Shown: positions 1 through 64,000 of the stretch, in pieces
Layout: every line of letters begins with the position of its first letter
How positions within the stretch are numbered: position 1 is the first letter of the stretch
Sequence record: PQ850622.1
From: Escherichia phage OliverMaurmann_Bas86
DNA length: 64,000 bases
Direction: 5' to 3' (one strand)
The notes under the pieces: model-generated
What the model was told of the DNA's origin: nothing
The model's input: only the letters and a program-made list of their open reading frames with translations
Database searches by the model: none
Translations under genes and position numbers: made by a program

Positions 1-1542
1 ATGTCATTAGATAAAGAGATTTACGAAGCTCTAACTGGAGATAAATTGAGTGTAGAGGAAAAGAAAGCTTTGCTCAATATGTTAAAAGAAAGGGACCAGT
101 GGAGAAAATATAATAAGATGTTAGCTTTTAAAGCTTACGATTTTCAGAAGAAATTCTATGCAGCAGGGTTGAAGCATCGCTTTCGATTCCTGTGCGCAGC
201 TAACCGTGTTGGTAAATCATACAGCGAGGCATACGAGTTTGCTTGTCATGTCACAGGTCGCTATCCAACTTGGTGGACAGGTTACAGATTTAATCGACCC
301 ATATTGGCTTGGGCGGTAGGGATTACAGGGGACTCTACAAGAAAGGTATTGCAAAAGGAATTGTTTGGAACACCTATCGGAAAGGATATGAATCTAATAG
401 GAACAGGTGTTATTCCTCGTGATGCTATCGTATTGGACACGATAGAACGAGATGGGAACAAATTACAGATTGTACAGATCAAGCATCAAAACGCGAGAGG
501 CGAGTTTGACGGTTTAAGTACACTGGAGTTCCGTTCTACCCAACAGGGTGAACATACATTGATGGGTGCTACGGTTGATTACATTTGGCTGGACGAAGAA
601 GATCCATACGAATCTATGGCAATCTTCTCTCAGTGTGTAACACGTACACTTACAACTAAAGGTTTAGTTACTATTACAGCTACACCAGAAAACGGTTTAA
701 CAGAGCTGGTGGATAAGTTTATGAAAGGTGAAGGAGACGAGAACACAGGTTCTCTGTATTTCCAGAACGCTTCTTGGTGGGATGCTCACGTAGATTTAGG
801 TGGACACATCACTGACCAAGATATTAAAGATATGACTGAAGGTATTCCAGCATGGCAGTTAGAGATGCGTTCAAAAGGTATGCCGTTGCTTGGTTCTGGT
901 TTAATTTATGATGTATCAGATGACATGGTTAAGTGCGATCCTTTCGAAATACCTGATACGTGGAAACGTGTTTGTGCTATTGATATTGGTATTGATCACC
1001 CGACCGCTGCTGTTTGGACAGCATATGATGCTAACACTGATACGATTTATGTTTATGACTGCTATAAAGAAGGTGGGTTTACTCCAGTGTATCATGCACC
1101 AGCTATTAATGGTCGTGGTCAGTGGATTCCAGTTATTCTTCCTCATGATGCCGATAACATTGAGAAGGGAAGTGGTTCATCTGTTGCTCAATTCTACAAG
1201 AATGCAGGAGTTAACGTACAGAGTGAGACCTTCTACAACAAGATTGGAATGGATGGTAAGAAGAACTTCTTTGTAGAGCCGGGAATTACTGATATTCGTG
1301 AACGTATGATGTCAGGTCGTTTCAAAATCTTTAACATTGCTTCGTGTGCTAAGCTCTTTGAAGAGAAAGCTCGCTATCACCGTAAGGTTGGCAAGATTGT
1401 TAAGGAACATGATGACTTGATGGATGCTATGCGATATTCAGCTTGTTCTGTAACACATCGTGGACGTAGTAAGCATGATGCTAGTTATGGTAGTTCATCG
1501 CTTTATCAAGACAATATTAACAGATGGAATCAGACCTACTAA
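1..1542 (+). CDS. terL: Terminase large subunit
   Basis: 513 aa; Walker A-like LCAANRVGKS near N-terminus; immediately upstream of portal-sized gene. ORF begins at window position 1, so the true 5' end may lie upstream. Confidence 0.8.
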   Translation: MSLDKEIYEALTGDKLSVEEKKALLNMLKERDQWRKYNKMLAFKAYDFQKKFYAAGLKHRFRFLCAANRVGKSYSEAYEFACHVTGRYPTWWTGYRFNRPILAWAVGITGDSTRKVLQKELFGTPIGKDMNLIGTGVIPRDAIVLDTIERDGNKLQIVQIKHQNARGEFDGLSTLEFRSTQQGEHTLMGATVDYIWLDEEDPYESMAIFSQCVTRTLTTKGLVTITATPENGLTELVDKFMKGEGDENTGSLYFQNASWWDAHVDLGGHITDQDIKDMTEGIPAWQLEMRSKGMPLLGSGLIYDVSDDMVKCDPFEIPDTWKRVCAIDIGIDHPTAAVWTAYDANTDTIYVYDCYKEGGFTPVYHAPAINGRGQWIPVILPHDADNIEKGSGSSVAQFYKNAGVNVQSETFYNKIGMDGKKNFFVEPGITDIRERMMSGRFKIFNIASCAKLFEEKARYHRKVGKIVKEHDDLMDAMRYSACSVTHRGRSKHDASYGSSSLYQDNINRWNQTY

Positions 1543-1548
1543 AAATAG

Positions 1549-1569
1549 GGGAGGCTTTGTCCTCCCTTT
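1549..1569 (+). terminator. Hairpin (GGGAGG / CCTCCC, 6-nt loop) followed by TTT; possible attenuator between terL and portal
   Basis: Inverted repeat read directly in sequence just after terL stop. Confidence 0.35.
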
Positions 1570-1607
1570 AGTAGTTCCTTCCAAGCTATCACCGAGGGAG
1601 AGATTAG

Positions 1608-3851
1608 ATGGCTAAGAAGAAATTTAGTGAAGATGTTTTGGATGAATTACGCGTTGACCTTCAACGTCGATTCAACTATGCTCAAGGTTATGTAGACTTA
1701 GCTGTAAAAGGCTATGCTCGTGAAGCTTGGGAATACTTCTACGGGAACCTTCCTGCTCCAGTTACTGCTGGTAGCTCTAGTTGGGTAGACCGTACGGTAT
1801 GGGAATCAGTGAATGGTACGCTCCAAGATATCATTAACGTGTTCTGTTCTGGTGACGAAGCGGTAACTTTCGTAGCCGATAACCAAGAAGATAGTGATGC
1901 TGCTGATGTAGCCACTAAACTTGTCAATCAAATTTTGTTACGTGATAATCCGGGATACAATATTATCTCTTCAGCGGCACAAGAGTGTCTGGTTACACGT
2001 AACTCTTTTATTAAATACTATTGGGATGAACAGACTTCTACTCAAACAGAAGAAGCAGAGGGTGTTCCTCCGGAAGCTTTGGCTGCATATGTCCAAGGTT
2101 TAGAAGCTGGTGGGCTTCAAGATTTAGAAATTTTTACCACTGACAATGAAGATGGTACAGTGGACGTTAAAGTAACTTACAAACAAACAGTAAAACGTGT
2201 TAAAGTAGAATATGTTCCTTCAGAGCAGATATTTGTTGATGAACATGCTACCTCTTTTGCAGATGCTCAGTATTTCTGTCATCGCACACGTAAATCTAAA
2301 GAAGATTTGGTTGCTATGGGCTTCCCTAAAGATGAAATCGAAGCTTTTAACGACTGGACTGACACAATGGACACCACTCAGTCTACTGTTGCATGGTCAC
2401 GTACTGACTGGAGACAGGACACTGATGCTGATATCGGTGTTGATACTGATGATATTGCAAGTATGGTATGGGTTTATGAACACTATATCCGTACTGGTGT
2501 ACTTGATAAGAATAAAGAATCAAAACTCTACCAAGTCATTCAAGCAGGTGAGCATATTCTCTCTTGTGAGGAAGTAACTAGTATTCCTTTTGTAACTTTC
2601 TGCCCTTATCCTATTCCGGGTTCATTCTACGGACAGTCGGTTTATGATATTACTAAAGATATTCAGGATTTACGTACCGCTTTGGTCCGTGGTTACATTG
2701 ATAACGTAAATAACGCTAACTATGGTCGATACAAGGCGCTTGTAGGCGCGTATGACCGTCGTTCTTTGCTAGACAACCGTCCGGGTGGTGTAGTAGAAAT
2801 GGAGCGTCAGGATGCGATTGATCTCTTCCCATACCACAATTTACCTCAAGGTATCGATGGCTTGCTGGGAATGTCTGATGAGTTGAAAGAAACTCGTACT
2901 GGTGTTACTAAACTCGGTATGGGTATTAACCCTGATGTGTTTAAGAATGACAACGCGTATGCAACCGTTGGGTTGATGATGAATGCTGCTCAGAACCGTC
3001 TCCGTATGGTCTGTCGTAACATTGCTCACAACGGTATGGTTGAATTGATGCGTGGTATTTATAATTTAGTCCGAGAAAATGGTGAAGTTCCTTTACAGGT
3101 ACAAACCCCTCGTGGTATGGTTCAGGTTCACCCTAAACAATTACCTGCTCGTCATAACTTAGAAGTAGTTGTAGCCATCTCTCCTAGCGAGAAGTCAGAA
3201 CGTGCACAGAAACTCATTAGCCTGAAGCAATTGATTGCTGCTGATGCTCAGTTAGCACCTCTGTTTACTCTGGAACAGGATCGTTATATGACTGCACAGA
3301 TCTTCGAGTTGATGGGAATTAAAGATACTCACAAATACTTGATGCCTCTGGAACAGTATCAACCTCCAGAACCTTCTCCGATGGAAATCCTCCAGCTTGA
3401 GATGACTAAAGCACAGGTTGAGAACGTACAGGCTTCTTCTCAGAAGATGATTGCTGATGCATTCGACCAGCGTGAACGCACTACGTTTGAACAGCAGAAA
3501 GCTGCGGACGAGTTTAGCTTACGTCAAGAAGAACTGCAATTTAAGCAAGAGAATGCTGCTGATCAGATGACTCTGGAGAATCGTAAAGAAGATAACAGTG
3601 CTACACTTGAACAAGCTAAGCATAAGTTGGCTTTACTCCAGCAACAGGTCCGTCAGTATGAATCTGTACTTAAAGAATTGCAGATGACTCTTAATCATCA
3701 GGTCGATGTTGAGAAAGTTGCAAATCAGGCTAAAATTCAAGATAAGACTTTGGAACTCCAAAAGAAAGAAGCAAATGAAACTAAGAAAGAACAGCAAAGT
3801 TCAATCAAAGATTCACGGATTCCTAACCGTCGTCTTGGTAGTAGAAAATAA
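1608..3851 (+). CDS. Portal protein (putative)
   Basis: 747 aa ORF directly after terL and before scaffold/capsid; C-terminal Q/E/K-rich coiled-coil tail. Assignment by gene order and size. Confidence 0.65.
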   Translation: MAKKKFSEDVLDELRVDLQRRFNYAQGYVDLAVKGYAREAWEYFYGNLPAPVTAGSSSWVDRTVWESVNGTLQDIINVFCSGDEAVTFVADNQEDSDAADVATKLVNQILLRDNPGYNIISSAAQECLVTRNSFIKYYWDEQTSTQTEEAEGVPPEALAAYVQGLEAGGLQDLEIFTTDNEDGTVDVKVTYKQTVKRVKVEYVPSEQIFVDEHATSFADAQYFCHRTRKSKEDLVAMGFPKDEIEAFNDWTDTMDTTQSTVAWSRTDWRQDTDADIGVDTDDIASMVWVYEHYIRTGVLDKNKESKLYQVIQAGEHILSCEEVTSIPFVTFCPYPIPGSFYGQSVYDITKDIQDLRTALVRGYIDNVNNANYGRYKALVGAYDRRSLLDNRPGGVVEMERQDAIDLFPYHNLPQGIDGLLGMSDELKETRTGVTKLGMGINPDVFKNDNAYATVGLMMNAAQNRLRMVCRNIAHNGMVELMRGIYNLVRENGEVPLQVQTPRGMVQVHPKQLPARHNLEVVVAISPSEKSERAQKLISLKQLIAADAQLAPLFTLEQDRYMTAQIFELMGIKDTHKYLMPLEQYQPPEPSPMEILQLEMTKAQVENVQASSQKMIADAFDQRERTTFEQQKAADEFSLRQEELQFKQENAADQMTLENRKEDNSATLEQAKHKLALLQQQVRQYESVLKELQMTLNHQVDVEKVANQAKIQDKTLELQKKEANETKKEQQSSIKDSRIPNRRLGSRK

Positions 3852-3860
3852 GGATACTGA

Positions 3861-4097
3861 ATGAATACAAGACAGCAATTCAATAAAGAGCACGCCGCCG
3901 CTTTGGCGGCTCTCAATCACAACGGCATTCTTGACGCAGCATTAGAGGCATTGAAAGAAACCCTCATGAAAGATATCGTACTAACCGAGGCTCATGAGAA
4001 TAAGAAACGCGAAGAGTGTTATCAAAAGTATAAAATGGTTGGTAGCTTAAAAGAGGTCATAAAAGCTGCTATCAATAATGCAGGAGATAATTCCTAA
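3861..4097 (+). CDS. Small hypothetical head-module protein
   Basis: 78 aa ORF with RBS, between portal and scaffold. Confidence 0.4.
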   Translation: MNTRQQFNKEHAAALAALNHNGILDAALEALKETLMKDIVLTEAHENKKREECYQKYKMVGSLKEVIKAAINNAGDNS

Positions 4098-5179
4098 TGG
4101 CAAATGATTATATTGACCCGAACGATTTTAAATCTTTCCTCCAACTAGACGACTTAAAAGGTTCCTTCAAAGAAGAGCTTAGTCAATTAGAATCAGAACG
4201 TGAACCAGAAGTGAACATTGATGATGAATTCCCAGAACAGTCTGAGACTTTTGATCTTGATGCTTCCGACCTTCTCGGTGATGACGATACGTTAGCGTTC
4301 GAAGATGAAGATGGTTGGGAAGATCGTGAAGAGGAAGGCGAAGAAGAAGAGGAAGAGTCTGAGTTCTCTGATGAAGAAGATGAAGAAGATGATTCCGGTG
4401 AAGCAGGTCACGATGAAGCTGCTAACAGTGATGAAGATGGCGAAGAAGGCGAAGTCTTTGACGTAGATTACGAAACTGTTATCACCCTTCCTGATGGTCG
4501 TGAGATGACTATTGAAGAGTTGTCTAATGGCTATCTGACTGGTGCAGAAATGTCCGAACGTGAGACTACTTTGCAGCGTCATGTTGAAGCTTTTGAAGAA
4601 CGTGTTTCTGGTTTGGGTGATGTATTAGAACTAGCTGCCCTAGAAGCAGACCGAGTAATTGAAGATTACAACGGTTTTGATTGGGACAAACTCGCACAAG
4701 AAGATCCTCAAGCTTATGTAGAAAACAAACGTTTCTTAGAAAAGTATACAGCTCGTCGCCAACAGCTTGAACAAGCTCAGCTTAAAATCAAGCAGGAAGC
4801 ACAAGCAAAAGAACAACAGCTCTTCCAAGCTAAATGTACCGAATGTGTAAGCGTACTTAAACGTGAGATTCCTAATTGGGATGACAACTTGTATCAGAAC
4901 CTGATGCAGTATGCAATCGACTTAGGTGCTACAGAAGAAGAAGTGCTGAAAGAGAACCGTCCGTCAATTTTCCTAGCTCTGCACAAAGCATACCAATTTG
5001 ATAAAGGTAAGCAGCAAGTGATGGCTAAGATTAAACGTCCCGGCTCTCCACGCAAGGTTGTGAAGTCCGATGCTTCTAAGTCTCGTTCTTCCAATACGCC
5101 AGACAACGCTAAGGTTGCCAAGGCATTCTCAGAGGGTCGCATTCGTCACGAAGACGCATTTAAGTATCTCGTAGATTAA
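4097..5179 (+). CDS. Scaffolding protein (putative)
   Basis: 360 aa, strongly acidic (long E/D runs), helical/coiled-coil C-terminal half, immediately upstream of major capsid gene. Confidence 0.6.
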   Translation: MANDYIDPNDFKSFLQLDDLKGSFKEELSQLESEREPEVNIDDEFPEQSETFDLDASDLLGDDDTLAFEDEDGWEDREEEGEEEEEESEFSDEEDEEDDSGEAGHDEAANSDEDGEEGEVFDVDYETVITLPDGREMTIEELSNGYLTGAEMSERETTLQRHVEAFEERVSGLGDVLELAALEADRVIEDYNGFDWDKLAQEDPQAYVENKRFLEKYTARRQQLEQAQLKIKQEAQAKEQQLFQAKCTECVSVLKREIPNWDDNLYQNLMQYAIDLGATEEEVLKENRPSIFLALHKAYQFDKGKQQVMAKIKRPGSPRKVVKSDASKSRSSNTPDNAKVAKAFSEGRIRHEDAFKYLVD

Positions 5180-5219
5180 TCGACAAATTTATTTTTAATA
5201 GTATAGGAGCTAATATAAC

Positions 5220-6278
5220 ATGGCAAATCCAACTTTATTTGTATCGTACGACCAGAATGGTAAAAAACTTTCTTTTGCTAACTGGATTTCTGTCCTGTCT
5301 CCGCAAGACACTCCGTTTGTGTCTATGACTGGTAAAGAGTCTATTAACCAGACTATTTTCAGCTGGCAGACCGATGCTCTGGCGAGCGTAGATGCTAACA
5401 ACGCCCACGTCGAAGGCTCTCGTGCTGAAGACGGTGAAATGAAACCGACTGTAATCAAGTCCAACGTTACTCAGATTCTGCGTAAAGTTGTTCGTGTTTC
5501 TGATACTGCTAACACCACCGCTAACTACGGTCGTGGTCGTGAGCTGATGTATCAGCTGGAGAAGAAAGGTAAAGAGATTAAGCGTGACCTCGAGAAAATC
5601 TTGCTGTCCGGTCAGGCTCGTACCGACATTCTGGCAGACCAGTATCTGACTAACTCTGCAACTGATCCTGCTGTTGTAGGTCAGAACGATACTTCAGCTG
5701 CACGTAAGACTGGTGCTTTCCAGTTCCTGTGTGCACACAATGGTGTTGCTGGTGGTGTTGTTAAGAAAGAAGATGGTCCTGCTGACCCGGATACCGGTGC
5801 AGTAACTGTTAAAGTTGCACAGAATGCTTCTAACCCGACTTCTAACATCGGTTTTGATGAAGCTGACATCTTTGATATGACTCTGCAATTGTATACCGCT
5901 GGTTCTGAAGCAGACATCATCATGATTAACCCTGCTCACGCTAATATCTTTGCTAAGCTTCAGGAAAACTCTGTTGGTTCTCGTCAGCGTATCTTTGAGA
6001 ACACCAAACAGTTCATCTATGAAGTTAACAGCATCACTGACCCGCTGGGCCAGAGCTATAAAATCATCGTTAACCGTTGGATGCCTGCTGATGCAGTTTA
6101 CTTCTTCCGCAGCTCTGACTGGACTCAGATGGTTCTTCGTGCTCCGAAACGTACTGAACTGGCGAAAGATGGTTCTTACGAGAAATGGATGATCGAAATG
6201 GAAGTTGGTCTGCGTCACCGCAACCCGTATGCTTCCGGTGTACTGTTCACCGCTGCGGGAAAGGTGGAAGCGGCGTAA
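5220..6278 (+). CDS. Major capsid protein
   Basis: 352 aa ORF following scaffold; strong RBS (TAGGAGC); size and position typical of HK97-fold capsid protein. Confidence 0.8.
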   Translation: MANPTLFVSYDQNGKKLSFANWISVLSPQDTPFVSMTGKESINQTIFSWQTDALASVDANNAHVEGSRAEDGEMKPTVIKSNVTQILRKVVRVSDTANTTANYGRGRELMYQLEKKGKEIKRDLEKILLSGQARTDILADQYLTNSATDPAVVGQNDTSAARKTGAFQFLCAHNGVAGGVVKKEDGPADPDTGAVTVKVAQNASNPTSNIGFDEADIFDMTLQLYTAGSEADIIMINPAHANIFAKLQENSVGSRQRIFENTKQFIYEVNSITDPLGQSYKIIVNRWMPADAVYFFRSSDWTQMVLRAPKRTELAKDGSYEKWMIEMEVGLRHRNPYASGVLFTAAGKVEAA

Positions 6279-7642
6279 CAGTAGATTCCGTAACTGTTAG
6301 TCCTTCGTCGGTTGCAAGCCTTCCGACGGGGGCTACTCAGCAGTTTACAGCTACAGCAGAAATGAGCGACGGCTCCACAAGCACAACCGGATTTAATTGG
6401 TCCGTTGAAGGCGGTGGGGCTGTTTCTGTTTCTGGGCTATATACTGCACCGAGTGCGTCGCAAGAAACCCCAGCAACTATTACGGCAACTAAGGGCAGTA
6501 AAACAGGTACTGCTACAGTTCAATCTGTTTTTGAACCTGCTACTATCGAAGCTAAAGCCAACATCACAGGCAAGGTTGGTGGAAGCACTACAGCCTTTAC
6601 TACAATGTTCACATCAACTAATTCTTCGGCAGAAGATTATTCTTTTGTTGTGTCTCCAACATCAGCAGGAACTGTCAGTGCAGCAGGAGTTTTAACTTTG
6701 AGTAACAATGCAACAGGTACAGTTACTGTTAAAGCTACCCATAAAACTCAATCAGGAGTTGAAGCCACTGTAACCTTTACAGGTGTTGTTGCCAAAGCGG
6801 CTATTACTGGAAAAACAGTCACGGGTAAAATTGGGGGCGATACTGTTGCGTTTGCTGATCTATTTACAGCAACAAACTCTTCCGCAGCCAATTACAACTT
6901 CGTAGCTAACCCTTCTGGGATGACTACCTCTATCAACACTAACACTGGACTTGTTACTTTATCGGCTAATGCTACAGGTGATGTAACAATTACAGCTACC
7001 CACAAAACTCAAACCTCAGTTACTGCTACAGGGACCATCAGTGGTGTAGTCCCTAAAGCCACTATCACAGGTAAATCTCTTACCGGTAAAGTTGGTGGTG
7101 ATGTGATTCCTTTCGCGGACATGTTCACCAGTAACAAACCAGCATCAGAATTCAACTACGTGTTGACTCCGACTGGTGATGTAGGTGAAATTAACACTAC
7201 TACAGGTGCACTGACTCTCTTAGATGCTCCTACAGATGAGCTTATTAGTGTTAAAGCTACCCATAAAACTCAAACTTCTGTAACGGCAACCGCTACAATC
7301 ACAGCTACTCCGAAACTTACGGGCCTCGTTGCTTCTAGTGTTTCTAATACTGTGGTCGTAGGTGCTCCAGAGAACCCTCTTGCTACAGACTCCATCACAA
7401 TCACTGACTCTACTCAACCGGGTGTAGTTCGTTTTGATGGTGTACCTCAGGGTTCAGTAGTTGGTGCTCTGTCTTATGACGCAGAAGGTACTGATGTGGG
7501 TTTGATGGAAGTTGATTTAACAGGTCAGGTGTTGACAATCACTTTATCAGCTCCGATTACCAGTGAAGATACTAAAATCTCAATCAGAACTAACCCAGCC
7601 TCTACAATATTCCGTACTTATGTTGTCAAGTCTGGTGCTTAA
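5220..7642 (+). CDS. Capsid protein with C-terminal Ig-like (Big_2-type) extension, predicted product of -1 programmed ribosomal frameshift at GGGAAAG (6257-6263)
   Basis: Slippery heptamer G_GGA_AAG lies in the capsid frame 5 codons before its stop; the -1 frame is open to 7642 and encodes Ig-like repeats (VTVDSVTVSPSSV...TGATQQFTATAEMSDG...). Confidence 0.5.
6550..7320 (+). repeat. Three tandem coding repeats (~80-87 codons each) inside the Ig-like extension
   Basis: Protein repeats each ending ...ATHKTQ(S/T)(G/S)V(E/T)AT... and beginning (A/P)KA.ITGK...; in-frame, not CRISPR-like. Confidence 0.6.
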
Positions 7643-7647
7643 AACTA

Positions 7648-7675
7648 AGGCTGCCTTCGGGTGGCCTTTTCTCAT
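7648..7675 (+). terminator. Rho-independent terminator (UUCG tetraloop hairpin + T-run)
   Basis: AGGCTGCC-TTCG-GGTGGCCT followed by TTTTCTCATTTT, just after the Ig-extension stop. Confidence 0.55.
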
Positions 7676-7742
7676 TTTAAGACCCTTATAAGGAGATATG
7701 TAATGTATTCTCTTTGTCTATACACAACTAGGAGGACAAGTT

Positions 7743-8255
7743 ATGGCAATGCCTGACTTAAAGGGTGTTTTTACTTATAACCAAGACACTGGACACCTCT
7801 TTTGGTCTATGAGTAATGTTTATAATAAGAAGAAAGGACAGAGAGCTGGTTGCATTAATAACAAAGGCTACAGAGTTCTGACCTTTAAAAATAAATCTTA
7901 TTTAGAGCACAGAATCATTGCAGAGTTATTCTTACCTAAAGTGGAAGGAAAGAATCAGATTAATCATAAGAATGGGATTAAGGATGACAACCGCCTAGAA
8001 AACTTAGAATGGTGCACAGGTAGTGAGAACTGCTTACATGCTATTAGTATAGGTCTTAGAGAAGTGAAAAGTTTAGAGGAAAATCCAAACGCTAAACTTT
8101 CTAAAGAGGATGCTCTATTCTGTCTTCAGAACTATAAGCCTAGAAGCCGTCAGTTCGGAGCTAGAGCATTGGGTCGAAGATTTGGAGTATCTAAAAGTAC
8201 AATCAGCCTTCTTGTGAAAGGCGAAAACTGGAAGGAGTTATTATATGATGCCTGA
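7743..8255 (+). CDS. HNH homing endonuclease (HNH_3-type with N-terminal Y..DTG.L.W motif)
   Basis: 170 aa; motifs GYRVLTF...HRIIAELF...INHKNGIKDDNRLENLEW; preceded ~40 nt upstream by TAATGTATT. Confidence 0.8.
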   Translation: MAMPDLKGVFTYNQDTGHLFWSMSNVYNKKKGQRAGCINNKGYRVLTFKNKSYLEHRIIAELFLPKVEGKNQINHKNGIKDDNRLENLEWCTGSENCLHAISIGLREVKSLEENPNAKLSKEDALFCLQNYKPRSRQFGARALGRRFGVSKSTISLLVKGENWKELLYDA

Positions 8256-8988
8256 TGTTCAATATCCCATCAATACCTACGGATGGCTCAAGAAAGCTGT
8301 GTCCCTCTGGGCTGACAGGGATGATGATGAATTTGTTAATCAGATTCCAAACTTTATTAACTTTGCAGAGAAAGAAATCTATCGTAACTTACGAATTCCT
8401 CCTCTGGAAAAAGAAGTATATTTAGATATTAAAGATGGTGTGGCTTTTATTCCACCAGACTACTTAGAAGCTCAGTGGATGATGAGAGCAAGTAATGGAC
8501 ATATGTTCCGAGTAACTTCTCCAGAAGAGTTAGATTGGCTGAAAAGAAATAACTCAGTAAACCCAACTAACTGGAATCAGGGAGAAGTGAGTTTTACTAG
8601 GTTGGGAAGTCGGTTCCTGTTCTACCCAGCCATCAATGCTGATACTCCGGTCTACCCTGATGATGGAAGCCCTCTTATTCCAGCGGAGAATTCGGTAATT
8701 CTTAGCTATTATGCAGACCCTCCGGAGTTTCATGAGGATTCTGATACAAGTGCAATTTTAACAATAGCTCCAGAGCTTCTTCTATATTTCACATTACGTC
8801 ATGCAAGCTTATTTGTCCAAGATGATAATGGGGTTCAGAAGTGGTCTGCTTTAGGGAAAGCTATTCTAGATGAGGTAGTTGAGCAGAGTAAGAAAGCTGA
8901 ATACTCAGGCTCTCCTCTAGTTATTCCTAGAACTATTGACCGTCTTCACAGCTCTCGTGAGTTGTATGGAATCAAACACTACAGTTAA
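8245..8988 (+). CDS. Virion structural protein (function unassigned)
   Basis: 247 aa ORF with GAAGGAG RBS, between HNH insert and tail fiber genes. Confidence 0.45.
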   Translation: MMPDVQYPINTYGWLKKAVSLWADRDDDEFVNQIPNFINFAEKEIYRNLRIPPLEKEVYLDIKDGVAFIPPDYLEAQWMMRASNGHMFRVTSPEELDWLKRNNSVNPTNWNQGEVSFTRLGSRFLFYPAINADTPVYPDDGSPLIPAENSVILSYYADPPEFHEDSDTSAILTIAPELLLYFTLRHASLFVQDDNGVQKWSALGKAILDEVVEQSKKAEYSGSPLVIPRTIDRLHSSRELYGIKHYS

Positions 8989-8997
8989 GGAGAGATT

Positions 8998-11568
8998 ATG
9001 ATCGTTTATAACAACCAAGCACCAGCTAATCCTAATAATGTTGGTCAGTTTGGTGCTACAGAAGGCTCTATCGGAGCCTATAAACAAGCAGCGGAATATG
9101 CTGCTGATTCTAAATATTGGGCACTTTTAGCAGAATCTAAGTTTGGGACAATTGATGACCTGATTGCACAGGTAGAGCGTCTATACCAACAAGGTGTTTT
9201 ACTCCGAGAAGATATTGAAGATCTGAAGCAGGATTTTGCTGCTCAAGACGTTCGCTTAATGAACCTGATTGCTCAAACAAACGCTGCTGTTGCAGATGCC
9301 AATAACTCAGTTGCACTTATTGATCAAAAGATTGTAGAAGTCCAGAAGCAATTGGATATTCTAATGGATATGAAGGTTACTGTCACTACCCTGCCTCCGG
9401 GTTCTCAAGCTACTGGCTCTTTTGATAACCAAACTGGTGAGATTAAGCTGGGAATTCCTGAGGGTGAAAAAGGTGCAGATGGCTCTGTAACTGACTTATC
9501 AACAGTATCTTCTGGGGTTCCCGAGTTAGGGGATTTAGGTTTTTATGTAGACAAAGATAATAACACTGTACATAAAACCACTCTAGAAAACATTGCTAAC
9601 CTGATTCCTTCTGTTCGCTCTATCTCTGTCAATGGTGGAGAGGCTCAGGATGGTGACGTTGCTTTGGATATTAATAAAACCACAGTGGGTTTAGGTAATG
9701 TTCTTAACGTAGCTCAATACAGTCGTCAAGAGATTAATGATAAGTTTGACAAACCTGTTAAGATTTATCAATCCAAAGCAGAAGCAGATGCAAATGCCCA
9801 ATATCGTCAAGAGGGTGAATCTGTTTTAGTTTGGGAAGATACTCGGTATGTGTTCTACACTGTTGCTGCGAATAAAACCTTAACTCCGGTTAAGTCGGAA
9901 AGTCGTATCTTGACAGTAAACTCAAGATCACCTGACTCTACAGGTAATATTGATATTACAATACCTACAGGGAACCCTTCTCTATATTTGGGTGAAATGG
10001 TAATGTTTCCATATGATCCTAATAAAACTGTATCATACCCCGGTGTGTTACCTGCTGATGGTCGGTTGGTTTCTAAAGAAAACGCCTCTGATTTAGGTCC
10101 ATCTCTTGTCAGTGGACAATTACCAGTAGTTAGCGAGACTGAATGGCAAGCTGGTGCTAAGCAGTATTTCTCTTGGGGTAAATTAGCTGATGGCGTTACT
10201 GATGCGGATTCTACTAACTACATCAATATTCGACTTCCTGATTGGACTGGAGGGGAGGCAATAAGAGCACCAGATTCTGATAAAGATTCTCAGTACAATG
10301 GGGCTGTACAAGCTCAGAAACCTTATGTTGTCACGGTAAATAACCAAACTCCTGATGAGATTACAGGGAACGTAAACCTCTCCAGATCTATCTTAGGAGC
10401 GGCTTCTTCTGGTGCAAACTCCGACATTACATCTTTATCTGGACTCACAACGCCGTTATCCATCTCTCAAGGCGGGACTGGATCTACAACCGTAGACGGG
10501 ATTCGTAATGCTTTAAAAATAACCCCATTTACCAGTGAAAATAATCACGCATTTATCTTCTCACCGAACTTGTTAAACAGGGCTGTGTTGAGGGATGATG
10601 GGTACTTTATCATACAAGAGAGAAGCAGTACCTCATCTGATAGCTGGGAGCCTAATCCGATATCTATAGAAGCGGGTGGTACTGGAGCATCTACAGCCAG
10701 TGAGGCACTTGTTAATCTTGGTTTAGGTCCAACAGCTACTCTCAACGTCATACCGGTTGCCAATGGCGGTACTGGAGCAACTAATGCTGCTGGCGCTCGT
10801 TATAATTTAGGATTGGGGAGCGTTTCTACTCTTGATAATGTACCAATCGCCAGCGGTGGTACAGGTGCTGGGGATGCCGCTGGTGCCCTAGGCAACCTTG
10901 GAGCATTGAGTAACACTCCAGCAAATACAGGTACAGGTGGTACTGGTGCGCGAGTCCAACATGCCGCCGGAAGTGGCCTGTTTACTTTAGACATGTTTAA
11001 CTGCTACTGGTATATGCAGCCAGAGGATACTAACTTCTGGGTTGCCCACGGTGTGTCATATGCAGGAGCTGGTGGCGAAGCCTCAGGTTATGGTCGTATA
11101 TCTTACGCAATAAAGATTGCAGATGGAACAACAAAATATGTCCATTGTCTTACAAACAAAAACACTATTATTGATACAGGCGGGTTTATCAAAGCGGCAT
11201 CTCCGGTAGTTAATATTTATGCCAACGGTCAATATGAAACGAATGATGAATCTGAGGGGGTTAGTGTCATCCGGCAGGGTATTGGTGAATATCTGATTAC
11301 TGGTTGCCTCGGTCTTAACTCTGATGCAAGATGGGGTGGGGTGGATGGTGGGTTTGAAATCCCAACAGATCGCAATAAGCAGCCTAGGATTTGGCTGGAC
11401 TATGAGGTTAAAGAAGATGGTTCTATTTCAGTTAAAACCTATCACAGAACTCACCCAACCTCTCCAGTTTTTGCTAGAAATGAGATAGAAGGTTTTGCTG
11501 ATGGAGACCCTATTGATATTCCAAGTGATGCTTTTATCTCTGTTCGTGTAGAGATGCCATCCAAATAA
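8998..11568 (+). CDS. Tail fiber protein with Gly-rich phage-fiber repeats
   Basis: 856 aa; N-terminal coiled coil; repeated (A/S)xGGTGA..A....NLG(L)G motifs in residues ~470-640. Confidence 0.65.
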   Translation: MIVYNNQAPANPNNVGQFGATEGSIGAYKQAAEYAADSKYWALLAESKFGTIDDLIAQVERLYQQGVLLREDIEDLKQDFAAQDVRLMNLIAQTNAAVADANNSVALIDQKIVEVQKQLDILMDMKVTVTTLPPGSQATGSFDNQTGEIKLGIPEGEKGADGSVTDLSTVSSGVPELGDLGFYVDKDNNTVHKTTLENIANLIPSVRSISVNGGEAQDGDVALDINKTTVGLGNVLNVAQYSRQEINDKFDKPVKIYQSKAEADANAQYRQEGESVLVWEDTRYVFYTVAANKTLTPVKSESRILTVNSRSPDSTGNIDITIPTGNPSLYLGEMVMFPYDPNKTVSYPGVLPADGRLVSKENASDLGPSLVSGQLPVVSETEWQAGAKQYFSWGKLADGVTDADSTNYINIRLPDWTGGEAIRAPDSDKDSQYNGAVQAQKPYVVTVNNQTPDEITGNVNLSRSILGAASSGANSDITSLSGLTTPLSISQGGTGSTTVDGIRNALKITPFTSENNHAFIFSPNLLNRAVLRDDGYFIIQERSSTSSDSWEPNPISIEAGGTGASTASEALVNLGLGPTATLNVIPVANGGTGATNAAGARYNLGLGSVSTLDNVPIASGGTGAGDAAGALGNLGALSNTPANTGTGGTGARVQHAAGSGLFTLDMFNCYWYMQPEDTNFWVAHGVSYAGAGGEASGYGRISYAIKIADGTTKYVHCLTNKNTIIDTGGFIKAASPVVNIYANGQYETNDESEGVSVIRQGIGEYLITGCLGLNSDARWGGVDGGFEIPTDRNKQPRIWLDYEVKEDGSISVKTYHRTHPTSPVFARNEIEGFADGDPIDIPSDAFISVRVEMPSK

Positions 11569-11578
11569 ATTTAAGAAT

Positions 11579-11598
11579 GCCCTCTTCGGAGGGCTTTA
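11579..11598 (+). terminator. Hairpin GCCCTC-TTCG-GAGGGC followed by TTTAT
   Basis: Read directly; lies between tail fiber genes. Confidence 0.5.
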
Positions 11599-11611
11599 TG
11601 GAGGATTATAA

Positions 11612-13759
11612 ATGTCTAGAGAATTAATGCCCAAATCTGGGATAATGATGCCTCACGTGGTAGTTACTAGAGATGCCGCAGTAGTGGGTGTATCTACTGT
11701 AGATGGGGCCGCTGGTGCTATCAACTTAACAGAAAAATACCTTCAGAAATCTGACGCTGAAGCAACCTATCAAACGAAAGCAGAAGGGGCTACTAAGCAA
11801 TATGTAACCGATGCTATTAACCCCATTATGACGAATGCTCTTTTTAAAGATGACCCCTTTGTCAATAATGACACACCTATCCGCTCCGGTGGTGGTAATG
11901 GTGTTGAATCGGTAGATATGATTAAAGTCACCCCTGAGAACACCATCAAACTAGGGAGCTATGCTTCTTCTGTTCAGGGGGTTGAGATTCATTCTGCTGG
12001 TCGTCTTCAGGTTGTTGATCAGAACGATTCTGGAGTCGAAACTAAATATCCGGTATACTCCAAAAGATATCGCCCAGAAGTTGAGGATTTACCTTTCGCT
12101 TCAATCGGTTCCTACGTCAAAGATTCCAAAGGACGCACTATTGGTGTAACTCGTACTGGTATCAACTCTGATATCAAACAGTTTACGCAGAAGGTAACTT
12201 TCCAGCAACCTGTTACTGTTCCTGATGCTGTAGGTGATTATGATGCAGTTACACTGAGACAGCTTCGTAACAGTAGTGGAGGTTCTGGTGGTCCTACCAT
12301 GAGCGGTATCTCCAACTTTGGTATTGGCGATTTCCATCTTCGTGATAGTCGTGCTTTTATCCCAGCTTTTGAAGTTTTGTCTGACGGGCAGCTTCTGAAT
12401 CGTGCTGACTACCCAGATCTGTGGGCTTATGCACAATTATTGTCACCTATAGAGGATTCAGAGTGGGTAGATGACATTTACCAACGAGGTAAATACTCTA
12501 AAGGAGATGGCTCCACTACTTTCCGTGTTCCAGACCGAAATGGTATTCAGCTTAACTCCCTTCCGGCGCTTTATGGACGAGGTGATGGTGGAGCTTCGGC
12601 TGCTAATGGTCTAATATTTGATGCTGCTGCTCCTAATATTTATGGGGATATTGGTGGTGTTGTTGCTTATGGTCAGACTGGAGCTATCGCCAGAGGGCAG
12701 GAAGAAACGGCTCTCGCCCCTCAACCTAGCACTGGTAATGGTGTCTTGAGGGTTAGTTTAAATGCCTCACTAGTCAGTCCTGTTTATGGTCGTTCCACTG
12801 ATGAAATCCTAACCCGTAACTTTGTAGGCGTTTGGACTATTCGTGCGCATGGTGGTTTTACTGCTGCTAATACTTCTTGGTCAGTTATTAATAGTGATGC
12901 AAACCGTCCTGCTGGTGGAACTCGAGCAACTAGTGGTTCTATTATTGCTGAATATAAAATTGGTTCAGAAGTAGAGGCTTCTACTACGCTCCAAACTGAT
13001 GCTTATATCGACGGAGCTTACTATGGGGTTATCAATGTTTATAATAAAACCAAAGGAGTTACCAAGCAACTATCTTTTGACGATTCTGGAACCCTGAACT
13101 CTGATAGATATGCTGCTCGGTTTGGGACATTGATGACTTGGAGCGAAACAGGAAGTCGCAGAGGTACTTTTTCTATAGACAACCAAGGGATAGGGACTAA
13201 CTTCTCCTTCAACTCCATACTAAGTGCCTCTCAAGCAACTAGTGGGGGGTACAAAACTACCACCCATGTTGGCATGATTCACAACGATACTGGATCTTTT
13301 GCTGATTCCTGCTGGCATGTTGCAGGGGATGAAGACAACAAATACGGTTGTCGTTTAACCCTTAGACCAAGCAGGAATGAGATTTATTACTACACTTGGC
13401 AGCCCGGCTCCACTGGAACTTACACTCTTGCTATGAATCCTGTGTCAGATGAAAGGTTGAAACACAACATTCAAGACCTCTCGCCTGATGAAGCAATTCG
13501 TGCGATTAAAGGTTTGGACTTCAAATCGTTTGTGTACAACAATGATAATCAAGGAAGAACTCGTCGTGGTATCATTGCACAGCAGGCAGAGAAAGTTGAA
13601 CCTCTTTATGTTAAAACTCGTAAATTCCATGACAACGATGGGGTAGAGCAGGAACAGAAAGAGTTGGATGCAACTCCAATGCTTTTAGATACCATGCAGG
13701 TTGTTCAAGATCTGCTGAAGCGTATTGAAGTTCTAGAAGCGAAGTTAGCAGAGAAGTGA
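11612..13759 (+). CDS. Tail fiber/spike protein with C-terminal intramolecular chaperone (peptidase S74-like) domain
   Basis: 715 aa; C-terminal ...NPVSDERLKHNIQDL...GLDFKSFVYN...GIIAQQAEKVEPLYV... resembles the auto-cleaving chaperone domain of endosialidase-type fibers. Confidence 0.7.
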   Translation: MSRELMPKSGIMMPHVVVTRDAAVVGVSTVDGAAGAINLTEKYLQKSDAEATYQTKAEGATKQYVTDAINPIMTNALFKDDPFVNNDTPIRSGGGNGVESVDMIKVTPENTIKLGSYASSVQGVEIHSAGRLQVVDQNDSGVETKYPVYSKRYRPEVEDLPFASIGSYVKDSKGRTIGVTRTGINSDIKQFTQKVTFQQPVTVPDAVGDYDAVTLRQLRNSSGGSGGPTMSGISNFGIGDFHLRDSRAFIPAFEVLSDGQLLNRADYPDLWAYAQLLSPIEDSEWVDDIYQRGKYSKGDGSTTFRVPDRNGIQLNSLPALYGRGDGGASAANGLIFDAAAPNIYGDIGGVVAYGQTGAIARGQEETALAPQPSTGNGVLRVSLNASLVSPVYGRSTDEILTRNFVGVWTIRAHGGFTAANTSWSVINSDANRPAGGTRATSGSIIAEYKIGSEVEASTTLQTDAYIDGAYYGVINVYNKTKGVTKQLSFDDSGTLNSDRYAARFGTLMTWSETGSRRGTFSIDNQGIGTNFSFNSILSASQATSGGYKTTTHVGMIHNDTGSFADSCWHVAGDEDNKYGCRLTLRPSRNEIYYYTWQPGSTGTYTLAMNPVSDERLKHNIQDLSPDEAIRAIKGLDFKSFVYNNDNQGRTRRGIIAQQAEKVEPLYVKTRKFHDNDGVEQEQKELDATPMLLDTMQVVQDLLKRIEVLEAKLAEK

Positions 13760-13763
13760 GATA

Positions 13764-13783
13764 AGCCCCTTCGGGGGCTTTTA
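13764..13783 (+). terminator. Rho-independent terminator (GCCCC-TTCG-GGGGC + TTTT)
   Basis: Read directly after tail fiber stop. Confidence 0.6.
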
Positions 13784-13848
13784 GGAGTGAAACTGGTGAA
13801 TAAGTAATGAAACTACTATATCCAAAAGGAAAATGAAAGGAGAAGAAA

Positions 13849-14067
13849 ATGAAAATGATGAAACAGGTAACTTATGGTCTAGCTTGCTTAGGGACAGGTT
13901 TTGTGATTTCCACAGCAGTACCTGTAAATGCAGTAGGCTCTCATTCTATTATAGAAGCTCCTGTAGAGAAGCTTAGTTCTCAATGTAAACAAAGGACCAT
14001 TCAAAATAATTTGGTTGTTATTTGCCCAGACGCTCAATCTTCAGCTCTGAGAAAAATTCTTCCTTAA
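13849..14067 (+). CDS. Small protein with one N-terminal hydrophobic segment; holin candidate or secreted periplasmic protein
   Basis: 72 aa; MKMMKQ then ~20 hydrophobic residues, possible cleavage at VNA/VG; two Cys in C-terminal part; directly upstream of lysozyme gene. Confidence 0.4.
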   Translation: MKMMKQVTYGLACLGTGFVISTAVPVNAVGSHSIIEAPVEKLSSQCKQRTIQNNLVVICPDAQSSALRKILP

Positions 14068-14100
14068 TTGACCTAAAATAACAACAAAAGGAGGTCAAAG

Positions 14101-14592
14101 ATGGACGCTATCGCATTGCCGCCTGTACAGATGAGCCTAAGTCCGGCTGGTATGGAGTTTATCATGAAGCATGAAGGCATGAGAACTAAAGCCTATAAAG
14201 ACTCCGCTGGAATCTGGACTATATGTGTAGGGGCTACGCGCGATATGAATGGGTATCCAGTAAGACAAGGATTAACGTATTCTATAGAGGATTGTCTAGC
14301 TCTGCTAGATAGAGACACACAAGACTCTGTTCGTGCTACTCAGAAAAACATAAGAGTTCCTATGCTAGCTCATGAATTTGATGCTGTCACTTCTTTCAAC
14401 TTTAATGTTGGTGGTGGTGCTTTGTCAGCTTCAAAACTTAGGAAAGTGATCAACGGAGATGTGAAGGGTGATGTTTACTCAGAGTTCTTACGTTGGGATA
14501 AGATAACTGTTAAAGGTGTAAAGCAGCGGAGTCCGGGACTTCACAATCGCAGGGTTGCAGAAGCAAATCTATACACTACAGGAAAATATTAA
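14101..14592 (+). CDS. Endolysin, T4-type lysozyme (GH24-like)
   Basis: 163 aa; FIMKHEGMRTKAYKDSAGIWTICVG matches the E...G...Y.D..G..TIG.G lysozyme signature; no N-terminal hydrophobic segment. Confidence 0.85.
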   Translation: MDAIALPPVQMSLSPAGMEFIMKHEGMRTKAYKDSAGIWTICVGATRDMNGYPVRQGLTYSIEDCLALLDRDTQDSVRATQKNIRVPMLAHEFDAVTSFNFNVGGGALSASKLRKVINGDVKGDVYSEFLRWDKITVKGVKQRSPGLHNRRVAEANLYTTGKY

Positions 14593-14604
14593 TGGAGGTG
14601 CCTT

Positions 14605-15408
14605 TTGGCTATCGAAACAACTGCGGTAGTTACTACCGATTTAAACCCCCTATACCCACGGGACAGGGACTACCTTTATGAAGGGGCTGCCCAGATACGA
14701 CTGGTCAAACAAGTCTTAATTAACACTTTCCCTAACATCACAGAGCCGGTTCAACTTGACTCAGATTCTTTCAACATCCTAGCAAACAAGGTCTCTTTTA
14801 CTGGAGACTCTATGGACGTTGGTGGTTTGATGATTAAGAACCTAACTCCGGGAACTGGTGATAAAGATGCTGTAACCAAAGGTCAGATGGAAGCTTTCAT
14901 GTTGAATTGGATGCAAAATAAACTATACCGTATTGGTTCTTATTACATCACTGAGGAAGATATTAATCCGGGAGACTCCAGCTCTCTTGGCTTCGGTTCT
15001 TGGGCTAAAGTAACTGGTGTTGTTATGGGTACTGGTGTTGTTAACCCTGACGGTTCTGTTCCTAACGCCCAGCGTGTGGAATTCCAAGCAGGTGGTACAG
15101 GAGGTCGTGTATTCAACACAATCCGTGCTGATAATATGCCTCTTACTACAATCAATGGTTCTAGTTTCCAAGTCAGTTCTTATTCCCACTCGCACAACAT
15201 CACGATGGGTCGAGGTGATGCTAGTGGTCACAATAGCAGCCCTAATTGGTATAGTCCGGGTGGTGGTTACACTCAGGTAACTGACACCAACACTCACTCC
15301 CACTCAATCACAGGTTCTGTTAGTTTTGGGCGTGATGATGTATCAAGACAACCTATCAACACTTTGCCGCCTTTCAGAGCAGCGCATATTTGGAGACGTA
15401 TTAGCTAA
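14605..15408 (+). CDS. Tail fiber-like protein with HxH motifs (putative receptor-binding tip)
   Basis: 267 aa; apparent TTG start with GGAGG 7 nt upstream; two HSH motifs (SYSHSHNIT, THSHSITG). Confidence 0.45.
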   Translation: MAIETTAVVTTDLNPLYPRDRDYLYEGAAQIRLVKQVLINTFPNITEPVQLDSDSFNILANKVSFTGDSMDVGGLMIKNLTPGTGDKDAVTKGQMEAFMLNWMQNKLYRIGSYYITEEDINPGDSSSLGFGSWAKVTGVVMGTGVVNPDGSVPNAQRVEFQAGGTGGRVFNTIRADNMPLTTINGSSFQVSSYSHSHNITMGRGDASGHNSSPNWYSPGGGYTQVTDTNTHSHSITGSVSFGRDDVSRQPINTLPPFRAAHIWRRIS

Positions 15409-15417
15409 GGAGGAATC

Positions 15418-18400
15418 ATGGCGCTTTATCCAATAAAATCTTTAGGGGCTGTAGGGGTTATTGCTGACCAAGCTCCAACTGATTTAGCACCTAATGCTTT
15501 CACTAATGCTATCAATGCCCGCTTTGTAGAGCAAAGAGTTTTTAAGACGGGGGGCAATGCCCCTCTTTCTTATGTAGAAGAAGATAAAGAGATTACACCA
15601 CTCTCTTTTATCTCAATGCCTTTTGACTACTACAGTGCAGGTAATAGCTTTCTGGTTGTTGGTACAGACAAAAAGCTATATAAGTTGACAGATGAAAGCT
15701 TGACAGATATCAGCCGTAAGGTTGCCACTGTCACAAAAAGAGCTTCTGCTTCTATTAAGATTTATCCGGTTGTTTCTCAGATTGTTCCTAAAGAGACTTC
15801 CATTTCAATGAATTTCAACCAAACTAAAACTTTGGAAGTTTCTGTTCTTCCGGAAGATGCTAATAATACATCTCTGGTTTGGGAAGTCAGTAATTCCTCT
15901 TATGGTAAGGTAGAGGTTGATCCTAGTAATCCTAAAATTGCAACTCTAACTTCTTATGAAAGAGAGGGGAATTTAGTAGTCACTGTATCAACAGCCGATG
16001 AATCTATCAGCGCTCAGATTGCAGTAAACATTATAGATGGTGATTCTGGTATCTTCTTAAGCCAAGACACAATAACCGTTCGTAAAGGTGGTAACACTAC
16101 AATAACTGCTGTTACTGGAAAAACCCCTGTAACTTGGACTTCTAGTAACAATTCAATCCTCTCCATCACACCGAACACTAACACACTAACGGCATCCTTA
16201 TTTGCAAATGGAGAAGGCAGTGTTACTGTAACAGCGGATAATGGCGTGAAGAGTGCTTCGTGCCAAGTTAATGTTATACCACAGATTGACAGCATCACTC
16301 TAAGTCAGACTGATGTCCAAATGAGCAGAGGTACTCAGTACGTCCTGACTGCTACAGTTAATCCTTCAGATGCTCCTAATAAGACGATAACTTGGACTTC
16401 CTCTAACCCTAATATTGCTACAGTTTCCGGAAACAGTACAGAAGCAGTAATCACTGGACTACTTGCTGGGTTTACTGAAATCACAGCTGTTACCCAAGAA
16501 GGAAATAGAGCAGCAACTTGTACGGTAAGGGTAGACCTAGGTGGAAGAATGATGCGAACTTCTGCAATGTCTTTTTCGGAACCTATGGTTAAGGAGGTAC
16601 AGTCAGAGGTTGACAATACCTATGCCCCTGCTGAAACAGAAGAGGTTTTGTATTTTGTAAGTGAGCCTTCTGGTATAGACACTTCAGGTATGTACGAAGG
16701 GAACAACTTCTACGACTACTCAAACGTCAATGACATGGAAGGTTTTGCACGGGCTGCACTTTTGGCTAACGATGCTCCTTTACAGTCGCTCTCTTTAGAT
16801 ATTATTAATGCATCCCTTGATGTTGGAGAAGACATTGTAATCACAGCTAATGCTTTACCTGAGGGAGAGTATTTCTACCAGTGGACAGTAGACAAAGCAG
16901 GTTATGTTTCAACTACATCTACTACTGGAAAATCTCTAAAACTGACAGCTATTCGTAAAGGTGAGATCAAAGTTACTTGTACTGCTAGTCAAATGACTCA
17001 GAAAGATTATGATGCTTTTGACGACTATCCTTGGTATCACACCATAATCTCTAACTGTGCAGTGGCTACCACTCATTATGAAACACCACAGGTCAAAGAG
17101 TTTGAATCTGAGTATTTCGTAGATCTTCCGGGATGGGGTGAGCAAACAGTCGTTGATAATGATGGCAATCCTTCTGTTAAGAAATTTAACTGGAAGTGTG
17201 AGCGTATTCGTGCATTCAACAACAGACTTTTTGCTCTGAATATGAGGGAATCTAATGCATCTGGTGTAACTACTCACTACCCTCTAAGACTTCGGTGGTC
17301 GAATTTCGCTAACGAAAACAAAGCTCCATCTCTTTGGGATGATTATGCTTATGATCGTTTAACAACTTCAGACCTATCAGCAAACATTGTTGGTCAAACT
17401 GAGGCTTTGGAAAATGGGTACGCTGGGTATATAGATTTAGCAGATTCTAACGGAAGTTTGATTGATGTACTTCCTCTGAAAGATTACCTTTTTGTTTACA
17501 CGGAGTTCGAAACCTACATTGGTTCTCCAACCAATAACACATATCAGCCCCTTATGTTTAAGAAGCTGTTTAATGACTCTGGCATACTTGCTCCTGAGTG
17601 TGCAGTTGAAGTCGAAGGTGGACACTTCGTAGTAACTCAAAATGATGTGATCTTACATAATGGTGCATCTAAAAAATCTATAGCATCTAACCGAGTCAAG
17701 AATCTTCTCATTAATGAGATCTGTCTAGTAAACCCTCTAGCTACTAGAGTTCACCTACACCAAGACAAGAAAGAGGTTTGGGTTTTATATGTAGGTCCGG
17801 GAGAGCCTAAAGAGAGTTTTGCTTGTAATAAAGCCGCTGTTTGGAATTATGAGTTTGACACTTGGTCTTTCCGTACAATACCATATGCTCAGTGTATTGG
17901 GTTAGTCGATCCACCAGTTCTTGAGAGAGGTCCAATCTGGGCAGATTTTCAAGAGATCACTTGGGATGATCCCTCTATTAACCAATTAGTCTGGAGAAAG
18001 GATGCTAATAACTTCCGTCAAAGGATTACAATAGTTGGCTCTTTCCTGAAGGGATTCTATCAAGTGGATGTTGGTGCTCTGGACTACATCTATGATAGAA
18101 CCAATGATAGGATTATAGAAAAACCTTTAGAAATGAGGCTAGAAAGAACTGGTATTGATTTTGATAATGTCACTAATGAGTGGAATCAAAAACATATTAA
18201 TAGATTTAGACCTCAAGTTACTGGTACAGGTACTTATACTTTTGAAGTCGGTGGAAGTCAATTCTCAAACGAGTATGGACACAATCACTCAACTAAAGAG
18301 TTTAGGGTAGGCTCAGATCGTCATGTATCCGTGAGACTGAACCATCCATACCTATTCTATAATGTTATAGATAATGATGTTAACAGTAATGCTTCTATGA

Positions 18401-18441
18401 ATGGTTTAACCATAGAGTTTAGTGTTGGCGGTCGAAGATAA
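15418..18441 (+). CDS. Large tail structural protein with Ig-like (Big_2) domains
   Basis: 1007 aa; residues ~120-370 contain tandem Ig-like segments. Confidence 0.55.
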   Translation: MALYPIKSLGAVGVIADQAPTDLAPNAFTNAINARFVEQRVFKTGGNAPLSYVEEDKEITPLSFISMPFDYYSAGNSFLVVGTDKKLYKLTDESLTDISRKVATVTKRASASIKIYPVVSQIVPKETSISMNFNQTKTLEVSVLPEDANNTSLVWEVSNSSYGKVEVDPSNPKIATLTSYEREGNLVVTVSTADESISAQIAVNIIDGDSGIFLSQDTITVRKGGNTTITAVTGKTPVTWTSSNNSILSITPNTNTLTASLFANGEGSVTVTADNGVKSASCQVNVIPQIDSITLSQTDVQMSRGTQYVLTATVNPSDAPNKTITWTSSNPNIATVSGNSTEAVITGLLAGFTEITAVTQEGNRAATCTVRVDLGGRMMRTSAMSFSEPMVKEVQSEVDNTYAPAETEEVLYFVSEPSGIDTSGMYEGNNFYDYSNVNDMEGFARAALLANDAPLQSLSLDIINASLDVGEDIVITANALPEGEYFYQWTVDKAGYVSTTSTTGKSLKLTAIRKGEIKVTCTASQMTQKDYDAFDDYPWYHTIISNCAVATTHYETPQVKEFESEYFVDLPGWGEQTVVDNDGNPSVKKFNWKCERIRAFNNRLFALNMRESNASGVTTHYPLRLRWSNFANENKAPSLWDDYAYDRLTTSDLSANIVGQTEALENGYAGYIDLADSNGSLIDVLPLKDYLFVYTEFETYIGSPTNNTYQPLMFKKLFNDSGILAPECAVEVEGGHFVVTQNDVILHNGASKKSIASNRVKNLLINEICLVNPLATRVHLHQDKKEVWVLYVGPGEPKESFACNKAAVWNYEFDTWSFRTIPYAQCIGLVDPPVLERGPIWADFQEITWDDPSINQLVWRKDANNFRQRITIVGSFLKGFYQVDVGALDYIYDRTNDRIIEKPLEMRLERTGIDFDNVTNEWNQKHINRFRPQVTGTGTYTFEVGGSQFSNEYGHNHSTKEFRVGSDRHVSVRLNHPYLFYNVIDNDVNSNASMNGLTIEFSVGGRR

Positions 18442-18447
18442 CAAATA

Positions 18448-18475
18448 GGGGCTTCGGCCCCTTTTATTGTTTTTA
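18448..18475 (+). terminator. Rho-independent terminator (GGGGC-TTCG-GCCCC + TTTTATTGTTTTT)
   Basis: Read directly after 1007-aa gene stop. Confidence 0.6.
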
Positions 18476-18488
18476 ATTGGAGGTACTT

Positions 18489-19457
18489 ATGGGTGCTGGA
18501 GGTTTTCGAAAGAATACTGGTAGAAACAACACCACACTTCCGTACAATGTTGGTTTTCTAAACAATGTGCAGGATACAGAAACTTACAACGTTGCCGTCT
18601 ATGATGAACTACAAAAAGTTAGTACAGCAACTAATCAGATGTTTCAAGCCATTGATGAAATACATGAAGAAATTGATGTTAGGATTAAAGCTCTTAATGC
18701 AATGAATCTTCAATTTGATGAACTTGAAAACAGAATTACTACAGAGATCGAAACAGCTATTGCTGACATTCAAACACAGATGGGCAATCTGTCCACTGAA
18801 GATATTTGGGATAATTCAGTACAACCGCCAGTTAAGCTAGAAAGTTCTATGGCAGGGTTTAAAACTTCTATAGAAGGTAATGAGGTTAAGATACAGTCTG
18901 TTGAGGGAATCGTAAACCAGCAGGGAGAGGAAATTGGCTTAGTTCAAACAGAGATCTCCAACATTAACAGCAGTCTATCTTCTTATATGAAGCTATCTGA
19001 CTACGAAGCTACGTGGGGAATTAACTCAAACGTCAACGGCAGGTATGCTGGTGTCAAACTAACTAACAACGGCACGAATAGTCAGTTCCAAGTTACAGCT
19101 GATAAGTTTGTTGTAGGTGATGGTAACTCGGGTAATACACCTTTTGTGTTTGAAGGAGGTCGAGCTAAGATAGAGTTTGCTGATATTAAGAACGTCAATA
19201 TCACAACTGCTCAAATTGCTAATGCTCGTATTCAGTTTGCTCAAATAGATAACGTGTGGATTACTGATGGTCAGATTGCCAATCTTACAGCTAACAAGAT
19301 CACTGCTGGCTCTATGAGTGGTTCAAACTGGAGACTTACTGTTGGTGGGGATTTTGTGATGGGTGGCACAGGTGGGGCACAGCTCTGGATGAATGGTAAT
19401 AGAATTGATTTCTATGATGGGAGCGGTGCACTGAGAATCAGAATAGGGAGTTGGTAA
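18489..19457 (+). CDS. Virion structural protein (putative tail component)
   Basis: ORF track starts at TTG 18477; ATG at 18489 has GGAGG 5 nt upstream, so the ATG start is preferred; N-terminal coiled coil. Confidence 0.5.
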   Translation: MGAGGFRKNTGRNNTTLPYNVGFLNNVQDTETYNVAVYDELQKVSTATNQMFQAIDEIHEEIDVRIKALNAMNLQFDELENRITTEIETAIADIQTQMGNLSTEDIWDNSVQPPVKLESSMAGFKTSIEGNEVKIQSVEGIVNQQGEEIGLVQTEISNINSSLSSYMKLSDYEATWGINSNVNGRYAGVKLTNNGTNSQFQVTADKFVVGDGNSGNTPFVFEGGRAKIEFADIKNVNITTAQIANARIQFAQIDNVWITDGQIANLTANKITAGSMSGSNWRLTVGGDFVMGGTGGAQLWMNGNRIDFYDGSGALRIRIGSW

Positions 19458-19458
19458 T

Positions 19459-20490
19459 ATGGCTTATGGAATATGGTGTCAACCTGTAGGACCGGGACCA
19501 GCTTCCCCAGCTCCTCTCTTTATTGATAGCGGAAGCACTTTTCCTCAAATAAAAAATTCAATAAGTGGGAGTTTCAACTTTAACGGGGCTGGTAGATCTT
19601 TTCCTATTAGTGGGTGGGATGGGAGTGGTCAAATAGTGATTGTACCAACAGGCTCTCTTTGTTGGCAATGGGAGGTTCCTCCTAATTTAGTTCCTGATGT
19701 ATATTGTGTCAACAATATCTATGTAGAGAATAACACATCATTCAGGGTTACATTAAACCAAAACCCGGGAAGCAACCCTTTGTTTGACTGTGGTTTCAAT
19801 GTATATCAAATCTACCCAAGAGCTGATAGGAACTATGGAATAACCTTCTCTAATACAGCTGATTATTTCTCTATCTCAGATGCTGGGATTGTGGGTCAAT
19901 GCATCTGGGCTTGGCAAGGAACTATAAACAACGCTCTACAGATACCTGATATTGGTGGTTTCTATATGCCTAATGCTGTAGTTTTTGCTAACTGGTCTGA
20001 TGGTGGTGTTGGTTTATCTTATACATCAGGAGATAGGGTGATTCGAGTTTATCAAAACAGGTCTTATAACAATGGCAACACTAATGAAGGTGGTTCTGTG
20101 TTTGCTAGGGTTGCTGTATTTTGTAATGGTGCTGGGGTTCCTGAACACAACGGCGGTTTAAATATATACTCTCCCGGAACTACTCAGTGCGTATTCTCTA
20201 CTTATAGGTCTCCTTTTACAGTAGACACTTTCGTAGGCTCAGCAGGTGGAAATACTGGCTTAGCTTATCCTATGATTCCTCTGTCTTCTGGAGTTGGAGC
20301 TATCAGAGGAAGTGGGAGTGGTTGGTATTATCAACAAATGCGTTCTCATACCATGTCAGGGTCTTCAATAGGAACTGGATATGGTAGATATATGTTCCAA
20401 TGGTCTAATAGTTATGACTTAGGTTCTAATGCTGCTGTTAATATCTCCATCCCTGTAATCAACGCTGCTAAGATTTTTGCAGGTTTATGA
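19459..20490 (+). CDS. Virion structural protein, Gly/Ser/Asn-rich
   Basis: 343 aa ORF tightly packed after the previous gene. Confidence 0.45.
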   Translation: MAYGIWCQPVGPGPASPAPLFIDSGSTFPQIKNSISGSFNFNGAGRSFPISGWDGSGQIVIVPTGSLCWQWEVPPNLVPDVYCVNNIYVENNTSFRVTLNQNPGSNPLFDCGFNVYQIYPRADRNYGITFSNTADYFSISDAGIVGQCIWAWQGTINNALQIPDIGGFYMPNAVVFANWSDGGVGLSYTSGDRVIRVYQNRSYNNGNTNEGGSVFARVAVFCNGAGVPEHNGGLNIYSPGTTQCVFSTYRSPFTVDTFVGSAGGNTGLAYPMIPLSSGVGAIRGSGSGWYYQQMRSHTMSGSSIGTGYGRYMFQWSNSYDLGSNAAVNISIPVINAAKIFAGL

Positions 20491-20502
20491 TAAGGAGTTT
20501 TT

Positions 20503-21300
20503 ATGACAAAAATAATGGGAGTGTCAGAGCTTGACCCTTTGGTCCAACAAGCTTCTAAGAAATATGGCATTCCTGCTGCTCTTATACATGCAGTGATTCA
20601 GAGAGAGTCTAATGGAAGACCTTCTGTTGAATCTGGTACAGGACCAGTAGGTTTAATGCAAATCAGTAAGGGGTTGGCTAAAGATTATGGATATAAACTT
20701 GAAGATAGGTTAGACCCTGCAAAGAATATTGACATGGGTGCTAGATATTTAAGAGATAACCTGAAAGCTTTTGATGGTGATGTGAGGAAGGCTTTGGTGG
20801 GGTATTCAGAAGGAACTGGTGGTGCTAAGCAAATGTTTGCTGGTAAGAGAGGGTTTACACCTCAAGCTTTAGATTCAATGAATAATAAGCTGTTCCTACC
20901 ATTCTTTGATAAGAACACAGCAGCGGCACAAGTGGCTAATCCTGTAGGTGCTTTGAAAGCAGTTCAGCCTGTGGACCAGTTTGATTCTAATACGCTGACT
21001 AGAGAAGGTGCTGCAAACGCTCCTACTCAAGCAGAGATAGCTGCAAGCAAGGCTGGAGCTTTAGGTGGTCGTCCTGTAGAGTTTTACTCTGATGAACAAT
21101 CTACTGGGGAAAATCAAAAACCTCAACAGAACTTTGGAAATGCTGTATTGGCAGCTGCTTCTATGCTTGCAGGAAAACAGCCTAACTCTCAAACCGTACA
21201 GAGAGCACATGCCCCTACTCAAGCAGGTTCTCGATACAGTCCACAAACACAAGCCGTGCTGAGACGTTTGTCTAGCATAGGTACTGATATTTACAGATAA
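20503..21300 (+). CDS. Virion-associated lytic transglycosylase (SLT domain) protein
   Basis: 265 aa; RESNGRPSVESGTGPVGLMQI matches the SLT catalytic region (ES...G.MQ). Confidence 0.8.
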   Translation: MTKIMGVSELDPLVQQASKKYGIPAALIHAVIQRESNGRPSVESGTGPVGLMQISKGLAKDYGYKLEDRLDPAKNIDMGARYLRDNLKAFDGDVRKALVGYSEGTGGAKQMFAGKRGFTPQALDSMNNKLFLPFFDKNTAAAQVANPVGALKAVQPVDQFDSNTLTREGAANAPTQAEIAASKAGALGGRPVEFYSDEQSTGENQKPQQNFGNAVLAAASMLAGKQPNSQTVQRAHAPTQAGSRYSPQTQAVLRRLSSIGTDIYR

Positions 21301-21309
21301 GGAGGACGT

Positions 21310-22362
21310 ATGTCTCTTTTCGGTTCTGCTCCTAAATCTAAGACTACGGTAGCTCCGTCTTCTCAGGTTGATGCTCTTCTGAAACAGATTGTAGCAAATG
21401 CTCAGGCTATGAATCAAAACGATCAAGGTTTTATTGGTCGTAACGTAGCGGGTTTTAATGAAAACCAAACAGCAGCTCTTTCTAATTTAGCAAATTCTAA
21501 CACACTCAACCAACTCAGTCAGATGTACACCCCTAGAACTCAACAAGGGTTGGACCAGATGAATGAGTTGGCTCAGAAATATCAAAACCTAGTTAATAAA
21601 GGTGGTATCACTGCTCAGGATGTTAATAATTTTAGCTCTGGATTGAATAGCTCTGCTTTAGCTAAGTCTACAGGTAAAGCTGCTGCTAATGTATCTCTTG
21701 GTAATGGTTCTGATTCAGGTTCTCTTAGACGTGCTGCTGCTCAAGGTGCTGCTCTTTCTTCAGCGAACACTAATCTCTCTCGCTCTATTCAGGGTAAAAA
21801 TATGGGTGTTAACACTCTTCTGAATAACAACTCTTATCAGCAAGGTTTGCTAAACGCTCAATCTGGTTTAGCAGGTCAGAACTTGAATCTAGGTGCTGCT
21901 GGAGTACAAGCTGGTCAACAGGCAATACAGAATCAGCTTACTGCTGGTAATCTTCAACAACAGCAAGATCAACTCCAAGCTAACAACAATTGGGAGAATG
22001 CTATTGGCAATCAACAGTACGGTTGGAATCAGCTTAACAATCAGCTTAATGTATTAAACTCAGTAAGCCCTATGGCTGGATACACTATTACTAATAAAGG
22101 TGCTGCCCCTAGTGCTTCGCAACAAATCCTTGGTGCTGGCGTTACAGGTCTTGGTATTGCTGGTCGTTTAGGTGCTTTTACCCCTAACCAGCAAACTACT
22201 AATGCTTGGAACTCATACAATGCTTCTGGAGGTCAAGCCGGATTGGCTGGTCCTATGATTGGTGGCTCAAACCTGTCTCAACAGAATGGTCAGAGCAACT
22301 GGTTATCTACCGCAGGAAGTAATATCTTAGGTGGTGTTCTAGGAGCCTTTGGAGCAAATTAA
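21310..22362 (+). CDS. Gln/Asn-rich low-complexity virion protein
   Basis: 350 aa, very Q/N/G/S/A-rich; N-terminus MSLFGSAPKSKTT parallels the next gene. Confidence 0.5.
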   Translation: MSLFGSAPKSKTTVAPSSQVDALLKQIVANAQAMNQNDQGFIGRNVAGFNENQTAALSNLANSNTLNQLSQMYTPRTQQGLDQMNELAQKYQNLVNKGGITAQDVNNFSSGLNSSALAKSTGKAAANVSLGNGSDSGSLRRAAAQGAALSSANTNLSRSIQGKNMGVNTLLNNNSYQQGLLNAQSGLAGQNLNLGAAGVQAGQQAIQNQLTAGNLQQQQDQLQANNNWENAIGNQQYGWNQLNNQLNVLNSVSPMAGYTITNKGAAPSASQQILGAGVTGLGIAGRLGAFTPNQQTTNAWNSYNASGGQAGLAGPMIGGSNLSQQNGQSNWLSTAGSNILGGVLGAFGAN

Positions 22363-22371
22363 GGAGGAGCT

Positions 22372-23340
22372 ATGGCTTTATTCGGTGGTGGGAGTAGCAA
22401 GACTACTTCTAAAATGACAAGACCTGACTACATTCAGTCCTATATTGATCAGTTGGTCAATCAGGTTAATAACACTAGTTCAGGCGATTATGTGTATCGA
22501 GAAAATGTTGGACTTAATCAAAACCAGCAAGAAGCTCTGAACAATCTATCACAATCTGGTGCATTAGGTGCACTTTCTTCTCAGTATATGGATGCTGCTC
22601 AATCTGGCTTAGGTTATCTAGATAATGCATACTCTGGATATAACAACCTGTCTAACTCTGGTCAAATCACTGGGGAACAGATTGGTGCTCTTGCAGGCCA
22701 GCTCTATGACGATGAGGCTGTGCAAGCAGCTATTGCAGCGAATAATGAACAAACCCAACAGAGTTTGGCTAGGAATGCACTTCCTCAAATCTCTCAGCAG
22801 TTTGCTGGTCAGCAAGGTTCTGGTGCACGTATGGCTAAATCTTTTGCTCAAGGTGATGCTCTGAACCAGATGCAGAACACAGCAACCAATATTACTAATA
22901 GTGCTTATGACTCCGCTCTAACTCAAGCACAGAACATTCTTTCTGGTAATAGACAAACACAAGCATCTGCTTTGGGTGGTTTATCTAACATTGGCTCCAA
23001 TCTTGCTAATCTAGGAAACCAAGCTGGTCAGTTATCACAACAGCAAATGATGAATCAGTGGAATGCAGGACTGCAACAGCAGCAACAACAGCAGTCTGAT
23101 TTGAACAATGCTTATGAGAATGCTCAGAATGCCGCTAATTGGGGTTGGCAGGATATTAACAATCAACTAGGTGCTGCTGGGGTTCTTAATGGAGCTTTAG
23201 GGACAACCACAACTACTAAAACATCTGGTGGTAGTGGAGGCTTCCTAGGTGGTGCTGCTAGCGGTGCTGCTGCTGGCTCAGCTTTTGGCCCTTGGGGTGC
23301 TTTAGCTGGCGGTGTTATCGGTGGCTTAGCTAGCTCTTAA
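22372..23340 (+). CDS. Gln/Asn-rich low-complexity virion protein (paralog of 21310-22362)
   Basis: 322 aa; N-terminus MALFGGGSSKTTS; Q-rich with a poly-Q stretch; Gly-rich C-terminus. Confidence 0.5.
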   Translation: MALFGGGSSKTTSKMTRPDYIQSYIDQLVNQVNNTSSGDYVYRENVGLNQNQQEALNNLSQSGALGALSSQYMDAAQSGLGYLDNAYSGYNNLSNSGQITGEQIGALAGQLYDDEAVQAAIAANNEQTQQSLARNALPQISQQFAGQQGSGARMAKSFAQGDALNQMQNTATNITNSAYDSALTQAQNILSGNRQTQASALGGLSNIGSNLANLGNQAGQLSQQQMMNQWNAGLQQQQQQQSDLNNAYENAQNAANWGWQDINNQLGAAGVLNGALGTTTTTKTSGGSGGFLGGAASGAAAGSAFGPWGALAGGVIGGLASS

Positions 23341-23354
23341 TTAGGAGAATAATT

Positions 23355-25022
23355 ATGCAACAAACTTCTTATGCGTATCTTCGCAGTCAAGACCCAAGAA
23401 ATCAGATTTATGGTGTTAAACAAGGGGCCGCTTCGGCCTCTCCATACATGGCAAGACCTGCTTACCCAGCTGCTGATGTTTCAATGTATAGTCAGAGACC
23501 TCCTGCCTCTCCTGTAGGTTTATCCTCTCTTGTTGCTACTGCTCAAGAAGACCAAGAAGCTATGTTAAATCCGGGATTTAGGCAGCGCCTTATGGAAGCA
23601 GAGAATCAAGGGACTCCTACAAGCCTTCAGGGTATTGATATTGGCGAACCAGCTCCTGCTATGAATAACCCAGATCTATCCTCTGATGAGGGTCTACAAG
23701 CTGCTGGGTTGATGCCTAGTGACCCACTTCCTGTTACTCCTCCTCGTAAACCTCTGGAAGAAACAGATAAAGAGTTCTCTCCAGTTCAGGTGGAACAGGC
23801 TCAGAATGTTATTAACACTTTAGCTAATAGTAATCCAGCTCCTGAAGGTATGGCTGGTGCAACTCGTGCTAAAGACCAAGAACGTATTAATAATGATATT
23901 ATGGAAGTAGCTAAAGCTAAAGATCCAGCACAAGCTTGGAATGAGCTTCAGAAGCAACCGTTCTACCAGAAGTCTAGTTTCTATACTGGCTTAATGGGTG
24001 TTGGTCTTTCTATCATGTCAGGTAAATCCCCTATTGAAGCTTTCCAGATTGGTTCTGGCTTAGCTGCTCAGGATGAAACTAAACAACAACTAGAAGCCAA
24101 CCGTGATGCTCTGTTAGAACAAGGCTATTCTCAAGATTCAGTTGCTGCTGCAATTGCTTCGGGAGATCCCTCCCTTCTCAAAATGCGTCAGATTAGTCCT
24201 CAGGAGAAGATGGCTCTTGCTGCTCAGGATGAAGAACGTGCTAATCGTGAGTGGGATAGACGTCAACAGATTCAAGAGAATTCGATGCGGGAACGTGCTG
24301 CTGAAACTCGTCGTGCTGCTGAAGAACGTGCTAATGCTCAGTTCGAGAAACAGAAAGAACTTATTGGATATCGTGATCAAGTTAAAGCAGAGCGTGCAGA
24401 GAAGGCTGCTCAGAGCTTTACTTTCAACCCTAAAGAAGTTCGTCTGGCTCAGAACACAGCAGAAGGTACAGTTGCTAAGCAGTGGGCAGAGAAAGCAGGT
24501 CTGTTCAACCAGTCTCATAAGGACTTGGATTTAGCAGACAAAGCTGTTAAGGATAAGGATTACCAAACTGCTCGTTCTGCTTACATGCAGGCTATTATGA
24601 ACTCCGCAAGGGCAGAAATTGGTGCTAACCGTTCTCTCCAAGCTGATGACTTGGCTCACTTTGCAGAAGACCCGTCAATCTTCGTTAAGGTTGGTAATAC
24701 TTGGTCCCTTAAAGCAGGCTATCGTCCTTCTGATGCTGCTCTGTCATATGCTCGTAAGCAGGCAACTGTTGGTGCTACTTCCGCTGAGAAAGGTGTGAAG
24801 GATGCTAAGAAAGCAACAATTGAGGCATATATCGGTTCTGGTATGGATAAGAAAAGAGCTACAGCTCTTGTCAACCGTGCTATCCCATCTGCTGGTTTCT
24901 ATGACCCATTCGGTACGTTTGAGAGTGAAGCTGAAGCAGCTGTTGGTGGAGATACTACAAATCCTCGCTTAACAGGTGCTCTTTCTTCTTCAGCGGCAGA
25001 TACGAGTTGGATGTTCCAGTAA
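23355..25022 (+). CDS. Internal virion protein (putative)
   Basis: 555 aa ORF in late block; Pro/Ala-rich N-terminus, charged helical middle. Confidence 0.45.
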   Translation: MQQTSYAYLRSQDPRNQIYGVKQGAASASPYMARPAYPAADVSMYSQRPPASPVGLSSLVATAQEDQEAMLNPGFRQRLMEAENQGTPTSLQGIDIGEPAPAMNNPDLSSDEGLQAAGLMPSDPLPVTPPRKPLEETDKEFSPVQVEQAQNVINTLANSNPAPEGMAGATRAKDQERINNDIMEVAKAKDPAQAWNELQKQPFYQKSSFYTGLMGVGLSIMSGKSPIEAFQIGSGLAAQDETKQQLEANRDALLEQGYSQDSVAAAIASGDPSLLKMRQISPQEKMALAAQDEERANREWDRRQQIQENSMRERAAETRRAAEERANAQFEKQKELIGYRDQVKAERAEKAAQSFTFNPKEVRLAQNTAEGTVAKQWAEKAGLFNQSHKDLDLADKAVKDKDYQTARSAYMQAIMNSARAEIGANRSLQADDLAHFAEDPSIFVKVGNTWSLKAGYRPSDAALSYARKQATVGATSAEKGVKDAKKATIEAYIGSGMDKKRATALVNRAIPSAGFYDPFGTFESEAEAAVGGDTTNPRLTGALSSSAADTSWMFQ

Positions 25023-25047
25023 TCTAAGACCTAAGTCCTATCTCTTA

Positions 25048-25056
25048 TAATGTATA
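25048..25056 (+). promoter_or_regulatory. TAATGTATA motif, candidate phage sigma-dependent promoter element
   Basis: Exact 9-mer ~37 nt upstream of the 25093 ATG; reverse complement also found upstream of the SSB gene. Confidence 0.35.
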
Positions 25057-25092
25057 TAGGAGGTAGGACATTTTTATTTATAAGGAGACGTT

Positions 25093-28000
25093 ATGGCTAA
25101 TTTAAAATCGTGGGAAGAAGCTTCCAAAGCTCCTGCGTATCTGAATGCCTCTCCAGAGCAACAGGCTCAAATGAGAGAACAATACAAGGCAGCAGGGGGC
25201 ACTATTCCTGAGACTCAACCACAAGAGCAACCACAACAAGAAGAACGAGGTGTTATTGGGGAGTTTGCTCAAGGTGTGTCTAACGCTCTTCAATCAGGTG
25301 GTGCTAACATTGCAGCTAGTGCTGCTAAAGGTTTAGGTGGGCTGGTAGAGATTGGTGAAAACCTAACTGGTTCGGAAACAAGCTATGGTAAGCGCATTCA
25401 AGAGAACTCTAAGCAATTGCTGGAAGAACGCTTATCCAAGATAGAAGATGGTTTTGGTAAAACAGCTGGTCAGTATGCTGGTGTTGCTGCTGATATTGGT
25501 TTGACAGTTGCAAACCCTGCTGTTGCTGCTGCTGTTATCGCAGCTCGTGAAACAGGTCGTGCTTATGCTGATCAAACTCCTAAAGAAGATGAAGATAAGT
25601 CAATCTTAGATGCTGCTCTTGTTGGTGGTGCTAACTACGCTGCTCAGAAGATACTTCCGGGCATGACTGGTACAGCTTCTACTACTCTAGGTCGTGTAGG
25701 ACAAAGCGTAGCCTCTAACGCGGTTGCTGGTGCTAAGGGTGGTGCTATTGTTGGTGCTGCTGAAGCTCAGAACAAATATGGAGATGATACTACTCTAGCT
25801 AATGTCTTAGAAGGGGCTATTGAAGAAGGTGCACTCGGTGCCGCTTATGGTGGGGCGATTGGTGGGGTTCATGGGTTAATAAGTCGTCCTAGTCCTCAAG
25901 TGTTTGATCGTACTCCTGAGCATGTTAAGACTGACATTGCTGCTGAAGATGAGGCTATTCGTAAAGCTGCTAACGCTGATGAACTTCGTGAAGCCTATGC
26001 TAAAGCTGAGAATGCTAATGCTGCCTCTGCTTTAAACCTTCTGGATGAAAATGGTTTCCGAATCACAGATGCAGTTGCTATGGACTCTCCTGCTGTTCAA
26101 CGTATATTAAATACAGATCAAAATCGTGCAGAGAAGGCTGCTACGGTTCAGAAAGATAGTTCTAACGTTCCCGGTCTTAATCCTTTAGCTTCTCCTAAGA
26201 AGACTCAAGGTAAAGCTTTTGCTGACAATGAGTACAACCAGAAACAAGCTGTGGCAATGAAAGATGCAATGGCTGACTACACTAAAGATAACACCAAAGC
26301 CCTTACTGATGTTCTAGACAATCTAGACCGAGAGTTAGTAGCTCTGAGAGCAAGTGGTGATTTTACTGGTAGTGCTATTGACATTAAAAACCGTACTCAA
26401 GCTGATCGTGATTTTATTGATGCTTATAAAACTTTTTACAGTGAAGCTAATCGTTTCAAAGCTCGTGATGGTGAAGACCTAAACAACTTCATTGATAAAG
26501 CTACTCAGTTGCAGAAGCTCTCTGAAAATGTTTCTCCAGAAATGAAGAAGGCCATTGGTGGATTAAAGAAACTAAAAGGTATGCCTGAAGGTTTTAACCC
26601 TATCCAAGATGCTTTCACTCTGAATAATACAGCTAAGTTCATGAGTAACCAAGACCGTGGTTGGACCTCTCTGACTGATGACGGTTTTCGTGAAGCTCCG
26701 GCTCCTGTGTTAGTTAAGAATCCTCTCGGTGCAGCCAAGTATGTACTTAACCGCTTTACTTCCGATCGTGCTCGTGCTCAACGTGAGAAGCAACAGTCAG
26801 CTAATAGCGAAGCTATCCGCTCTTTGGCTAGGGCTGATTTAGAAGTACAACGAGCTAGGACTCAGGCTGAAGAAGCAAGAGCAAAAATGGAAGAAGAACC
26901 AACCACAGAAGACATCAAATTCCGTACTCAAAATGATGCACCTTCCGAACCGGTTCGTGAGGAGCCTTCTGCTACTACTGTGACAGAAGAAATTCCTTCC
27001 TCTCCAGCTCCAACTGAAACACCTCTTACTGCGAGGGATCTAGTTGCTCAAAGACGTGCTCTCCAACAAGCAGAGCTTAGACGTCAAGAAACTGAAGCTG
27101 CTCAGGCTCAAGAAAGTGCTACACCAGAACCTGAACCACAGCAAGAAGCTCTTACAGCTAGAGAATTAGTAGCTCAGCGTAGGGCTGTAGCAGAGGCTAA
27201 GAAACGTCAAGAGGCAGAGGAAGCAGAACGTGCTAAAGAAGCTCCTGAGGAGGCCGTAGAAGAGCCTAAAGAGAAACCTGAGCCATTACCTGCTCGTGCT
27301 CCTAAAGCTCCTGAGAAGGCTCCTGAGCCTGTTAAACCATCACTCGGTGTAGAGCGTCTGGCTTCTATGTCAACTGCTGCCCGTCAGGCAACAAAAGATC
27401 GTGCTGACCGATTTGCTCGTTCTTTGTATTCGGCTGCTGCTAAAGCTAAAGCTACTGCGGAAAACTTCCTTTCTTATAAAGGAGACCCTAAAGAGCTTAT
27501 GCGTCGTATCCGTCAGGAAGACCAAGCAAACAACACACAGCGTCATGAAGAGATGGCTAGAAATCAACTGGCTTCCCAGCAAGGCATTGCTTCTGCTAAA
27601 TCTCAACATGTTCGTGCCTCTTTTGCTGATTGGGTAAAAGAACGTGGGTTGCCTTCTGATATCGCTACTAAAGCCTTACGGGCTGAAGAGAAAGGTTTAG
27701 GTGGGAACGTCACAAGCCTAGATTCACTGAAACGAAGAGCTGAACGTTTATATCAGAAACAGAGAGATGATGAATTTGACCGTCTCTATCGAGAGGCTCT
27801 GGAAGAGAATAAAGCGTTTGACAAGAAAGATGCTCCTAAACTGGTAGATCAGAAGAAAGAACTTCAGGATGAAATTGGTACACTGCTTGATGCAGAACCT
27901 TTACGTCCTGCTCAGAAAGATGCTATGCGTAAGATCATGGAAGACTTTGTGGAGAGTAAGTTTAAATCTTCAGAGAAAGCTGGAAGGGTTGAGGCTTTGG

Positions 28001-29538
28001 AAGTTGGTCAAATGAAGGATGTGTGGGATGGGTTTATTAATACCTATAACCGAGAAGTTAACATGTTCAACAAGGCTAACAAGAACTCTCAATACGAAGC
28101 AGCGGCTAAACACTTGCAAGCACGTCAAGAACGTCTTGAGACGCTCCGTAACAGAGCTAAGGCTCGTAATGATGCCAAGGCAGCTATGGAAGCTGAAAAG
28201 CAGTCATTGGAAGCTATAGCGGCTCAGAAATCCGAGATGGAGAAGATGTTCAAAGAGTTGCCTGAAAGTGTCAGAGAAGCTCAGGAAGGTCGTACTTTGA
28301 AACAGCTTGCTGCTCACCACGATAAAAACTCTCCAGTACCACCAGAGCGTTTCCGTAGTATTATTGAACGTATTCACAACGCTGAGAGTGATTACCTCGA
28401 TCGCAAACGTCGTTTGACCGAAGCAGAGGAAGATGCTCGTGAGGCTAAGTGGAATAGGATGTATGAACAGGCTGAGGAAATGAACCGTAGGTTTGATATT
28501 GATTCTAGAGTGAAGAGAGACAAGGCTCTGAAAGAAGCTCAGGAACGAGAGAATGACCTAATGGCAGTTCAACGTCAACGTGATGACATTCATAAACGTT
28601 TAGTCAACACTCTGGAAGAGAAGGGGGTTTCTAGAGAGGATGCTGAAGCGTATGCTGGTTCTTATATGGACAATCGGTATGCTTTGTTAGAGAAACCTAT
28701 GACTCCAGTGGAACATCAGAATGCTCGTGCTCGTATCGAATCTGACGTAGAGAAGTTTGTTAAGAAGTATGAAACAGCTACTCCAATCGAAAGAGAGATT
28801 GCTAAGGCAACTGGTGATGCAGATGGGAAAGCTTCTGACCTTGATGCAGAAACAGCAAAAGCTATCGAAGATGCTCGTAAAGTTGATTCTGATTTTAAGA
28901 AACTTTTAGATGAAGAGAAAGAAATGGAGAAGATTCGTTCGGCTCTACCTGAGGATGAAAGATCTCAGGCTAACTCTGATATTCTTGAAAGTATTAAGAA
29001 GCAGGAAGATGACTTTGCTAACAAAGCAGAGAAAGCTTTTATTGAAGGGAAAGACTTGCAGGAGTTGGCGAGTGTTGCAGAGGTTCTAGATAGGGTTCAT
29101 GGTGCAGATAAGGCTGGTAACAACCGTCGATTTGTACGTGCTCTACAGACTGCTGCTGAGAACAAGAAACGTTATGGAGATAATCCAGTGGCTTGGTTTA
29201 GTGCTGATGATTATTCTGCTATTGCGAAACTTGGTGCTGCTTCGGCAGGTGGTAACAAATCTCGAGCACTTGAGAAAATCTTTGGTTCTACAGCAGAACA
29301 AGCTAAAGGGAAACTTTTAGGGAGGGATGATGTAGCTAAGATTAGACGTGTGATTGAAGCGAATCCTAATGCTAAGATTCCTTCTTACAAGACAACTACT
29401 CGACAAGAGTATTTACAGTTCTTGGAGAAGTATAATGATGAGGGAGAGTTGAAAGTCAAACGTGGTTCTCTGTCTGACAAGTTAGAAAGGGGTAAGCGTC
29501 AAGCTAAACTTCGTGTTAGAGTTCGAGCTAAGGAGTAA
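25093..29538 (+). CDS. Large internal virion/ejection protein (putative)
   Basis: 1481 aa; Gly/Ala-rich N-terminal region, long E/K/A/R-rich coiled-coil middle; last gene of + strand block. Confidence 0.5.
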   Translation: MANLKSWEEASKAPAYLNASPEQQAQMREQYKAAGGTIPETQPQEQPQQEERGVIGEFAQGVSNALQSGGANIAASAAKGLGGLVEIGENLTGSETSYGKRIQENSKQLLEERLSKIEDGFGKTAGQYAGVAADIGLTVANPAVAAAVIAARETGRAYADQTPKEDEDKSILDAALVGGANYAAQKILPGMTGTASTTLGRVGQSVASNAVAGAKGGAIVGAAEAQNKYGDDTTLANVLEGAIEEGALGAAYGGAIGGVHGLISRPSPQVFDRTPEHVKTDIAAEDEAIRKAANADELREAYAKAENANAASALNLLDENGFRITDAVAMDSPAVQRILNTDQNRAEKAATVQKDSSNVPGLNPLASPKKTQGKAFADNEYNQKQAVAMKDAMADYTKDNTKALTDVLDNLDRELVALRASGDFTGSAIDIKNRTQADRDFIDAYKTFYSEANRFKARDGEDLNNFIDKATQLQKLSENVSPEMKKAIGGLKKLKGMPEGFNPIQDAFTLNNTAKFMSNQDRGWTSLTDDGFREAPAPVLVKNPLGAAKYVLNRFTSDRARAQREKQQSANSEAIRSLARADLEVQRARTQAEEARAKMEEEPTTEDIKFRTQNDAPSEPVREEPSATTVTEEIPSSPAPTETPLTARDLVAQRRALQQAELRRQETEAAQAQESATPEPEPQQEALTARELVAQRRAVAEAKKRQEAEEAERAKEAPEEAVEEPKEKPEPLPARAPKAPEKAPEPVKPSLGVERLASMSTAARQATKDRADRFARSLYSAAAKAKATAENFLSYKGDPKELMRRIRQEDQANNTQRHEEMARNQLASQQGIASAKSQHVRASFADWVKERGLPSDIATKALRAEEKGLGGNVTSLDSLKRRAERLYQKQRDDEFDRLYREALEENKAFDKKDAPKLVDQKKELQDEIGTLLDAEPLRPAQKDAMRKIMEDFVESKFKSSEKAGRVEALEVGQMKDVWDGFINTYNREVNMFNKANKNSQYEAAAKHLQARQERLETLRNRAKARNDAKAAMEAEKQSLEAIAAQKSEMEKMFKELPESVREAQEGRTLKQLAAHHDKNSPVPPERFRSIIERIHNAESDYLDRKRRLTEAEEDAREAKWNRMYEQAEEMNRRFDIDSRVKRDKALKEAQERENDLMAVQRQRDDIHKRLVNTLEEKGVSREDAEAYAGSYMDNRYALLEKPMTPVEHQNARARIESDVEKFVKKYETATPIEREIAKATGDADGKASDLDAETAKAIEDARKVDSDFKKLLDEEKEMEKIRSALPEDERSQANSDILESIKKQEDDFANKAEKAFIEGKDLQELASVAEVLDRVHGADKAGNNRRFVRALQTAAENKKRYGDNPVAWFSADDYSAIAKLGAASAGGNKSRALEKIFGSTAEQAKGKLLGRDDVAKIRRVIEANPNAKIPSYKTTTRQEYLQFLEKYNDEGELKVKRGSLSDKLERGKRQAKLRVRVRAKE

Positions 29539-29546
29539 ACAAGAAA

Positions 29547-29584
29547 AGCCCCCAACCTGAAAAGGAAGGGGGCTTCTTTATTTC
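29547..29584. terminator. Candidate bidirectional terminator between convergent + and - gene blocks
   Basis: GCCCCC ... GGGGGC inverted repeat with T-rich tracts on both strands. Confidence 0.4.
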
Positions 29585-29635
29585 TAGATGTTAGAATCCA
29601 TCGAATTCATCATACATCCCAATTTTCTTCTTCAA

Positions 29636-29902
29636 TCACAAGACCTCCCAATCATCTGCAAACAAATCACCCTGAGATGGAACCCATCCGGGTTGCATAA
29701 TACCCTGAGCATTCTTTAAGTCTAAATGAGGGGCGATGACGAATCGACCAGTGATGCCAGCTTTTTCATAATCAGAACCCGGTCGAGCTTCTTCTACTTC
29801 ATATCCACCTTCTTTGATGATGAACTGATTTGCACCATTCCAACCAGAGCGAGCAATCCTCTTCCCTTCTTTTACTTTAATAAGCGCTGAACTGAAATCC
29901 AT
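29636..29902 (-). CDS. DUF2829-like small protein (possible Tad2-type anti-defense sponge)
   Basis: 88 aa; N-terminal FSSALIKVKEGKRIARSGWNG and C-terminal DWEVL resemble the family as recalled from memory. Confidence 0.4.
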   Translation of the reverse strand: MDFSSALIKVKEGKRIARSGWNGANQFIIKEGGYEVEEARPGSDYEKAGITGRFVIAPHLDLKNAQGIMQPGWVPSQGDLFADDWEVL

Positions 29903-29910
29903 TTGTTCTC

Positions 29911-30213
29911 CTAGATTAAATCGTAATACTTAATAATATCAGAGAGCTTAAACTCTCGAATGTCATTCTTATCATTGTCCCAAGCGGTCATTATCCAACA
30001 AGGTTTGCCCCCATTATGATAACGGGAAGAAGCAACTGAGGTTCGTAAAGGAATAACGGAGCGGTCTGCAATCTCGCCTCTCCAATTACGATAGCTAAAG
30101 CGAAGAACTTGTTTCGTAGATACTTGATCATGTGTGTTTTCCTTGTTCATAGATTCAAAGATTTCCCTTTCTTCAGGAGTCTCTAGATTTTTTAAATTCG
30201 CGTCTTGCATCAT
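29911..30213 (-). CDS. Hypothetical protein
   Basis: 100 aa ORF; no recognised motif. Confidence 0.4.
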   Translation of the reverse strand: MMQDANLKNLETPEEREIFESMNKENTHDQVSTKQVLRFSYRNWRGEIADRSVIPLRTSVASSRYHNGGKPCWIMTAWDNDKNDIREFKLSDIIKYYDLI

Positions 30214-30577
30214 TCTCTTCCTTAGTTTTTATCTTATGGCAAGGCTCTTTGCATAAGACTTGAAAACCATCTTTCTCAACTAAAGCCCTCTCGATGATTT
30301 CATCCCAAGTAGCTTCATGGTCCACTGGGACAATAGGCTCTATATGGTCTACTGCTACGTCTTTAAGAGGAGAATCATTACCACACATAGCACACTTATA
30401 GTGCATTGCCAGTTTGCCAGTTTTAGGGTTGATTTTACGTTCTGTCTGAGCCTCTTTGAGAGAATCAAACATAGGTTTCCATTTCCTAGTCAGAGAACGA
30501 ATCCCTGACTTAATGAAGGAGTTATAACGTGCTTCAGTCCACTGACCAGAGCATCTTGTCTTCTCAGCTTTCGCCAT
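30173..30577 (-). CDS. HNH endonuclease
   Basis: 134 aa; CAMCGN...VDHIEPIVPVDHEATWD...LCKEPCHKIKT. Confidence 0.7.
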   Translation of the reverse strand: MAKAEKTRCSGQWTEARYNSFIKSGIRSLTRKWKPMFDSLKEAQTERKINPKTGKLAMHYKCAMCGNDSPLKDVAVDHIEPIVPVDHEATWDEIIERALVEKDGFQVLCKEPCHKIKTKEENDARREFKKSRDS

Positions 30578-30755
30578 AACCTACATCCATATCAGCGTCT
30601 TCCCAAATGCGTTTATTGACTCGGTGTGATTCTTTATCAGCACGAGGGATACGACCTGTGCGACGATCAAATGCTTGGTGCTTAATCTTTTGATCTTTAC
30701 GAGATTCACGAGTAGAGGAGTTTTCATCATACGAACGATAGTCAAATTTACCCAT
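30564..30755 (-). CDS. Small basic hypothetical protein
   Basis: 63 aa, Arg/Lys-rich. Confidence 0.3.
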   Translation of the reverse strand: MGKFDYRSYDENSSTRESRKDQKIKHQAFDRRTGRIPRADKESHRVNKRIWEDADMDVGYGES

Positions 30756-30768
30756 TATAATATCCTTA

Positions 30769-31587
30769 TTACCAAGTTTTATCTAACCATGACCAATCAA
30801 AGAGGTCACCTTCAGCTTGTCCAACGAAGAGCAATCGAGCATTTTCTAACATCTTAGCTTCTGCTTCTTCCTCGAACCTTTTATAGTATTCCATTCGTAT
30901 AATATGATAAAGAGTCCACTTATCGAATACCTTCTCAATAAGTTTGATTGCAGCCTTACTACCAATGCCTTTACGACGCATTACTAGATTGCCACCCCAC
31001 ATCATTTCAACCTTCTCACCGCATCCGGGAATGTTATCTGTGCTATCCCCGATCAGCATCTGGTAGAAGAAGTTCTGCCATGCTACTTCTTCTGATACAT
31101 AGTGAGGAGGTACTTCTTTCTGTCTCTCCCCGCAAGCCCAACGGTAATGCCATCCGGGAGTGATTAACAAGTCTTTATCACGGGTGCAAATGATAGTGTT
31201 CTTATCACGTCTCTGTCTTTCAGCTAGGGCATCATCCGCCTCTCTCCCAAAAACTTCTACGTATTCGTAATTCTCTTTAATGTAATCACTGACATTTTGC
31301 CAGTGGTGAGGTCTTTCTCCCGGTGGTCGATTAGCTTTATAACCTTGCTGCTTAGCAATATCAAACCGAAAATTACCACCTTCGCTGAAGTAAAAGATTG
31401 TTTTCTCACAACCAGACCTTGCAATGATTACATCTATTTTATGTTGAAGTCGTTCAATCAAGAATCCATAATCAACTGGAACACGACCTGTGTCTAGAAA
31501 AGGATGCTCTTGTGTAAGAGCACCGACTTCATATCGCAGAACATCTGCATCCACAATTGCTACTTCAGGATAGATTACATCAGACAT
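30769..31587 (-). CDS. 5'-3' exonuclease / flap endonuclease
   Basis: H3TH-type motif LIGDSTDNIPG; ORF track begins at TTG 31611, but ATG 31587 (MSDVIYPEVAIVDADVL) has a GGAGAG RBS and is preferred. Confidence 0.8.
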   Translation of the reverse strand: MSDVIYPEVAIVDADVLRYEVGALTQEHPFLDTGRVPVDYGFLIERLQHKIDVIIARSGCEKTIFYFSEGGNFRFDIAKQQGYKANRPPGERPHHWQNVSDYIKENYEYVEVFGREADDALAERQRRDKNTIICTRDKDLLITPGWHYRWACGERQKEVPPHYVSEEVAWQNFFYQMLIGDSTDNIPGCGEKVEMMWGGNLVMRRKGIGSKAAIKLIEKVFDKWTLYHIIRMEYYKRFEEEAEAKMLENARLLFVGQAEGDLFDWSWLDKTW

Positions 31588-32176
31588 AGAGATCTCTCCG
31601 TGTCTCTTCAATAATCCACTCTAAATCATCAACTGCCTCTTCTACAGAACGGTCATTAAAGAGGAGGTAGGTTGGTAGGTTTGTTCCTTCAATATAAGAA
31701 CGGGAGTCCCCTTCAAAGGAGCAGCCATCTCGGAGAATCTGAACTACTCGAACATAGAAGTGTTTCTCTAGTTCTTCAACTTCAGCTTTGAACCCACCAT
31801 CAGAGAAGACGATAACATCATTCTGTGATGGGATACGTTGTTGAATACTGCTAACAGCAAGTTTACCCATGCAGGTCTCACCAAACATAGGTTTCAGATA
31901 ATCCTCACTAGTTGCAATCATCAAGTCTCGAACTGACTTACCGCCCCATTCAGGACGGATATGTTCTTTCCACTCACGGTCGTTGTACAGCTCCATGAAC
32001 TTATAAAGAGGGAGACCTAATGCAGCAGCAGCCACCCGATACATAGGCTCCTTAAAAGCCTTTACATGCGGTCTAAACTCAGTGTTACCAGCGGTCTTCT
32101 CTAACCAAGCATTAGCGATTGTATCTTTACCACAACCCGGAGGTCCATTTAGAATTACTACTAATGGTTTACTCAT
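31580..32176 (-). CDS. P-loop nucleotide kinase (dNMP kinase-like)
   Basis: 198 aa; Walker A VVILNGPPGCGKDT near N-terminus, resembling phage dNMP kinases. Confidence 0.55.
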   Translation of the reverse strand: MSKPLVVILNGPPGCGKDTIANAWLEKTAGNTEFRPHVKAFKEPMYRVAAAALGLPLYKFMELYNDREWKEHIRPEWGGKSVRDLMIATSEDYLKPMFGETCMGKLAVSSIQQRIPSQNDVIVFSDGGFKAEVEELEKHFYVRVVQILRDGCSFEGDSRSYIEGTNLPTYLLFNDRSVEEAVDDLEWIIEETRRDLYV

Positions 32177-32826
32177 TATTGAATCATCCCTTGAAGATCT
32201 TCTTTATCAAAGTGCTTCTCTACTACCGCTTCATACAGATCACGATTCTCCGAATAACGGCGATAGAAGGTTCCGTGTGAAATTCCCAGCTCTTGTTGGA
32301 TGTGATCATGAGGAATACCGAGGAAGAGCATTGAGAACATACTTGCCATCTTGCGGTTTTCCATAATATCACTTAGGTCTTGGAAGAAGAAAAAGATTCT
32401 AGATTCCAAGAATGGGTCTCCAGTAGAATCATGCTTATCCATAGCAATCTCTAAAGGACTTTCCCATGAATTCATCTCGGGAGGTCTAAACATATCAGCC
32501 TCTGGAATAGAATAGATACGTCTGTCTCCAACTGTCTGACGATTAGAACGAATCGACCAGATGATATTCTTCACACGATAAGTCATGTGTTCAATATCTT
32601 TTTCATCGGTAAGCAGTAGTTCTTCTTGCTTTGCAAATACAAAACGCCAAGAGTTCAGTAACACTTCCTGAGCAACATCCTCTGCTTCGTGATAATCTTT
32701 AATGTCGTACATAAAATACTTATGCACAACTTTCCAATTCTCTCGATAGAATTCATCGAAGGTTGGGTAGTACTTAATAGGTATGCCATGAATACGATAG
32801 CGTGTGGGTGTTGTCTTTTTCTTCAT
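32176..32826 (-). CDS. Phage-encoded sigma-70-family sigma factor
   Basis: 216 aa; region-2-like [12 protein letters not shown] and C-terminal HTH-like [16 protein letters not shown]. Confidence 0.7.
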
Positions 32827-32850
32827 AAGTCATCCTTAACTTACTTTACA

Positions 32851-33075
32851 TTAAACTACACAGAATAAATACATTGCTGTTTCAGGGGAAGGTATGTGGT
32901 CACTAGGATATCTAACCCTAATCCACTCATCATCTTCTGCTACATAATAAGCCCAATAAGACCCATTTTCATTAATAAAGAACTTGAAGGTACAACCAAA
33001 GATTTGGTTATTGTGTTCCCATACTGCATGAAACTGAGTAACACCTTCTGGTATTGTAAGTTCCGCTCTGATCAT
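32851..33075 (-). CDS. Hypothetical protein
   Basis: 74 aa ORF. Confidence 0.35.
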   Translation of the reverse strand: MIRAELTIPEGVTQFHAVWEHNNQIFGCTFKFFINENGSYWAYYVAEDDEWIRVRYPSDHIPSPETAMYLFCVV

Positions 33076-33371
33076 TGTATTCCTCTCTCCTTTAGAGCTT
33101 TAAGCAAACCGTTGTGGTTAGCGGCACAGGTTGTATAATTGTCCTGATACCACTCGAGTGTTGTTGCAAGTGCTACTCCCTGTCCACTCTGAAGTAAAGG
33201 GAGGTCTACATCACATTCAGCTTTTAGGTTTGTTGGTAAGGGCATTAGCTGCCTGCTGTTGTCGCTCGTTGAACAAGCCATCAAACTAGAAGCGAGCAAA
33301 ATCACCAAACAACTCTTTTGCTTTTTCTTTGTAAGCATTTTCTGCACCTTCTTGAGTGCTATGATAACCAA
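33072..33371 (-). CDS. Lipoprotein (o-spanin candidate); true start probably the internal Met (MLTKKKQK...)
   Basis: Signal peptide with lipobox L-M-A-C (KKKQKSCLVILLASSLMAC); small mature domain with 3 Cys. Confidence 0.4.
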   Translation of the reverse strand: MVIIALKKVQKMLTKKKQKSCLVILLASSLMACSTSDNSRQLMPLPTNLKAECDVDLPLLQSGQGVALATTLEWYQDNYTTCAANHNGLLKALKERGIQ

Positions 33372-33780
33372 GCCAAATTACTTTGTTTTGATATCCGATA
33401 CGAGCACTCCATTTATTAATATCTGACCTGTATCCTACACCTTTTATTCCAGTTAAAGAGTTCTTTTGAACTATTTTATTGGCATTGTTGAGGACAGGTG
33501 TTGCTTTTCTTAGATTGCTCCAAGAGTTATTAGACTTATCTAAATCTTTATGGTCTATTTGGAAATCGGGAATTTCTCCAGTTTTTATATACCAAGCAAC
33601 TCGGTGAGCTTTGTATGTCTTTCTCTGAAAATTCAATGTTACATAACCAGCTTTTGTTTTACACCCTGCAACCTTTCCTGCGAGTCTTGAGTTCCACTGA
33701 GCGCTCTTATCTTTAGAATGTTTCCAGTACAGAAGACCGGAAGCCTCGTCATAAGACAGATATTTAATTAATTCTTTAAT
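33286..33780 (-). CDS. HNH homing endonuclease (HNH_3 + AP2-like), predicted ATT start
   Basis: ORF track starts at TTG 33636, but the frame stays open upstream and encodes the conserved N-terminal YLSYDEASGLLYW module; only candidate initiator is ATT 33780-33778, 7 nt after GGAGG. Confidence 0.55.
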   Translation of the reverse strand: MKELIKYLSYDEASGLLYWKHSKDKSAQWNSRLAGKVAGCKTKAGYVTLNFQRKTYKAHRVAWYIKTGEIPDFQIDHKDLDKSNNSWSNLRKATPVLNNANKIVQKNSLTGIKGVGYRSDINKWSARIGYQNKVIWLGYHSTQEGAENAYKEKAKELFGDFARF

Positions 33781-34109
33781 TTCAGTGCCTCCGCTGCTTG
33801 TTGTTGTCGTTCATTGAAAAGTCCTACATACTCATCACTAGCACACACATTGTAAAAAACTGGCTTAGTCTTTTCATAATGCATCTCTTTGTAAATAGTT
33901 TCCGTGTTCTTCTTCCAGTTAGATAAACCAGTCAGAACTTTCTGAGCCACTTCATCAGCAGCCTTAGCTCTCTCAACCTCAATCTCTTGCTGTTTCTTCT
34001 CTTGGTCAAGAGCATTACTATCACTTCTGTATTGCTCAAACTTGACACCACCAAAGAAAACCAGAGCTGTGAAGATTAAAAAACCTATATTGTTTTGAAG
34101 CTTTTCCAT
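33768..34109 (-). CDS. Membrane-anchored coiled-coil protein (i-spanin candidate)
   Basis: N-terminal TM segment IGFLIFTALVFFGG then charged coiled coil; ATG 34109 with GGAG RBS preferred over the GTG 34133 of the ORF track, which lies inside a terminator hairpin. Confidence 0.45.
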   Translation of the reverse strand: MEKLQNNIGFLIFTALVFFGGVKFEQYRSDSNALDQEKKQQEIEVERAKAADEVAQKVLTGLSNWKKNTETIYKEMHYEKTKPVFYNVCASDEYVGLFNERQQQAAEALKLKN

Positions 34110-34122
34110 TTTAACTCCAACG

Positions 34123-34145
34123 AAAAAAGCCACCCGAAGGTGGCT
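34123..34145 (-). terminator. Rho-independent terminator after SSB gene (AGCCACC-UUCG-GGUGGCU + U6 on - strand)
   Basis: Read directly; near-identical hairpin recurs at 37031-37054. Confidence 0.6.
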
Positions 34146-34167
34146 AAGCTATTACAAGGAGAGATTC

Positions 34168-34908
34168 TTAGAATGGGCTATCATCTTCTTCAAAGGTTGA
34201 TTGCGGCTCTTCGTTAATGGTAGGAATACTTGGAGTAGCATCTTTCTGTTCAGTGTCAGAAGCTTTAGTAACTTCACGACCAGCCAGAGGGATATTCTTA
34301 GCATCGTTAGCTTGAGTCAAGAGGTTACGTTGGAATGGGAAGATTGCTTGATAAGCAGCTAAGTTAGCGTCAGTCTCAGCATACGGTTCGAAGAAGATCA
34401 ACTCACTACGAGGAGCACCTACCGCGTCACGATATTTAGTCGGGATTGGAGTGATGCTTTTAATGGAGTTTTTCTTCTCACCAGCTTTATTGGTGTAAGA
34501 GTTAACCAGAATGTTAACAGGCTGACCTAACAGCATATCTTTAAACCAACCCAAATCACCTTTCAGTGCTTGAACACTTGGGTCGATCATTTTAATCAGA
34601 TTTAGAATACCAGAGTTCTTAGCTCGTGGGTTTACATCAAAAGATTTAAACTGGCAAGCAGGACGAGGGTCCAGAGGTTTGCCTTCATTATCAGTCCCTG
34701 TTGCATCTACGCCAATCAGCTCAAAAGCTAAGTCCATACGGAAAGCTGGGTTCTTAGGAGTAACTGCTTTGGTTTTAGGGTCAATCCAAGGGTCACGATT
34801 GTGAACACCCAAACCTACAACACGAACAATACGTGCTTCGTACTCACCATCAGGGATTACATCGTAGTTGGATTTACGGGATACAGACAGTTCAGGGATC
34901 ATAGACAT
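34168..34908 (-). CDS. ssb: Single-stranded DNA-binding protein
   Basis: 246 aa; acidic C-terminal tail ending EEDDSPF, like the SSB C-terminal DDDIPF-type interaction tail. Confidence 0.65.
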   Translation of the reverse strand: MSMIPELSVSRKSNYDVIPDGEYEARIVRVVGLGVHNRDPWIDPKTKAVTPKNPAFRMDLAFELIGVDATGTDNEGKPLDPRPACQFKSFDVNPRAKNSGILNLIKMIDPSVQALKGDLGWFKDMLLGQPVNILVNSYTNKAGEKKNSIKSITPIPTKYRDAVGAPRSELIFFEPYAETDANLAAYQAIFPFQRNLLTQANDAKNIPLAGREVTKASDTEQKDATPSIPTINEEPQSTFEEDDSPF

Positions 34909-34967
34909 ATTAATATTTCCTTATATAGATTTAAGATTGTTGCTCTCTTTGAGCGGTTTGTATACTA

Positions 34968-34976
34968 TATACATTA
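34968..34976 (-). promoter_or_regulatory. TAATGTATA motif (on - strand), candidate promoter element for SSB
   Basis: Exact 9-mer in coding orientation ~60 nt upstream of SSB ATG. Confidence 0.35.
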
Positions 34977-35243
34977 CACTTATACAGATAAGGTTCTATT
35001 ATACTATAACCTTTTTGGTAGTAGATAATGACAAGTAGTAATGTATATATGGTATAGCTAGTAAAGCTATTGCAGGCTTGTATATTGGGCAATCATTGTA
35101 ACCCTTGCAAGTACCGAAGGGCAGGAGACACCTGCGAGATAAAAATAGAGAATTAAGGAATCCTTGATTTAGGTTGTGGGGACTCCTAGGGACTTTGATT
35201 CTCTATTAAAATCAAAAGAAAACTTAACTTAAAACAATAACTT

Positions 35244-35882
35244 CTACCATTCTAAAAGACCTTTAAAACTAGTTTGTTCTACTGTTCTCTGATAAGGTAA
35301 GTTAGATTCTGCTTGTTTGCTTAGCATCTCTTGTACTTTATCAGTAATTGGATAATCTTTTTGTAATAAAGAAGCTACCCACTCTTTCCTACTTTCCAGC
35401 TCTTTTCTAATTTCTTGCAGAGACACAGCTCTGTAATCAATTTGTTCCATAGAGGTACAAAAATATCTCCAATCTTTGATAGTAGAATTATGAGTATGAG
35501 CATAGATATTATACTTTCCTCTCATTTCATCAGAGTGAATAGGGATATGAGTTACCCAAAATTCTTTGTATTTATAATCACCACTGATGTGTCTAAAGAC
35601 TTTCATCATATCAGGTAGAAGTTCTAATCTATCATGGTTCCCTAAGACAAGATGTTTCTCTCCCTTTATTTCAGCGATAATATCAAGTGCATACTTCTCA
35701 AACACCCAGTCACCTGTAAAGAAAGTTTTATCACGTTTAGTAACATGATCAAACGCTGCTAAGATAGCTTTATCATGTTCTTCAATACTACTAAACTTCT
35801 TCCTAAAGTTACAGATATTACGATGGCCTAGGTGACCATCACCTGCAAAATAAACTTCAGCCACTTTCGTATGTGTCCTCAT
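35244..35882 (-). CDS. Calcineurin-like metallophosphoesterase
   Basis: 212 aa; motifs GDGHLGH, TGDWV, LGNHD, HTHN. Confidence 0.8.
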   Translation of the reverse strand: MRTHTKVAEVYFAGDGHLGHRNICNFRKKFSSIEEHDKAILAAFDHVTKRDKTFFTGDWVFEKYALDIIAEIKGEKHLVLGNHDRLELLPDMMKVFRHISGDYKYKEFWVTHIPIHSDEMRGKYNIYAHTHNSTIKDWRYFCTSMEQIDYRAVSLQEIRKELESRKEWVASLLQKDYPITDKVQEMLSKQAESNLPYQRTVEQTSFKGLLEW

Positions 35883-36007
35883 AATATGAGTAGTTGAAGG
35901 ATTCAGCTTTCGTTTCAGCCTCCTCCATATCGTCTGTTTCCAGAATCACTCTCCAGCCAGAGCCGTTAGGGTATTCAGCTCCCTCATCTAGCCAGACTTT
36001 GTATCGT

Positions 36008-36211
36008 TTAGATTGTGCAACCATCGCAGATGTAATCTCCACTGAGAGACTCTTGTAGGAGTCGAGATTGCTCATCGGCATACAGAGCATCAATTTCTTC
36101 CTTGAGCTTTGCAAGTTCTACGAAGTTTATCAATTGACCATAATCCGTCGCATCAGTGACGAATTGAAACAAACCTTTACCTTCAGCTTTAATAATATAC
36201 TCTTTAGACAT
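36008..36211 (-). CDS. Hypothetical protein
   Basis: 67 aa ORF. Confidence 0.3.
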   Translation of the reverse strand: MSKEYIIKAEGKGLFQFVTDATDYGQLINFVELAKLKEEIDALYADEQSRLLQESLSGDYICDGCTI

Positions 36212-36435
36212 TATAAGATCTCCCTTTGTTTGCTGTTAATGACTGTCATCGCTGTGACTGGATTGTTTGTTCCAAGATATTCTAGAACAGGGACACCCTT
36301 AGTCGGTTTATCAGCCTCTATGTAATTCTTAACCTTGCCACCAAGAACCGCTAGAGAAGCCTGAGCTTCCGCTTCATCATAATGAATTCGGTCAACTGTT
36401 TTCTTTCCAATCTTATAAGTGTGAACGTAAATCAT
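36211..36435 (-). CDS. Hypothetical protein
   Basis: Start refined to the internal ATG (MIYVHTYKIGKK...) with AAGGA RBS; the longer ORF-track start overlaps the upstream small ORF. Confidence 0.4.
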   Translation of the reverse strand: MIYVHTYKIGKKTVDRIHYDEAEAQASLAVLGGKVKNYIEADKPTKGVPVLEYLGTNNPVTAMTVINSKQREIL

Positions 36436-36446
36436 TTTAATCCTTA

Positions 36447-36626
36447 TTAACGAGTTGTAGTACGACTCCAACCTTCAACATAGCAATGACCGCCTACAAA
36501 CTTAGTAGGTGCATTAAATTCTTTTGATATTCGTGTCTCACAATCTTCTTTGCTGAAGTCTCCAAAAATATCTATTACCCAAAGAAACAAAGCAAAAGCG
36601 ACAGCCCAGCATATAAACTTCTTCAT
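36447..36626 (-). CDS. Small membrane protein (59 aa), absent from ORF track
   Basis: MKKFICWAVAFALFLWVIDIFG... ; start overlaps the stop of the upstream gene in an ATGA arrangement. Confidence 0.35.
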   Translation of the reverse strand: MKKFICWAVAFALFLWVIDIFGDFSKEDCETRISKEFNAPTKFVGGHCYVEGWSRTTTR

Positions 36627-37015
36627 CGTATCACCAGAGGCTCTTCAGAGTACACAGGAGAGGCTATTTCTACCGGAGGTGCTGCTCTAAGGTCATTAAG
36701 CCTTACGCCCTTCAGCATACCATCTAGGTGGTCCATTTTAGGGATACCGACAGGGAAGTCATCAATCCAAACATCCACAAAGAAACCCAAGCTCTGAGTG
36801 ACAGAATCCTTCTGAACACCGTTGCAAAAGATAACAGGAATATCTAGACTTGCTGCATCTGCTAGAAGCTCTTCATTTGAATACCCATTGGGCTGAGCAA
36901 AACGATAAGTGACAATACGAACATCGTGTCCACGAGATTTCATAAGACCTACAATGTGGGTCCACATCTCCTTGTCCACTGTAAAAGTGTCATCATAATC
37001 TAAACCAATATTCAT
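36623..37015 (-). CDS. HAD-like phosphatase (putative)
   Basis: 130 aa; N-terminal IGLDYDDTF (DxDxT-like) and later VWIDDFP. Confidence 0.45.
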   Translation of the reverse strand: MNIGLDYDDTFTVDKEMWTHIVGLMKSRGHDVRIVTYRFAQPNGYSNEELLADAASLDIPVIFCNGVQKDSVTQSLGFFVDVWIDDFPVGIPKMDHLDGMLKGVRLNDLRAAPPVEIASPVYSEEPLVIR

Positions 37016-37030
37016 ACTAGCCTCTTAGAC

Positions 37031-37054
37031 AAGAAAAGCCACCCGAAGGTAGCT
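37031..37054 (-). terminator. Rho-independent terminator (AGCUACC-UUCG-GGUGGCU + U-run on - strand)
   Basis: Read directly. Confidence 0.5.
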
Positions 37055-37296
37055 TATTTATTCTGTGTTTCCAGTTCACTGATACGAACTTTCAAACCAT
37101 TAATTTCAGCCTGAGCGGCTTCTAGCTTAATTAGGGCTTCTTCAGCGTCAGCTTCTGTTTGAAGAACCACAGTAGTTAGTTCATACAAAGCCTGACGTAG
37201 TGAATCTTTGCCCATAGAATGAATCTGTGCAACAAAGAATTGCTTACCTTCAGTTGTTTCTAGAGTCTCTTTCAATTCTTTAGATGTTAAAGTCAT
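37054..37296 (-). CDS. Coiled-coil hypothetical protein
   Basis: 80 aa, helical heptad-like sequence. Confidence 0.4.
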   Translation of the reverse strand: MTLTSKELKETLETTEGKQFFVAQIHSMGKDSLRQALYELTTVVLQTEADAEEALIKLEAAQAEINGLKVRISELETQNK

Positions 37297-37654
37297 TATT
37301 ACTCCCTTTCATAAATTTTGAGAACTGTACCACCATCCGCTTTAATCTGAGCAGCGACTTCATCGCGTTCTTCATTAGAATAAACCAGTTGGTTGTGAAA
37401 TTTTCCTGTAGCATCTTGGAAATATACATTCCATTTTGGAGCAGGTTTACGAATCAAATCCATCATTGATCTTTCTCCTCTCGTTCAACCCATGTATGAA
37501 AAAGCTCCCCATACACTTTGGCATCATCAAAACGTCCTTCTTCCTGTGCGAGTTTTTGTTGCTTCAAGCACCATTCAGAACTTTTTACTTCTTCCACTTC
37601 CTTGTCTCCTTAAAAAGAACTAATCAATAAGACTAGTTCATTTCGTAATACGAT

Positions 37655-37846
37655 TCAGCTCTTCCACGGGAGGTTGATGGTTAAATTCTTAATAGAGAAA
37701 TCTTTATCAGGAAACTCTTCCATTAACTCAGCCGCTTCTTGAATAGCTTTTCTTTCTGTGTTATAGATGCAGAAATGTCCATTACAGCAAACAATTGCAT
37801 CTTTTGCTCCCGTAATGGCCCATGTTTCATGTACATGTCTAGTCAT
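37655..37846 (-). CDS. Hypothetical protein
   Basis: 63 aa ORF immediately upstream of DNA polymerase gene. Confidence 0.4.
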   Translation of the reverse strand: MTRHVHETWAITGAKDAIVCCNGHFCIYNTERKAIQEAAELMEEFPDKDFSIKNLTINLPWKS

Positions 37847-37863
37847 TATTCCTCCACTACAAA

Positions 37864-39708
37864 TTAGTGAGTGTGATTCCAGTTTAACCCAATCTTACAA
37901 TCAGATGCAAGAGGACATTCCATTTTGAGGTATTCACCTGCTTTACGAACACACTCTTCAGTGAGGGTACGAAGTTTGTTAACATCGTCACGATGTACAG
38001 TGAACTGGCCTTCATCATGCATGTCAATAACCTTCGCACAACGAACACCATCACGCTCAATCCATTTATTAAGGAATAGCATTGCATACTTCATAACAAT
38101 CGCCCCAGCGCTCTGTAAGAGAGTGTTTAAGGCTTTATGAACCATAACCTTTCCAGTTGCATCTCTTCTCATTGTAATACGACGTCCATCCACACCGTAG
38201 ATGTATCCACTTTGTGCTTTCTCTGTCATACGTTCAATAAGAATTGCAATACAAGGATTCTCTGCTAAGAATCTTGCCCTCATGACAGCCCCTTCATCAG
38301 AGCCACCACCTACGATGCTTCCTAACTTAGCGTCACCAGCTCCGTAGTTGAATGCATAGATAAACGTTTTAGCATTATCACGAGTAGGAAGGCCAGCAAG
38401 TTTTTGGTTATGTGAGTGAATATCTCCTTCTAAAAGAATATCTCTGTACATAACAGCAGAAGCTAGACCGCGTTCAGCTTCTCGTTTCTTAGCTGGGTTG
38501 TTTTCCTGCTCTGCTTCAGCGAGCATCTCACGACATTCTTTGATAAGGTAATGAGCAAGCATCCTCAGCTCAAGACCAGAGCCATCGTAACCTAAGAAGA
38601 TTTCACGACCAGCAGGTACATAAAATTTATAAGCACCTATTGGTTTGTCTTTCTTGCCCGGTTTTCCCATTTCGTAGATAATGTTAGTACCCTTTCGTAC
38701 GTAACACCCATCAGGGATATGGTTGGTAATGATGAAAGGATGGTTATGACTATCGTCTGAGGAATAGTCAGATTGAAAAAGACTGCGGCACTCGTGACCA
38801 AACAAACCGCGAGAAGGAATATTAACAACAATGCGATGTTTAAAACGAAATGTCGGAGTAGCGCAGCTATTAGCTTCGGCGGACAACTTACCATCTTTAC
38901 GTTCCTTGTCGATAAGCCCGCTAATCAAACCTAGCCTGTGAGCCGCTACAACGCGTCTCTTAAGCAAACTTCCTACACCCCCTAGCTCACCCCCAAGCCC
39001 CTCTTCAAGAGTCTCCTCAAGGTTTGTAGGGGCTGTAGGCCACTTGTTTGATGTAGCCAAAGCTTTTTTGATTTCATCAAAGGTTACAGGCTTCTTCCTA
39101 TTAGGGTTGAGACCTAAACCGCTGACATAGGCTTTCATATAATTGACAGTGTGATAACGGAAGTGCTTATCCAAAAACCTTCGGATATCAGCATCTATCA
39201 TCTCTGCTGTCTGTTTCTCTTTAGCGTTACCTCGAATCCAAGCAGAATACCATGCAGAGTATGTACCATACTTCTTCATAGCTTTACGAATTTCAAAAGT
39301 ATTCCAAGGTTTCTTAGAATAATTCCACTCTGGAGGTATAAAACCTTCATCCATCAAGGCTTCTTTGATACGTGCATCTTTTGATGGGTCAAAGTCTACA
39401 TACTCAACGCAAGTAAACGCCCCACCGATATCTTCTCTTTTAAGACCAACCCTATCACAATAGAGTTGAGGCCACTTCTGCAAAGCACCGGACTTCTTAA
39501 AAGGTTTAGAATAAGTTGAACCATCCACCCGCATTTTGGGGAGGAGAGGAATCAGTTCTTTATCAATATTGACAATAATCTCTTTGAGAAGATGAACAAA
39601 CCACCGAGCGTTTCTTCTGTTGAAGTTGACTCCATGCTTCGCCTGTTTTGAGATTATATCAGCGACTGTCATCTCCGTTATGAAAGGTAACTTATCAGGG
39701 TTATCCAT
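37864..39708 (-). CDS. DNA polymerase, family A
   Basis: Motif A DGSGLELRMLAH, motif B RDNAKTFIYAFNYGAG, motif C MHDEGQF; ATG 39708 with GGAG RBS preferred over the GTG 39711 of the ORF track. Confidence 0.9.
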   Translation of the reverse strand: MDNPDKLPFITEMTVADIISKQAKHGVNFNRRNARWFVHLLKEIIVNIDKELIPLLPKMRVDGSTYSKPFKKSGALQKWPQLYCDRVGLKREDIGGAFTCVEYVDFDPSKDARIKEALMDEGFIPPEWNYSKKPWNTFEIRKAMKKYGTYSAWYSAWIRGNAKEKQTAEMIDADIRRFLDKHFRYHTVNYMKAYVSGLGLNPNRKKPVTFDEIKKALATSNKWPTAPTNLEETLEEGLGGELGGVGSLLKRRVVAAHRLGLISGLIDKERKDGKLSAEANSCATPTFRFKHRIVVNIPSRGLFGHECRSLFQSDYSSDDSHNHPFIITNHIPDGCYVRKGTNIIYEMGKPGKKDKPIGAYKFYVPAGREIFLGYDGSGLELRMLAHYLIKECREMLAEAEQENNPAKKREAERGLASAVMYRDILLEGDIHSHNQKLAGLPTRDNAKTFIYAFNYGAGDAKLGSIVGGGSDEGAVMRARFLAENPCIAILIERMTEKAQSGYIYGVDGRRITMRRDATGKVMVHKALNTLLQSAGAIVMKYAMLFLNKWIERDGVRCAKVIDMHDEGQFTVHRDDVNKLRTLTEECVRKAGEYLKMECPLASDCKIGLNWNHTH

Positions 39709-39724
39709 CACCCACTCCTTATAG

Positions 39725-40078
39725 TTATTGGTATATTAAATCTGTGAATGCTTGGTTGTCTTCAACAATATCTAAAGCTTCATATGAATCAGCCAATTCA
39801 TCCACATAAAAGACTGCTGGAACATCTTCTGCTCGCTGTCTACGAGCTTCTCTCTGTTCATTACTATCCCTCTGAACCTGTGCTAGTTTCATCCCCCACA
39901 CCTGCTCATACAGCTCTGGATACTTATCGCTAACCACCACAAAGTTTCGAGCTGGTTGGTTTCGGTTAATCTTCGCTGTCAATTCGATAAACTGACGAAA
40001 CTCTTGAATAGAGAGGTTATCATGGATATTGTCCCACTTGAGAACGCAGTGTCGTTCTAGGCGTTGAGGTACTGGCAT
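39725..40078 (-). CDS. Hypothetical protein
   Basis: 117 aa ORF. Confidence 0.45.
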   Translation of the reverse strand: MPVPQRLERHCVLKWDNIHDNLSIQEFRQFIELTAKINRNQPARNFVVVSDKYPELYEQVWGMKLAQVQRDSNEQREARRQRAEDVPAVFYVDELADSYEALDIVEDNQAFTDLIYQ

Positions 40079-40081
40079 AAC

Positions 40082-40351
40082 TTACTCCACTGTCGGGAAA
40101 GGTTTCAAATTATTCATAGCTGTACGAACAATAGCACAGATTTCAGGGTCACGATAAGAGAGGAATTTTCCATCCTTGCCACGAATCATTACATTAGTTC
40201 GCGCTGTTTTGTTAGGTAATAAAGAGATCCCTCCAAGCAGGTGGTTGGTAGGATGTTGTCCTTGATTAACTTTGTAATCATGAGTGTGAGCCTCACCATT
40301 AAAGAGATGATCACGGATTTGAATTAAACTGATTTTCATATTATGCACCAA
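40082..40351 (-). CDS. Small protein, paralog pair member (shared TARTNV..RG..GKF.S.RD...NLKPFP)
   Basis: 89 aa; clear similarity to the adjacent 83-aa ORF. Confidence 0.5.
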   Translation of the reverse strand: MVHNMKISLIQIRDHLFNGEAHTHDYKVNQGQHPTNHLLGGISLLPNKTARTNVMIRGKDGKFLSYRDPEICAIVRTAMNNLKPFPTVE

Positions 40352-40592
40352 AGTTAGGGAAAGGTTTCAGGTTTTCAATGGACTTAGCGATACGCTTAGG
40401 GACACTCTTATCGCGGAAGGAGATGAATTTGCCATTAGCACCACGAAGGGCTACGTTAGTACGAGCTGTTGTTGGATTAAACTGAATCATCTCAACAGAG
40501 CCTGTAATGTTTTCTACAGGGAAAGTGTAGCTCTCAGTTGCATTCATAGAAGGAAGGAAATCAGTTACAGTGATATAAGTTACTTTAGACAT
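40341..40592 (-). CDS. Small protein, paralog pair member
   Basis: 83 aa; see 40082-40351. Confidence 0.5.
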   Translation of the reverse strand: MSKVTYITVTDFLPSMNATESYTFPVENITGSVEMIQFNPTTARTNVALRGANGKFISFRDKSVPKRIAKSIENLKPFPNFGA

Positions 40593-40612
40593 ATTTATTA
40601 CCTTAGATTATA

Positions 40613-40643
40613 TAAAAGAAAAGGCCACCCGAAATGGGTAGCC
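40613..40643 (-). terminator. Rho-independent terminator (8-bp stem + UUUUCUUUU on - strand)
   Basis: Read directly. Confidence 0.5.
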
Positions 40644-40648
40644 TTATA

Positions 40649-40963
40649 TTAACTAGAGCTTAAAGCTCCTTTGCGACCGCCTGCTGATTTTCCAGCACGA
40701 TCTCCACTTTTGCCGCCGTTCGAGCGATTTCGAGAGACTGATTCAACACGTAAGTTACTTGACGCATTAGAACCTCCCGACTTGATTGATCGTTTATGTC
40801 CAACGTCTTTACCTCGGACAGCAGCTTTTCCATCGCGCTTTTCAACGATGCGACGTGCACGGTGGCGCTGAGCATCTCCGCTCTTGCTACCAACACCTGT
40901 CTCCCCACGTTTGATTGCGGTACGTCTTTCTTGCTCATAATCTCTTTTCGCCTTATCCGTCAT
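40649..40963 (-). CDS. Highly basic Gly/Ser/Lys/Arg-rich small protein
   Basis: 104 aa; GAGGA RBS 9 nt upstream of ATG. A 92-aa helical ORF (40660-40938) overlaps on the same strand in another frame. Confidence 0.4.
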   Translation of the reverse strand: MTDKAKRDYEQERRTAIKRGETGVGSKSGDAQRHRARRIVEKRDGKAAVRGKDVGHKRSIKSGGSNASSNLRVESVSRNRSNGGKSGDRAGKSAGGRKGALSSS

Positions 40964-41333
40964 TGTTAGTTATCCTCTGATTGAAAGTGTGAATTGCGTG
41001 GCAGTTAGCGCAGAGGATTCTGCACTTCTTCATCTCTGCCTTCACTTGAGAAATTGATCTCGTGTGACCTTGAGATAGCTCAAAGGATTTTTCAGAGGGG
41101 TTAATATGGTCAAACTGGAGAGCAGAAGCGTGTTCTTTATAGCCACACAGAGAGCATCCGTAAAAGGTTTTAACTCTTCTGATGAATACTAATTGTCGAT
41201 TTCTTCTCTCTTCATTGTAAAGCCTACGCTTCTCCCTATTAGCTGGGTCCGCGTACCTGCACCTGTCTGAACAGTATTTTTGAAATACAAACCTCTTCTC
41301 AAATACTTCTTGACAAGTAGGACAAACATCCAT
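40953..41333 (-). CDS. HNH endonuclease (zinc-binding)
   Basis: 126 aa; CPTC...C..C, then FDHINPSEK...CANCHAIH; preceded ~45 nt upstream by TAATGTACT. Confidence 0.7.
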   Translation of the reverse strand: MDVCPTCQEVFEKRFVFQKYCSDRCRYADPANREKRRLYNEERRNRQLVFIRRVKTFYGCSLCGYKEHASALQFDHINPSEKSFELSQGHTRSISQVKAEMKKCRILCANCHAIHTFNQRITNNDG

Positions 41334-41408
41334 GTTACTAACTCCTCCTTAAAATCCTTATAGGTAAGTACATTACATAGCATCAAGCACAGCTATCATA
41401 TGCTACTT

Positions 41409-42146
41409 TCATGATTTTTCAGATTCCATTGCTTTAACAATAGCTTTACAGAAACCTGAACGAACAATATCGTCTGATTCACCATCTACTAGAGCGGCAA
41501 ATTCAAATAAATTGTGACGGTATATGAAATCAGTAGCCCAATCTAGACCACTCTCACCACGCATGTCGTGCTGATTAGTGTCCCCCATACAGAACATCTG
41601 AGAGGTTTCACCAAGACGTGTCATGATTGAATATGCTTCATCAGGAGTAGTATTCTGGAACTCATCAACAATTACAATAGAATCGTTGAATGAGCGACCA
41701 CGGAGATATTCCAGAGGTACGAACTCAATGTTACCGTTGCCAATTTGACACTCATAGAAGCCTTTACCATAACGCTGAGTGATAACATCAACAATAGGCA
41801 TTAAGTATGGTTCAAACTTCTCACGAAGCCCACCGGGAAGTAATCCAAGACTGTTACCCATACCAACAGCAGGTCGGCTTAGGATAATCTTCTCAATCTT
41901 CCCACTTTTCAGAGCATCAATAACAGTTGTTGTGATAACATAAGTCTTACCACAGCCAGCAGGAGCATCTGTGAATACAACCTGTTTGGTTTTAATTGCA
42001 TCAAGCAGCTCACTCTGGAATTGGTTCTGAGGTACTACCGGCTTAGCAAGAACTACTTCTTCAAATTCCCGCTTTCCTTTCTTGGTGACGAGAGCTTCAC
42101 GACGTAATTCTCTCCGTGATGCTTTCCGAGATTCTCTACGACTCAT
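41409..42146 (-). CDS. phoH: PhoH-like ATPase
   Basis: 245 aa; Walker A FTDAPAGCGKTYV; strong GGAGG RBS. Confidence 0.85.
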   Translation of the reverse strand: MSRRESRKASRRELRREALVTKKGKREFEEVVLAKPVVPQNQFQSELLDAIKTKQVVFTDAPAGCGKTYVITTTVIDALKSGKIEKIILSRPAVGMGNSLGLLPGGLREKFEPYLMPIVDVITQRYGKGFYECQIGNGNIEFVPLEYLRGRSFNDSIVIVDEFQNTTPDEAYSIMTRLGETSQMFCMGDTNQHDMRGESGLDWATDFIYRHNLFEFAALVDGESDDIVRSGFCKAIVKAMESEKS

Positions 42147-42324
42147 TTCCTACCTCCGTGTTCTTCATATAAGAAGCTACAGGATTTACACTCTGAGCAA
42201 TGGATACCTATAACCTTAATTTCGACAAACTTCTTATTCTTCCCTTTAGTCGGGGAGCCTTTGGCAAGCTCCCGTATTACTTTCGAGTCCAAATGGAGAA
42301 GAGTTGATTCACATTTAAAACATT

Positions 42325-42645
42325 TCAGATTGATTTGTCCTTATGTAAACGGTATACTTCAGTAGTCATACAAGCTATACGCTCGTCATGTGGGAGATGC
42401 ATACCAGTAGAGCCGTTCCATCCTTCGAACTCTGAATCAAAGAATCCAATAGGCTCGGGATACATCTCTTGCAAGGTGGTTAAGTCATCAGCCACTTGTT
42501 GCCACTTATCGTCAGACCAGATTGGGTCATCCAACCAATAATACAAATAGGAGTGGATAAGCATCTGTGTTCTGTGTCGTTTAATCACTTCAGCAGGACT
42601 GATTTCATTTCCGTTACCAGTCCTAAATGTACTATCGTTGATCAT
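42325..42645 (-). CDS. Small protein resembling the N-terminal Ia domain of NAD-dependent DNA ligase
   Basis: 106 aa; HSYLYYWLDDPIWSDDKWQQVADDLTTLQEMYPE parallels E. coli LigA [35 protein letters not shown] (from memory). Confidence 0.4.
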   Translation of the reverse strand: MINDSTFRTGNGNEISPAEVIKRHRTQMLIHSYLYYWLDDPIWSDDKWQQVADDLTTLQEMYPEPIGFFDSEFEGWNGSTGMHLPHDERIACMTTEVYRLHKDKSI

Positions 42646-42831
42646 TTAGATAACCTTGTGCTCGTAGATGCTGGGGTTGAAATAATGCAACCAGTTTATA
42701 TATTGTTTCTGTTCAAGGTAGTGTCTGCAATCATGACAAAAAGCATGACCCAAACCTGTTTCCTCGTTCAGCTTGAAGTTGATAAGAAGCTTCTGCTTTT
42801 GACAGAAGCTACATGTTTTGTATAAGTCCAC
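42646..42831 (-). CDS. Small zinc-ribbon protein
   Basis: 61 aa; CSFC ... CHDC. Confidence 0.4.
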   Translation of the reverse strand: MDLYKTCSFCQKQKLLINFKLNEETGLGHAFCHDCRHYLEQKQYINWLHYFNPSIYEHKVI

Positions 42832-42976
42832 AGTTTTACCTATTCATCTGAATTGTGACTACAACAATACTCACAAACTCCGCAGCAAGGACAAATCTCT
42901 ACTGTAGGGTCGTAAGCATCATCAACTGTCATACCGCACCGTGTACAGAAAACATCATCATCGTTTTCTTCCAAAA

Positions 42977-43624
42977 TTAACTCTCCAAAGTTTTCTTCAA
43001 AGCTGCCCATGAGATTGGATAGAGTTTAGCCATCTCTTCATCTAATGACTGAGCAAATAGTCGAACTTCATATTGAGCATGGGATGATAGTCGTTGACGA
43101 CACAATTCAAACCAGCCATACAAGCTACCAGTCCAGTACCAAGTAGTTACCATACCTTGAGGTAAAACAAATCTAGCTTGTTCAGGAGCTACGAACTTAA
43201 TCAATTCGTCATAACTAGCAAGAGATGCCTCGTACGCAGAGTTAAACAAAGCTAAAGCTTTTGCCTCTTCCTCCCCTTCAAGAAGTATTCCAGAACCAGA
43301 ATGTAGATCATCTGGACGGGAGAAGATTTCTTTAGGTATGAAAATATCCACTGCTCCATCTTTATATCTACGACTCATCTCGTTCCAAGAAAAACCAACT
43401 TGATGCTTCTGTAACTGTCGTGCAATTGCTATAGGAGCTTCGCATCTGAAGCTCGCTTGTGGGTGACGAAAAGGACTTACGTGTCGTTCCCGAGCTAGAA
43501 AATTTATTAGACGAGTGTCACTTTCTTTTAATTCTTCCCTTTCTACCCCCATAGTTACACGAGCAGCATTGACTACTGTAAGATCTGAACCGAAGTTATC
43601 AATTAATGAAGCTTTGATTGTCAT
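42977..43624 (-). CDS. thyX: Flavin-dependent thymidylate synthase (ThyX)-like protein, divergent signature
   Basis: 215 aa; collinear with ThyX but the RHR....S motif reads KHQVGFSWNEMSRRY. Confidence 0.7.
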   Translation of the reverse strand: MTIKASLIDNFGSDLTVVNAARVTMGVEREELKESDTRLINFLARERHVSPFRHPQASFRCEAPIAIARQLQKHQVGFSWNEMSRRYKDGAVDIFIPKEIFSRPDDLHSGSGILLEGEEEAKALALFNSAYEASLASYDELIKFVAPEQARFVLPQGMVTTWYWTGSLYGWFELCRQRLSSHAQYEVRLFAQSLDEEMAKLYPISWAALKKTLES

Positions 43625-44090
43625 TTATGTAAGTCTCCTTGACTTTATTATATTCCCTAGAGGCTTCTTCTATGGTTGAGAAGAGTCCTATGTGCTTAGA
43701 TTTAAATACCGCCCGGTAAGCAATAGAGCCACTTTTCCTTCTATGGACAGTCACTCCAATCACTCCGGTTGATAAATTATTACTCTGAGCTACTTTGTTT
43801 AGGCCATTTCCTGATCTAGTAGTCCCCCTAAGATTCTCTCTTTTGTTGTTTATCCTGTTGCGGTCTATGTGATCTACTTCTTCAGGAAGCAATCCAGTGT
43901 CCCACCAGTAAGCAAGTCGATGAGCGTAGTATCTAGCACCTTTATAAACGATTCTCAAATACCCATTGGTATTTACAGAACCAGCTATAGACCCTTTGTG
44001 TCCTTTTCCATAAGTTTTAACCCATCGGAAATCTCCAGTCAAAGGGTCGTAATCAAGAGCTTCTTTTATTGACGGGTCAATATCATTCAT
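43599..44090 (-). CDS. HNH homing endonuclease (HNH_3 + AP2-like)
   Basis: 163 aa; YDPLTGDFRW, GYLRIVYKGARYYAHRLAYWW...VDHIDRNRINN. Confidence 0.75.
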   Translation of the reverse strand: MNDIDPSIKEALDYDPLTGDFRWVKTYGKGHKGSIAGSVNTNGYLRIVYKGARYYAHRLAYWWDTGLLPEEVDHIDRNRINNKRENLRGTTRSGNGLNKVAQSNNLSTGVIGVTVHRRKSGSIAYRAVFKSKHIGLFSTIEEASREYNKVKETYINDNQSFIN

Positions 44091-44105
44091 CCGTGAATAC
44101 CCTTA

Positions 44106-44381
44106 TTATTTATTGCCTAGAGCTGTATCCAAAAATGCTTTCAGGTTTGCTTCAGTCTGCATACCGGAGAGGCTGTAGTGTGCACCACTGTTACGGTCAG
44201 GCACAACGAAAGCAGGGATACTTCGTACACCATACTTAACAGCTTGTTCACGACCATCACCTTCAAGGATGTTAATCTCTTCCACTTCTACATCAAACTC
44301 CTTAACAACCTTCTCAAAGGTAGGAGCCATTGCTTTACATGGAGCACATGAATTACTATAAAATTTAATTACTTTACTCAT
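44106..44381 (-). CDS. Thioredoxin/glutaredoxin-like protein (CAPC active site)
   Basis: Start refined to the internal ATG (MSKVIKFYSNSCAPCK) with AAGGA RBS; CxxC in thioredoxin-fold context. Confidence 0.65.
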   Translation of the reverse strand: MSKVIKFYSNSCAPCKAMAPTFEKVVKEFDVEVEEINILEGDGREQAVKYGVRSIPAFVVPDRNSGAHYSLSGMQTEANLKAFLDTALGNK

Positions 44382-44571
44382 TCTATTCCTTGTTAATAAA
44401 CAGATTGATATGGCGCTGAGTAGCAGGGACAACAATAAAAGATTTATACTGCCCTTTTGCTAAATCATGAGCAATCTTCTTTGTCTGACCAAGACCCATT
44501 ACACAGCCACTAACAATAATGGCATGTGCTTGTAATTCTTCAGGGAGGTTTAATTTCACTCTTTGGATTCC

Positions 44572-44757
44572 TTACAGCATAACAAGAACGATAATAAGAG
44601 GTAGTGTTATAGCAAAATGTACCAGAACAACACTACCTAGCTTGATAGCTTTAACATCCTCTTCTGCTGGGTTTTCTTTAATTGCTAAATTTCGAGCTTT
44701 ATAGATAATAGTACCAACTATTAACGACCACACGGCCCACACAACCAATGAAATCAT
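44572..44757 (-). CDS. Small two-TM membrane protein
   Basis: 61 aa; two hydrophobic segments separated by a charged loop. Confidence 0.45.
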   Translation of the reverse strand: MISLVVWAVWSLIVGTIIYKARNLAIKENPAEEDVKAIKLGSVVLVHFAITLPLIIVLVML

Positions 44758-44766
44758 ATCAAACCC

Positions 44767-44946
44767 TTATGCAGTCAGAAGGTGAAGCAGGAATGGGATA
44801 ACAACAGCTACGACAACCATGATGGTTGATGCTGTTTGAATCTCACCTTTCTTGTCAGGGGTTTCTTCAATAAGCTTACCAGAAGCCCAATAGATACCAC
44901 CGCCAATAAAGATAGCCCAAATACCCCATACGATTGCTGATAACAT
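44767..44946 (-). CDS. Small two-TM membrane protein (59 aa), paralog of 44572-44757; absent from ORF track
   Basis: MLSAIVWGIWAIFIGGGIYWASGK... parallels MISLVVWAVWSLIVGTIIYKARN... Confidence 0.4.
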   Translation of the reverse strand: MLSAIVWGIWAIFIGGGIYWASGKLIEETPDKKGEIQTASTIMVVVAVVIPFLLHLLTA

Positions 44947-45007
44947 ATATCTATATCCTTATAAATGAGTTCGCCCCACCTCGGGTTAGGAGACAGGGCG
45001 GAGGTTT

Positions 45008-45583
45008 TTAGTAAGACACATCACCACTTGAGTGGGACATGTTGCTCTTGACGAAGTAACAGAACTTGCCAAGACCTTCATTAATTTCTTGAAGCATACT
45101 CTGGTCCACTGGATAGGTGCACAAGTCTGAATCAAACTCATCCATCTTCTCAATGATACACATAAGAGTCATGCACATGTCGGAAAGCATACCGTCCATG
45201 TCGAGATCAGCGTTACCTTCTCGGAACCAAGCATGGCCTAAATAATTACTAGCAGTAGCATCCACTTTAACACAATGAAAGCGCATACGCTCTGCTATTC
45301 GGTCGCCTGCCTCACGAGCATAATCTTCTAGTTCATCGAACATACCATGAACACCTTGGAAACCAGCTCCAGAGACGTTCCAGTGGTAGTTCTTTGCTTT
45401 GATGTGTAGAAGTTCAAGGTTAGCTTGCACACCACACAAGATGTGTTCTAAGCTGTTACCGCTAATCAGTTTATTCATTCCCTCAAGACGAGAGATAGAA
45501 GAGTCAGTAGTAGAGAATGGGTTGCTAGAACCCACTCGTGTTAGTTCTGGTAAGTCGAAGACATTATTATGCATTAGGTGCAT
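45008..45583 (-). CDS. Dps/ferritin-like protein
   Basis: 191 aa; KNYHWNVSGAGFQGVHGMFDELEDYAREAGDRIAERM matches the Dps ferroxidase-region pattern. Confidence 0.5.
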   Translation of the reverse strand: MHLMHNNVFDLPELTRVGSSNPFSTTDSSISRLEGMNKLISGNSLEHILCGVQANLELLHIKAKNYHWNVSGAGFQGVHGMFDELEDYAREAGDRIAERMRFHCVKVDATASNYLGHAWFREGNADLDMDGMLSDMCMTLMCIIEKMDEFDSDLCTYPVDQSMLQEINEGLGKFCYFVKSNMSHSSGDVSY

Positions 45584-45914
45584 CCCCTTCTAAGTTAGTT
45601 GAATTAGCTACATTACGAGCAATGTTATCCATGACCTGCTGGGTAATAACAATGCAATTCTGTGGGTCTACAGACTTAGAACGCCCCATTTCAGGGTCAT
45701 AAACCTTAACACGCTTGGCTGTTGAGCCAGTAACTTGCAACACTTTGAGAAGATAACCTTGGTTTCCAATAGACCATGCAACAACATCACGATTCTTGAT
45801 ATAACGACCAAGCATATCACGATGATAGAACTGCTGCATAACTTTAGCTTTGCTAATCTCTTCAGATGGCGGGGCCACTTTACTCAAATCTAACATAACT
45901 CTCTCCTGTTTCAT
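45567..45914 (-). CDS. Hypothetical protein
   Basis: 115 aa ORF. Confidence 0.4.
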   Translation of the reverse strand: MKQERVMLDLSKVAPPSEEISKAKVMQQFYHRDMLGRYIKNRDVVAWSIGNQGYLLKVLQVTGSTAKRVKVYDPEMGRSKSVDPQNCIVITQQVMDNIARNVANSTNLEGDAPNA

Positions 45915-45966
45915 ACAATATTCTTATACTGTATATACATTTGAGAGTTATCATATCTACTACCAA

Positions 45967-46173
45967 CTAGTAGTGGACCTTGCTAGTCAAGGACCCAGCA
46001 CTGTTATTATCATTTTGAAACCAGCGATGAATCTCCACTTTTTCAGCGAGTCCTAAAGCTTTTGTAGCTTTCTTAGCAAGACGAGCTTCTTGTCGTGTGT
46101 CGAATAATTTAAGACAGTCACCACCGAGATCTTTGTTAGCCCATTTAACACGAACTGCCCATAATTTAACCAT
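45967..46173 (-). CDS. Small protein, paralog pair member (W.VRV.W...TRQEAR..KK...KVHY)
   Basis: 68 aa; similar to the adjacent 71-aa ORF. Confidence 0.45.
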   Translation of the reverse strand: MVKLWAVRVKWANKDLGGDCLKLFDTRQEARLAKKATKALGLAEKVEIHRWFQNDNNSAGSLTSKVHY

Positions 46174-46388
46174 TAGTAATGTACCTTTCCGCTGATATAG
46201 AAACGACCTGATTTAAAGTCCTGAGCTTTGTGGATAGTGATCTTGTCAATAGTACTTTCGCAGCTTAATAAGAACTTCTTATGAGCGCGAGCTTCTTGAC
46301 GAGTGTTTCTGATACCCATTGACTCTGTACCACTGCTCCAGTGAACGCGGACTACCCAACGTCTTTTCATTGTTCCAAACTCCATCAA
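46173..46388 (-). CDS. Small protein, paralog pair member
   Basis: 71 aa; see 45967-46173. Confidence 0.45.
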   Translation of the reverse strand: MMEFGTMKRRWVVRVHWSSGTESMGIRNTRQEARAHKKFLLSCESTIDKITIHKAQDFKSGRFYISGKVHY

Positions 46389-46922
46389 TTATACGCCTTT
46401 AGAAGCAACAACCCCATCAGAGTTATTGTAACGACCCTTCACTGCATAGGAATCATCACCAGCGTGAGAGTGTTCAAACATAACCATTTGACCAACACGC
46501 ATCCCAGCACGAACTCGTAAGCTGTGATTGTGGGTAACGTTATGGAACTCAAAGGTTAGCTTACTGCTGTTAAACCCTGCATCAGCCCACCCAGCATGTA
46601 AGTGGTTCAAACCACAACGAGCCATTGAGGAGCGAAGTACAAACAGACTTGAGATGTTATCTGGAAGGTTAAACTCTTCCATTGAGTGCGCTAAGAAGAA
46701 TTGTCCCGGAGTGATGACAATACCATCTTCAGGGATTTTCACCTCTTTCCACTTGAGGTTTTCTTTAGCATCAATGTCAACAATGCCGTCAGCCTGTTCT
46801 TCAACAAGGATAGTATCACCAATACGGATATCCACACTAGCAGCGTTAACATATTTATGCTCCGCATCTAAAAAGCCATTATCAATAACACTGTGTAATT
46901 CTTGAGAACCTAAAAGACTCAT
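46389..46922 (-). CDS. dcd: dCTP deaminase family protein
   Basis: 177 aa; AGWADAGFNSSKLTFEFHN resembles the Dcd/dUTPase-fold GW.D.GF.G....E motif. Confidence 0.75.
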   Translation of the reverse strand: MSLLGSQELHSVIDNGFLDAEHKYVNAASVDIRIGDTILVEEQADGIVDIDAKENLKWKEVKIPEDGIVITPGQFFLAHSMEEFNLPDNISSLFVLRSSMARCGLNHLHAGWADAGFNSSKLTFEFHNVTHNHSLRVRAGMRVGQMVMFEHSHAGDDSYAVKGRYNNSDGVVASKGV

Positions 46923-48367
46923 GAGTTTCTGTTTCCTTGTACAGATGATGCCAAATTGTTAATCATGTTACGAGCTGTTTCACGAGTCAGCGTAACACCT
47001 GCTAAGTTACTATCAAGTTCACCAACTAATTCACGAGCTGTTGCTCGGAGTTCTGCACCAAGTGTAGTGTTAGAATGAGCCAGACCATTACGACGACCGA
47101 CAGGTCGAGGAGTATTGTTAGCATCATTAGCTAAAGATGCAAAACCAATACGAGCAGCTTCACGAGCGGCTATAGCTGCTACCCGATCTTCCGTAGGGGT
47201 TGGCAAATCACCAACTTCTACACGTTCTATATCACTAGAACGTAGACCCTGAACAACAGAGCTAACTGTTTCCCATGAACGACGGGAGCGCTGCAAATCA
47301 CCCATAGATGGAGAAGAAGCAGGTCGAACAGTTACTCCACCTGTATCATGAGTGACGTGCCATGTACGAGTACCCATTCCAGAAGAACGGGCACTACCAA
47401 AACTACCAGTGAAAGTATCACGAGGTGCCTCTGTAGCAGGTGCTGCGAATCTTGTCTGTTGCCAAGAGTCACGTCTGTCAGTTCCCGGAGTCCAAGGCTG
47501 CGTAATTGCTTCAGCACCTATAGTGGTTAATCCGCTAGACCATTCTGTCTGTAGATTAACTTCCTCGTCCAGATAACTACGACCCCTTTCCTGAGGAATG
47601 TTTAATATAGTTTCCATCATCTTCAGGGTATAATGATGACGCTGATTCTGATATAAATTTACACCAGCCATAGGTCCAACTAAATCACTAATCAGGTGAA
47701 CTTCTGGCTCACCGAAAGCTCCCATTGCAAGGTGCATGTATTCAGTAGAACTGCTATAAACTGCAACAGTTGCTTCAGGCCACTTCTTGTGAACATACTT
47801 CATTTCACGACTAGATACCACAGGAATGTCACGAGTGTATGACATTGCAAACAAACCTTCGTTTGACACATACAGATTACCAAGAGTCATAAACCCTTGA
47901 CAGATCATAGGAAAGCGACGGCTTAAAGTATCCATATCCAAAGGTAGATTAATCATCATCTGGATTTTAACTTGATCAATCTCAATTTCCAGAATCTCTT
48001 GGAAAGTGAAAAGCGCTTCAGCATAGGTTGTCCCGTTAACAGGCTGAATTAGTCGAGATGTAACCTGAAGCCCCTTACTTTCTGTCCAAGATAAGAAGTT
48101 GTCAAGGAATAGTGCAGCATTACCTACGTTAGCAGGGCTGTTTTCTTGACGAGTGTTCCAACGAAGCCCTCCTTGAACTAGGAAGATATCAACATCATTC
48201 GGAGTTCTATTTTGAAAGAACGTATCACGGATAGCACCACCTGCAATAACAGGATAGATGCCATCAGGGACTACGTTATCTCTGATCAAATTACGAATCA
48301 GGTCAAGCCCTACACTGAGGGCTTCTCCTTCTTGAAGGTTCAATTCAGATAGTGGAATCTTAATCAT
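46919..48367 (-). CDS. Pol-beta superfamily nucleotidyltransferase (CCA-adding/poly(A) polymerase-like head motif) with Arg/Ser/Thr-rich C-terminal tail
   Basis: 482 aa; VIAGGAIRDTFFQNRTPNDVDIF matches the GG.(V/I)RD...D.D motif; last ~200 aa low-complexity. Confidence 0.55.
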   Translation of the reverse strand: MIKIPLSELNLQEGEALSVGLDLIRNLIRDNVVPDGIYPVIAGGAIRDTFFQNRTPNDVDIFLVQGGLRWNTRQENSPANVGNAALFLDNFLSWTESKGLQVTSRLIQPVNGTTYAEALFTFQEILEIEIDQVKIQMMINLPLDMDTLSRRFPMICQGFMTLGNLYVSNEGLFAMSYTRDIPVVSSREMKYVHKKWPEATVAVYSSSTEYMHLAMGAFGEPEVHLISDLVGPMAGVNLYQNQRHHYTLKMMETILNIPQERGRSYLDEEVNLQTEWSSGLTTIGAEAITQPWTPGTDRRDSWQQTRFAAPATEAPRDTFTGSFGSARSSGMGTRTWHVTHDTGGVTVRPASSPSMGDLQRSRRSWETVSSVVQGLRSSDIERVEVGDLPTPTEDRVAAIAAREAARIGFASLANDANNTPRPVGRRNGLAHSNTTLGAELRATARELVGELDSNLAGVTLTRETARNMINNLASSVQGNRNS

Positions 48368-48369
48368 TT

Positions 48370-48918
48370 CTACATTTTCCAGTTGAGAGATGGGGGATTC
48401 TTATAATCAAATCCAGCCATTTGGCAAAGACACATGTAAACCTTAACTGTCAAGTTAACGTCTTGTTCACAATACGTGAACATGTCTTCAGTGAAAGCAT
48501 CCCATGCTTCTTCCTGTTCACCATAGTCACCCTTCAGCTCTCCCAGAAATTCGCCCCATTGCTTGAGGCCATGACCGCGAGGTCCGTGTCTAGGGTCGCC
48601 TTTGGGATATTCTGGACTGTCACCAATACGGTCAGGCTTGAGGTATCGACTCAGGCACAGGGTATCAAAGACATTAAAACGAAAAGGTATCACATGAGAG
48701 TAGAATTTAAACAAAGCAGGAAGGTCAAAATCAATAATATTGTGACCTATTACTACATCAGCTTCTTTCAGTTTGTGTAGTGCTTCTTCAATTTGGTGAG
48801 GGCGATACCCCCACCGTTCTCCAGACAGTACATCAAATATCCATATACACCAGACATTCTGAATACCATCATAGAGGTTATCACCTTCAATATCAAACGC
48901 ATACAGTTTCTTTACCAC
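48370..48918 (-). CDS. DnaQ-like 3'-5' exonuclease (stand-alone)
   Basis: 182 aa; Exo I FDIEGDN, Exo II HNIIDFD, Exo III YCEQDV; GTG start with AAGGGGAGG RBS. Confidence 0.75.
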
Positions 48919-50702
48919 GGACGTGCCTCCCCTTCTTGTGAAAGTAAGGAAGCTGCATCTTCTCCGTTGGTGACTGTAAACGGATTATCTTCATCAACTT
49001 CATGATCTTCTCGTTCCACAAGACGACCTGTTTCGTTAATGTATTTGGTATAGCAAACCCCTGTCTGTCCATAGTTACGCTCTTTGAGCAGACGTATGAT
49101 TGACAAGTTTTTACCTAACCCATCCGCTTGTTTATTACGTTCGAAACCGATAATACATTGACACCAGCGCATTAATGAACGTGAGCCAGTAAACTGTACT
49201 TCTTTAACCTGACCACCTTCTTCGTGAGGGGCACCGCCCGCCGGAGCATTCAAGTGAGATAACACAAAAGCAGTGAAGTCTAATTCCTTACACATACCAG
49301 CAAGCTCTGAAGCAATCTTACTGATTTCTGTATTCACTTCGGATGGAGTTAAGTGAGATACCAATGCAGTGATGTTATCAAGAATGATAAATTTACACTG
49401 ATTCTCAACTACCCAAAAGCGAATACACTGCTTAATGTCTTCCCATTCGTTCTGCCCAAAGTTGTCATACAAGAAAAACTTATCAGCGTATCGAAGTGCT
49501 TCATCTCGTAGCTGGCTTTCTTCGTACTCAACATCTGGTCGGTGGAAAGGTACAGATGCTGACTTACCTGCAATGTTCTTAACAGACATGCCTACCTTCT
49601 CTTCCAAGAAGAAGCCACCACCATTAAAACCATGCTCAAGGCAAAGCCATGCTACCAGTTCGTGTGCGATTAAGGTTTTACCTGAACCAACACCACCGCC
49701 GATTGCAACCATCTCTCCCCAACGAATACCGAAAGTCATGTCGTTAAGAGTTTTCCACGGATAAGGGATACCCCACTCCGCTTTCTTCAGAGCATCTTCA
49801 AGGCAATCAAAAACTGTAACAGCGCCGGCAGGAGATTCCCGCTTAGCTGAATATTTCAGATTGTTGAAAAGCTCTTGACCTCTCCCTGCAAGTAACATGT
49901 CGTTTGCATCTTTGATTTCCTTTTCTTGTCCGTTATAAGTGAACGTACCTTTTGGAATTCTTGCAAACTTGACATGTGGGTACAGAGAACGACCTTTAGT
50001 CAATGCAATCTCTCCTGCATCATCATTGTCCATGCAGAGTACAATCTCCTCGAAACCATTAATAAAATCACGATTTCTTGACAACACAGAAGAGATTGAA
50101 CCTGCACCGAACGGAAGAGAGACACAAGCAGGTTTGATATTAGTTGCGTTTGTGAACGCAGTAAGTACGTGGAATCCAGACATACAAGAGAGTGGGTCTT
50201 CGAAGATGAAGAGCTTCTTATTGTAAACATCGCCACGTTGTGCTTGAGCCATACCAAATAAGTCGGCTTCTTTCACATTACCTACATAATAGAACTTCTT
50301 GCTGTCTAGAAGTTTTACTTCATATCCAACAATATTCCCATCACGTTCACGAGGGAAGAAGTAGCTGTCAGGAGTTTGACCGTCTGTTTGACTTAAACCA
50401 ATACGGCATCCATAACGTTCAGATACAGCTTTAGGAATTAAGCGACGAGTCAATTCTCCCTGAGGAAGCTCTAAGCAATCGTCTAAGACTTCTCGGAGTT
50501 CTTCAGGGGACAGCTCTTTCTTTTCATTAGGGGTGGGCGTCGTTCCTTTCTCGAAGATTTCATACGCACCACATCTGTTACATGAACCCCACTCCTCACC
50601 GGACTCTTCATTTCGGAAGAGAATCATGTGATTGCGGGTCTTATCACGACCATGAGAGATACACTCTTTACAGCCCGTGTCTCCCAAAATGATCTTTGAC
50701 AT
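48912..50702 (-). CDS. Primase-helicase (zinc-finger + TOPRIM primase + DnaB-like helicase)
   Basis: 596 aa; N-terminal Cys4 finger, C-terminal Walker [10 protein letters not shown]; GGAGG RBS. Confidence 0.9.
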
Positions 50703-50737
50703 GCTCTATCCTCCTTGGAATTCCTTGAGCAATCTTC

Positions 50738-50944
50738 TTAGTAAAACGATCGTATTTCTTCCCACACATCATCTTGCAAGTTTCTAAAACCCTGCAAGGT
50801 TTGCTTTGTTCTGTGAATAAATTCTTCAGAGTGCTTATCAGGTGTGAGCATACTGACAAACTTTTCATAGCGATTAATCTTCCACCGCATCTTCAAGTAG
50901 TCAGATTCCAGCTTTCTTAACTTCTGCCTGTCAGTTACTGTCAT
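50738..50944 (-). CDS. Hypothetical small protein
   Basis: Start refined to the internal ATG (MTVTDRQ...) just after the upstream stop. Confidence 0.3.
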   Translation of the reverse strand: MTVTDRQKLRKLESDYLKMRWKINRYEKFVSMLTPDKHSEEFIHRTKQTLQGFRNLQDDVWEEIRSFY

Positions 50945-51362
50945 CCTTCTCACCTGCCAGATATGCTGTCCAGTCACCAGATTCAACCAGAACATCTTGT
51001 TCTTCGTCGATGTGATAAATCCACGCTTCCACAGTTTCACCGCTGTCCAATAATACTGGAATCAGCGTACGCTTATAAAAGGTGTATGGGTTATCATTGC
51101 CACGGTGACCTTCCAGACCGTCATATGGGCCTTCCAGACCAGCTTGGGTTGTTTCAAAGACTTCTACACGAACAGGCTTACCATTGCTGTCATGCTCCAA
51201 AGATACACTTGGGAAGTATGCTGTGCAATACTGATACAGGTTACAGTTGTTTACTGTCCACCCTTCACCAATAGACACACCACCTGCACGAGCATTGATA
51301 GCATGGTTGTGTTGACCTTTTCTCAAGCTTCCGTAAGTTGCAACTAGTACTTTATCAGACAT
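50931..51362 (-). CDS. Gamma-glutamyl cyclotransferase-like (AIG2/GGCT fold) protein
   Basis: 143 aa; N-terminal VATYGSLRKG (YGSL hallmark) and later acidic residues. Confidence 0.65.
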   Translation of the reverse strand: MSDKVLVATYGSLRKGQHNHAINARAGGVSIGEGWTVNNCNLYQYCTAYFPSVSLEHDSNGKPVRVEVFETTQAGLEGPYDGLEGHRGNDNPYTFYKRTLIPVLLDSGETVEAWIYHIDEEQDVLVESGDWTAYLAGEKDDSN

Positions 51363-51428
51363 TATATTACCTTTTAGTGTTTCAGTTAAATTCGAACTAG
51401 CCTCCTCTTTCGAAGAGGCTAAAGCAAA

Positions 51429-51614
51429 TTATTCTACTTCGAAGTGTTTGATCACACCAGTCAACACATCAGATTGGAATGTACCCACTAGCTCTGTACC
51501 TCGGAAGAAGTTAACACTTGTTCCAAGTGATTCAAAGCGATCTGCTTGAATGTCCAGAGATTGAATATTTCCTTCTGCTGACATTGTACGAAACATGATT
51601 GTGTATTTATTCAC
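51429..51614 (-). CDS. Hypothetical small protein
   Basis: 61 aa ORF. Confidence 0.3.
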   Translation of the reverse strand: MNKYTIMFRTMSAEGNIQSLDIQADRFESLGTSVNFFRGTELVGTFQSDVLTGVIKHFEVE

Positions 51615-51853
51615 AGACTTGTTACTCCCTTATCTGCTTGTGCAATTGCGATGATACGCTCAGCACATTCCATTGAATATTTATCACCTCGTTTGAGGAA
51701 GGTGATGATTGCAGAGAACTGATTACCAATCATTCTCTTATTTGTGATACCGAACTCTTCACAGAGTTGGTTGATAGCTTTACGAGAGCCTACAATCAGA
51801 GGCTCTTTTTCTTCGGTCATTCCACGGCTGATCAAATCTTCGATAGACAACAT
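51611..51853 (-). CDS. Hypothetical protein
   Basis: 80 aa ORF. Confidence 0.4.
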   Translation of the reverse strand: MLSIEDLISRGMTEEKEPLIVGSRKAINQLCEEFGITNKRMIGNQFSAIITFLKRGDKYSMECAERIIAIAQADKGVTSL

Positions 51854-51879
51854 TACAAATTCCTTTTTGTTTAATTTAA

Positions 51880-53115
51880 TTACAGAGTTACTGCTACTTC
51901 GCTACCTTCAACATTGACAGACTCTAACTTGCGAGGGTTATGAATCTGTACCGGATTAACCGGAACGTTCCAACCACTACGGTAGAAGTTACGACCATCA
52001 CAGAACAAAATGACATTGGCAGACATTGCATTCGGTTGCAGGTTGTTATGGACATGACGGATATCTGCAATCCAATAACCACGAGACAAAGTGTAACCAG
52101 TAGGTGCATTACGAATAGTTTGAGTATTCATCTGACCTTCCAGTTGCATCTCTTCAGGAACTACATCTACCGAATCAACTGGCTGTGCTACCTGATCTTC
52201 CAGTGCAAAGTTTTCATCATTAGCGCTTTCGCTGTCATCTACCAACTCACCGTCTCCATCTTCAATCGGAGTCTGGTAAACCACTTTATACTGAGGAGTA
52301 TAGAGAGGGTTCTGAGCTTTAACAAACTCAAGGATGTTATGGCGGTAGGTATCCAGAGTTGTACCAGTCAGGCCCGGTGCTGTATTAACTTCCAGTACCC
52401 ACGCTTCTTGACCTTTGGTGATAATATCAACTGCACCGAAATCCAGACCCATTGATTCAACAGCTTTCACCGCATTGATCAGAGAGGCGTCATTCGGAGC
52501 ATCTGTGAAGGAGCTTGAGTAAACCCAGCCAGTGTGGTGATTACGAATATCTTCACGATAGTTAGGGTCTTCGCGATAACCATTGCGACGAATCTTCTTC
52601 TGAACATAGGTGATTACACCTTTGAACACATGAACACGCCACTCACGACGTGGGCCTTGAATGCCTTTAGTGTACAGTTCAGCTCGACCAAGACCATCAC
52701 CCGGTTCTACAACAACAATACCCGAACCAGAGTGACCAGTCAGCTCATGGCGCTCATACACAATATTACCAGTGTTTGACCACTCCTGAGCAGTCTCTTG
52801 AACATCTGTGTATTCCACAGTTTTAACACCTGCTTGGTCCATCACACTGAAAGCACGACGTTTGTTCGCTGCCATATATAAGGCTGCGGTACGGTTAAGG
52901 ACGGTTGCAGAACCAAAGAATGATTCAGGATAGCGACGGTTCCCGTAGTTAACAACCACATCACCTTCACGAGAACGCCAGCGGCTATTCTCTGAAAGAA
53001 GACCCATCACGTTAGCATTGATGCGTTCATCACGGATAGTATCACTGATAGCAGATACTAGAGCGTTAACAGAATCAGACGGGCCATACGGAAGAACACG
53101 GATACGAGTAGTCAT
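51880..53115 (-). CDS. ATP-grasp enzyme (RimK-like ligase) with extra C-terminal domain
   Basis: 411 aa; ELTGHSGSGIVVV, EWRVHVFKG, WVLEVNTAPGL; acidic linker then ~120-aa C-terminal region. Confidence 0.85.
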   Translation of the reverse strand: MTTRIRVLPYGPSDSVNALVSAISDTIRDERINANVMGLLSENSRWRSREGDVVVNYGNRRYPESFFGSATVLNRTAALYMAANKRRAFSVMDQAGVKTVEYTDVQETAQEWSNTGNIVYERHELTGHSGSGIVVVEPGDGLGRAELYTKGIQGPRREWRVHVFKGVITYVQKKIRRNGYREDPNYREDIRNHHTGWVYSSSFTDAPNDASLINAVKAVESMGLDFGAVDIITKGQEAWVLEVNTAPGLTGTTLDTYRHNILEFVKAQNPLYTPQYKVVYQTPIEDGDGELVDDSESANDENFALEDQVAQPVDSVDVVPEEMQLEGQMNTQTIRNAPTGYTLSRGYWIADIRHVHNNLQPNAMSANVILFCDGRNFYRSGWNVPVNPVQIHNPRKLESVNVEGSEVAVTL

Positions 53116-53117
53116 TT

Positions 53118-53348
53118 TTAGATACCTTTTAGTTTAAGAATTTCGTTACGACAGGATTGAATTTTAGCTTCGATTGCCCAATACTCAGCGAACATTTCGT
53201 CTTCTTGGGCATCGCTTGGAGAGTCAATTAAGTTAAAAGCAAACGGATACAGCTTTCGCTGCTCCGTTACCAGTTGTTGAAGTCGGAGTTGTTGATACTC
53301 CAGCATTGTCAGGTGAGGCTTAGCTCCCTTGCTTGACATGAGGCTCAA
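53118..53348 (-). CDS. Hypothetical small protein
   Basis: 76 aa ORF. Confidence 0.35.
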   Translation of the reverse strand: MSLMSSKGAKPHLTMLEYQQLRLQQLVTEQRKLYPFAFNLIDSPSDAQEDEMFAEYWAIEAKIQSCRNEILKLKGI

Positions 53349-53553
53349 CTTTAATCCCCTTCATTTTAACATAGTCAGCCAACACGTTATTGATAACGGT
53401 TGGAAAAGGGATTTCTACTGGAGAGTCAACCAGCTTCCCAATACCTTCTTGCATCCACTTCTGGATTGCTCGGAGGTTATCACATCCTGTGCTTGTCATC
53501 GGAATACGGCGGGTAGTTACCACGTTATCCAACATCAGTTTACGAACTTCCAT
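53320..53553 (-). CDS. Hypothetical small protein
   Basis: 77 aa ORF. Confidence 0.35.
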   Translation of the reverse strand: MEVRKLMLDNVVTTRRIPMTSTGCDNLRAIQKWMQEGIGKLVDSPVEIPFPTVINNVLADYVKMKGIKVEPHVKQGS

Positions 53554-53564
53554 AACTATACCTC

Positions 53565-55598
53565 TTAGTGTTTACCTTTACAGTAATCTGAATTACAGAT
53601 CACCCTGTTTTCTTTGTTCAGTGAGCAAGTTTCTGCATCACGCCACGGAATTTGTTTATAACAGACTGCACAAAACCCAATTGAAGTCCAGAGGGCTTTT
53701 GTAAACTCAGCTGTTCGTTGTCCATCGTAACTGACAACTGTTTTTCGGAGAGAGGTTGACTTTTCTGGAAATGTCTCCGCTTTCTCAGCGGGTACCTCCT
53801 TTGGGGCATTCTTTGGACCATAAACAGAGATGGCATAAGTATCACCACCACGTTTTTCCAAATACGAATTAGGAACATCTGCAAGTGTGATGTCCCCTGA
53901 ACGTTTTGCTGAGCTGACCATTACAATCATACGGCTAAGCATACGTTCATCAACACGAACAGCTACTTCAGGACGACGTGGGTTGGTTGTGTCTACTGCT
54001 TTAGTCCAAATATAACCTTCAGATAGAGTAACATTCTTTACTTTATCTTTGATTTCTTTGGAGCAGATATAACAAACGTCTTCACCACGAAGTTTACTCA
54101 TTTCGTTGTCAAACTCGAAATCAGTCTTGACTTCACCACAGATAGCACATACACCCAAAGGCACATCTTCTTCCTCTTCAGAGGTTTTAGATAACGCTTC
54201 GAAGCATTCTGGATGCCAGTATGCCTGATAAGCAAACACAGCCTTACGAGCATCTTTCCAGTCAATGTGCTTATCACAACCACCACAGTCACCATGAGAG
54301 TGAGATTCCCAGAACTTACGAGTGACTTCTACACCATTCTTAGTGATGAAGGAGTCCTCTGCATCAAAAGGGATATCATCATCAAAATCAGCAGTAGTGC
54401 TTTGAGGCTCCTTATCTGTAGCATCAACAAACAGCCCTGAAGTTAGTACGAGGCGAATCATACTGTCCACTTCGGAGATACAAGCGATTGTCCCGCGATA
54501 TACTACCTTTGGGTTTTCAAGAGCCTTAAGATATTCATCTTTGGCTACGTTGTGAACATCCCCTTCGACATACTCTTGGGCTTTATCATCGTAGATGTAA
54601 CCAACCATCTTACCACGATCTGTGTTGTTATAAGCATGGAACTCGTGAGGAGTAATATCCACACGACCATCACGACGATAAGGAAGACCACGATCGGCAG
54701 CCAGTTTGTTCTGGTCTTCAATCGCTTTACGACGACGAATGTCTCCGCTTGTCACGCCGGGCTTGTCGTCTTTGTTTCCGTAAATGTCGCTTGTGCTGCT
54801 GCTTGGTTTGTTTGTCTGTTGGTTCTGATAAAGAGAGGAGTTCGAGTAATAGCCGCCCCAGCGACTCGTTACCGTAAAAACCGGAAGCTTGTGCTCCACC
54901 TCTTGAACCAGAGTCATACGACTGTTAGACACATCAAAGATATACTCAGTTCCCACTTTACACTCGAAGTGGTCATTGATACGGTTCTTGTGGGATTTAG
55001 AACGCTCTAAAATCCACATAAGCATAGCTTCTTCAGAAGCCCCAAACCAATCCAAACCACAGCGGGCTAGGTGGAAAGGACGCTCATCATTACGGATAAT
55101 GTGAAGCGTGTTGTCTTTAGCATCATGCCAAATCAAAGTGAATGCACCATCCAGTTTTTGGATAGTCTCTGCTGCTCCAATGGTGTTAATTGAGTGGCAG
55201 ATGTTTTCACTATCAACTTCGAAACGCTTACTGTCAGGAAGGAGATCTTGATCTAACAGGGTTCCATTATGAACCAGAGTAATATCCCCGTGAGTAAATG
55301 GGTGAGCATTTCGAGCATTGACAGCCCCACGAGTGGCATGTCGGCTGTGACCAACAATCCACGAAGGAGGAACTACGTAGTTCGTAAGCCCTTTGGTAAT
55401 ATTTGTATATTCTGTCTGGAGCATAAAAGCATAAGAAGGAAGAGCTTCTTTATAAGAGAAGACTTGCTTTTCACCTTTACGCTGACCAAACACACCAGTT
55501 GAGTGCTGTCCACGGAAAACACCAGCATACAGAAGTTGGTTGAAAATGTCCAAATCTGCTGAGGTCATGTTGCCGCCAGCTAATACGATACCACAAAT
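53565..55598 (-). CDS. Class-II (Ntn-type) glutamine amidotransferase domain protein with Cys-rich C-terminal region; predicted ATT start
   Basis: IVGHSRHATRGAVNARNAHPF resembles the GlmS-type motif. Frame is open 10 codons upstream of the ATG, encoding (start)-CGIVLAGGN; ATT at 55598-55596 sits 7 nt after AGGTGGA. Confidence 0.75.
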   Translation of the reverse strand: MCGIVLAGGNMTSADLDIFNQLLYAGVFRGQHSTGVFGQRKGEKQVFSYKEALPSYAFMLQTEYTNITKGLTNYVVPPSWIVGHSRHATRGAVNARNAHPFTHGDITLVHNGTLLDQDLLPDSKRFEVDSENICHSINTIGAAETIQKLDGAFTLIWHDAKDNTLHIIRNDERPFHLARCGLDWFGASEEAMLMWILERSKSHKNRINDHFECKVGTEYIFDVSNSRMTLVQEVEHKLPVFTVTSRWGGYYSNSSLYQNQQTNKPSSSTSDIYGNKDDKPGVTSGDIRRRKAIEDQNKLAADRGLPYRRDGRVDITPHEFHAYNNTDRGKMVGYIYDDKAQEYVEGDVHNVAKDEYLKALENPKVVYRGTIACISEVDSMIRLVLTSGLFVDATDKEPQSTTADFDDDIPFDAEDSFITKNGVEVTRKFWESHSHGDCGGCDKHIDWKDARKAVFAYQAYWHPECFEALSKTSEEEEDVPLGVCAICGEVKTDFEFDNEMSKLRGEDVCYICSKEIKDKVKNVTLSEGYIWTKAVDTTNPRRPEVAVRVDERMLSRMIVMVSSAKRSGDITLADVPNSYLEKRGGDTYAISVYGPKNAPKEVPAEKAETFPEKSTSLRKTVVSYDGQRTAEFTKALWTSIGFCAVCYKQIPWRDAETCSLNKENRVICNSDYCKGKH

Positions 55599-55675
55599 TT
55601 TCTAATCCACCTGAAGGGTAAACCCTTTCATCTAATTAACCTTTAAATGCGCCCTGTATAAGAGCGCCCGTTGTG

Positions 55676-56776
55676 TTACAGCAGTCGTTCTAATTGCATT
55701 TCCAGAAGGTCTGGAATATAACCAGTGACGTTATCATCACTGCTACCTGATTCACGCATCAATGCAAACATGTGACGAATTTCACGAACCGTTGCGATTC
55801 GAGTGCTTTCAATCTGAGGGGTGTAGTAGGTCATGATCTCTTCGTAGACACTGTTGGCATTACCGCGCACATATCCCAAGAAACCATAGAAGTCATTCAT
55901 ATCACGTAAGTTGATAAGGACTTCACCATCAGGGCCAGTCTGTTGCACACGAACACGACCAACCAAAGTCACAGATTGCTCACGACAGAAGAGAATATCA
56001 CGAGCAAGACGATACCCTTCAGTGAGATCACTGTCTCTTGGAGTATAGTCTAGGGGTAGATGTTGAATCATAGGAGCGAAGCGCAGCTCATTCAACTTCT
56101 CAACATAAGCTTCATTGTCTAAATCTGCATATTCAACAGCCAGTTTCTTGAGAACCAAGAAGCGGTTGACCAGATTCAGAAGTTGGCTCTTTTTCCACTT
56201 CGGCTCTGAGATACGGAACTCAACAGAACCAAATTGAGATAGAGGCAAAAGATTAAGGGAGGTATATTTATCCCAGCTATTAACAAGAGAGTGGAAGAAA
56301 GCTTCCCCGTCTCGGTTGAACGCTGACGAAGCATTCATAACTTGTGCTTGAACGACAGCAAAAGCTGGACAGAAGTTGCTACGATAGCGATGGTATCCAG
56401 AACATTTGAACATCATCTTTTCATAGAACGTCCATCCAAGAATAACTTTCTTAAGGATGTTACTATCAGCGTCACGCATATCCATATGAACATGAGTGGA
56501 GCAGCGCCAAGTTCCCTCGGCTCCAGAATCCTGTACTGCTTCACTCAGATTGTTAATAGCACGAAGTAATTCTTCACCGTTGTAAGGTCGTGCACATACT
56601 AATTCACAACCATCACGAAGAGAGCCATCTTCAGTACAAACCCACATATCAGCGTCAATGTCAGTTGTACCTTCGACTTCTAACTCAATACCAACACCAC
56701 ACTGAAAAGCAATACTTGGATGCGGTTCAGATAAGCGAGGGTTACGGTATCCAAAAACTTGTGCTACGGTTGTCAT
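55676..56776 (-). CDS. Glutamine synthetase-like amidoligase (carboxylate-amine ligase)
   Basis: 366 aa; GIELEVEG, STHVHMDM, GSVEFRISEP. Confidence 0.55.
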   Translation of the reverse strand: MTTVAQVFGYRNPRLSEPHPSIAFQCGVGIELEVEGTTDIDADMWVCTEDGSLRDGCELVCARPYNGEELLRAINNLSEAVQDSGAEGTWRCSTHVHMDMRDADSNILKKVILGWTFYEKMMFKCSGYHRYRSNFCPAFAVVQAQVMNASSAFNRDGEAFFHSLVNSWDKYTSLNLLPLSQFGSVEFRISEPKWKKSQLLNLVNRFLVLKKLAVEYADLDNEAYVEKLNELRFAPMIQHLPLDYTPRDSDLTEGYRLARDILFCREQSVTLVGRVRVQQTGPDGEVLINLRDMNDFYGFLGYVRGNANSVYEEIMTYYTPQIESTRIATVREIRHMFALMRESGSSDDNVTGYIPDLLEMQLERLL

Positions 56777-57399
56777 AATGATTCCACCAACTCTACATTA
56801 TATGATGACAGGTCTGAAGAAATATGCTTGAACTTCTCCAGAAGGTTTAAAGATTGACGACCATTGTCGCCATAACCAGCTTCAAGAAGCACGTTTCCAA
56901 CGTAAGCCCCTTTGTAATAAACTTTTCCATCGACAGGATTGATATAGATGAAACGAGTAACCAACCCTTCAAACTCTGGATTAAACAGGTTGTACACCAA
57001 TTCACCCGGAATCGAACGACCGAGAGAAGGAGGTGCACCGCGAAGTTTGTTTCCCATCAAACCTTTAGCTCTCTGACGAACAGGGTTGATATGGGTCCAG
57101 CTCACCATGTTATTGCCATGCTGAAGGTATCCTACATCTGGAGATTCCAGAATAAGGCTGTGATCAAACACTGGTATATTGCTAACAATCTGACGTTCAA
57201 ACTGACCTTCAGAGTTTTTAGTCCAACGTTCTGCCTCAAACACTAAAGACATTTCAGCGTCGTGTGAGTAGTCGTCGATATCAAAGTTACCTTGCTGACG
57301 AACATCAAGCACATATAGAGGGAGGTTTTTACCATCAGGTGATCGCTGAGCAATCCATGTTCCACAATAATAGTGTTGAAAATCTCTTAACAAGCTCAC
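56773..57399 (-). CDS. Hypothetical protein within amidoligase cluster
   Basis: 208 aa; GTG start with AAGGTGA RBS. Confidence 0.45.
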   Translation of the reverse strand: MSLLRDFQHYYCGTWIAQRSPDGKNLPLYVLDVRQQGNFDIDDYSHDAEMSLVFEAERWTKNSEGQFERQIVSNIPVFDHSLILESPDVGYLQHGNNMVSWTHINPVRQRAKGLMGNKLRGAPPSLGRSIPGELVYNLFNPEFEGLVTRFIYINPVDGKVYYKGAYVGNVLLEAGYGDNGRQSLNLLEKFKHISSDLSSYNVELVESL

Positions 57400-57408
57400 A
57401 ATATCACC

Positions 57409-58218
57409 TTATACAATCTGGAGTTTAGAGGAGAATTTATCCGCTTCTTTAACATCGTTGCTGTTGATGATGTTATGAAGCTTTTCGATTGGAAGACGAG
57501 AGTGAAGTGACATCAACACTTCCATATCACAGCCTTGAACAACCTTATCCACTTGCTCATAAACAAACTTGCGGGTTGACTTCTCACCAATCCAGAAGTT
57601 AGAAAGAGAACGATATTCAATACCGTAGTCCTTGTAACGAATAGCAGAAGCCTTTCCGTACAACTCTTTACGACGAGTGTCTTTATCCATGATTACAGCT
57701 GGCAAGGACAGGAAGTAATCACACAGCACACCCAACATCATTTGAGTTTGTCGATTGATCTCCAAAGTTCCAGAGACACCGAGGTGCACATGGCCCCCAG
57801 CAGTACGCAAACCTTTATCGGTTGCGACTGGTGAAGGGTTCTTTTGTCCAGTGAAGGCGTTGAAATCAGGAGTACAGCCAAATACAAAAGCTGACGGATG
57901 GAATGATTCAAGCTCTTCTGAAGTGAACACATGAGAGCTAATCCCAAGCGCTGCTTCCAGACCACGATCATTCAGGATTTTGTTAGTCAGATCAATACCG
58001 CGCTGAATATTATCATCAAACGCTTCAAACCCTTTCTGTGGGTTAATATCAAACTCAGCCAGAACGTTGTCTTCTTGAAGACGAACATCAGGAGCCAGAT
58101 CAATTTTGTTATCTTTAGAACATCCCAGCTTACCAGCCACAGAGGTGATAATACCGGAAGCAGTACGAACAAACATTTCCGGATCCGACCCTATTAAGAA
58201 TTTACGTTTAGTAGTCAT
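57409..58218 (-). CDS. Second GS-like COOH-NH2 ligase (phage amidoligase type)
   Basis: 269 aa; GSDPEMF and GGHVHLG. Confidence 0.5.
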   Translation of the reverse strand: MTTKRKFLIGSDPEMFVRTASGIITSVAGKLGCSKDNKIDLAPDVRLQEDNVLAEFDINPQKGFEAFDDNIQRGIDLTNKILNDRGLEAALGISSHVFTSEELESFHPSAFVFGCTPDFNAFTGQKNPSPVATDKGLRTAGGHVHLGVSGTLEINRQTQMMLGVLCDYFLSLPAVIMDKDTRRKELYGKASAIRYKDYGIEYRSLSNFWIGEKSTRKFVYEQVDKVVQGCDMEVLMSLHSRLPIEKLHNIINSNDVKEADKFSSKLQIV

Positions 58219-58685
58219 GCTTTAGTCCAACCTTTATGAGATAGATAGTTTTTAAATCTGCCACTGTGCACAGCGCCCATGTGGCCTTGATGTAAGTCGT
58301 TGCTTCTACAGAAGTCTCTAAGATTGTATATTGTTACAACCTCGCCATCTGGAGATCTAAACTTCCAAAATCTAGCATTCCCTTTCACAGCGTTTTCTTC
58401 ACTGGTCAGAAGTTGGAAATTACTTGGGTGGTTATTAAGTTTATCGCCATCGATGTGATCAACAGTCATACCATCCGGAATAGGCCCAATAAACAATTCA
58501 TACATAAGTCTATGTAATAAAAAGTTCCTTGTTATCTTTTCAGGAGCCTGAACTGTTGTAAACTTAAGATAACCATCTTTATCAGGAAACAGTTTCCTCT
58601 GTTTCCCTGTTCTTGCATGGAATATACTACCGTCTTCGAACACCAAGAAGGTAGCAACTCCGACTACTAACTCCCTAAATTCCAT
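58215..58685 (-). CDS. HNH homing endonuclease inserted in amidoligase cluster
   Basis: 156 aa; HRLMYELFIGPIPDGMTVDHIDGDKLNNHPSNFQLLTSEEN. Confidence 0.75.
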   Translation of the reverse strand: MEFRELVVGVATFLVFEDGSIFHARTGKQRKLFPDKDGYLKFTTVQAPEKITRNFLLHRLMYELFIGPIPDGMTVDHIDGDKLNNHPSNFQLLTSEENAVKGNARFWKFRSPDGEVVTIYNLRDFCRSNDLHQGHMGAVHSGRFKNYLSHKGWTKA

Positions 58686-58709
58686 AGAGAGCCAATAAGG
58701 AAAGCACGC

Positions 58710-59660
58710 TTAGTCATTGTAATACTCCACGAGTTCATCAAAAAGGGAAACAACACGAGCACCAGCTTCTTCTGGTGTCATTGAGGAAGGTACTGCTTGC
58801 ATCAGTCGTTCGATAAAACTGCGAACAGTGATTCTGTCCATACGCTGATCTAATACTTCTCGCTTGTGACCTGCACAAGTTGACCAGAGACGCAACCACT
58901 CACTCATACTTTCATAATGGTCAGGGTCTTGGTCACGACGGCGTGCCATACGACGGAGAACTCCATCATTATGGTTTCGTACATAACCATCTCGGTTATC
59001 ATCAACACCGAACACATTCTGAACCCATACGTTTTCAGAAAATTCATCAGTGGTGCAAATTAGTGGCAGAAATGCAATTGCACTCATGTCACCATCAAAA
59101 TAAGTCGCTGCTGACTCATCGGTTGAGTCTACGTCATTACTATAACACCAGCGACCAAAGAAGTTACGACTTAAACCAGCTAAGCGTAGAGCTAAACCGA
59201 TTCGTTGTCGCTTAAGCAACTCTTCCTTGTCTTGTACGCCTTCCTGAAGGAACTCCATTCCATTAAAATCACCATCCAAATAGCTACGGATGGTCATTAG
59301 TCCAGTAAACACCTTGTCTGCTGGATGGTTTCGAAGGTTCACGGCAATGGAGTTCACCGAAGTGACAGAGAACATATCTTTATAGCAAGACATTGAGTTA
59401 AAAATGTCTGTTGCTTCAACTAAAGCTCTTTCGATATCTTTAGCCGGCACGCCATAAAAATTGTGAGGCCAGAAGTTAATAACTTCAATTTCTGAAGTTC
59501 TGTCACGAAGGCTTGTTCGGTTACGACTTTCACCGTTAATGTCTGTAACAGAATACATGTGCATACAGTTAAAAGTACCAAAGCAAGCTCTTCCTTTGAA
59601 CACTGACTCACCGAAATCCTCTGCCGGTGTTACCGGAGCAATCGATGCGGAGATTGACAT
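58710..59660 (-). CDS. Hypothetical protein within amidoligase cluster
   Basis: 316 aa ORF. Confidence 0.45.
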   Translation of the reverse strand: MSISASIAPVTPAEDFGESVFKGRACFGTFNCMHMYSVTDINGESRNRTSLRDRTSEIEVINFWPHNFYGVPAKDIERALVEATDIFNSMSCYKDMFSVTSVNSIAVNLRNHPADKVFTGLMTIRSYLDGDFNGMEFLQEGVQDKEELLKRQRIGLALRLAGLSRNFFGRWCYSNDVDSTDESAATYFDGDMSAIAFLPLICTTDEFSENVWVQNVFGVDDNRDGYVRNHNDGVLRRMARRRDQDPDHYESMSEWLRLWSTCAGHKREVLDQRMDRITVRSFIERLMQAVPSSMTPEEAGARVVSLFDELVEYYND

Positions 59661-59668
59661 ATTCGCCT

Positions 59669-60886
59669 CTATTTATTAAAGAATAATTTTTCCATAATGG
59701 TTTCCCACTCTTCTGAGGGGAGGGTTGAGAACCCGTTTCCGTGAAGCCTGTTTGTCATGCAACTAATAATATTGTACATGTTGTAGCTTCGGGTGGATTC
59801 TGTTCCATTGTTCCAGTTATAACCGAAAACAATTTTATCGAAGGAGGTTTTATCCGTAGTTACTTCTCGGATGAACTCAACCAAGAGCGATTTCTCTGTG
59901 ATGACCGCACGTTCACCATCTGGCAGATTACAATACTGAGGAAGAAGGATTGGTAAGAACATCGAATTGTTCACTCGACAATCGCGCACACCTTCACTGC
60001 GATAGATTAGGCTTGAGAAGTCTTCATCACGCAGGTGTCCTTCACCTTCAGTGTATTCACACTGTCGCCATTTGGTCTGGCGAGGTTCAACCATTGTACT
60101 ACCAACGCCTACTGTATACAGAGACGCTTGGAAGATACATGAATCGTAATCATTCCCTGTTAAAGCAACTTGCTCATTGCCGAACACATCCACTGAAGAG
60201 TTGATCAGTCGGCTGAATGCAAGAGAGGCTAAAGGGGACCAACCTTTCTTATACATCTTGTTCAACATTTCATACACAGCAGATTTTTCATCATCTGTAT
60301 AGAATGTACGATTCAGCATCAGATAGAACAGAGCGCGATCAGCAGGACAACCATCAGTACAAACACCCATGAATCCTACTTCATGCCATACCAGACATGA
60401 GTCAGAATCCTTATCCATGAATGCTTCAAAGGCTTCCATTACAGCCCTGTCAGTAACATCAGGACGGTTGTTTTCTTCTGCCCATGTTTCTACATGAGAA
60501 GGAGGACGAGGGTCTCCATTCTCCACCCCTTCGCGGAAATATTGAGTGGTAATAGGCTTTTTATCACCATAACGTTTTACACCATAAGCGGGAAGGTGTG
60601 TACCAGAGTTCCAGATGTACTTAATTTCGGACATAGGCATCATGTTTTCAAGAACGTTCTCTTCAGCAGTGCCTTGACGAACCATCATATTTTCACTCCA
60701 CACCTTAATGCGGATATTCCAGCCGTAGTTGCTGTCATACGTGTTATAATAATCAGGATCACCATCTTCATCTTCATCATAATCACCACCCTGATAGTAA
60801 CCTGCTTTCAGGAAACCATAACAAGGAGGCCAGATGGTTACAACATCATCTGATTCTTTCCAGCTTTGAAGTGTTACAGGGAACAT
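59669..60886 (-). CDS. Hypothetical protein within amidoligase cluster
   Basis: 405 aa; acidic DYDEDEDGDPDYY stretch near N-terminus. Confidence 0.45.
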   Translation of the reverse strand: MFPVTLQSWKESDDVVTIWPPCYGFLKAGYYQGGDYDEDEDGDPDYYNTYDSNYGWNIRIKVWSENMMVRQGTAEENVLENMMPMSEIKYIWNSGTHLPAYGVKRYGDKKPITTQYFREGVENGDPRPPSHVETWAEENNRPDVTDRAVMEAFEAFMDKDSDSCLVWHEVGFMGVCTDGCPADRALFYLMLNRTFYTDDEKSAVYEMLNKMYKKGWSPLASLAFSRLINSSVDVFGNEQVALTGNDYDSCIFQASLYTVGVGSTMVEPRQTKWRQCEYTEGEGHLRDEDFSSLIYRSEGVRDCRVNNSMFLPILLPQYCNLPDGERAVITEKSLLVEFIREVTTDKTSFDKIVFGYNWNNGTESTRSYNMYNIISCMTNRLHGNGFSTLPSEEWETIMEKLFFNK

Positions 60887-60897
60887 CTTTTACCTCT

Positions 60898-61260
60898 TTA
60901 CTCTGCTACCAAAAGGCTCAGAGATTTGCGAATGTAGTCAATACTACGGAAGTTTCGATAGTTCTCTTGGAAGCGCATTTTTTCAAACTCTGCTTCCTGA
61001 AGCTCTACCTCTGCTGCTTTATATCCTGATAAAGCTAAACTTACCACATCCTGAGGTAAGGTATTACGACGGCGAATAAGATATTTATTCGCTTTTAGTT
61101 TACCTTGTGCACGAGCCATTTTGGCCTTTGCCGCCTTGATACCATGAGAAATCCAAAGCAGTTGCTGTTTCAGATCTTCCTCATCCATACCACCTAAATC
61201 ATTTGCTACTTTATGAAGCGTAGACAGGTTCACATGGCCTTTAATGGGGCGTAGGTTCAT
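60898..61260 (-). CDS. Hypothetical protein
   Basis: 120 aa, helical/basic. Confidence 0.45.
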   Translation of the reverse strand: MNLRPIKGHVNLSTLHKVANDLGGMDEEDLKQQLLWISHGIKAAKAKMARAQGKLKANKYLIRRRNTLPQDVVSLALSGYKAAEVELQEAEFEKMRFQENYRNFRSIDYIRKSLSLLVAE

Positions 61261-61424
61261 AACTTCTCCTGTTTGTCACATTGATTGGTTAGCCAGTTGT
61301 AAGACCCTCTGTTATTCTTGCTTAACTCGCAAGATGCAAAAGAGTACATCCTGACAAACCCCACAGTGGCTAAGCAAATAAAGATTGCTGCCAATAAGAA
61401 TTTAGCTTTCAACTTATTATCCAT
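61257..61424 (-). CDS. Small membrane/lipoprotein-like protein (55 aa), absent from ORF track
   Basis: MDNKLKAKFLLAAIFICLATVGF...; stop overlaps the next gene's ATG (ATGA); GAAGAGG RBS. Confidence 0.3.
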   Translation of the reverse strand: MDNKLKAKFLLAAIFICLATVGFVRMYSFASCELSKNNRGSYNWLTNQCDKQEKL

Positions 61425-61448
61425 ACAACCTCTTCTTTGAACTTAAAA

Positions 61449-61472
61449 AAGGACTCTCATAAGAGAGCCAAG
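61449..61472 (-). terminator. Hairpin + U6 on - strand (early-region terminator); shares a 16-nt motif with 63535-63555
   Basis: Read directly. Confidence 0.45.
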
Positions 61473-61665
61473 CTTTAAGGCCAATTAAATAGATATCACC
61501 CAATATCTGTGGATAACCTGCTCTTAAAATATTCTATCCGACGGATGTTCGAGGATTATTCCTCTCCCTAGCATCGGCCCCATACGGGAAAGATTAAATT
61601 AAGATTAGGTTAGTTGAGCCAGAATAGCTCACATAGCCCTCTGATACTCACGAGGGCTATAGATG

Positions 61666-61917
61666 TTACTCTGTATCTCCGTCGAAGCGGAGGATTGCTG
61701 TCGGAACAGGAATAACTGCCATGTCAATCTCTAAACGGAAGAGATGACCTGTGCTCAACTGAACTGCTGTTACCGGCTTAGCGATACCAGCAACAGAGGC
61801 AGAAGGGATTCGGATAAAGAATTCCCCCGGATATTCAACCGAACGAAACACATCTCCCGGTGTCATATCTTTTACTTGAACAGTAGGCTCAGGAGGTGTT
61901 TTATTGGAAATTTGCAT
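61666..61917 (-). CDS. Small early hypothetical protein
   Basis: 83 aa ORF; loosely resembles the ORFs at 62770 and 63037. Confidence 0.4.
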   Translation of the reverse strand: MQISNKTPPEPTVQVKDMTPGDVFRSVEYPGEFFIRIPSASVAGIAKPVTAVQLSTGHLFRLEIDMAVIPVPTAILRFDGDTE

Positions 61918-62150
61918 TACAAACCTTTCTTAGCACGATCTTTGGCAGTCTTGCCAGTGCGAATACGGTGGGAAACATTAACCAGTTCGCCGCCTTCGAC
62001 GATGGTTACGCTTTTATTTTTCGCAATATCGAATACAGTCTTCTCTGTACCGCCCAGACGAATCTGTTTAGGTTCGCTGTGGGTCTGAGTTGATTTAGAC
62101 TGGAACTGGAACGGCTGACGGATGGCATCAATTGCGCTAACTTTAGACAT
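61917..62150 (-). CDS. Small basic early hypothetical protein
   Basis: 77 aa ORF. Confidence 0.4.
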   Translation of the reverse strand: MSKVSAIDAIRQPFQFQSKSTQTHSEPKQIRLGGTEKTVFDIAKNKSVTIVEGGELVNVSHRIRTGKTAKDRAKKGL

Positions 62151-62177
62151 GCTTTATTACCTTACATTAAAGAGAGA

Positions 62178-62606
62178 TTAAACAACAAATTGGAACGCTT
62201 CGTATCCAAACTTGTATGAGAAGTCATGCTTGAATTTCACTACACGACCACGATCACGGAAAGATTTCAGACGACTAATAAAGCCAGCCATCGGCTCAGG
62301 GTCAATAGGGCTACGAATCTTCATAGCTACAGAGTGCAGCTTGAAGCGTTTACCAGTGCTACAGGCCATCATCACATACTCCATACGAGTAGTCCAGATG
62401 TTGAGCACCATGCTTGTTTTCTCCGCTGACCAACCAGTCTTGCGGGCGATTTCTTTATGGACATTAAGCTCCAAAGGAAGAGGGAATTGCTTGTTGAATG
62501 AAGCCGGATATAGCTTGACCAGAAGGTCAATGTTTTCTTTATACGTTAAGTAAGCCAATTTCTTGCTTACGTTAGGGAATTTCCCAGACATTTTTTGAAG
62601 CTCCAA
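62178..62606 (-). CDS. ProQ/FinO-domain-like protein (possible RNA chaperone)
   Basis: 142 aa; LVKLYPASFNKQFPLPLEL...GWS...VLNIWT...GKRFKL loosely follows the ProQ N-terminal pattern as recalled. Confidence 0.35.
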   Translation of the reverse strand: MELQKMSGKFPNVSKKLAYLTYKENIDLLVKLYPASFNKQFPLPLELNVHKEIARKTGWSAEKTSMVLNIWTTRMEYVMMACSTGKRFKLHSVAMKIRSPIDPEPMAGFISRLKSFRDRGRVVKFKHDFSYKFGYEAFQFVV

Positions 62607-62769
62607 AACAGCGCCGAAAAGAGAGGCGTCATAGTAGCTAAAGGGAGGAGAGAAGAGGGCTTATTTACTTGCCTTTTTCTGTCCGTTAATGTACCAGAGA
62701 ACTGAGCCATCAGGCTGTCGCTGACCGAAGCCTTTCAGGTTAACCATTTCTTCTTCAGAGTAGGCACGT

Positions 62770-63033
62770 TTATTCACTGATCTTCTCCACTAAATCCAGA
62801 GTTGCCGATTCAAACACAACACCAACTGGCATACTAGGTGCCATATTACGAACGTATCCACTCTGCATAGACACGGCTCGAGAGTATTCAGAACCGTTAG
62901 AGCTTTTGTTTACCTTCATGTAAAGGGTTTGTTCTTTATCTTCTTTCAGAGTAAAGAAAGAGCCGGGAAGAAGCCCCTGAACAGTCAGAGGGATATCTGC
63001 AACATGAGTCTTATTGATAGTAAGAACTGTCAT
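62770..63033 (-). CDS. Small early hypothetical protein
   Basis: 87 aa ORF. Confidence 0.4.
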   Translation of the reverse strand: MTVLTINKTHVADIPLTVQGLLPGSFFTLKEDKEQTLYMKVNKSSNGSEYSRAVSMQSGYVRNMAPSMPVGVVFESATLDLVEKISE

Positions 63034-63036
63034 TGC

Positions 63037-63291
63037 TTATTCCTTAATAGTTGCTTCAGCTTTAATAGGAATAACAGCAACATCTTTACGAGGTGCTGTC
63101 GCTCGGCCCGTATTAAGACAGGCTACAAGTCTGTGCTCATCCGCACCCTTAATACAGAGTCGAGTAGAGAACTCGGTAGACAATAAGATGTACAAATCAT
63201 CATCTTCACTATTAGGGAACATGAAGCAATCCCCGAGTCGTAAAGCACTGAGAGGTATTGCATTCTTACCTGCTGGTTTGTTAACTTTCAT
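63037..63291 (-). CDS. Small early hypothetical protein
   Basis: 84 aa; AAGGTGG RBS. Confidence 0.4.
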   Translation of the reverse strand: MKVNKPAGKNAIPLSALRLGDCFMFPNSEDDDLYILLSTEFSTRLCIKGADEHRLVACLNTGRATAPRKDVAVIPIKAEATIKE

Positions 63292-63534
63292 TTAACCACC
63301 TTTAGTTATGGACCGATTTATGAGAGAACTCTTGGAAGAATGCTTTCATAAATAGGGGGAGGGGACGAATCCTCCCATATCCTATTAATTAATATTGCAT
63401 GTAAGATCTAACAATTCGATGCTGTAGTGGATAGCGTAAAACGCTTACCGGCATTAAACCCAGCCCATGAGGGGCTTATGTGAATAAAATGCTCAACATT
63501 GAGCGGTTAGTTGATAGGAGATCTGAAGTCCTAT

Positions 63535-63555
63535 CTCAAAGGACTCTCGTAAGAA
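63535..63555 (-). terminator. Hairpin (7-bp stem, 4-nt loop) + UUU on - strand
   Basis: Read directly; shares AAGGACTCTC(G/A)TAAGA with 61449-61465. Confidence 0.35.
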
Positions 63556-63567
63556 TCCTTCACGATA

Positions 63568-63834
63568 TTACTTAGTAACAAAGACTGTCACCTTATCCAT
63601 TACCCAGCCTATCAACATAAGTAAAGGTAAGAAGAGGATAAAGATCAGCATAAAAGGCCAGAAGAATATCACCGTCCAAATAGAGTATTCATCAGGCTTA
63701 CCACTCCACGAGGAATGGAAGAAGTTGTAGAGTGTATTGGTTTTGAAGCACCACTTAACTACAATGGCTGCCAACCACCAACCAATAACATAAATCAGGA
63801 GGACATACGCTGCTGTAACCATTGACCGTTCCAT
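63568..63834 (-). CDS. Small two-TM membrane protein
   Basis: 88 aa with two long hydrophobic segments. Confidence 0.4.
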   Translation of the reverse strand: MERSMVTAAYVLLIYVIGWWLAAIVVKWCFKTNTLYNFFHSSWSGKPDEYSIWTVIFFWPFMLIFILFLPLLMLIGWVMDKVTVFVTK

Positions 63835-64000
63835 TGATAGTTGCGAGTGACCACGTTTCCGTGGATAAGAAAGTGCTGTCGACGAAGGGTATCTTTAACG
63901 TTGTAATAGGCAGCGTTTCCAAGATGGCCTTCTTTGATAAGCCAACGCAGGTTGCGAATACCAACTAACAACATAAGTACTTGTTGCTTGTATGAAGTTT

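Follow-up and report, generated by a model that had tools for sequence, protein, structure and literature searches.

A capsid frameshift was already described for the phages phiEco32, SU10, Paul, YF01 and Privateer, and the finding presented here is correct but not new. The first four belong to the Kuravirus group (Gordonclarkvirinae), and their capsid proteins are 91-99% identical at the amino acid level to that of Escherichia phage OliverMaurmann_Bas86 (Bas86), which was analyzed in this work. The slip site was pointed out in the SU10 genome paper (PMC4281155). The frameshift of YF01 was described in the YF01 paper and entered in GenBank as a join CDS, while the join CDS of Paul carries the note 'Frameshift at GGGAAAG; Frameshift in PhiEco32 major capsid protein product as well'. 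Detection of the frameshift products of phiEco32 and SU10 is cited in the Privateer paper. The same heptamer was found at the same codons (...FTAAGK) in all four phages and in Bas86, at a distance of 9-12 nt to the stop, with a Big_2 domain opening the extension and a terminator following it. The extensions differ in length (459 codons in Bas86 and Bas89, 178 in phiEco32, 545 in Paul and 543 in YF01), and their modules differ too.

The Proteus phage Privateer (Grimontviridae) encodes an SU10-type capsid protein of 58% identity with GGGAAAG at the C-terminus, as in Bas86. Its -1 extension comprises 168 codons with the Ig domains I-set and Big_2, compared to 459 codons in Bas86. The heptamer of Privateer abuts the stop codon (0 nt), whereas 12 nt separate the two in Bas86, and a stem-loop is predicted to start at the classical spacing, 6 nt 3' of the heptamer, in contrast to 27 nt in Bas86. 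Two capsid bands on SDS-PAGE were recorded in the Privateer paper, and a minor capsid protein was detected by MS of whole virions. The capsid gene is given as a join CDS in the GenBank record of this phage.

In T7 and T3, frameshifting by -1 close to the 3' end of the major capsid gene 10A/10B results in a longer minor capsid protein, as proposed for Bas86. The T7 heptamer differs from that of Bas86, being of the G_GUU_UUC type, and the T7 extension is far shorter, with 398 aa in 10B versus 345 aa in 10A. The T3 extension is Ig-like, and shifting in T7 is affected by a long-range 3' element at a distance of more than 200 nt (PMC5009743; PMC9965538), hence distal elements have a precedent. Ig-like domains added by frameshifting are common on phage structural proteins (PMC5009743). 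A heptamer identical to that of Bas86, G_GGA_AAG, is used by the lambda G/G-T tail assembly chaperone, where it works in E. coli without strong downstream structure at an efficiency of ~3.5% (PMC9965538). There, the site belongs to a tail chaperone gene and the product is an assembly factor, whereas in Bas86 it belongs to the capsid gene and a virion surface protein is proposed.

The window, i.e. the whole stretch of 64,000 nt that was analyzed, belongs to a Kuravirus-group coliphage of the phiEco32/SU10 type. The capsid locus contained the following features:

5220..6278, plus strand, major capsid protein gene in the zero frame (ORF list and translation, Pfam SU10_MCP, PDB 7z45)
6251..6275, plus strand, possible hairpin CGCUGC...GCGGCG with the heptamer in its loop (from the sequence, partly recovered by RNAalifold)
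6257..6263, plus strand, slippery heptamer G_GGA_AAG, of the form X_XXY_YYZ in the zero frame of the capsid gene
6276..6278, plus strand, TAA at which the unshifted capsid protein ends, 12 nt 3' of the heptamer
6263..7642, plus strand, -1 frame extension ORF with its stop at 7640-7642, base 6263 being read twice
7647..7678, plus strand, terminator-like hairpin with a T-run, directly 3' of the extension stop

The capsid gene product of 352 aa and 38.7 kDa is an HK97-fold capsid protein of the SU10/phiEco32 type. It matched Pfam SU10_MCP (PF17236) at residues 12-343 with 7.2e-79 and 265.8 bits, exceeding the curated cutoff of 24.1 bits over the full length, and the SU10 capsid protein PDB 7z45 with E=6e-221. 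A terminator was sought between the capsid stop and the extension, and no convincing one was found there. The capsid-plus-extension transcription unit is closed by the hairpin and T-run at 7647..7678, and the Paul, Privateer and SU10 records have a terminator annotated at the equivalent place, after the extension. A further difference from the four Kuravirus-group phages is an HNH endonuclease ORF that is inserted downstream in the Bas86 genome.

The capsid codons at the slip site are GCG GGA AAG GTG GAA GCG GCG TAA, with GGA at 6258-60 and AAG at 6261-63. An X_XXY_YYZ heptamer thus stands in frame with the upstream ORF (zero frame), as needed for a -1 frameshift. The heptamer was in frame and invariant in 28/28 Kuravirus-type sequences, comprising 18 phage and IMG/VR loci and 10 further metagenome contigs; the latter were located via an anchor that excluded the heptamer, and it was kept in 10/10 of them. 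Third codon positions vary in the flanks, whereas GGA AAG and the G before it do not, synonymous positions included. Gly-Lys can be encoded in 8 ways, yet G-GGA-AAG was the only encoding seen in the 28 sequences. The enrichment of GGGAAAG in the window was not significant (10 copies versus 7.5 expected), and the heptamer is meaningful only via its frame, position and conservation. When 78 ORFs of at least 100 aa were screened, an in-frame slippery heptamer followed by a -1 extension of at least 50 codons was found in the capsid gene and one other ORF, 908-1276. The latter is a shadow ORF within the longer ORF 1-1542, hence the capsid gene is the only real gene with this combination.

The heptamer G_GGA_AAG is given as highly shift-prone in E. 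coli (PMC5009743). No stimulatory structure was found at the usual 5-9 nt 3' of the heptamer, where it is not obligatory in bacteria, and no Shine-Dalgarno-like element was found 5' of it (~10 nt being usual). A weak GGAA/UUCC hairpin 2 nt 3' of the heptamer was rejected as a classical stimulator, being lineage-specific and not conserved according to RNAalifold. An equivalent of the heptamer-in-loop hairpin at 6251..6275 was proposed by the SU10 authors (PMC4281155). This hairpin is impossible while the ribosome occupies the heptamer.

A change of frame by slippage of the RNA polymerase at GGGAAAG was also considered and is hardly conceivable at this site. The runs consist of just 3 G and 3 A, whereas productive transcriptional slippage takes place at homopolymer runs of ~6-9 or more. 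Moreover, an exact X_XXY_YYZ was found in the zero frame, and such frame dependence makes sense for tRNA re-pairing only. In some genes of bacteria and phages, two products do arise in a similar manner by transcriptional slippage (PMC5009743).

The extension was divided into the following parts:

6281..6520, plus strand, first Ig-like domain, Big_2 by Pfam (extension residues 7-86), with beta strands in the AF2 model
6542..7312, plus strand, three tandem Ig-like repeats of ~85 aa each (extension residues ~94-177, 180-264 and 268-350)
7322..7639, plus strand, C-terminal beta-sandwich domain of the AF2 model (extension residues ~354-459)

The first-pass annotation, made from the DNA letters, had placed G_GGA_AAG at 6257-6263 in the capsid frame before the stop at 6276-6278, had claimed ~460 further open codons encoding Ig-like domains in the -1 frame, and had given the junction as ...FTAAGK/GGSGVTVDS... 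The position of the heptamer was borne out by reading the codons and the junction had the sequence claimed. The -1 frame was open from 6158 to 7642, with 459 codons after the slip, and its Ig-like nature was supported by a Big_2 match in Pfam and an all-beta AF2 model. The predicted transframe product (5220..6263 joined to 6263..7639) comprises 807 aa and 84.1 kDa. Trypsin would cleave it at the junction between AAGK and GGSG, a junction peptide being e.g. TAAGKGGSGVTVD.

The extension matched PHROG 13745 'Ig domain containing protein' (1.4e-84). Its Big_2 domain (PF02368) scored 39.7 bits versus a gathering cutoff of 22.8 and began 7 residues after the slip. Matches of the tandem repeats to Big_2 were weak (6e-4 and 5e-3; 20.1 and 17.2 bits, below the cutoff), and no Pfam family matched the C-terminal domain (residues ~354-459). 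The AF2 prediction from a 36-sequence alignment gave all-beta tandem beta-sandwiches with a pLDDT of 92.9; it replaced a single-sequence run, which was uninformative at a pLDDT of 41.8. Foldseek matches of the model included cadherin, DSCAM, LigA Big domains and SU10 nozzle Ig domains, and its top BFVD match was the capsid protein of phage Paul that is annotated as a frameshift product of 894 aa. A PDB sequence search with the extension as the query gave no match. According to the model, the extension is built of a Big_2 domain and four further Ig-like beta-sandwich modules, five in total.

A -1 ORF of 178-545 codons was kept in 27/28 sequences. Further, the variation within 6279-6361, a segment that directly follows the capsid stop and contains no start codon, was counted by -1-frame codon position and amounted to 6/27, 5/28 and 17/28. 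Third positions varied in 17/28 cases versus 11/55 at positions 1 and 2 (p=4e-4), a pattern indicating that this start-less segment evolves as -1-frame coding sequence. Upstream of the heptamer, 0/10, 0/10 and 6/10 capsid-frame positions varied, i.e. third positions only, which points to a constraint by the capsid frame only.

These data bear on the proposal that the extension is a remnant, either decaying or dispensable, that is expressed rarely if at all, and that the heptamer is kept merely for the conserved Gly-Lys of the capsid protein. In SU10, a 1-nt insertion ends the extension after 11 codons and the cryo-EM head is without extra density, hence the long form is dispensable in at least one relative. 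The variable length of the extension and the ordinary frequency of GGGAAAG in the window fit the same proposal. It is nevertheless very unlikely, since 27/28 sequences keep a long -1 frame with the third-position substitution pattern, the domains fold with high predicted confidence, and one of the 8 possible encodings of Gly-Lys is invariant amid varying third positions. A minor capsid protein of the virion is also reported in the Privateer paper, alongside the cited detection in phiEco32 and SU10.

Two codons could be regarded as starts of a separate Ig-like gene:

6185..6187, plus strand, -1-frame ATG within the capsid gene that is not conserved as a start
6362..6364, plus strand, next ATG of the extension frame and the first one downstream, 33 residues into Big_2

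If the Ig-like ORF were an independent gene starting at either ATG, a free protein of ~43-49 kDa would be produced and bound to the capsid non-covalently. Such free Ig-like decoration proteins occur in other phages, e.g. the N4 capsid entry 9e99_J among the fold matches. Besides the presence of both ATGs, this reading is favored by the separate 'Ig domain containing protein' CDS annotated in Bas89, SU10, EP335, SGF2, SR02, Ptacy1479, SU7, Bas94 and 172-1, and by the SU10 structure paper, in which gp10 was handled as a separate protein. However, neither ATG is accompanied by a Shine-Dalgarno sequence. Upstream of ATG 6185 only GGT could be taken for one, in agreement with the first-pass annotation, which had seen no convincing RBS. 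The relatives have GTG or ATG at this position, and in 12/18 relatives examined it is cut off by a TGA stop at -63. No Shine-Dalgarno sequence was found at ATG 6362 either, AAA or AAG takes its place in the phiEco32 clade, and a start at this codon would delete a third of Big_2.

Moreover, the segment 6279-6361 is constrained as -1-frame coding sequence despite having no start. The annotated Ig starts disagree with each other, being at +27 nt in SU7 and Bas94 and at +105 nt in other records, as is typical when gene callers guess. The split annotation in GenBank looks like a gene-caller default and not like evidence, and the separate 'Ig domain protein' that many records begin at ATG 6362 is probably a gene-caller artefact. 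A free decoration protein would be expected to have its own start and ribosome-binding site, conserved in relatives, and these were not found. Instead, the -1 ORF was open over the slip site and had no conserved initiation signal, as expected for a frameshift. An independent gene is therefore improbable, and in-frame capsid-Ig fusions in relatives argue against it as well.

Such a fusion is encoded by the Salmonella phage 7-11, whose second capsid paralogue contains SU10_MCP and Big_2 in one frame (Pfam). In the metagenomic P0034, SU10_MCP is fused in frame to a repeat and a C-terminal domain of the Bas86 type (65% identity, E=9e-29), and the fusion adjoins a short capsid paralogue. A homologous C-terminal extension domain was found in P0034 and P0022. 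BLASTP of the extension against the long capsid protein of 7-11 was not significant (E=0.07), hence the link to the in-frame fusions rests on Pfam and P0034. In 7-11, Cronobacter phage GAP52 and P0034/L030, the same capsid family carries C-terminal Ig-like modules, those of P0034 being of the Bas86 type. The long and short forms of these phages come from two tandem genes with no slippery site, whereas one gene and recoding are proposed for Bas86.

Taken together, the locus is very probably a programmed -1 ribosomal frameshift of Kuravirus-group phages that fuses the capsid protein to Ig-like domains. The first-pass annotation had proposed both the shift and the fusion, without recognizing that this frameshift is known for the genus. 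Its proposal is supported by the invariant heptamer, the lack of a conserved start and the -1-frame third-position variation, by Big_2 beginning 7 residues after the slip, by in-frame fusions elsewhere and by the annotations and papers on congeners.

One further element was recognized next to the slip site:

6290..6348, plus strand, conserved RNA stem-loop of 21 bp within the first part of the extension ORF

A hairpin CGTCGG...CCGACG had been noticed earlier and placed at ~6300-6322, ~35 nt downstream of the heptamer. The hairpin is real and conserved, but its arms lie at 6306-6311 (CGTCGG) and 6323-6328 (CCGACG), 42 nt from the heptamer, and they form the tip of the longer stem-loop, the base of which is separated from the heptamer by 27 nt and from the TAA, likewise upstream of it, by 11 nt. 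The stem-loop had an MFE of -31.7 kcal/mol (z=-2.8) and was recovered in the RNAalifold consensus, with 98.9% of the cells paired across 25 distinct sequences. At the pair 6310:6324, G-C, U-A and A-U all occur among the relatives. Third codon positions varied in 4/13 paired versus 22/26 unpaired columns (p=0.003), so synonymous variation is suppressed in the arms. The covariation is suggestive only, as it beats a shuffle control but a -1 slide of the pairing scores similarly and the sequences are closely related. An Rfam search of 6150-6450 gave no match.

By estimate, the start of the stem-loop approximately coincides with the point at which the mRNA leaves the ribosome during termination at the capsid TAA. 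At 27 nt it is too distant for a classical stimulator, which justifies the earlier caution that the hairpin lay further away than usual. Tentatively, it may be considered as a functional RNA element hitherto undescribed, although we regard this as doubtful. It could modulate the capsid frameshift across a long spacer, by analogy with the unexplained effect that acts over a long range in T7 gene 10. Alternatively, it could be a gate that only -1-frame ribosomes have to open, or a processing or stability site that determines how much long relative to short capsid protein is made. The stem-loop is possibly the only new item at the locus.

Slippage in Bas86, its efficiency, incorporation into the virion and the function of the Ig-like domains were inferred or taken from the literature on relatives, and the following sequence of events is proposed. 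Most ribosomes would translate the capsid gene to the TAA (6276), resulting in the 352-aa, 38.7-kDa protein. A minority would slip at G_GGA_AAG (6257-6263) by tandem -1 slippage of tRNA-Gly and tRNA-Lys, when the P-site tRNA-Gly re-pairs from GGA to GGG and the A-site tRNA-Lys from AAG to AAA. The slipped ribosomes would read 459 codons in the -1 frame, yielding a product of 807 aa and 84 kDa. An efficiency of a few percent is expected, as at the identical lambda G-T heptamer and in line with the YF01 paper. In the long form, capsid residues 1-348 would be followed by a short Gly/Ser linker and then by five Ig-like beta-sandwich domains in tandem. This form would assemble into the head together with the short one, as a minor capsid species carrying the Ig-like string on the outer surface, where the likely role of the domains would be weak binding of cell-surface or environmental carbohydrate.

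Most records of the group, including that of the nearest relative Bas89, split this locus into a 'major head protein' and a truncated 'Ig domain containing protein', whereas the correct annotation is a joined 807-aa transframe capsid protein. The locus would represent one more instance of recoding that delivers Ig-like domains to the phage surface. Among the relatives, this one capsid family displays three solutions to the same problem, namely the GGGAAAG frameshift, a probable A_AAG-plus-hairpin frameshift and duplicated in-frame capsid paralogues.

The region was affiliated with a Kuravirus-group podophage (phiEco32/SU10-like, Gordonclarkvirinae). Positions 5220-7642 matched Escherichia phage KarlSchell_Bas89 over the full length at 93.9% nucleotide identity, and over 90 additional records of E. 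coli phages were matched as well. The capsid protein matched the solved SU10 capsid protein 7z45 with E=6e-221, and the neighboring genes were assigned as follows:

1608-3851, SU10-type portal (ORF list and profile match)
4097-5179, scaffold-sized ORF (ORF list)
5220-6278, SU10-type major capsid protein (ORF list and profile match)
8245-8988, SU10-type adaptor (ORF list and profile match)

An HNH endonuclease ORF (7743-8255, + strand, 170 aa; Pfam HNH_3 1.3e-12, PHROG 59 1.7e-36) was located between the terminator of the extension and the adaptor gene, overlapping the adaptor start at 8245. In Bas87, EK010, E20-1 and NC-B its flanks were matched as two pieces and the ORF was missing, while PAS59 was the only phage with a similar sequence at this position (74% identity). 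The ORF has the appearance of a recently inserted homing endonuclease.

The proposed slip site was found where the first-pass annotation had placed it: GGGAAAG occupied positions 6257-6263 and was read in the zero frame of the capsid gene as G_GGA_AAG, the capsid codons at the 3' end being GCG GGA AAG GTG GAA GCG GCG TAA with the stop at 6276-6278. The long open -1 frame was also confirmed, as it extended from 6158 to 7642, including 459 codons past the slip. A transframe protein of 807 aa (84.1 kDa) with the junction ...FTAAGK-GGSGVTVDS... was predicted alongside an unshifted capsid protein of 352 aa (38.7 kDa). The heptamer was not statistically unusual by count (10 copies in the window versus 7.5 expected). 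In a screen of the 78 ORFs with 100 aa or more, an in-frame slippery heptamer followed by a -1 extension of at least 50 codons was recorded, besides the capsid gene, for 908-1276 only. The latter was a shadow ORF within the longer ORF 1-1542, which leaves the capsid gene as the sole real gene with such an arrangement. No convincing terminator was found from the capsid stop to the extension, and a terminator-like hairpin with a T-run followed the extension stop at 7647-7678.

The possibility that the extension was translated from its own start was considered. The ATG at 6185, doubted as a start from the outset, was not conserved as one: in 12 of the 18 relatives examined, the -1 frame was closed before the heptamer by a TGA at -63, and some others had GTG in place of the ATG. 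The next ATG in the -1 frame, at 6362, had no Shine-Dalgarno sequence, lay 33 residues into a Big_2 domain (bacterial Ig-like domain, group 2) and was replaced by AAA or AAG in the phiEco32 clade. Within the start-less segment 6279-6361, variable columns at -1-frame codon positions 1, 2 and 3 amounted to 6/27, 5/28 and 17/28, respectively (third versus first and second positions, Fisher p=4e-4); upstream of the heptamer, variation was confined to capsid-frame third positions. The segment evolves as a -1-frame coding sequence despite having no start. In the GenBank records of most relatives (Bas89, SU10 and loci L022, L023-25 and L027-29), the extension is annotated as an 'Ig domain containing protein' of its own, and its start varies from record to record (+27 or +105 nt from the heptamer).

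The conservation was assessed with 17 further Kuravirus-type loci (GenBank phages and IMG/VR) and 10 metagenome contigs, the latter located via a 26-nt capsid-gene anchor that did not include the heptamer. All 28 sequences contained an unchanged GGGAAAG in the capsid frame, 9-12 nt upstream of the stop, with variable third codon positions nearby. The -1 frame was open for 178-545 codons in 27 of them. The one exception was SU10, whose extension was interrupted by a 1-nt insertion 11 codons in, with the Ig sequence going on in another frame, as likewise noted by the YF01 authors (PMC9965538). The insertion was located at about 8415-8425 of KM044272, GACACTGTCTACTG versus GACAGTGT-GACTG of all other Kuravirus sequences. 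It could be a real mutation of the stock or a sequencing error, and would explain the absent Ig density in the SU10 cryo-EM head.

The extension itself began with a Big_2 domain above the curated Pfam cutoff, its first residue being 7 after the slip; the following two repeats gave Big_2 matches below the threshold, and PHROGs returned 'Ig domain containing protein' (1.4e-84). AlphaFold yielded a pLDDT of 41.8 from the single sequence and 92.9 with a 36-sequence alignment; the modeled extension consists of about five beta-sandwich domains in a row. Foldseek matched the model to proteins with several Ig domains (cadherins, DSCAM, LigA, the SU10 nozzle Ig domains and an N4 capsid chain). The best hit to a viral model was the 894-aa annotated frameshift capsid protein of phage Paul, and a 585-aa capsid protein from Salmonella phage 7-11 was hit as well.

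The predicted downstream hairpin was present, but not at ~6300-6322: its arms were at 6306-6311 and 6323-6328, 42 nt after the heptamer. These 6 bp made up the apical part of a 21-bp stem-loop spanning 6290-6348 (MFE -31.7 kcal/mol, z=-2.8), with equivalent folds in phiEco32 and YF01. RNAalifold recovered it, and pairing reached 98.9% across 25 distinct sequences. Three pairings (G-C, U-A and A-U) were seen at 6310:6324, where the Ser codon in the 5' arm changed synonymously together with a Pro/Leu/Gln/Glu change in the 3' arm, and both-sided changes also occurred at 6311:6323 and 6292:6346. The sequences compared were closely related, few independent events lay behind the covariation, and sliding the pairing by -1 gave a similar covariation score. 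Third codon positions of 6279-6396 were variable in 4/13 paired versus 22/26 unpaired columns (p=0.003). Selection at the RNA level was suggested by these patterns rather than proven.

The stem base was separated from the heptamer by 27 nt (24 nt in the phiEco32 clade) and from the TAA by a constant 11 nt. The distance to the heptamer exceeds the classical 5-9 nt of a stimulator; the first-pass annotation had likewise remarked that the hairpin was farther away than usual. By our estimate, the stem base is approximately where the mRNA leaves the ribosome during termination at the capsid stop. No Rfam family matched the stem-loop. A different hairpin, containing the heptamer, was proposed by the SU10 authors (PMC4281155). 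Its equivalent at 6251-6275 was ruled out while the ribosome occupies the heptamer. In lambda G-T, the efficiency of the heptamer is a few percent. Since that functional heptamer is the identical G_GGA_AAG (PMC9965538), a stimulator is not strictly required.

Other arrangements were observed in relatives. In Privateer (3948-3995), GGGAAAG directly abutted the TAA stop and a stem-loop (GCCAGCCCAA...UUGAGGUUGGU) was predicted to begin 6 nt downstream of the heptamer, whereas the conserved Kuravirus structure began 24-27 nt downstream. The SU10-type capsid genes of three IMG/VR Aeromonas-phage-like contigs (L009, at 4407-4440, L010 and L011) had no X_XXY_YYZ heptamer. These genes ended with ...CUG AAG GUA AAG GCG UAA, with a hairpin GCGCCC-CUAC-GGGCGU 6 nt after AAG, and were followed by a start-less -1 ORF of about 168 codons with two Big_2 domains (7.9e-35). 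Here, the A_AAG tetranucleotide and the classically spaced hairpin probably make up a -1 frameshift signal, which appears to be unannotated.

More distant relatives of the same capsid family reached the long form without recoding. In 7-11, GAP52, Aeromonas phage APT65 and loci L014 and L030, 2-4 SU10-type capsid paralogues were arranged in tandem, and each array included at least one paralogue extended in frame at its C-terminus (585, 363, 429, 442 and 501 aa). In 7-11, the second of two tandem genes combined SU10_MCP (the Pfam family of this capsid protein) and Big_2 in a single frame. The 501-aa metagenomic protein P0034 of L030 joined a SU10-type capsid protein in frame with the repeat unit of the window extension (65% identity, 99 aa, E=9e-29), also carried the C-terminal domain of that extension, and adjoined a short 315-aa paralogue. 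Tandem paralogues are an alternative to recoding for producing short and long capsid forms. From these in-frame capsid-Ig fusions it follows that the modules of the extension are used in covalent linkage with the SU10-type capsid protein.

The same frameshift had been recorded previously. The join CDS of Paul in GenBank is annotated 'Frameshift at GGGAAAG; Frameshift in PhiEco32 major capsid protein product as well (PMID: 18294652)', and the YF01 record likewise contains a join CDS. Two isoforms, the heptamer and the Ig-like addition were described for YF01 (PMC9965538), and the slip site and fusion with the Ig-like CDS10 'as in phiEco32' for SU10 (PMC4281155). According to Atkins et al., G_GGA_AAG is highly shift-prone in E. 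coli, and frameshift-delivered Ig-like domains occur on phage structural proteins, the T3 capsid protein included (PMC5009743). The stem-loop at 6290-6348 was the only part to go beyond the literature consulted.

Based on all the data, a capsid-Ig fusion made by -1 frameshifting, as originally interpreted, is very well supported, and it is a genus-wide, already known feature. Its practical worth lies in annotation, as the locus is still split in many records, the nearest relative included; those records should probably be re-annotated with a joined ribosomal-slippage CDS.

Follow-up and report, generated by a model that had tools for sequence, protein, structure and literature searches.

The window analysed here, a 64,000-nt stretch of the genome of Escherichia phage OliverMaurmann_Bas86 (sequence record PQ850622.1), contains on its + strand a major capsid protein gene at positions 5220–6278. 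The product of this gene, the short isoform of 352 aa, was assigned from the open reading frame and from Pfam to the HK97-fold capsid proteins of SU10 type (PF17236, SU10_MCP; E=7.2e-79, 265.8 bits), and the gene after the next one downstream encodes an SU10-type adaptor (Pfam SU10_adaptor). The end of the capsid gene is overlapped by an open reading frame in the −1 frame, at 6185–7642. About 125 phage records match the region, most of them from E. coli podophages of the Kuravirus group, including phiEco32, SU10, Paul, YF01, EP335 and the BASEL phages Bas87-89; the source phage is a Kuravirus-like E. coli podophage with a prolate head (phiEco32/SU10 group, Gordonclarkvirinae). Just past the stop codon of the −1 frame, a terminator scan found an intrinsic-terminator-like hairpin followed by a T-tract (+ strand, 7647–7678; 9-bp stem with 5 GC pairs), and a terminator is annotated at the equivalent place in the records of Paul and SU10; a promoter scan inside the region gave none above the shuffle expectation.

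A −1 slippery heptamer, G_GGA_AAG, is read from the sequence at 6257–6263, in the X_XXY_YYZ phase of the capsid frame and 19 nt before the TAA at 6276 that ends the short isoform. In all of the 15 genomes compared (the window and 14 relatives) GGGAAAG is found in phase, 16-19 nt upstream of the capsid stop, and 14 of them have an open −1 frame starting there; the exception is SU10, where it is truncated 13 codons past this point. In the window the −1 frame extension covers 6257–7642 on the + strand, with 461 codons after the slip and a TAA at 7640–7642, and the predicted long isoform would be 807 aa in length. Conservation of the −1 frame at the protein level reaches as far upstream as the slip site.

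Long capsid isoforms are already documented in this group. The RefSeq record of phage Paul contains a joined CDS annotated with a frameshift at GGGAAAG, and its note adds that the PhiEco32 major capsid product is frameshifted as well; the slip site is also described for YF01 and Privateer. The YF01 paper describes short and long capsid isoforms, the long one having 892-894 aa in the case of YF01 and Paul but only about 500-550 aa in other phages, points out the truncation in SU10, and quotes frameshift efficiencies of about 3.5% for λ G-T, which uses the same heptamer, and of about 10% for T7 10B. The minor capsid protein of the Proteus phage Privateer was seen in virions by SDS-PAGE and MS, according to the Privateer paper, which in turn cites the detection of the minor capsid protein in phiEco32 and SU10. 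The original prediction had assigned the repeats described below to an extension of the capsid protein, an assignment upheld by the overlap with the SU10_MCP gene, by the in-phase heptamer in 15 of 15 genomes and by the frameshift published for the group. As a separate observation, a related metagenomic phage reaches the two-isoform state by duplication of the capsid gene instead of by frameshifting.

Downstream of the slip site, RNAalifold on 10 genomes identified a conserved RNA hairpin at 6292–6345 (+ strand), with a core stem CGTCGG/CCGACG at about 6305–6332; three of its pairs hold through two-sided changes, with GC, AU and UA all represented at one of them. The hairpin is a possible frameshift stimulator. 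A role as a canonical stimulator was rejected, since the hairpin lies about 28-42 nt from the heptamer, too far in comparison with the classical spacing of 5-9 nt, and it is not counted as a component of the proposed mechanism.

The extension consists, in the AlphaFold2 (AF2) model, of five β-sandwich domains, which are in order a Big_2 domain (D0), three repeat units (R1, R2 and R3) and a distal Ig-like domain. The model, which covers 459 residues after the slip and was built with 36 aligned sequences, is all β and has a mean pLDDT of 92.5; its strand blocks comprise residues 7-86 for D0, 94-176 for R1, 180-263 for R2, 268-349 for R3 and 354-457 for the distal domain. D0 and its linker occupy 6263–6550 on the + strand, as delimited by Pfam PF02368 and the AF2 strands. 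The match of D0 to Big_2, at about 6281–6520, reaches 31.5 bits (E=1.7e-7) and is above the gathering cut-off of 22.8 bits. The distal domain is found at 7313–7642 on the + strand (109 aa plus the stop codon); it is modelled as a fifth Ig-like β-sandwich, unrelated to R1-R3, with nine strands, a pLDDT of 87.2 and a pTM of 0.81, and has no match in Pfam or PHROG. Its closest folds in the PDB, with weak E values of 2e-3 to 4e-3, are those of titin Ig domains and of the C-terminal Ig-like domain of gpV, the tail tube protein of lambda (7t4f, 2l04).

The three repeat units follow one another without interruption at 6551–7312, in the frame of the + strand ORF 6185–7642. R1 (6551–6790) has 80 codons, while R2 (6791–7051) and R3 (7052–7312) have 87 codons each; all three lie on the + strand, are modelled as Ig-like β-sandwiches and are supported by alignment, BLASTP and the AF2 model, and R2 by PHROG as well. 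At the protein level R1 and R2 are 57.5% identical, R2 and R3 52.3% and R1 and R3 45.6%, and BLASTP with compositional adjustment relates the same pairs with E values of 1e-24, 3e-25 and 8e-15, respectively. The alignment of the three units has 28 invariant columns, including ITGK..GG..F..F, P, G..TL and ATHKTQ. The three tandem coding repeats of the original prediction were thus recovered at the claimed positions and with the claimed shared motifs. The self-dot-plot that had been proposed as a check (BLOSUM62, 25-residue window) also revealed significant internal repetition: its top diagonals are at offsets of 87, 85 and 172-174 aa, with scores of 99, 89 and 64, while in 200 shuffled sequences of unchanged composition the best score averaged 37.9 (sd 4.5) and never exceeded 55.

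At the DNA level the picture is different, since the units share only 54-58% identity, and the longest exact run common to the repeats is of 25 nt (6727–6751 = 7249–7273), coding for VKATHKTQ. Tandem Repeats Finder, run on 5500–8500, returned nothing relevant, because the units are too diverged in their DNA. R1-R3 are a diverged domain repeat at the protein level and not a DNA tandem array.

Assignment of the repeat units to the Ig-like folds relies mainly on predicted structure, sequence support being marginal. The Big_2 scores of R1 (20.9 bits) and R2 (18.4 bits) fall under the cut-off, and R3 has no Pfam match. PHROG 13745, annotated as 'Ig domain containing protein', matches the extension in three stretches with E=1.4e-84, and PHROG 33551 matches it with E=4.2e-17; R2 alone is matched by PHROG 13745 with E=1.9e-16. 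R1-R3 form a subfamily of their own (PHROG 13745/33551), with the signature ITGK-GG-F-MFT...P...G-LTL...KATHKTQ. Sequence comparison of the whole extension with the PDB gave only one match, which was spurious (E=1.5), and a profile of 21 non-redundant units gave marginal matches (E=0.017-0.06) to the Ig-like domain of T5 pb6 and to intimin. When the profiles of the repeat family and of the Big_2 family of D0 were compared, the result was not significant (E=0.052, probability 1%); hence, no descent of R1-R3 from D0 is claimed.

Foldseek of the extension model against the PDB gave 142 matches at E <= 1e-3, with multi-Ig proteins on top; tandem-Ig proteins were matched with E values from 1e-15 to 1e-8 and a probability of 1.00. 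The matches include nuclear pore gp210-type chains, cadherin ectodomains, titin I65-I70 and DSCAM, as well as S-layer proteins, the Ig domains of the SU10 nozzle and the tetra-repeat of an Aeromonas RTX adhesin, composed of extender domains; Big_2 pairs of Leptospira LigA are matched with TMt of 0.56-0.60 and 24-25% identity. Among viral models, the capsid protein of Paul, the Ig protein of SGF2 and many Ig-bearing tail and head proteins of phages are matched best; the last group includes the major head protein of Salmonella phage 7-11, which is prolate. The Ig-like nature that had been proposed for the repeats is accordingly supported by structure prediction, through the model confidence (pLDDT 95-98 in R1) and the Foldseek matches to titin, cadherins and LigA, with marginal support from Pfam.

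The number of repeat units, counted with an HMM of the unit, varies among the relatives in the comparison that the original prediction had suggested. One unit is found in phiEco32, NJ01 and E20-1, two in EP335, HC-25922, Ptacy1479 and AnnaHegner, three in the window, KarlSchell, SGF2, SR02 and StefiGeyer, and four in Paul and YF01. The same range of 1-4 units occurs in 35 protein clusters obtained from genomes and metagenomes, six of which have one unit, nine have two, eleven have three and nine have four. Presence or absence of the distal domain among the relatives is independent of the unit count, and in one sub-lineage D0 is followed by a second, inserted Big_2-like domain.

The units of different phages can be paired position by position. 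R1 is orthologous to unit 1 of six phages, including KarlSchell, EP335, HC-25922, SGF2 and SR02 (91-98% aa identity), R2 to unit 2 of KarlSchell and SGF2 and to unit 3 of Paul (82-98% identity), and R3 to unit 3 of KarlSchell, unit 4 of Paul and unit 2 of EP335 (91-100% aa identity). Since the units are orthologous position by position, R1-R3 derive from old duplications that predate the divergence of the compared phages. A recent duplication in situ and concerted evolution were both rejected, orthologues being 82-100% identical between phages versus 46-58% for paralogues within a phage. Differences in unit number are sharply bounded: EP335 compared to the window has an exact gap of 261 nt, equal to one unit, and lacks R2, while Paul has an exact insertion of 258 nt at the R1/R2 boundary. 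Alignments of this type indicate that units are gained and lost today as exact whole in-frame blocks of 258-261 nt.

The extension and the genes around it have different histories. The scaffold gene, the capsid body and the adaptor of the window are 97-100% identical to those of AnnaHegner_Bas87, HC-25922 and E20-1, with 97-98% nt identity for the capsid gene alone to the MCP genes of the same three phages. The whole extension is instead 97-99% identical at the nt level to that of KarlSchell_Bas89, a phage that in its scaffold, capsid and adaptor genes has only 80-89% identity to the window. The window is thus mosaic, with an extension cassette from a lineage different from that of the flanking capsid genes. 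The original prediction had also described the region as recombination-prone; this holds for the insertion and deletion of units and for the exchange of the cassette, but not for homologous slippage between the present repeats, which at 54-58% nt identity are too diverged. A broader reading, in which the extension is an 'Ig cassette' that moves horizontally and evolves by dynamics of its own, swapped among Kuravirus lineages without regard to the capsid body and tuned in length by steps of one domain (1-4 units, plus or minus a distal binding domain) to host surfaces or mucosal niches, can be offered only tentatively, and we regard it as somewhat doubtful. The bounds of such a cassette appear to be the slip site and the start of Big_2 on one side and the terminator on the other. 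If stalk length and the distal domain did control adsorption or retention in mucus, these phages would provide a simple natural capsid-adhesin system and a ready display scaffold.

Two alternative accounts concern the nature of the repeats and of the reading frame that carries them. The composition of the repeat region is biased, and no DNA repeat is detected by Tandem Repeats Finder, so that the repetition could be seen as a by-product of a low-complexity sequence rich in Thr, Ser, Ala, Gly and Val and not as a series of homologous domains. However, shuffles that keep the composition reach at most 55, versus 89-99 at the expected offsets, BLASTP remains significant after adjustment for composition (8e-15 to 3e-25), each of the three units is modelled as a separate and confident β-sandwich, and each has same-position orthologues in other phages with 82-100% identity; a low-complexity origin is refuted by these data, and its probability is negligible. 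A second account considers the ORF as an independent gene that starts at the internal ATG at 6362, whose free product would decorate the finished capsid non-covalently, as T4 Hoc and the Epsilon15 minor capsid protein do. Indeed, most database records report a separate CDS ('Ig domain containing protein'), gene callers yield a product of 426 aa, and the SU10 structure paper raised the possibility that gp10 is a minor capsid protein of low affinity. Yet the ATG at 6362 is not preceded by a Shine-Dalgarno sequence (AGTTTACAGCTACAGCAGAAATG), and its Met is replaced by Leu or Lys in StefiGeyer, AnnaHegner, E20-1 and phiEco32, three of which lack any in-frame ATG over the following 600 nt or more. 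Moreover, a start at 6362 would remove the first strands of Big_2, as the Pfam match begins at about 6281, some 80 nt upstream, and in 14 of 15 genomes an open and conserved −1 frame extends back to the in-phase GGGAAAG; the frameshift product was also reported in virions of relatives. An independent gene is therefore considered very improbable, and the identification of ORF 6185–7642 as a predicted frameshift extension of the capsid protein is strongly supported by the sequence, the virion product being known from the literature on relatives. Accordingly, the split into a capsid protein and a truncated 'Ig domain containing protein' would be wrong in most records and in all metagenome gene calls.

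A third account accepts the long isoform and gives it a structural or assembly role, in head length, in reinforcement or as a spacer between particles, with Ig repeats that have no binding partner outside the virion. The Ig-like fold is a generic scaffold, and the extension, which is not known to bind a ligand, is carried by the protein that builds an unusual prolate head (Tend = 4, Tmid = 20). On the other hand, SU10, in which a 1-nt insertion truncates the extension 13 codons past the slip site, still forms a normal prolate head with 715 MCP copies. Close relatives differ freely in the number and content of their domains, having 1-4 units and either possessing or lacking the distal domain and the extra Big_2, which is unexpected for a part that fits a fixed lattice, and the cassette has been exchanged independently of the capsid body. 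A structural role is for these reasons judged unlikely, though less so than either of the former accounts; the normal head of SU10 fits an accessory role of the extension at the surface. The cryo-EM study of SU10 found no extra density attributable to capsid-associated Ig domains, as its extension is truncated.

The explanation that we consider probable is that of a long isoform, produced by −1 frameshifting, which carries a multi-Ig stalk on the head surface and may mediate weak adhesion. Most ribosomes translating the capsid gene would stop at the TAA at 6276, while a minority would slip by −1 on G_GGA_AAG (6257–6263), the Gly and Lys tRNAs re-pairing on GGG_AAA, and would read the −1 frame to 7642 to give the 807-aa isoform. 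This isoform would co-assemble with the short one and account for a minority of roughly 715 subunits, if the number in SU10 applies; at the efficiency of λ (about 3.5%) or of T7 10B (about 10%), some tens of stalks per head could be expected. Each long subunit may then project a flexible multi-Ig stalk outward from the head, in which R1-R3 would be mainly spacer or extender modules, their number setting the reach of the stalk. The most likely role of the stalk would be weak multivalent binding to carbohydrate-rich surfaces, of the host envelope or of mucus. Adhesin-like decoration, as put forward in the original prediction, is a reasonable reading if T4 Hoc and the BAM model are taken as analogues. 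In K1F, Ig-like adhesins engineered onto the frameshifted minor capsid protein confer adherence to epithelia, which indicates that display through a capsid frameshift works. Conversely, mucin and heparan-sulfate binding by the Kuravirus ES17 was attributed to the tail fibre and not to an Ig domain, and this counts against a mucus-binding role specifically for the capsid Ig domains.

The repeats are thus real and well explained, and belong to a kind of feature already known for this phage group, so that the finding is an ordinary one. Ig-like domains appended by frameshifting to the capsids of phiEco32-like phages have been described since 2008, and such features were described in general terms by Fraser et al. 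2006, as cited in later papers; moreover, a cassette identical in architecture is already carried by the deposited KarlSchell_Bas89. The published descriptions consulted speak of 'an Ig-like domain' and of differences in length, and the unit-wise repeats, the series of 1-4 units and the cassette swap were not found in them. These three aspects are incremental additions to a known feature. The natural series, which runs from 1 to 4 units and has forms both with and without the distal domain, could be used for testing the role of the capsid Ig stalk. Kuraviruses serve in work on phage therapy directed at pathogenic E. coli, and their capsid extension is a tolerated site for surface display.

The closest known systems are the long isoforms of other Kuraviruses and related phages (phiEco32 gp11/12, Paul YP_010674326, YF01 WBF05044 and Privateer), which share with the window the SU10-type capsid protein, the distance of GGGAAAG from the stop, the Big_2 domain in first position and the family of repeat units. 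Units 3 and 4 of Paul are 82-94% identical to R2 and R3 of the window, and the extension of KarlSchell_Bas89 has an identical architecture. The only differences are in module count, which is three here, one in phiEco32, two in EP335 and four in Paul and YF01, and in the combination of the cassette with an AnnaHegner-like backbone. At the level of single domains, the Big_2 proteins (intimin/invasin, LigA, T5 pb6 and the C-terminal domain of lambda gpV) are resembled through the bona fide D0, the near-threshold R1 and R2 and the fold match to LigA; R1-R3 differ from this family in scoring below the Pfam cut-off, with R3 undetected. The distal domain resembles the C-terminal Ig-like domain of lambda gpV.

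Genes 10A/10B of T7, T3 and K1F likewise use a programmed −1 frameshift near the end of the capsid gene to produce a minor, C-terminally extended isoform that co-assembles with the short one, and this site has been used for surface display; however, capsid family, slip sequence and extension are different. In T3, according to the YF01 paper, the extension is an Ig-like domain, whereas here it comprises five β-sandwich domains in 461 residues. T4 Hoc also presents tandem Ig-like domains from a phage head, is dispensable for assembly and has been proposed to bind glycans weakly. Hoc is nevertheless a separate decoration protein that docks through its own C-terminal capsid-binding domain, a type to which the extension of the window does not correspond; here the string of Ig domains is predicted to be joined covalently to the capsid protein by the frameshift.

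Comparison of the window over 4097-8988 with related phages revealed a mixed pattern of identities: the scaffold gene, the capsid body and the adaptor gene are 97-100% identical to those of AnnaHegner_Bas87, HC-25922 and E20-1, while the -1 frame extension of the capsid gene shares 97-99% identity with KarlSchell_Bas89, a phage whose genes flanking the extension are only 80-89% identical to the window. The breakpoints in identity are located close to the slip site at one end and to the stop of the extension at the other; on sequence identity, the capsid module of the window is a mosaic. The repeat-unit subfamily of the window is also matched in Pantoea phage SSEM1 (34189-34374) and Erwinia phage Y2 (34352-34537), with 52-53% identity over about 61 residues (matches H62-H63 and H68-H69; E = 1e-4 to 3e-4), in proteins annotated as 'Ig domain containing'. 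These are unrelated phages, named in their records with the myovirus 'M' tag (vB_PagM, vB_EamM); the presence of the same subfamily in such phages suggests that the Ig unit has been exchanged between phage groups.

Two RNA hairpins are found on the 3' side of the slip site. The larger one (6292-6345, + strand, core stem about 6305-6332) is conserved, and changes on both sides maintain three of its pairs; one pair varies among GC, AU and UA, where a synonymous third-position change in a Ser codon co-varies with Pro/Leu/Glu replacement. Its distance from the heptamer, 28-42 nt, is too great for a classical -1 stimulator. The second (6277-6298, AACAGT...ACTGTT) is small and fully conserved, and it overlaps the stop codon of the capsid gene. 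In SU10 (about 2661-2700 of record L011), a 1-nt insertion within the small conserved hairpin just 3' of the capsid stop shifts a TAG into the -1 frame, 13 codons past the slip site, so that the extension is lost, in agreement with the YF01 paper; this loss explains why no Ig density is present in the SU10 cryo-EM map.

Directly 3' of the extension stop, an intrinsic-terminator-like hairpin, AAGGCTGCC-TTCG-GGTGGCCTT, is followed by a T-tract (7647-7678, + strand); a terminator is annotated at the matching position in the Paul and SU10 records. Between this terminator and the adaptor gene, the window carries an inserted ORF for a 170-aa HNH_3 endonuclease (7743-8255, + strand; PF13392, E = 1.3e-12), which overlaps the start of the adaptor gene by 11 nt; in 14 relatives the same gap measures only ~100 nt. 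Among the matches, the insert is present only in phage PAS59 (74% identity), the remaining ones covering the flanks alone; the insert has the appearance of a free-standing homing endonuclease of sporadic occurrence.

Among the records compared, a joined CDS for the long capsid isoform is found only in Paul and YF01. In database records L001, L002, L004, L005 and L007-L014 and in proteins P0001-P0033 it is divided into a 'major head protein' and a second product, truncated at its 5' end and called 'Ig domain containing protein', 'hypothetical protein' or, in one record, 'hemagglutinin', a splitting that is a systematic annotation error.

A different arrangement is found in a metagenomic relative, ENA ERZ28615730 scaffold_9219 (L015, 996-3506), which encodes two SU10-type capsid paralogues in tandem, with 71% identity. 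The short one has 315 aa; to the long one (P0034, 501 aa), one repeat unit and the distal Ig-like domain are fused in frame. The two genes are separated by a terminator-like hairpin and an RBS, two more Ig-domain genes (Ig_3, Big_2) are located 3' of them, and GGGAAAG is absent from the whole contig. Here gene duplication, not frameshifting, gives the same two-isoform outcome.

Follow-up and report, generated by a model that had tools for sequence, protein, structure and literature searches.

In Shivani and phiR201, two T5-like phages, the spanin genes are separated by a GIY-YIG homing gene (Kongari et al. 2018, PMC6139136). Within the Gordonclarkvirinae, homing endonuclease insertions are the only breaks of synteny in one conserved locus (BASEL paper, PMC11990801), and the sporadic occurrence of HNH genes is already known for the phiEco32-like group. 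Nucleases of the I-HmuI/HNH_3 type (T5 hegI, the F-Tfl nucleases, T4 MobE) carry the PF13392 catalytic motif, are small with a variable C-terminal DNA-binding module (AP2 or helix-turn-helix), and are encoded between conserved phage genes or at their edges, sporadically among relatives.

Here, we analyzed the whole 64,000-nucleotide stretch of Escherichia phage OliverMaurmann_Bas86 (PQ850622.1), referred to as the window, which contains six HNH genes (H1 to H6). Five of them (H1, H3, H4, H5, and H6) resemble the I-HmuI/HNH_3 type in these respects, with the PF13392 motif shared by H1, H3, H5, and H6. We infer homing from their distribution among relatives and from the anatomy of their junctions. 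With a probability of about 0.8, these five are free-standing homing endonuclease genes, accompanied by H2 as a core HNH gene.

Six HNH genes in a phiEco32-like phage

Judged by its sequence, the window belongs to a phiEco32-like podovirus of E. coli (Gordonclarkvirinae), with 96% identity to AnnaHegner_Bas87 (Bas87) and about 95% to NC-B. The first-pass annotation had listed six HNH genes, and we found intact open reading frames at all of these positions (6/6; Table 1), which together cover 2,757 bp or 4.3% of the window. Every one is a separate reading frame with its own stop, outside any intron or intein, and the window has no Rfam match at or above the gathering score, whether to introns or to other families. 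Searching all six frames with profiles revealed no seventh HNH gene. The 62-aa open reading frame at 44773-44958, which has marginal similarity to H6 (E 0.03), was rejected as an HNH remnant; it is a full-length member of phrog_9296.

Pfam HNH_3 (PF13392) was matched above the curated cut-off by H1 (E 1.3e-12), H3 (6.5e-14), H5 (2.9e-10), and H6 (2.8e-17), and H3 also matches the AP2 domain. The residues H75, N83, N87, and N96 are invariant in these four proteins and fit the HNN form of the motif. Since the pairwise identity among the four genes is only 22-28%, they are likely independent arrivals rather than internal duplications. H3 has a weak match to I-HmuI (PDB 1u3e).

H2 and H4 fall below the Pfam thresholds. 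H2 matches several HNH-endonuclease PHROG families (E 2e-37), PF01844 is precomputed on its homologues, and its CxxC...DH...CxxCH residues (D77-H78, H114, and two CxxC pairs) are conserved across 47 homologues; a structure model also gives H2 the HNH fold. H4 matches HNH-endonuclease PHROGs (phrog_2255 at E 1.4e-28), with a sub-threshold PF01844 match at residues 60-113 (E 0.048) and the motif residues CSLC...FDH...CANCH. PDB sequence searches with H2 and H4 gave no significant match, and NCBIfam was uninformative for all six. Orthologues of H2, H3, H5, and H6 with 90-100% identity are annotated as HNH endonucleases in the SU7, Bas87, YF01, and EK010 records. Pfam, PHROG, the homologues, and the structure model thus agree with the first-pass assignment of all six genes. 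The neighbourhoods it described (capsid and tail genes, spanin-like genes, PhoH and ThyX, and the amidoligase cluster) are also correct for the five genes that we regard as mobile.

Table 1. Positions of the HNH genes, their cassettes, and associated features in the window
Feature	Position	Strand	Description
H1	7743-8255	+	HNH_3, 170 aa
H1 left copy of 9-bp target repeat	7749-7757	+	ATGCCTGAC; single copy in the empty sites of Bas87 and NC-B
H1 cassette	7758-8247	+	Between Ig-domain head protein gene and virion structural protein gene
H1 3' end	8230-8256	+	Right junction, compared with empty sites
H2	30173-30577	-	Zinc-finger HNH, 134 aa
Rz1 (o-spanin)	33072-33338	-	88 aa; phrog_2425 matches both cassette and native forms
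Native copy of duplicated target segment	33247-33279	-	Downstream of H3
H3 cassette	33279-33792	-	Inside the overlapping Rz/Rz1 spanin genes
H3	33286-33780	-	HNH_3 + AP2, 164 aa
Rz (i-spanin)	33768-34109	-	113 aa; phrog_1152, Rz-like spanin, E 2.6e-33
H3 putative ribosome site and start	33778-33792	-	GGAGG, 7 nt, ATT (33780); within the last Rz codons
Recoded duplicate of Rz target segment	33791-33824	-	Encodes GLFNERQQQAA; old Rz1 frame broken
Native Rz1 signal-peptide remnant	33824-33877	-	MKRLSQFFTMCVLVMSM then stop; intact NC-B signal MKRLSQFFTMCVLVMSMSAC
H4	40953-41333	-	Zinc-finger HNH, 126 aa
H4 cassette	40964-41407	-	In place of 46-bp spacer between PhoH and a conserved 104-aa gene
H5	43599-44090	-	HNH_3, 163 aa; inserted at the start codon of ThyX (thymidylate synthase)
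H6 downstream copy, working ligase start	58186-58218	-	Most codons recoded compared with the empty allele
H6 cassette	58213-58687	-	At 8-nt overlap of a conserved 316-aa gene and the COOH.NH2 ligase gene
H6	58215-58685	-	HNH_3, 156 aa
H6 upstream copy of ligase start region	58688-58717	-	Native sequence; now a 16-codon leader ORF ending inside H6

Distribution of the HNH genes among related phages

Each of the five sporadic genes occurs in 6-11 of about 98 related database records. At a threshold of at least 60% identity, H1 was found in 11 records, H3 in 8, H4 in 11, H5 in 8, H6 in 6, and H2 in 98. The empty sites of H1, H3, H4, H5, and H6 in close relatives are base-precise, and NC-B is without all five cassettes. 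Six HNH genes are present in the window and in SU7, four in TH38, three in Bas87, two each in TH42 and TH43, and one each in NC-B and EcM-vB1, where the sole HNH gene is the H2 orthologue. A scan of IMG/VR with PhoH returned six loci, mostly known isolates; it gave phiEco32, ECBP2, and NJ01, and no population-level sample.

The first-pass annotation had read the six genes as a heavy load of selfish elements and as variable spots between related phages. Both statements hold for the five homing-type genes, which have empty sites, but not for H2, which is fixed at the same position and behaves as a core gene. The six are therefore not uniformly fixed, and their motifs are those of HNH proteins. 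This load is high for the phage group (range 1-6 per genome) and unremarkable among phages generally. The best alleles of H1 and H4 in the phage database are at most 75% identical, and because no near-identical allele is present there, recent transfer of these two genes cannot be documented.

Insertion sites and junctions

The cassettes are about 450-515 bp long, and the 5' boundary of a conserved gene marks the exact insertion point of each. The nuclease genes use or displace the ribosome site and start codon of that gene: H1 and H5 take over both, H6 follows the retained ligase start, and H3 starts at a predicted ATT in the last Rz codons. In their 3' coding ends, the cassettes provide the displaced gene with another ribosome site and start, and no host function appears to be lost. 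Short duplicated target segments flank three cassettes (H1, H3, and H6), and the duplicates at two of them (H3 and H6) are recoded.

H1 is read from the host gene's AGGAGG ribosome site and first five codons (MAMPD). The displaced gene (8245-8988), which matches the virion structural protein family phrog_2941, obtains its new ribosome site, GGAAGGAG, and its new ATG (8245) from the 3' end of H1. The right copy of the target repeat is ATGCCTGAT (8248-8256). The site is empty in Bas87, NC-B, SU7, TH42, TH43, and EcM-vB1, and the best database allele is 75% identical, with all 11 records carrying the gene at the same site. The H4 site is empty in Bas87, NC-B, TH42, TH43, EcM-vB1, and NJ01, and the best alleles, 63-72% identical, come from 11 records that are mostly unannotated. 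The H4 stop overlaps the downstream start at 40963, and H4 supplies the GAGGA ribosome site of the downstream gene. Compared with their alleles, H1 and H4 show a dN of about 0.2 with saturated dS, indicating purifying selection.

H5 captures the ThyX ribosome site and ATGAATGA. The new ThyX start (43624) is preceded by AAGGAG within the 3' end of H5, and the target segment is recoded at the ThyX N-terminus. Alleles of H5 are 91-99% identical in 8 records, PAS59 and SU7 among them, and dN/dS is 0.12. EcM-vB1 and phiEco32 have an empty site, and in Bas87 and ECBP2 a different HNH gene (40% identical to H5) occupies the same ThyX site. H6 is present in 6 records, with a 99% identical allele in SU7. 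Its site is empty in Bas87, NC-B, TH42, TH43, TH38, and EcM-vB1, and the two flanks overlap by 27 bp on the subject. The ligase start overlaps the H6 stop as ATGA.

The ThyX of the window is 83-91% identical to that of H5-bearing SU7 and 67-74% identical to those of Bas87 and NC-B. Near H6, identity to Bas87 falls from 100% to 89-97% over about 1.2 kb, on one side of the gene only. These flank patterns could reflect co-conversion, and they are suggestive only because the genomic background is mosaic throughout.

We also searched the window for TAATGTATA, the middle/late promoter motif of phiEco32. Matches with up to one mismatch were not clearly enriched (26 found against 18 +/- 4 expected), and we propose no promoters on this basis.

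H3 inside the Rz/Rz1 spanin genes

H3 always resides in the spanin locus, with 100% identity in Bas87, 90% in SU7, 87% in PAS59, and 66% in EK010, E20-1, and KM01. The site is empty in NC-B, TH42, TH43, TH38, EcM-vB1, phiEco32, NJ01, and ECBP2; in NC-B, TH42, and TH43 the flanks overlap by 31 bp on the subject. H3 is under purifying selection (dN/dS 0.09-0.18), and its two lineages are separated by a dS above 2.

There is no ATG, GTG, or TTG at 33780, and a mechanical open reading frame covers only 33286-33636. Ahead of the first canonical start, 48 codons show a dN/dS of about 0.18, indicating that they are translated. The diverged EK010/KM01 alleles keep the same geometry of ribosome site and start (GAGGG, 7 nt, ATC), and H3 appears to initiate at the ATT. 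A -1 frameshift from Rz into H3 was rejected. A heptamer of the form X XXY YYZ is missing from the window-type alleles and present in those of EK010/KM01 (U UUA AAA). ATT/ATC initiation was preferred because an Rz-HNH fusion would go to the periplasm.

The Rz protein has a hydrophobic stretch at its N-terminus (IGFLIFTALVFFGGV) and the features of an i-spanin. Its C-terminus is cassette-derived, ending in ...GLFNERQQQAAEALKLKN, compared with ...SLFNERQQQAANALTNKPKS in the native NC-B protein. Almost every codon of the duplicated Rz segment is altered in EK010/KM01. The last 17 codons of H3 encode, in their +1 frame, the predicted signal peptide of Rz1, MLTKKKQKSCLVILLASSLMAC. This new signal reads MLTKKKQKSCLVILLASSLMA then C, and the native NC-B signal reads MKRLSQFFTMCVLVMSMSA then C; the residues around the Cys, judged by eye, fit the usual lipobox pattern. 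The SU7 record labels the equivalent open reading frame as O-spanin, and the equivalent signal in EK010/KM01 is VHIKKKLLSCTGILLAFSLSAC. The spanin repair is conserved in both H3 lineages. In the other HNH genes checked, the +1 frame has stops, except in H6, where it is stop-free and not signal-like; among the genes checked, a signal-like +1 frame was seen only in the spanin-resident HNH genes. The dual-coding stretch of H3 and Rz1 has a dS of 0, over 17 codons only.

H2 as a core gene of the phage group

H2 is a vertically inherited, non-mobile core gene of this phage group. It lies at the same position in 7/7 relatives examined and occurs in essentially the whole phiEco32-like group, and we found no empty site among the 98 related records. 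The dN/dS of H2 (0.04-0.15) indicates strong purifying selection. A distant 50-kb phage contig has a 46% identical homologue in a similar neighbourhood.

By fold comparison, H2 is closest to the packaging-type HNH proteins, with the GVE2 HNH as the nearest solved structure. It also fits a trait of this type, being a small zinc-binding HNH protein conserved in all members of the group. H2 is not beside the terminase genes or a cos site; it adjoins an exonuclease gene at the end of the replication block. By correspondence with the SU7 annotation, the large terminase gene is located at 1-1542, about 30 kb away. A putative small terminase has been described upstream of the large terminase (PMC9965538). 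H2 probably has a role in DNA processing or packaging, not in homing.

Discussion

In the homing interpretation, the nuclease would cut or nick the empty allele near the insertion point when a relative without the cassette co-infects. Recombinational repair from the cassette-bearing genome would then copy the cassette together with some flanking DNA. The carrier itself would escape cleavage, its target being interrupted by the insertion and recoded in the duplicated half. H3 would be the extreme case, having landed in the overlap of Rz and Rz1. Rz would be restored by the recoded duplicate and a new tail, and Rz1 by a new lipoprotein signal that overprints the 3' end of the HNH gene.

We tentatively propose, at slightly less than even odds, that the H3 cassette has become co-adapted as a dual-coding module, rebuilding two overlapping lysis genes, and that all five cassettes obey one takeover-and-replace rule. 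The module would carry a recoded copy of the Rz C-terminus and a working Rz1 lipoprotein signal in the +1 frame of the coding end of the H3 AP2 domain, and low-level translation of H3 from ATT (or ATC) would be coupled to Rz termination. If true, nuclease expression would be tied to late lysis-gene expression. Under the common rule, each cassette would capture the expression signals of its target gene (the start codon outright in H1 and H5) and provide a replacement. Such a rule could predict insertion sites of homing genes and guide the choice of neutral payload sites in phage genomes.

Other explanations of the sporadic genes were considered. They may have been kept for a benefit to the phage and spread by selection instead of nuclease-driven gene conversion; they might, for instance, exclude co-infecting relatives, degrade host DNA, or act against defences. 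All of the sporadic genes are intact, under purifying selection, and wired into host-gene expression without damage, and a recent report (PMC13096335) describes phage homing endonucleases with competitive or anti-defence effects. However, each gene is absent from about 90% of the close relatives sharing its flanking genes, NC-B and EcM-vB1 manage without any of the five, and the presence of different HNH lineages at the ThyX site is typical of site-targeting elements. We consider a phage benefit in place of homing quite unlikely, and such a benefit is compatible with homing rather than exclusive of it. It is very improbable that the five genes are ancestral and were deleted in relatives, without any insertion. 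Gain and loss are not polarised by distribution alone, and the H3 alleles are old, as shown by the divergence between lineages. But the empty alleles, also in distant relatives, show a compact native arrangement, as seen in the overlap of stop and start (ATGACTAA) at the H6 site, in the overlapping Rz/Rz1 pair, and in a 38-46-bp spacer. The occupied alleles bear the footprints of insertion, namely duplicated and recoded target copies and the dead Rz1 signal remnant, and deletions would have had to remove these precisely, independently, and many times.

The Bas87 record annotates the Rz-like spanin as a join() of two pieces spanning the HNH gene, which would fit a self-splicing intron of Rz that contains H3 and restores Rz at the RNA level. 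This is extremely improbable: a permissive Rfam search of 32800-34400 (E up to 10) gave no match to group I or group II introns or to any other RNA family, and GLFNERQQQAA stands on both sides of H3, which is not expected from an intron. Moreover, the upstream Rz reading frame is complete with its own stop, and Rz1, which has its own start and signal, requires the downstream piece in another frame. As for H2, its PHROG families are annotated as HNH endonuclease and some of its database homologues are labelled homing endonuclease, which would suit a homing gene swept to fixation in the group. We regard this as unlikely given the lack of an empty site in the 98 records, the similar neighbourhood on the distant contig, the strong purifying selection, and the packaging-type GVE2 HNH as the closest solved fold.

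Taken together, free-standing homing genes beside one core HNH gene remain our preferred reading, and current understanding is unchanged by these results. They locate, to the base, the insertion sites of five probable homing genes in a phage group with therapeutic use. Matched empty alleles exist in named, available phages (NC-B, Bas87, and SU7), making homing crosses and target-site mapping feasible. Setting the core HNH gene, a candidate packaging or DNA-processing factor, apart from the mobile ones corrects the habit of calling every phage HNH gene selfish. H3 would be a second, independent case of a homing gene splitting overlapped Rz/Rz1 with both genes kept. Its overprinted replacement signal is visible, and the locus illustrates how selfish elements may spare their host and how overlapping genes may become uncoupled.

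Compared with the characterized I-HmuI/HNH_3 enzymes, the five putative homing genes are at most 43% identical (H3 versus T5 hegI, 43%). They also differ in their starts, since H1 and H5 begin exactly on the start codon of the target gene and H3 apparently on ATT. Unlike the packaging HNH proteins HK97 gp74, GVE2 HNHE, and Gme HNH, H2 is encoded far from the terminase genes and the cos site. Relative to other HNH insertions in the Gordonclarkvirinae, the window phage combines six HNH genes, with H1 and H4 alleles distant from those in the phage database (75% identity or less). The closest parallel to H3 is found in Shivani and phiR201, where the homing gene also lies between an ancestrally overlapped i-spanin/o-spanin pair, and the extreme C-terminus of the i-spanin and the signal of the o-spanin are changed while the mature parts are conserved (PMC6139136). 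In contrast to those phages, H3 is an HNH_3 + AP2 nuclease in another phage group with another spanin family, the new signal lies inside the nuclease gene in the +1 frame, and the recoded duplicate of the Rz end is still visible.

HNH identity of the six genes

The first-pass annotation had proposed six scattered HNH homing-endonuclease genes that mark likely variable spots between related phages. All six are confirmed as ORFs, each with HNH profile evidence (see the table). Residues H75, N83, N87 and N96 are invariant across H1, H3, H5 and H6, and H3 weakly matches the solved homing enzyme I-HmuI. Pairwise identity among these four proteins is just 22-28%, indicating four separate lineages. 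PF01844 is carried by H2 homologues and covers the right residues of H4 with a sub-threshold score. The CxxC...DH...CxxCH residues of H2 are conserved, and its confident structure model (pLDDT 94) has HNH nucleases as nearest solved structures. Searching all six frames of the window with these six proteins, and with two profiles derived from them, revealed no seventh HNH gene.

HNH genes of the window: profile evidence, presence in seven relatives (tblastn) and phage-database records at 60% or higher
Gene	Position	Strand	HNH evidence	Seven genomes	Records
H1	7743-8255	+	Pfam HNH_3 above curated threshold	TH38 only, 75%	11
H2	30173-30577	-	Zinc-finger HNH; below Pfam threshold; several HNH PHROGs, E 2e-37	7/7, 68-99%	98
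H3	33286-33780	-	Pfam HNH_3 above curated threshold; AP2 domain	Bas87 100%, SU7 90%	8
H4	40953-41333	-	Zinc-finger HNH; below Pfam threshold; several HNH PHROGs, E 1.4e-28	SU7 only, 71%, unannotated	11
H5	43599-44090	-	Pfam HNH_3 above curated threshold	SU7 91%	8
H6	58215-58685	-	Pfam HNH_3 above curated threshold	SU7 only, 99%	6

Distribution among relatives

A search with the first 25 kb of the window matched 128 phage records, nearly all phiEco32-like E. coli podoviruses (Gordonclarkvirinae); AnnaHegner_Bas87 (Bas87) ranks first (96% identity), ahead of SU7 and NC-B. Structural genes (terminase, portal, capsid, fibres, ejection proteins) form a rightward block extending to ~29.5 kb, and a leftward replication and metabolism block lies beyond. 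We compared seven full genomes (Bas87, SU7, NC-B, TH43, TH42, TH38, EcM-vB1) and added partial loci from PAS59, EK010, KM01, phiEco32, ECBP2 and NJ01.

Profile counts gave six HNH genes in the window and in SU7, four in TH38, three in Bas87, two each in TH42 and TH43, and one each in NC-B and EcM-vB1, where the sole HNH is the H2 orthologue. At the H5 spot, Bas87 carries a different HNH, 40% identical. Segments private to the window relative to close relatives fall into three groups: five HNH cassettes (H1, H3, H4, H5, H6), Ig-domain and tail-fibre receptor regions, and a few small ORFs. Thus, the variable-spot prediction holds for five of the six genes and fails for H2, which occupies the same place in every relative examined.

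H2 is strongly constrained (dN/dS 0.04-0.15). In a distant 50-kb phage contig, a 46%-identical homologue is similarly placed, on the downstream side of the DNA polymerase and 5'-3' exonuclease genes. H2 is labelled "small terminase" in some relatives, but it is not adjacent to terminase genes, a defining feature of the packaging HNH class, and was therefore placed as a core HNH rather than a member of that class or a homing gene; a role in packaging or DNA processing is possible.

Other variable sites were also observed. The closest relatives lack any nucleotide match to segments 6464-7623, 10434-11391 and 12551-13444. These correspond to the Ig-domain head protein and the distal portions of two tail-fibre genes, as would be expected if decoration and receptor-binding modules had been exchanged. 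Small accessory ORFs at 29590-29906 (including an 88-aa ORF, 29636-29902, matching phrog_1048), 37668-37862 and 44377-44898 come and go among relatives, with no nuclease gene near. In SU7 an HNH gene (39422-39898; loci L003 39150-40000, L004 1-1601) splits DNA polymerase into two annotated pieces, whereas the window polymerase (37864-39711) is uninterrupted, so that at this sixth homing site of the group the window has the empty allele. TH42 carries a ~500-bp HNH (71226-71813) 40% identical to H1, where the window has nothing (40666-40677); Bas89, 4E8, EK010, YF01 and SGF2 hold further H1 relatives (40-45% identical). At ~42642-42646 Bas87 has a 472-bp insertion with a 159-aa ORF (Bas87_0053; locus L002 2286-2765) matching phrog_19703 and phrog_1972 only, and TH42 and TH43 carry ~900 bp there; no HNH explains this variable spot. 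Homologues of H4, ~71% identical, are intact ORFs in SU7 (42877-43227; L004 2840-3300), ES17, PGN6866, 1-6af, FH3 and PH444. Most records leave these hidden HNH genes of published genomes unannotated, likely because they lack an ATG start.

Cassette anatomy

The H1 empty site, AGGAGG-7 nt-ATG GCA ATG CCT GAC GTT..., is the start of a virion structural gene. The 490-bp insert, flanked by 9-bp ATGCCTGAY, opens H1 on that gene's ribosome site and first five codons (MAMPD), and the last codons of H1 hold GGAAGGAG and, at 8245, a new start codon (ATG) for the structural gene. H5 has the same design, beginning on the ThyX ribosome site and ATGAATGA; ThyX restarts behind AAGGAG, 26 nt before the H5 stop, and its N-terminus is changed. 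Bas87's unrelated HNH at this site follows the same construction. The H6 empty site in relatives is the ATGACTAA stop/start overlap of a 316-aa gene and a COOH.NH2 ligase gene, and 27 bp of it are duplicated by the cassette. Upstream, the copy keeps the native sequence and has become a 16-codon leader; downstream, the copy is recoded at most codons, serves as the working ligase start and is overlapped by the H6 stop as ATGA. H4 replaces a 46-bp spacer, has its own ribosome site (AAGGAGG), and its stop overlaps the start of the next gene.

H3 and the Rz/Rz1 spanins

The H3 cassette (514 bp, 33279-33792) lies in the overlap of Rz (i-spanin) and Rz1 (o-spanin). In empty alleles (NC-B, TH42, TH43, TH38, EcM-vB1, phiEco32, NJ01, ECBP2), Rz ends ...YVSLFNERQQQAANALTNKPKS, and Rz1, whose signal is MKRLSQFFTMCVLVMSMSAC, starts within Rz in a different frame. 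In the window, a recoded upstream duplicate retains GLFNERQQQAA for Rz, adds a new tail (EALKLKN) and breaks the old Rz1 frame (remnant at 33824-33877), and the downstream native copy supplies mature Rz1 along with its lipobox Cys. The new Rz1 signal peptide, MLTKKKQKSCLVILLASSLMAC from ATG 33338, is encoded by the last 17 codons of H3 in the +1 frame. A second H3 lineage (EK010, KM01; protein 66% identical) has the same arrangement with a different sequence, VHIKKKLLSCTGILLAFSLSAC behind AAGGAG, and an even more heavily recoded Rz duplicate. Of 12 HNH genes checked, four lack stops in the +1 frame of the 3' end: H6 and the three spanin-resident genes. Only the latter three resemble a signal peptide in that frame. 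When the window is compared with SU7, the dual-coding stretch (just 17 codons) has a dS of 0, versus ~0.5 elsewhere. Separately, the 5' half of H3 (33400-33800) is 84-92% identical to SU7 and flanking Rz and Rz1 98.5-100%; the nuclease gene is mosaic relative to its own flanks.

H3 has no canonical start at 33780, where the codon is ATT, 7 nt past GGAGG. Translation of the 48 codons upstream of its first canonical start is indicated by their dN/dS of ~0.18. In both lineages a strong ribosome site is followed, after 7 nt, by an ATT or ATC codon that occupies the homologous position, ~10 nt ahead of the Rz stop. This arrangement suggests that H3 initiates at ATT/ATC, possibly coupled to Rz termination. 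In the Bas87 record, Rz is instead a join with the HNH in between, which implies an intron; no intron model matches, and the duplicated flanks argue against splicing. In EK010 and KM01, a canonical -1 slippery heptamer (T TTA AAA) lies in the Rz frame, ~10-20 nt ahead of its stop, with the HNH frame as its -1 frame. The heptamer is absent from window-type alleles and is probably coincidental.

Proposed homing and comparison with known systems

The nuclease domains have intact catalytic residues, and we observed purifying selection, sporadic distribution, exact empty sites and duplicated targets with recoding. Free-standing phage homing endonucleases include T4 seg and mob genes (review PMC2988022) and mobE (PMC2790892). 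By analogy with their established behaviour, the enzyme would cut or nick a co-infecting relative's empty allele, after which repair would copy the cassette with flanking DNA. ThyX (43000-43600) is 83-91% identical to H5-bearing SU7 versus 67-74% to Bas87, NC-B, TH42 and TH43; elsewhere in the region this pattern is reversed. Divergent ThyX alleles are thus linked to the neighbouring HNH type. At H6, identity to Bas87 drops on one side only. Both flank patterns are compatible with copied flanking DNA but, given the mosaic background, no more than suggestive.

Taken together, the HNH finding is genuine and of an ordinary kind, with a good explanation, and HNH insertions have already been annotated and remarked on in Gordonclarkvirinae. 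The H1 and H4 alleles of this phage have no close phage-database match (75% or lower). In T5-like phages, a GIY-YIG homing gene separates an overlapped spanin pair, altering the i-spanin end and the o-spanin signal (PMC6139136). H3 is a new, independent occurrence of the same kind, with an HNH instead of a GIY-YIG enzyme, and its locus shows the overprinted Rz1 signal more clearly than the T5-like case.

Follow-up and report, generated by a model that had tools for sequence, protein, structure and literature searches.

Tail fibre proteins (distal long fibre and short fibre) of the SU10/SU7-related podophage OliverMaurmann_Bas86

Introduction

An adsorption apparatus of the kind described here is that of phage SU10, for which the rearrangement of the nozzle is known from a combined cryo-EM and cryo-ET study (Siborova et al. 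2022; PMC9509320). In SU10, a gp12 trimer holds the long tail fibre on the adaptor, and its distal half is made of gp13 (PMC9509320). In phage EP335, gp13 cleaves itself after Ser621 (Ser621-Asp622), as measured by LC-ESI-MS, and a GFP fusion of this protein binds O157 and O26 cells in an O-antigen-dependent manner (PMC8217332). The Gordonclarkvirinae are dependent on the O-antigen. Two receptor-binding domains (RBDs), a Gp12-like RBD1 and a T5-like RBD2, have been defined in these fibres by the BASEL paper of Humolli et al. 2025 (PMC11990801). In the more distant T5 pb1, the receptor site is masked by an intramolecular chaperone until cleavage, and the uncleaved form cannot bind the receptor (PMC4690869). 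The scissile bond is reported differently in the two systems: before the serine in T5 pb1 (PMC4690869) and after it in EP335 (PMC8217332). Autoproteolysis, cell binding and nozzle rearrangement were all demonstrated by others, in orthologues of the proteins considered below. The present analysis establishes the homology of these proteins, the limits of their domains, the conservation of their residues and the start codon of the short fibre gene.

Genomic context

We analysed a window of 64,000 nucleotides from Escherichia phage OliverMaurmann_Bas86 (PQ850622.1); all coordinates refer to the + strand. The window belongs to a Gordonclarkvirinae (Suseptimavirus-like) E. coli podophage; over 25 kb, its identity is 96% with Bas87 and 94% with SU7. 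The gene order is identical in eight relatives (SU7, SU10, ES17, XT18, EP335, EK010, Bas94 and Bas87). An ORF check found the four open reading frames of positions 11612-15408 exactly where an earlier sequence-only reading had placed them, and the inferences of that reading on both proteins are supported by the tool results and by the literature on orthologues. This region encodes the Kuravirus-type distal long tail fibre and the short tail fibre of an SU10/SU7-related E. coli podophage. Between the two fibre genes are found a holin (13849-14067, 72 aa; phrog_11161, E=1e-40), syntenic in all relatives compared, and an endolysin of the phage lysozyme type (14101-14592, 163 aa; Pfam Phage_lysozyme, E=9.6e-31; phrog_7 endolysin). 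The holin thus lies within 11612-15408 while standing outside the receptor-binding apparatus. We are highly confident that the region codes for both adsorption organelles of a Gordonclarkvirinae podophage, with the lysis cassette between them, including the whole of the mechanism proposed in the following sections.

Architecture of the long tail fibre

The 715-aa protein (11612-13759, ATG start) is the orthologue of SU10 gp13, EP335 gp13 and phiEco32 gp15, and it matches the tail fibre family phrog_6921 over its full length (E=4.8e-262). Its orthologues are 63-93% identical to it. The protein is the distal half only of the long fibre. Its proximal partner is an 856-aa protein encoded just outside the region (8998-11568), which matches SU10 gp12, annotated 'putative tail fiber' (PDB 7z47_D, E=0 over residues 1-496), and carries a Pfam Phage_tail_C_2 domain at residues 722-855. 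The distal protein would trimerise and join this proximal protein, itself held on the adaptor. The proximal partner was missing from the sequence-only reading, as were the second receptor-binding domain of the distal fibre and the part of the short fibre in nozzle formation.

The distal protein contains two receptor-binding domains and not one: RBD1, a T5-like RBD2 and a chaperone follow each other in a single polypeptide, i.e. the dual-RBD 'T-shaped' fibre. The N-terminal shaft and attachment region (aa 1-230; 11612-12301) is conserved, with a majority-residue conservation of 0.77-0.98 across 38 orthologues and 86-99% identity to SU7, SU10, EP335, EK010, Bas94 and Bas87. It is followed by the gp12-like RBD1 (aa ~231-430; 12302-12901), which we assigned by homology to the published exemplars Bas94 and Bas87. 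The Pfam Collar match in this domain is weak and below cut-off (residues 294-310, E=0.0011); in EP335 gp13, residues 236-422 are predicted to be similar to the T4 gp12 tip (PMC8217332). Within RBD1, conservation among the 38 orthologues falls to 0.46-0.57 in a variable sub-region (aa 331-390), and the identity of aa 331-430 among relatives ranges from 0.47 to 0.92, independently of RBD2. The T5-like RBD2 (aa 431-612; 12902-13447), which ends at Ser612 (codon 13445-13447), is hypervariable: conservation is just 0.39-0.40 over aa 451-600 in the same 38 orthologues.

Compared with SU10 gp13 and EP335 gp13 (PMC8217332, PMC11990801), the protein has the same conserved N-terminus, gp12-like RBD1, T5-like RBD2 and Ser/Lys chaperone, and differs from them in its RBD2, which is 23% identical to each, versus 87-93% to SU7, Bas94, Bas87 and EK010. 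From this divergence we infer that the receptors of OliverMaurmann_Bas86 are probably different from those recognized by SU10 and EP335. Over all regions of the protein, identity to the exemplars is 87-95% for Bas94 and 63-99% for Bas87.

The closest receptor-binding domains are spread as a mosaic over SU7, Bas94, Bas87 and EK010. For RBD1 the resemblance is to SU7 and Bas94, for RBD2 and the chaperone it is to Bas87 and EK010, and the modules recombine independently among relatives.

Outside the podophages, fibre residues 204-714 align to residues 560-1071 of the DT57C-type L-shaped tail fibre (8hqz_d, E about 1e-97 to 2e-105). T5 pb1 and DT57C LtfA (4UW7/4UW8, PMC4690869; 8HQZ chain d) share with this protein O-antigen binding and a C-terminal chaperone with a Ser-x4-Lys dyad. 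However, the siphophage fibre is one chain of 1076-1396 aa, whereas it is here split into 856 + 715 aa on a podophage adaptor.

Chaperone module and predicted self-cleavage of the distal fibre

The C-terminal module of the distal fibre (aa 613-715 plus stop codon; 13448-13759) is a true intramolecular chaperone of the S74 type, as the sequence-only reading had recognized. The Pfam Peptidase_S74 domain (PF13884) was found on residues 612-665 (E=1.2e-13, 51.6 bits for a cut-off of 22 bits), and in all orthologues; the match starts at SDERLKHNIQDL, the sequence cited in that reading. Moreover, Ser612 and Lys617 (codon 13460-13462) are invariant in 38/38 orthologues and Asp613 is nearly so, next to the hypervariable stretch of RBD2. 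Their spacing is that of the T5 dyad Ser1264/Lys1269, i.e. Ser-x4-Lys (PMC4690869).

Structure prediction, which had been suggested as a check, was informative for this module but less so for the rest, the monomer models of the two proteins being of low confidence overall (pLDDT 58 and 47). In the AF2 model of the fibre, pLDDT reaches 82-89 over most of aa 621-715, with one 10-residue block at 61, and is below 50 in the monomer upstream of Ser612, where the Arg/Asp 'folding sensor' of this family, donated by an adjacent chain to form the oxyanion hole, would lie. The module shows an alpha/beta fold followed by a long C-terminal coiled-coil helix (residues 687-714), and Foldseek with the chaperone sub-model retrieved 7DC3 (E=1e-5, TMt 0.60-0.63) and 3GW6 (E=3e-4). 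At the profile level, the chaperone matched 7dc3, 8jov, 6f45 and 3gud. The module is therefore similar in HMM and fold to the chaperones of the K1F endosialidase, the GA-1 neck appendage and MyRF (3GW6, 3GUD, 7DC3; PF13884), although the passenger that precedes it has no relation to theirs, being a fibre tip in this protein and a sialidase beta-helix or a transcription factor in the others.

The 103-residue chaperone would drive the trimeric folding of the T5-like tip that precedes it, then excise itself by means of the Ser612/Lys617 dyad, leaving a mature fibre with an unmasked tip. Autoproteolysis would most likely take place at the Ser612-Asp613 bond; EP335 Ser621 and SU10 Ser618 align to Ser612. 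The predicted products of the 77.5 kDa uncleaved fibre are a mature fibre of 65.6 kDa and a released 103-aa fragment of 11.9 kDa. The same calculation applied to the 108-aa fragment of EP335 gp13 gives 11,838 Da, equal to the published loss of 11.8 kDa. With the chaperone region of EP335 gp13, whose cleavage was measured, that of the present fibre shares only 36-39% identity, and it is from such orthologues that we infer processing in OliverMaurmann_Bas86 itself. In a rival reading, the fibre keeps its S74 module and stays full length in virions, the C-terminal domain then acting as a permanent structural cap or as part of the binding surface. Two observations go in this direction: the relative Bas93 copes with the loss of a large part of its chaperone domain, and SU10 gp13 was found in virions by MS with no report of its size or processing (PMC9509320). 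We nevertheless regard a retained module as very improbable, given the invariance of Ser612/Lys617 beside a hypervariable region, the LC-ESI-MS result on EP335 gp13 (PMC8217332) and the inability of uncleaved T5 pb1 to bind its receptor (PMC4690869).

Short tail fibre and nozzle

The 267-aa protein encoded after the lysozyme (14605-15408) had been described as fibre-like from its sequence; it is in fact the orthologue of the SU10 short tail fibre gp16. Its residues 1-267 match residues 1-267 of 7z47_I with 83% identity (E=4.3e-157), and it belongs to phrog_6465 (E=2.6e-107). The Pfam domain Gp10_C (PF21939) was detected on residues 105-266 (E=4e-10, 41.2 bits for a cut-off of 27 bits; profile positions 3-139 of 139), and also in 25/25 full-length short-fibre homologues. 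In the window and in the eight relatives, the gene lies between the endolysin and nozzle genes. The likeness to SU10 gp16 (PDB 7Z47/7Z4B/7Z4F chain I; PMC9509320) extends to the length, the gene position, the TTG start, the Tyr-x-Tyr dock residues and the two histidine pairs. The differences are point substitutions only, e.g. Ile24 to Leu, or HTH to HSH in the second histidine motif, and the architecture is the same.

The TTG start proposed for this gene is genuine. Reading the sequence directly, we found a Shine-Dalgarno motif GGAGG (14594-14598) separated by a 6-nt spacer from the TTG (14605-14607); no other start codon occurs from the in-frame stop (14590-14592) up to the conserved N-terminus. 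The same codon is TTG in SU7, SU10, ES17 and XT18, and ATG in EP335 and EK010. In addition, the N-terminus of SU10 gp16 was built in the map, and contacts made by its residues 3-6 are seen in the cryo-EM model (PMC9509320).

The docking partner of the short fibre is the nozzle protein encoded immediately downstream, outside the region (15418-18441, 1007 aa). It matches SU10 gp17 (7z47_G) over its full length (E=0) and carries three Big_2 domains. The elements of the dock are conserved on both sides: the residues Y23-L24-Y25 are present in the short fibre, and the dock-loop tryptophans W839, W847 and W857 of the SU10 nozzle align to W841, W849 and W859. By analogy with SU10, the short fibre would trimerise, and its N-terminal helical domain (Tyr23-Leu24-Tyr25) would attach it to the nozzle at the tryptophan dock loop. 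Once the long fibre binds, it would swing by ~135 degrees and alternate with the straightened nozzle domains to give a nozzle of ~28 nm, the formation of which would carry the needle-like tip of the short fibre to the outer membrane.

Both proteins had been put forward as receptor-binding candidates. EP335 gp13, the orthologue of the distal fibre, binds cells. The short fibre, which shows high conservation and also builds the extended nozzle, may therefore be more mechanical than host-range determining. It is vertically inherited, being 99% identical to that of phage 4E8, whose distal fibre is only 64% identical. In SU10 the nozzle is assembled from short fibres and nozzle proteins in alternation (PMC9509320), and a 'more mechanical role' was proposed by the BASEL authors (PMC11990801). 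A short fibre that is mainly a mechanical part of the nozzle, without receptor binding, would leave host specificity to the long fibre alone. We consider this rather unlikely: the SU10 authors find the tip similar to known receptor-binding needles, the tips arrive at the outer membrane when the nozzle forms (PMC9509320), and the conservation would equally be explained if the receptor were itself conserved, for instance the LPS core, as for T4 gp12 (PMC11990801).

Histidine motifs of the short-fibre tip

Two HSH motifs had been noticed in the short fibre, and both are present and conserved in homologues. The first, His195-Ser-His197 (15187-15195), corresponds to SU10 His194/196 and the second, His231-Ser-His233 (15295-15303), to SU10 His230/232. 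H195/H197 are invariant, being found in 20/20 homologues with identity down to 51%, and H231/H233 are found in 19/20. Such a pattern is improbable by chance, since at least two HxH motifs were obtained in 0.4% of composition-preserving shuffles. In the tip of the AF2 monomer model, which is of low confidence overall, both motifs are carried by the two long beta-strands. The SU10 and BASEL papers both call the HxH pairs probable metal sites (PMC9509320, PMC11990801), and SU10 His194/196 were proposed to bind Fe2+ (PMC9509320). In a trimer, two HxH pairs from each of the three chains would probably give two metal sites, each octahedral and made of six histidines, which would rivet the intertwined tip in the manner of T4 gp37.

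The likeness to the C-terminal domains of T4 gp37 and gp12/gp10 (2XGF, 1H6W/1OCY, 2FKK) concerns the HxH motifs on an intertwined trimeric beta-structure and the Gp10_C match, but T4 gp37 has seven HxH motifs versus two here. The SU10 authors judged the tip structurally similar to a T4-type needle from a trimer model, the gp16 tip being an AlphaFold model fitted into 7-15 Å density (PMC9509320). In our searches, no gp37 or gp12 chain was matched by the short-fibre family profile at E<=10, and Foldseek with the low-confidence monomer model gave no significant match to T4 gp10-C (2FKK, E=0.24) or JUB59 (6OV6, E=2.5). These negative results, together with the lack of the second pair in one of the 20 homologues (P0025), count in favour of HxH pairs without metal, conserved because they pack or make hydrogen bonds within the intertwined beta-needle, or because they touch a receptor or the membrane. 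We hold this to be unlikely, in view of the shuffling result and the near-invariance of the motifs, and of their position on tip beta-strands, which the SU10 and BASEL authors describe as the geometry of T4 gp37 and JUB59 (PMC9509320, PMC11990801).

Two further ideas can be mentioned, which are jointly very improbable and neither of which is positively supported. The combination of RBD1 and RBD2 could give a dual-glycan specificity new among the characterised relatives and, separately, the putative metal sites of the short fibre might, beyond a static rivet function, control the deployment of the nozzle, for example as a checkpoint that responds to redox state or chelation.

Conclusion

The self-cleaving chaperone and the histidine pairs have both already been published for close relatives, and nothing in them is new here; the finding is therefore correct but ordinary, and it matters little beyond correct annotation. 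The question of metal on the HxH pairs of the short fibre concerns the whole subfamily and not OliverMaurmann_Bas86 in particular. The annotation is now precise, with a proximal long fibre, a self-cleaving distal fibre (predicted bond Ser612-Asp613), a short fibre starting at TTG and a nozzle protein. These genes set adsorption and host range in phages studied for therapy and biocontrol (SU10, ES17 and EP335).

Two tail fibre genes flanking a lysis cassette

Both proteins proposed by the sequence-only reading as receptor-binding candidates were found, and its interpretation is supported. A fibre with a self-cleaving chaperone, a short fibre with HxH motifs and receptor-binding roles have all been described for close orthologues, and this first account was incomplete rather than wrong. 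On the basis of megablast, we assign the window to the Gordonclarkvirinae, a group of E. coli podophages with prolate heads (phiEco32, SU10 and SU7 type). Its first 25 kb share 96% identity with Bas87 and 94% with SU7, and identity to SU7 is 92% across 11612-15408. According to the ORF list, four + strand genes lie within this region, encoding the distal long tail fibre (715 aa, 11612-13759, ATG start), a holin (72 aa, 13849-14067; phrog_11161, E=1e-40), an endolysin of the phage lysozyme type (163 aa, 14101-14592; Pfam E=9.6e-31) and the short tail fibre (267 aa, 14605-15408, TTG start). An 856-aa ORF (8998-11568) precedes the long-fibre gene and the gene of the nozzle protein (1007 aa, 15418-18441) follows that of the short fibre. 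The gene order is the same in SU7, SU10, ES17, XT18, EP335, EK010, Bas94 and Bas87; the holin and endolysin genes (13849-14592) are kept between the two fibre genes in all eight relatives examined. A sigma-70 promoter scan of 8.5-19 kb gave no signal (21 sites vs. 21.9 expected) and hence no support for the promoters placed upstream of the fibre and short-fibre genes in the SU7 record.

Several other features of the window were observed. Six nucleotides past the nozzle gene stop, a GC-rich hairpin (AGGGGCTTCGGCCCCT), strong and bidirectional and with a T-run after it (18447-18462), is likely an intrinsic terminator separating the nozzle gene from the tail-needle gene. The first possible start listed for the tail needle gene (326 aa, 18477-19457; Pfam Phage_Tail_Tip, E=8e-26) is a TTG, as in the short fibre gene. 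Directly after the major capsid gene (5220-6278), whose 3' end it overlaps in another frame, a 485-aa ORF with Big_2 Ig-like domains (6185-7642, + strand) is followed by an unassigned gap (7642-8245). At this position SU7 has an Ig protein of only 170 aa and SU10 one of 132 aa, so that an enlarged Ig-domain protein, possibly for decoration, or an insertion may be present in this phage. Finally, the sign of the GC skew flips near 30 kb, where the + strand structural genes, which run from the terminase (position 1) to a 1481-aa ORF ending at 29538, give way to - strand genes.

The distal long tail fibre and its chaperone

The 715-aa fibre matches phrog_6921 over its whole length (E=4.8e-262) and Pfam Peptidase_S74 at residues 612-665 (E=1.2e-13, well over the curated cut-off), the latter match beginning exactly at SDERLK, the string from which an S74-type chaperone had been proposed. 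Hundreds of orthologues are present in the protein database, all with PF13884. Across 38 aligned orthologues (56-93% identity), Ser612 and Lys617, the predicted cleavage dyad, never vary and Asp613 hardly does. Conservation in this profile is about 0.8-0.98 over residues 1-330, drops to about 0.5 over residues 331-390, is about 0.4 in the hypervariable residues 451-600 and reaches 0.55-0.7 in the chaperone module. The monomer AlphaFold2 model of the fibre scores low overall but reaches a pLDDT of 82-89 over most of residues 621-715; this confident sub-model matches the intramolecular chaperone auto-processing domain of MyRF (7DC3, E about 1e-5, TM 0.6) and the chaperone of the K1F endosialidase (3GW6). 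Further hits of the family profile are 6F45, 8JOV and 3GUD. The C-terminal S74-type chaperone is thus well established. The monomer models of both fibre proteins were poor overall (pLDDT 47 for the long fibre and 58 for the short fibre), and only this module and parts of the two receptor-binding domains were usable; such scores are expected for intertwined trimers modelled as monomers.

Cleavage has been measured in an orthologue. In EP335, gp13 forms SDS-resistant trimers and loses 11.8 kDa by LC-ESI-MS, which was assigned to cleavage at Ser621/Asp622 (Witte et al., PMC8217332); the calculated mass of the fragment after Ser621 is 11,838 Da. EP335 Ser621 and SU10 Ser618 both align to Ser612, and cleavage of the window fibre there is predicted to yield products of 65,557 Da (residues 1-612) and of 11,948 Da (residues 613-715). 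The exact scissile bond is given with caution, because in T5 pb1, whose receptor site is masked by the uncleaved chaperone, cleavage was placed before the serine (PMC4690869). For SU10 gp13 (723 aa), the 'long tail fiber distal part' joined to the proximal protein gp12, six trimers and detection in virions by MS are reported; 3GW6, 6F45, 6EU4 and 3GUD are listed as structural homologues and processing is not discussed (PMC9509320). We searched the supplement of that paper for a gel size of gp13 that would reveal processing, and only the MS detection is stated.

The receptor-binding role proposed for the fibre is also supported: GFP-gp13 of EP335 binds O157 and O26 cells (PMC8217332), and Gordonclarkvirinae phages are O-antigen-dependent (PMC11990801). 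The proposal was incomplete: the long fibre is built from two proteins, of which the 715-aa one supplies only the distal half, and this half bears two receptor-binding domains. This 'T-shaped' distal fibre comprises a gp12-like RBD1, a T5-like RBD2 and the chaperone domain (PMC11990801). The SU7 and Bas94 fibres are about 90% identical to the window fibre in every region, whereas those of EK010 and Bas87 share its RBD2 and chaperone (87-99%) but differ in part of RBD1 (47-63%), and those of SU10 and EP335 are only 23% identical in RBD2. Region by region, these identities correspond to the expected modular mosaic.

The short tail fibre

The proposed TTG start of the short fibre is secure. The short fibre shares its frame with the endolysin stop TAA (14590-14592), the TTG at 14605 is the sole start codon before codon 70, and a GGAGG lies 6 nt upstream. 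The same position holds TTG in SU7, SU10, ES17 and XT18 and ATG in EP335 and EK010, and in the SU10 cryo-EM structure contacts are modelled for gp16 residues 3-6 (PMC9509320). The possibility that the TTG is mis-called and translation begins at the next ATG (codon 70) was rejected, the 69 N-terminal residues being highly conserved and built in the SU10 map.

The protein belongs to phrog_6465, matches Pfam Gp10_C at residues 105-266 (E=4e-10) and is matched end to end by SU10 gp16 (cryo-EM entries 7Z47, 7Z4B and 7Z4F; E=4.3e-157, 83% identity). SU10 gp16 is a short tail fibre, present as six trimers, that docks through Tyr23, Ile24 and Tyr25 onto the tryptophan loop of the nozzle protein; once the long fibres have bound, the short fibres turn through about 135 degrees and, in alternation with nozzle domains, build a 277 A nozzle (PMC9509320). 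The window short fibre retains Y23-L24-Y25 and the window nozzle protein all three tryptophans. The fibre-like nature read from the sequence holds through this orthology; in addition, the protein forms part of the structure of an extendable nozzle.

We also observed that the first 60 or so residues of the short fibre (14605-14790, aa 1-62) share homology with two other N-termini, that of the tail fibre of Pseudomonas phage Pa223 (9NXK, profile E=1.8e-9) and that of 8ZKK gp13 (E=0.019). Both phages have beta-propeller nozzle proteins (9NWI, 8ZKK/8ZKM) related to that of the window (15418-18441). Together, these likenesses suggest a fibre-anchor and nozzle docking module common to distant podophage groups.

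The two HSH motifs were found at residues 195-197 and 231-233. At least two HxH motifs occur in only 0.4% of shuffles of the protein; the first His pair is kept without change by all 20 homologues, down to 51% identity, and the second by 19. For SU10, both pairs were proposed as Fe2+ ligands like those of T4 gp37 and JUB59, the gp16 tip having been modelled with AlphaFold and fitted into density of 7-15 A (PMC9509320). When the family profile was searched against all PDB sequences (E<=10), no T4 gp37, gp12 or gp10 chain was retrieved, only SU10 gp16 and the N-terminal anchor homologues. What supports the 'T4-type' link is therefore the Pfam Gp10_C model, together with the published trimer models. 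Foldseek matches of the low-confidence monomer model to 2FKK (T4 gp10-C) and 6OV6 (JUB59) were not significant and are not counted as evidence. Putative metal binding by the HxH pairs is a question that concerns the whole subfamily.
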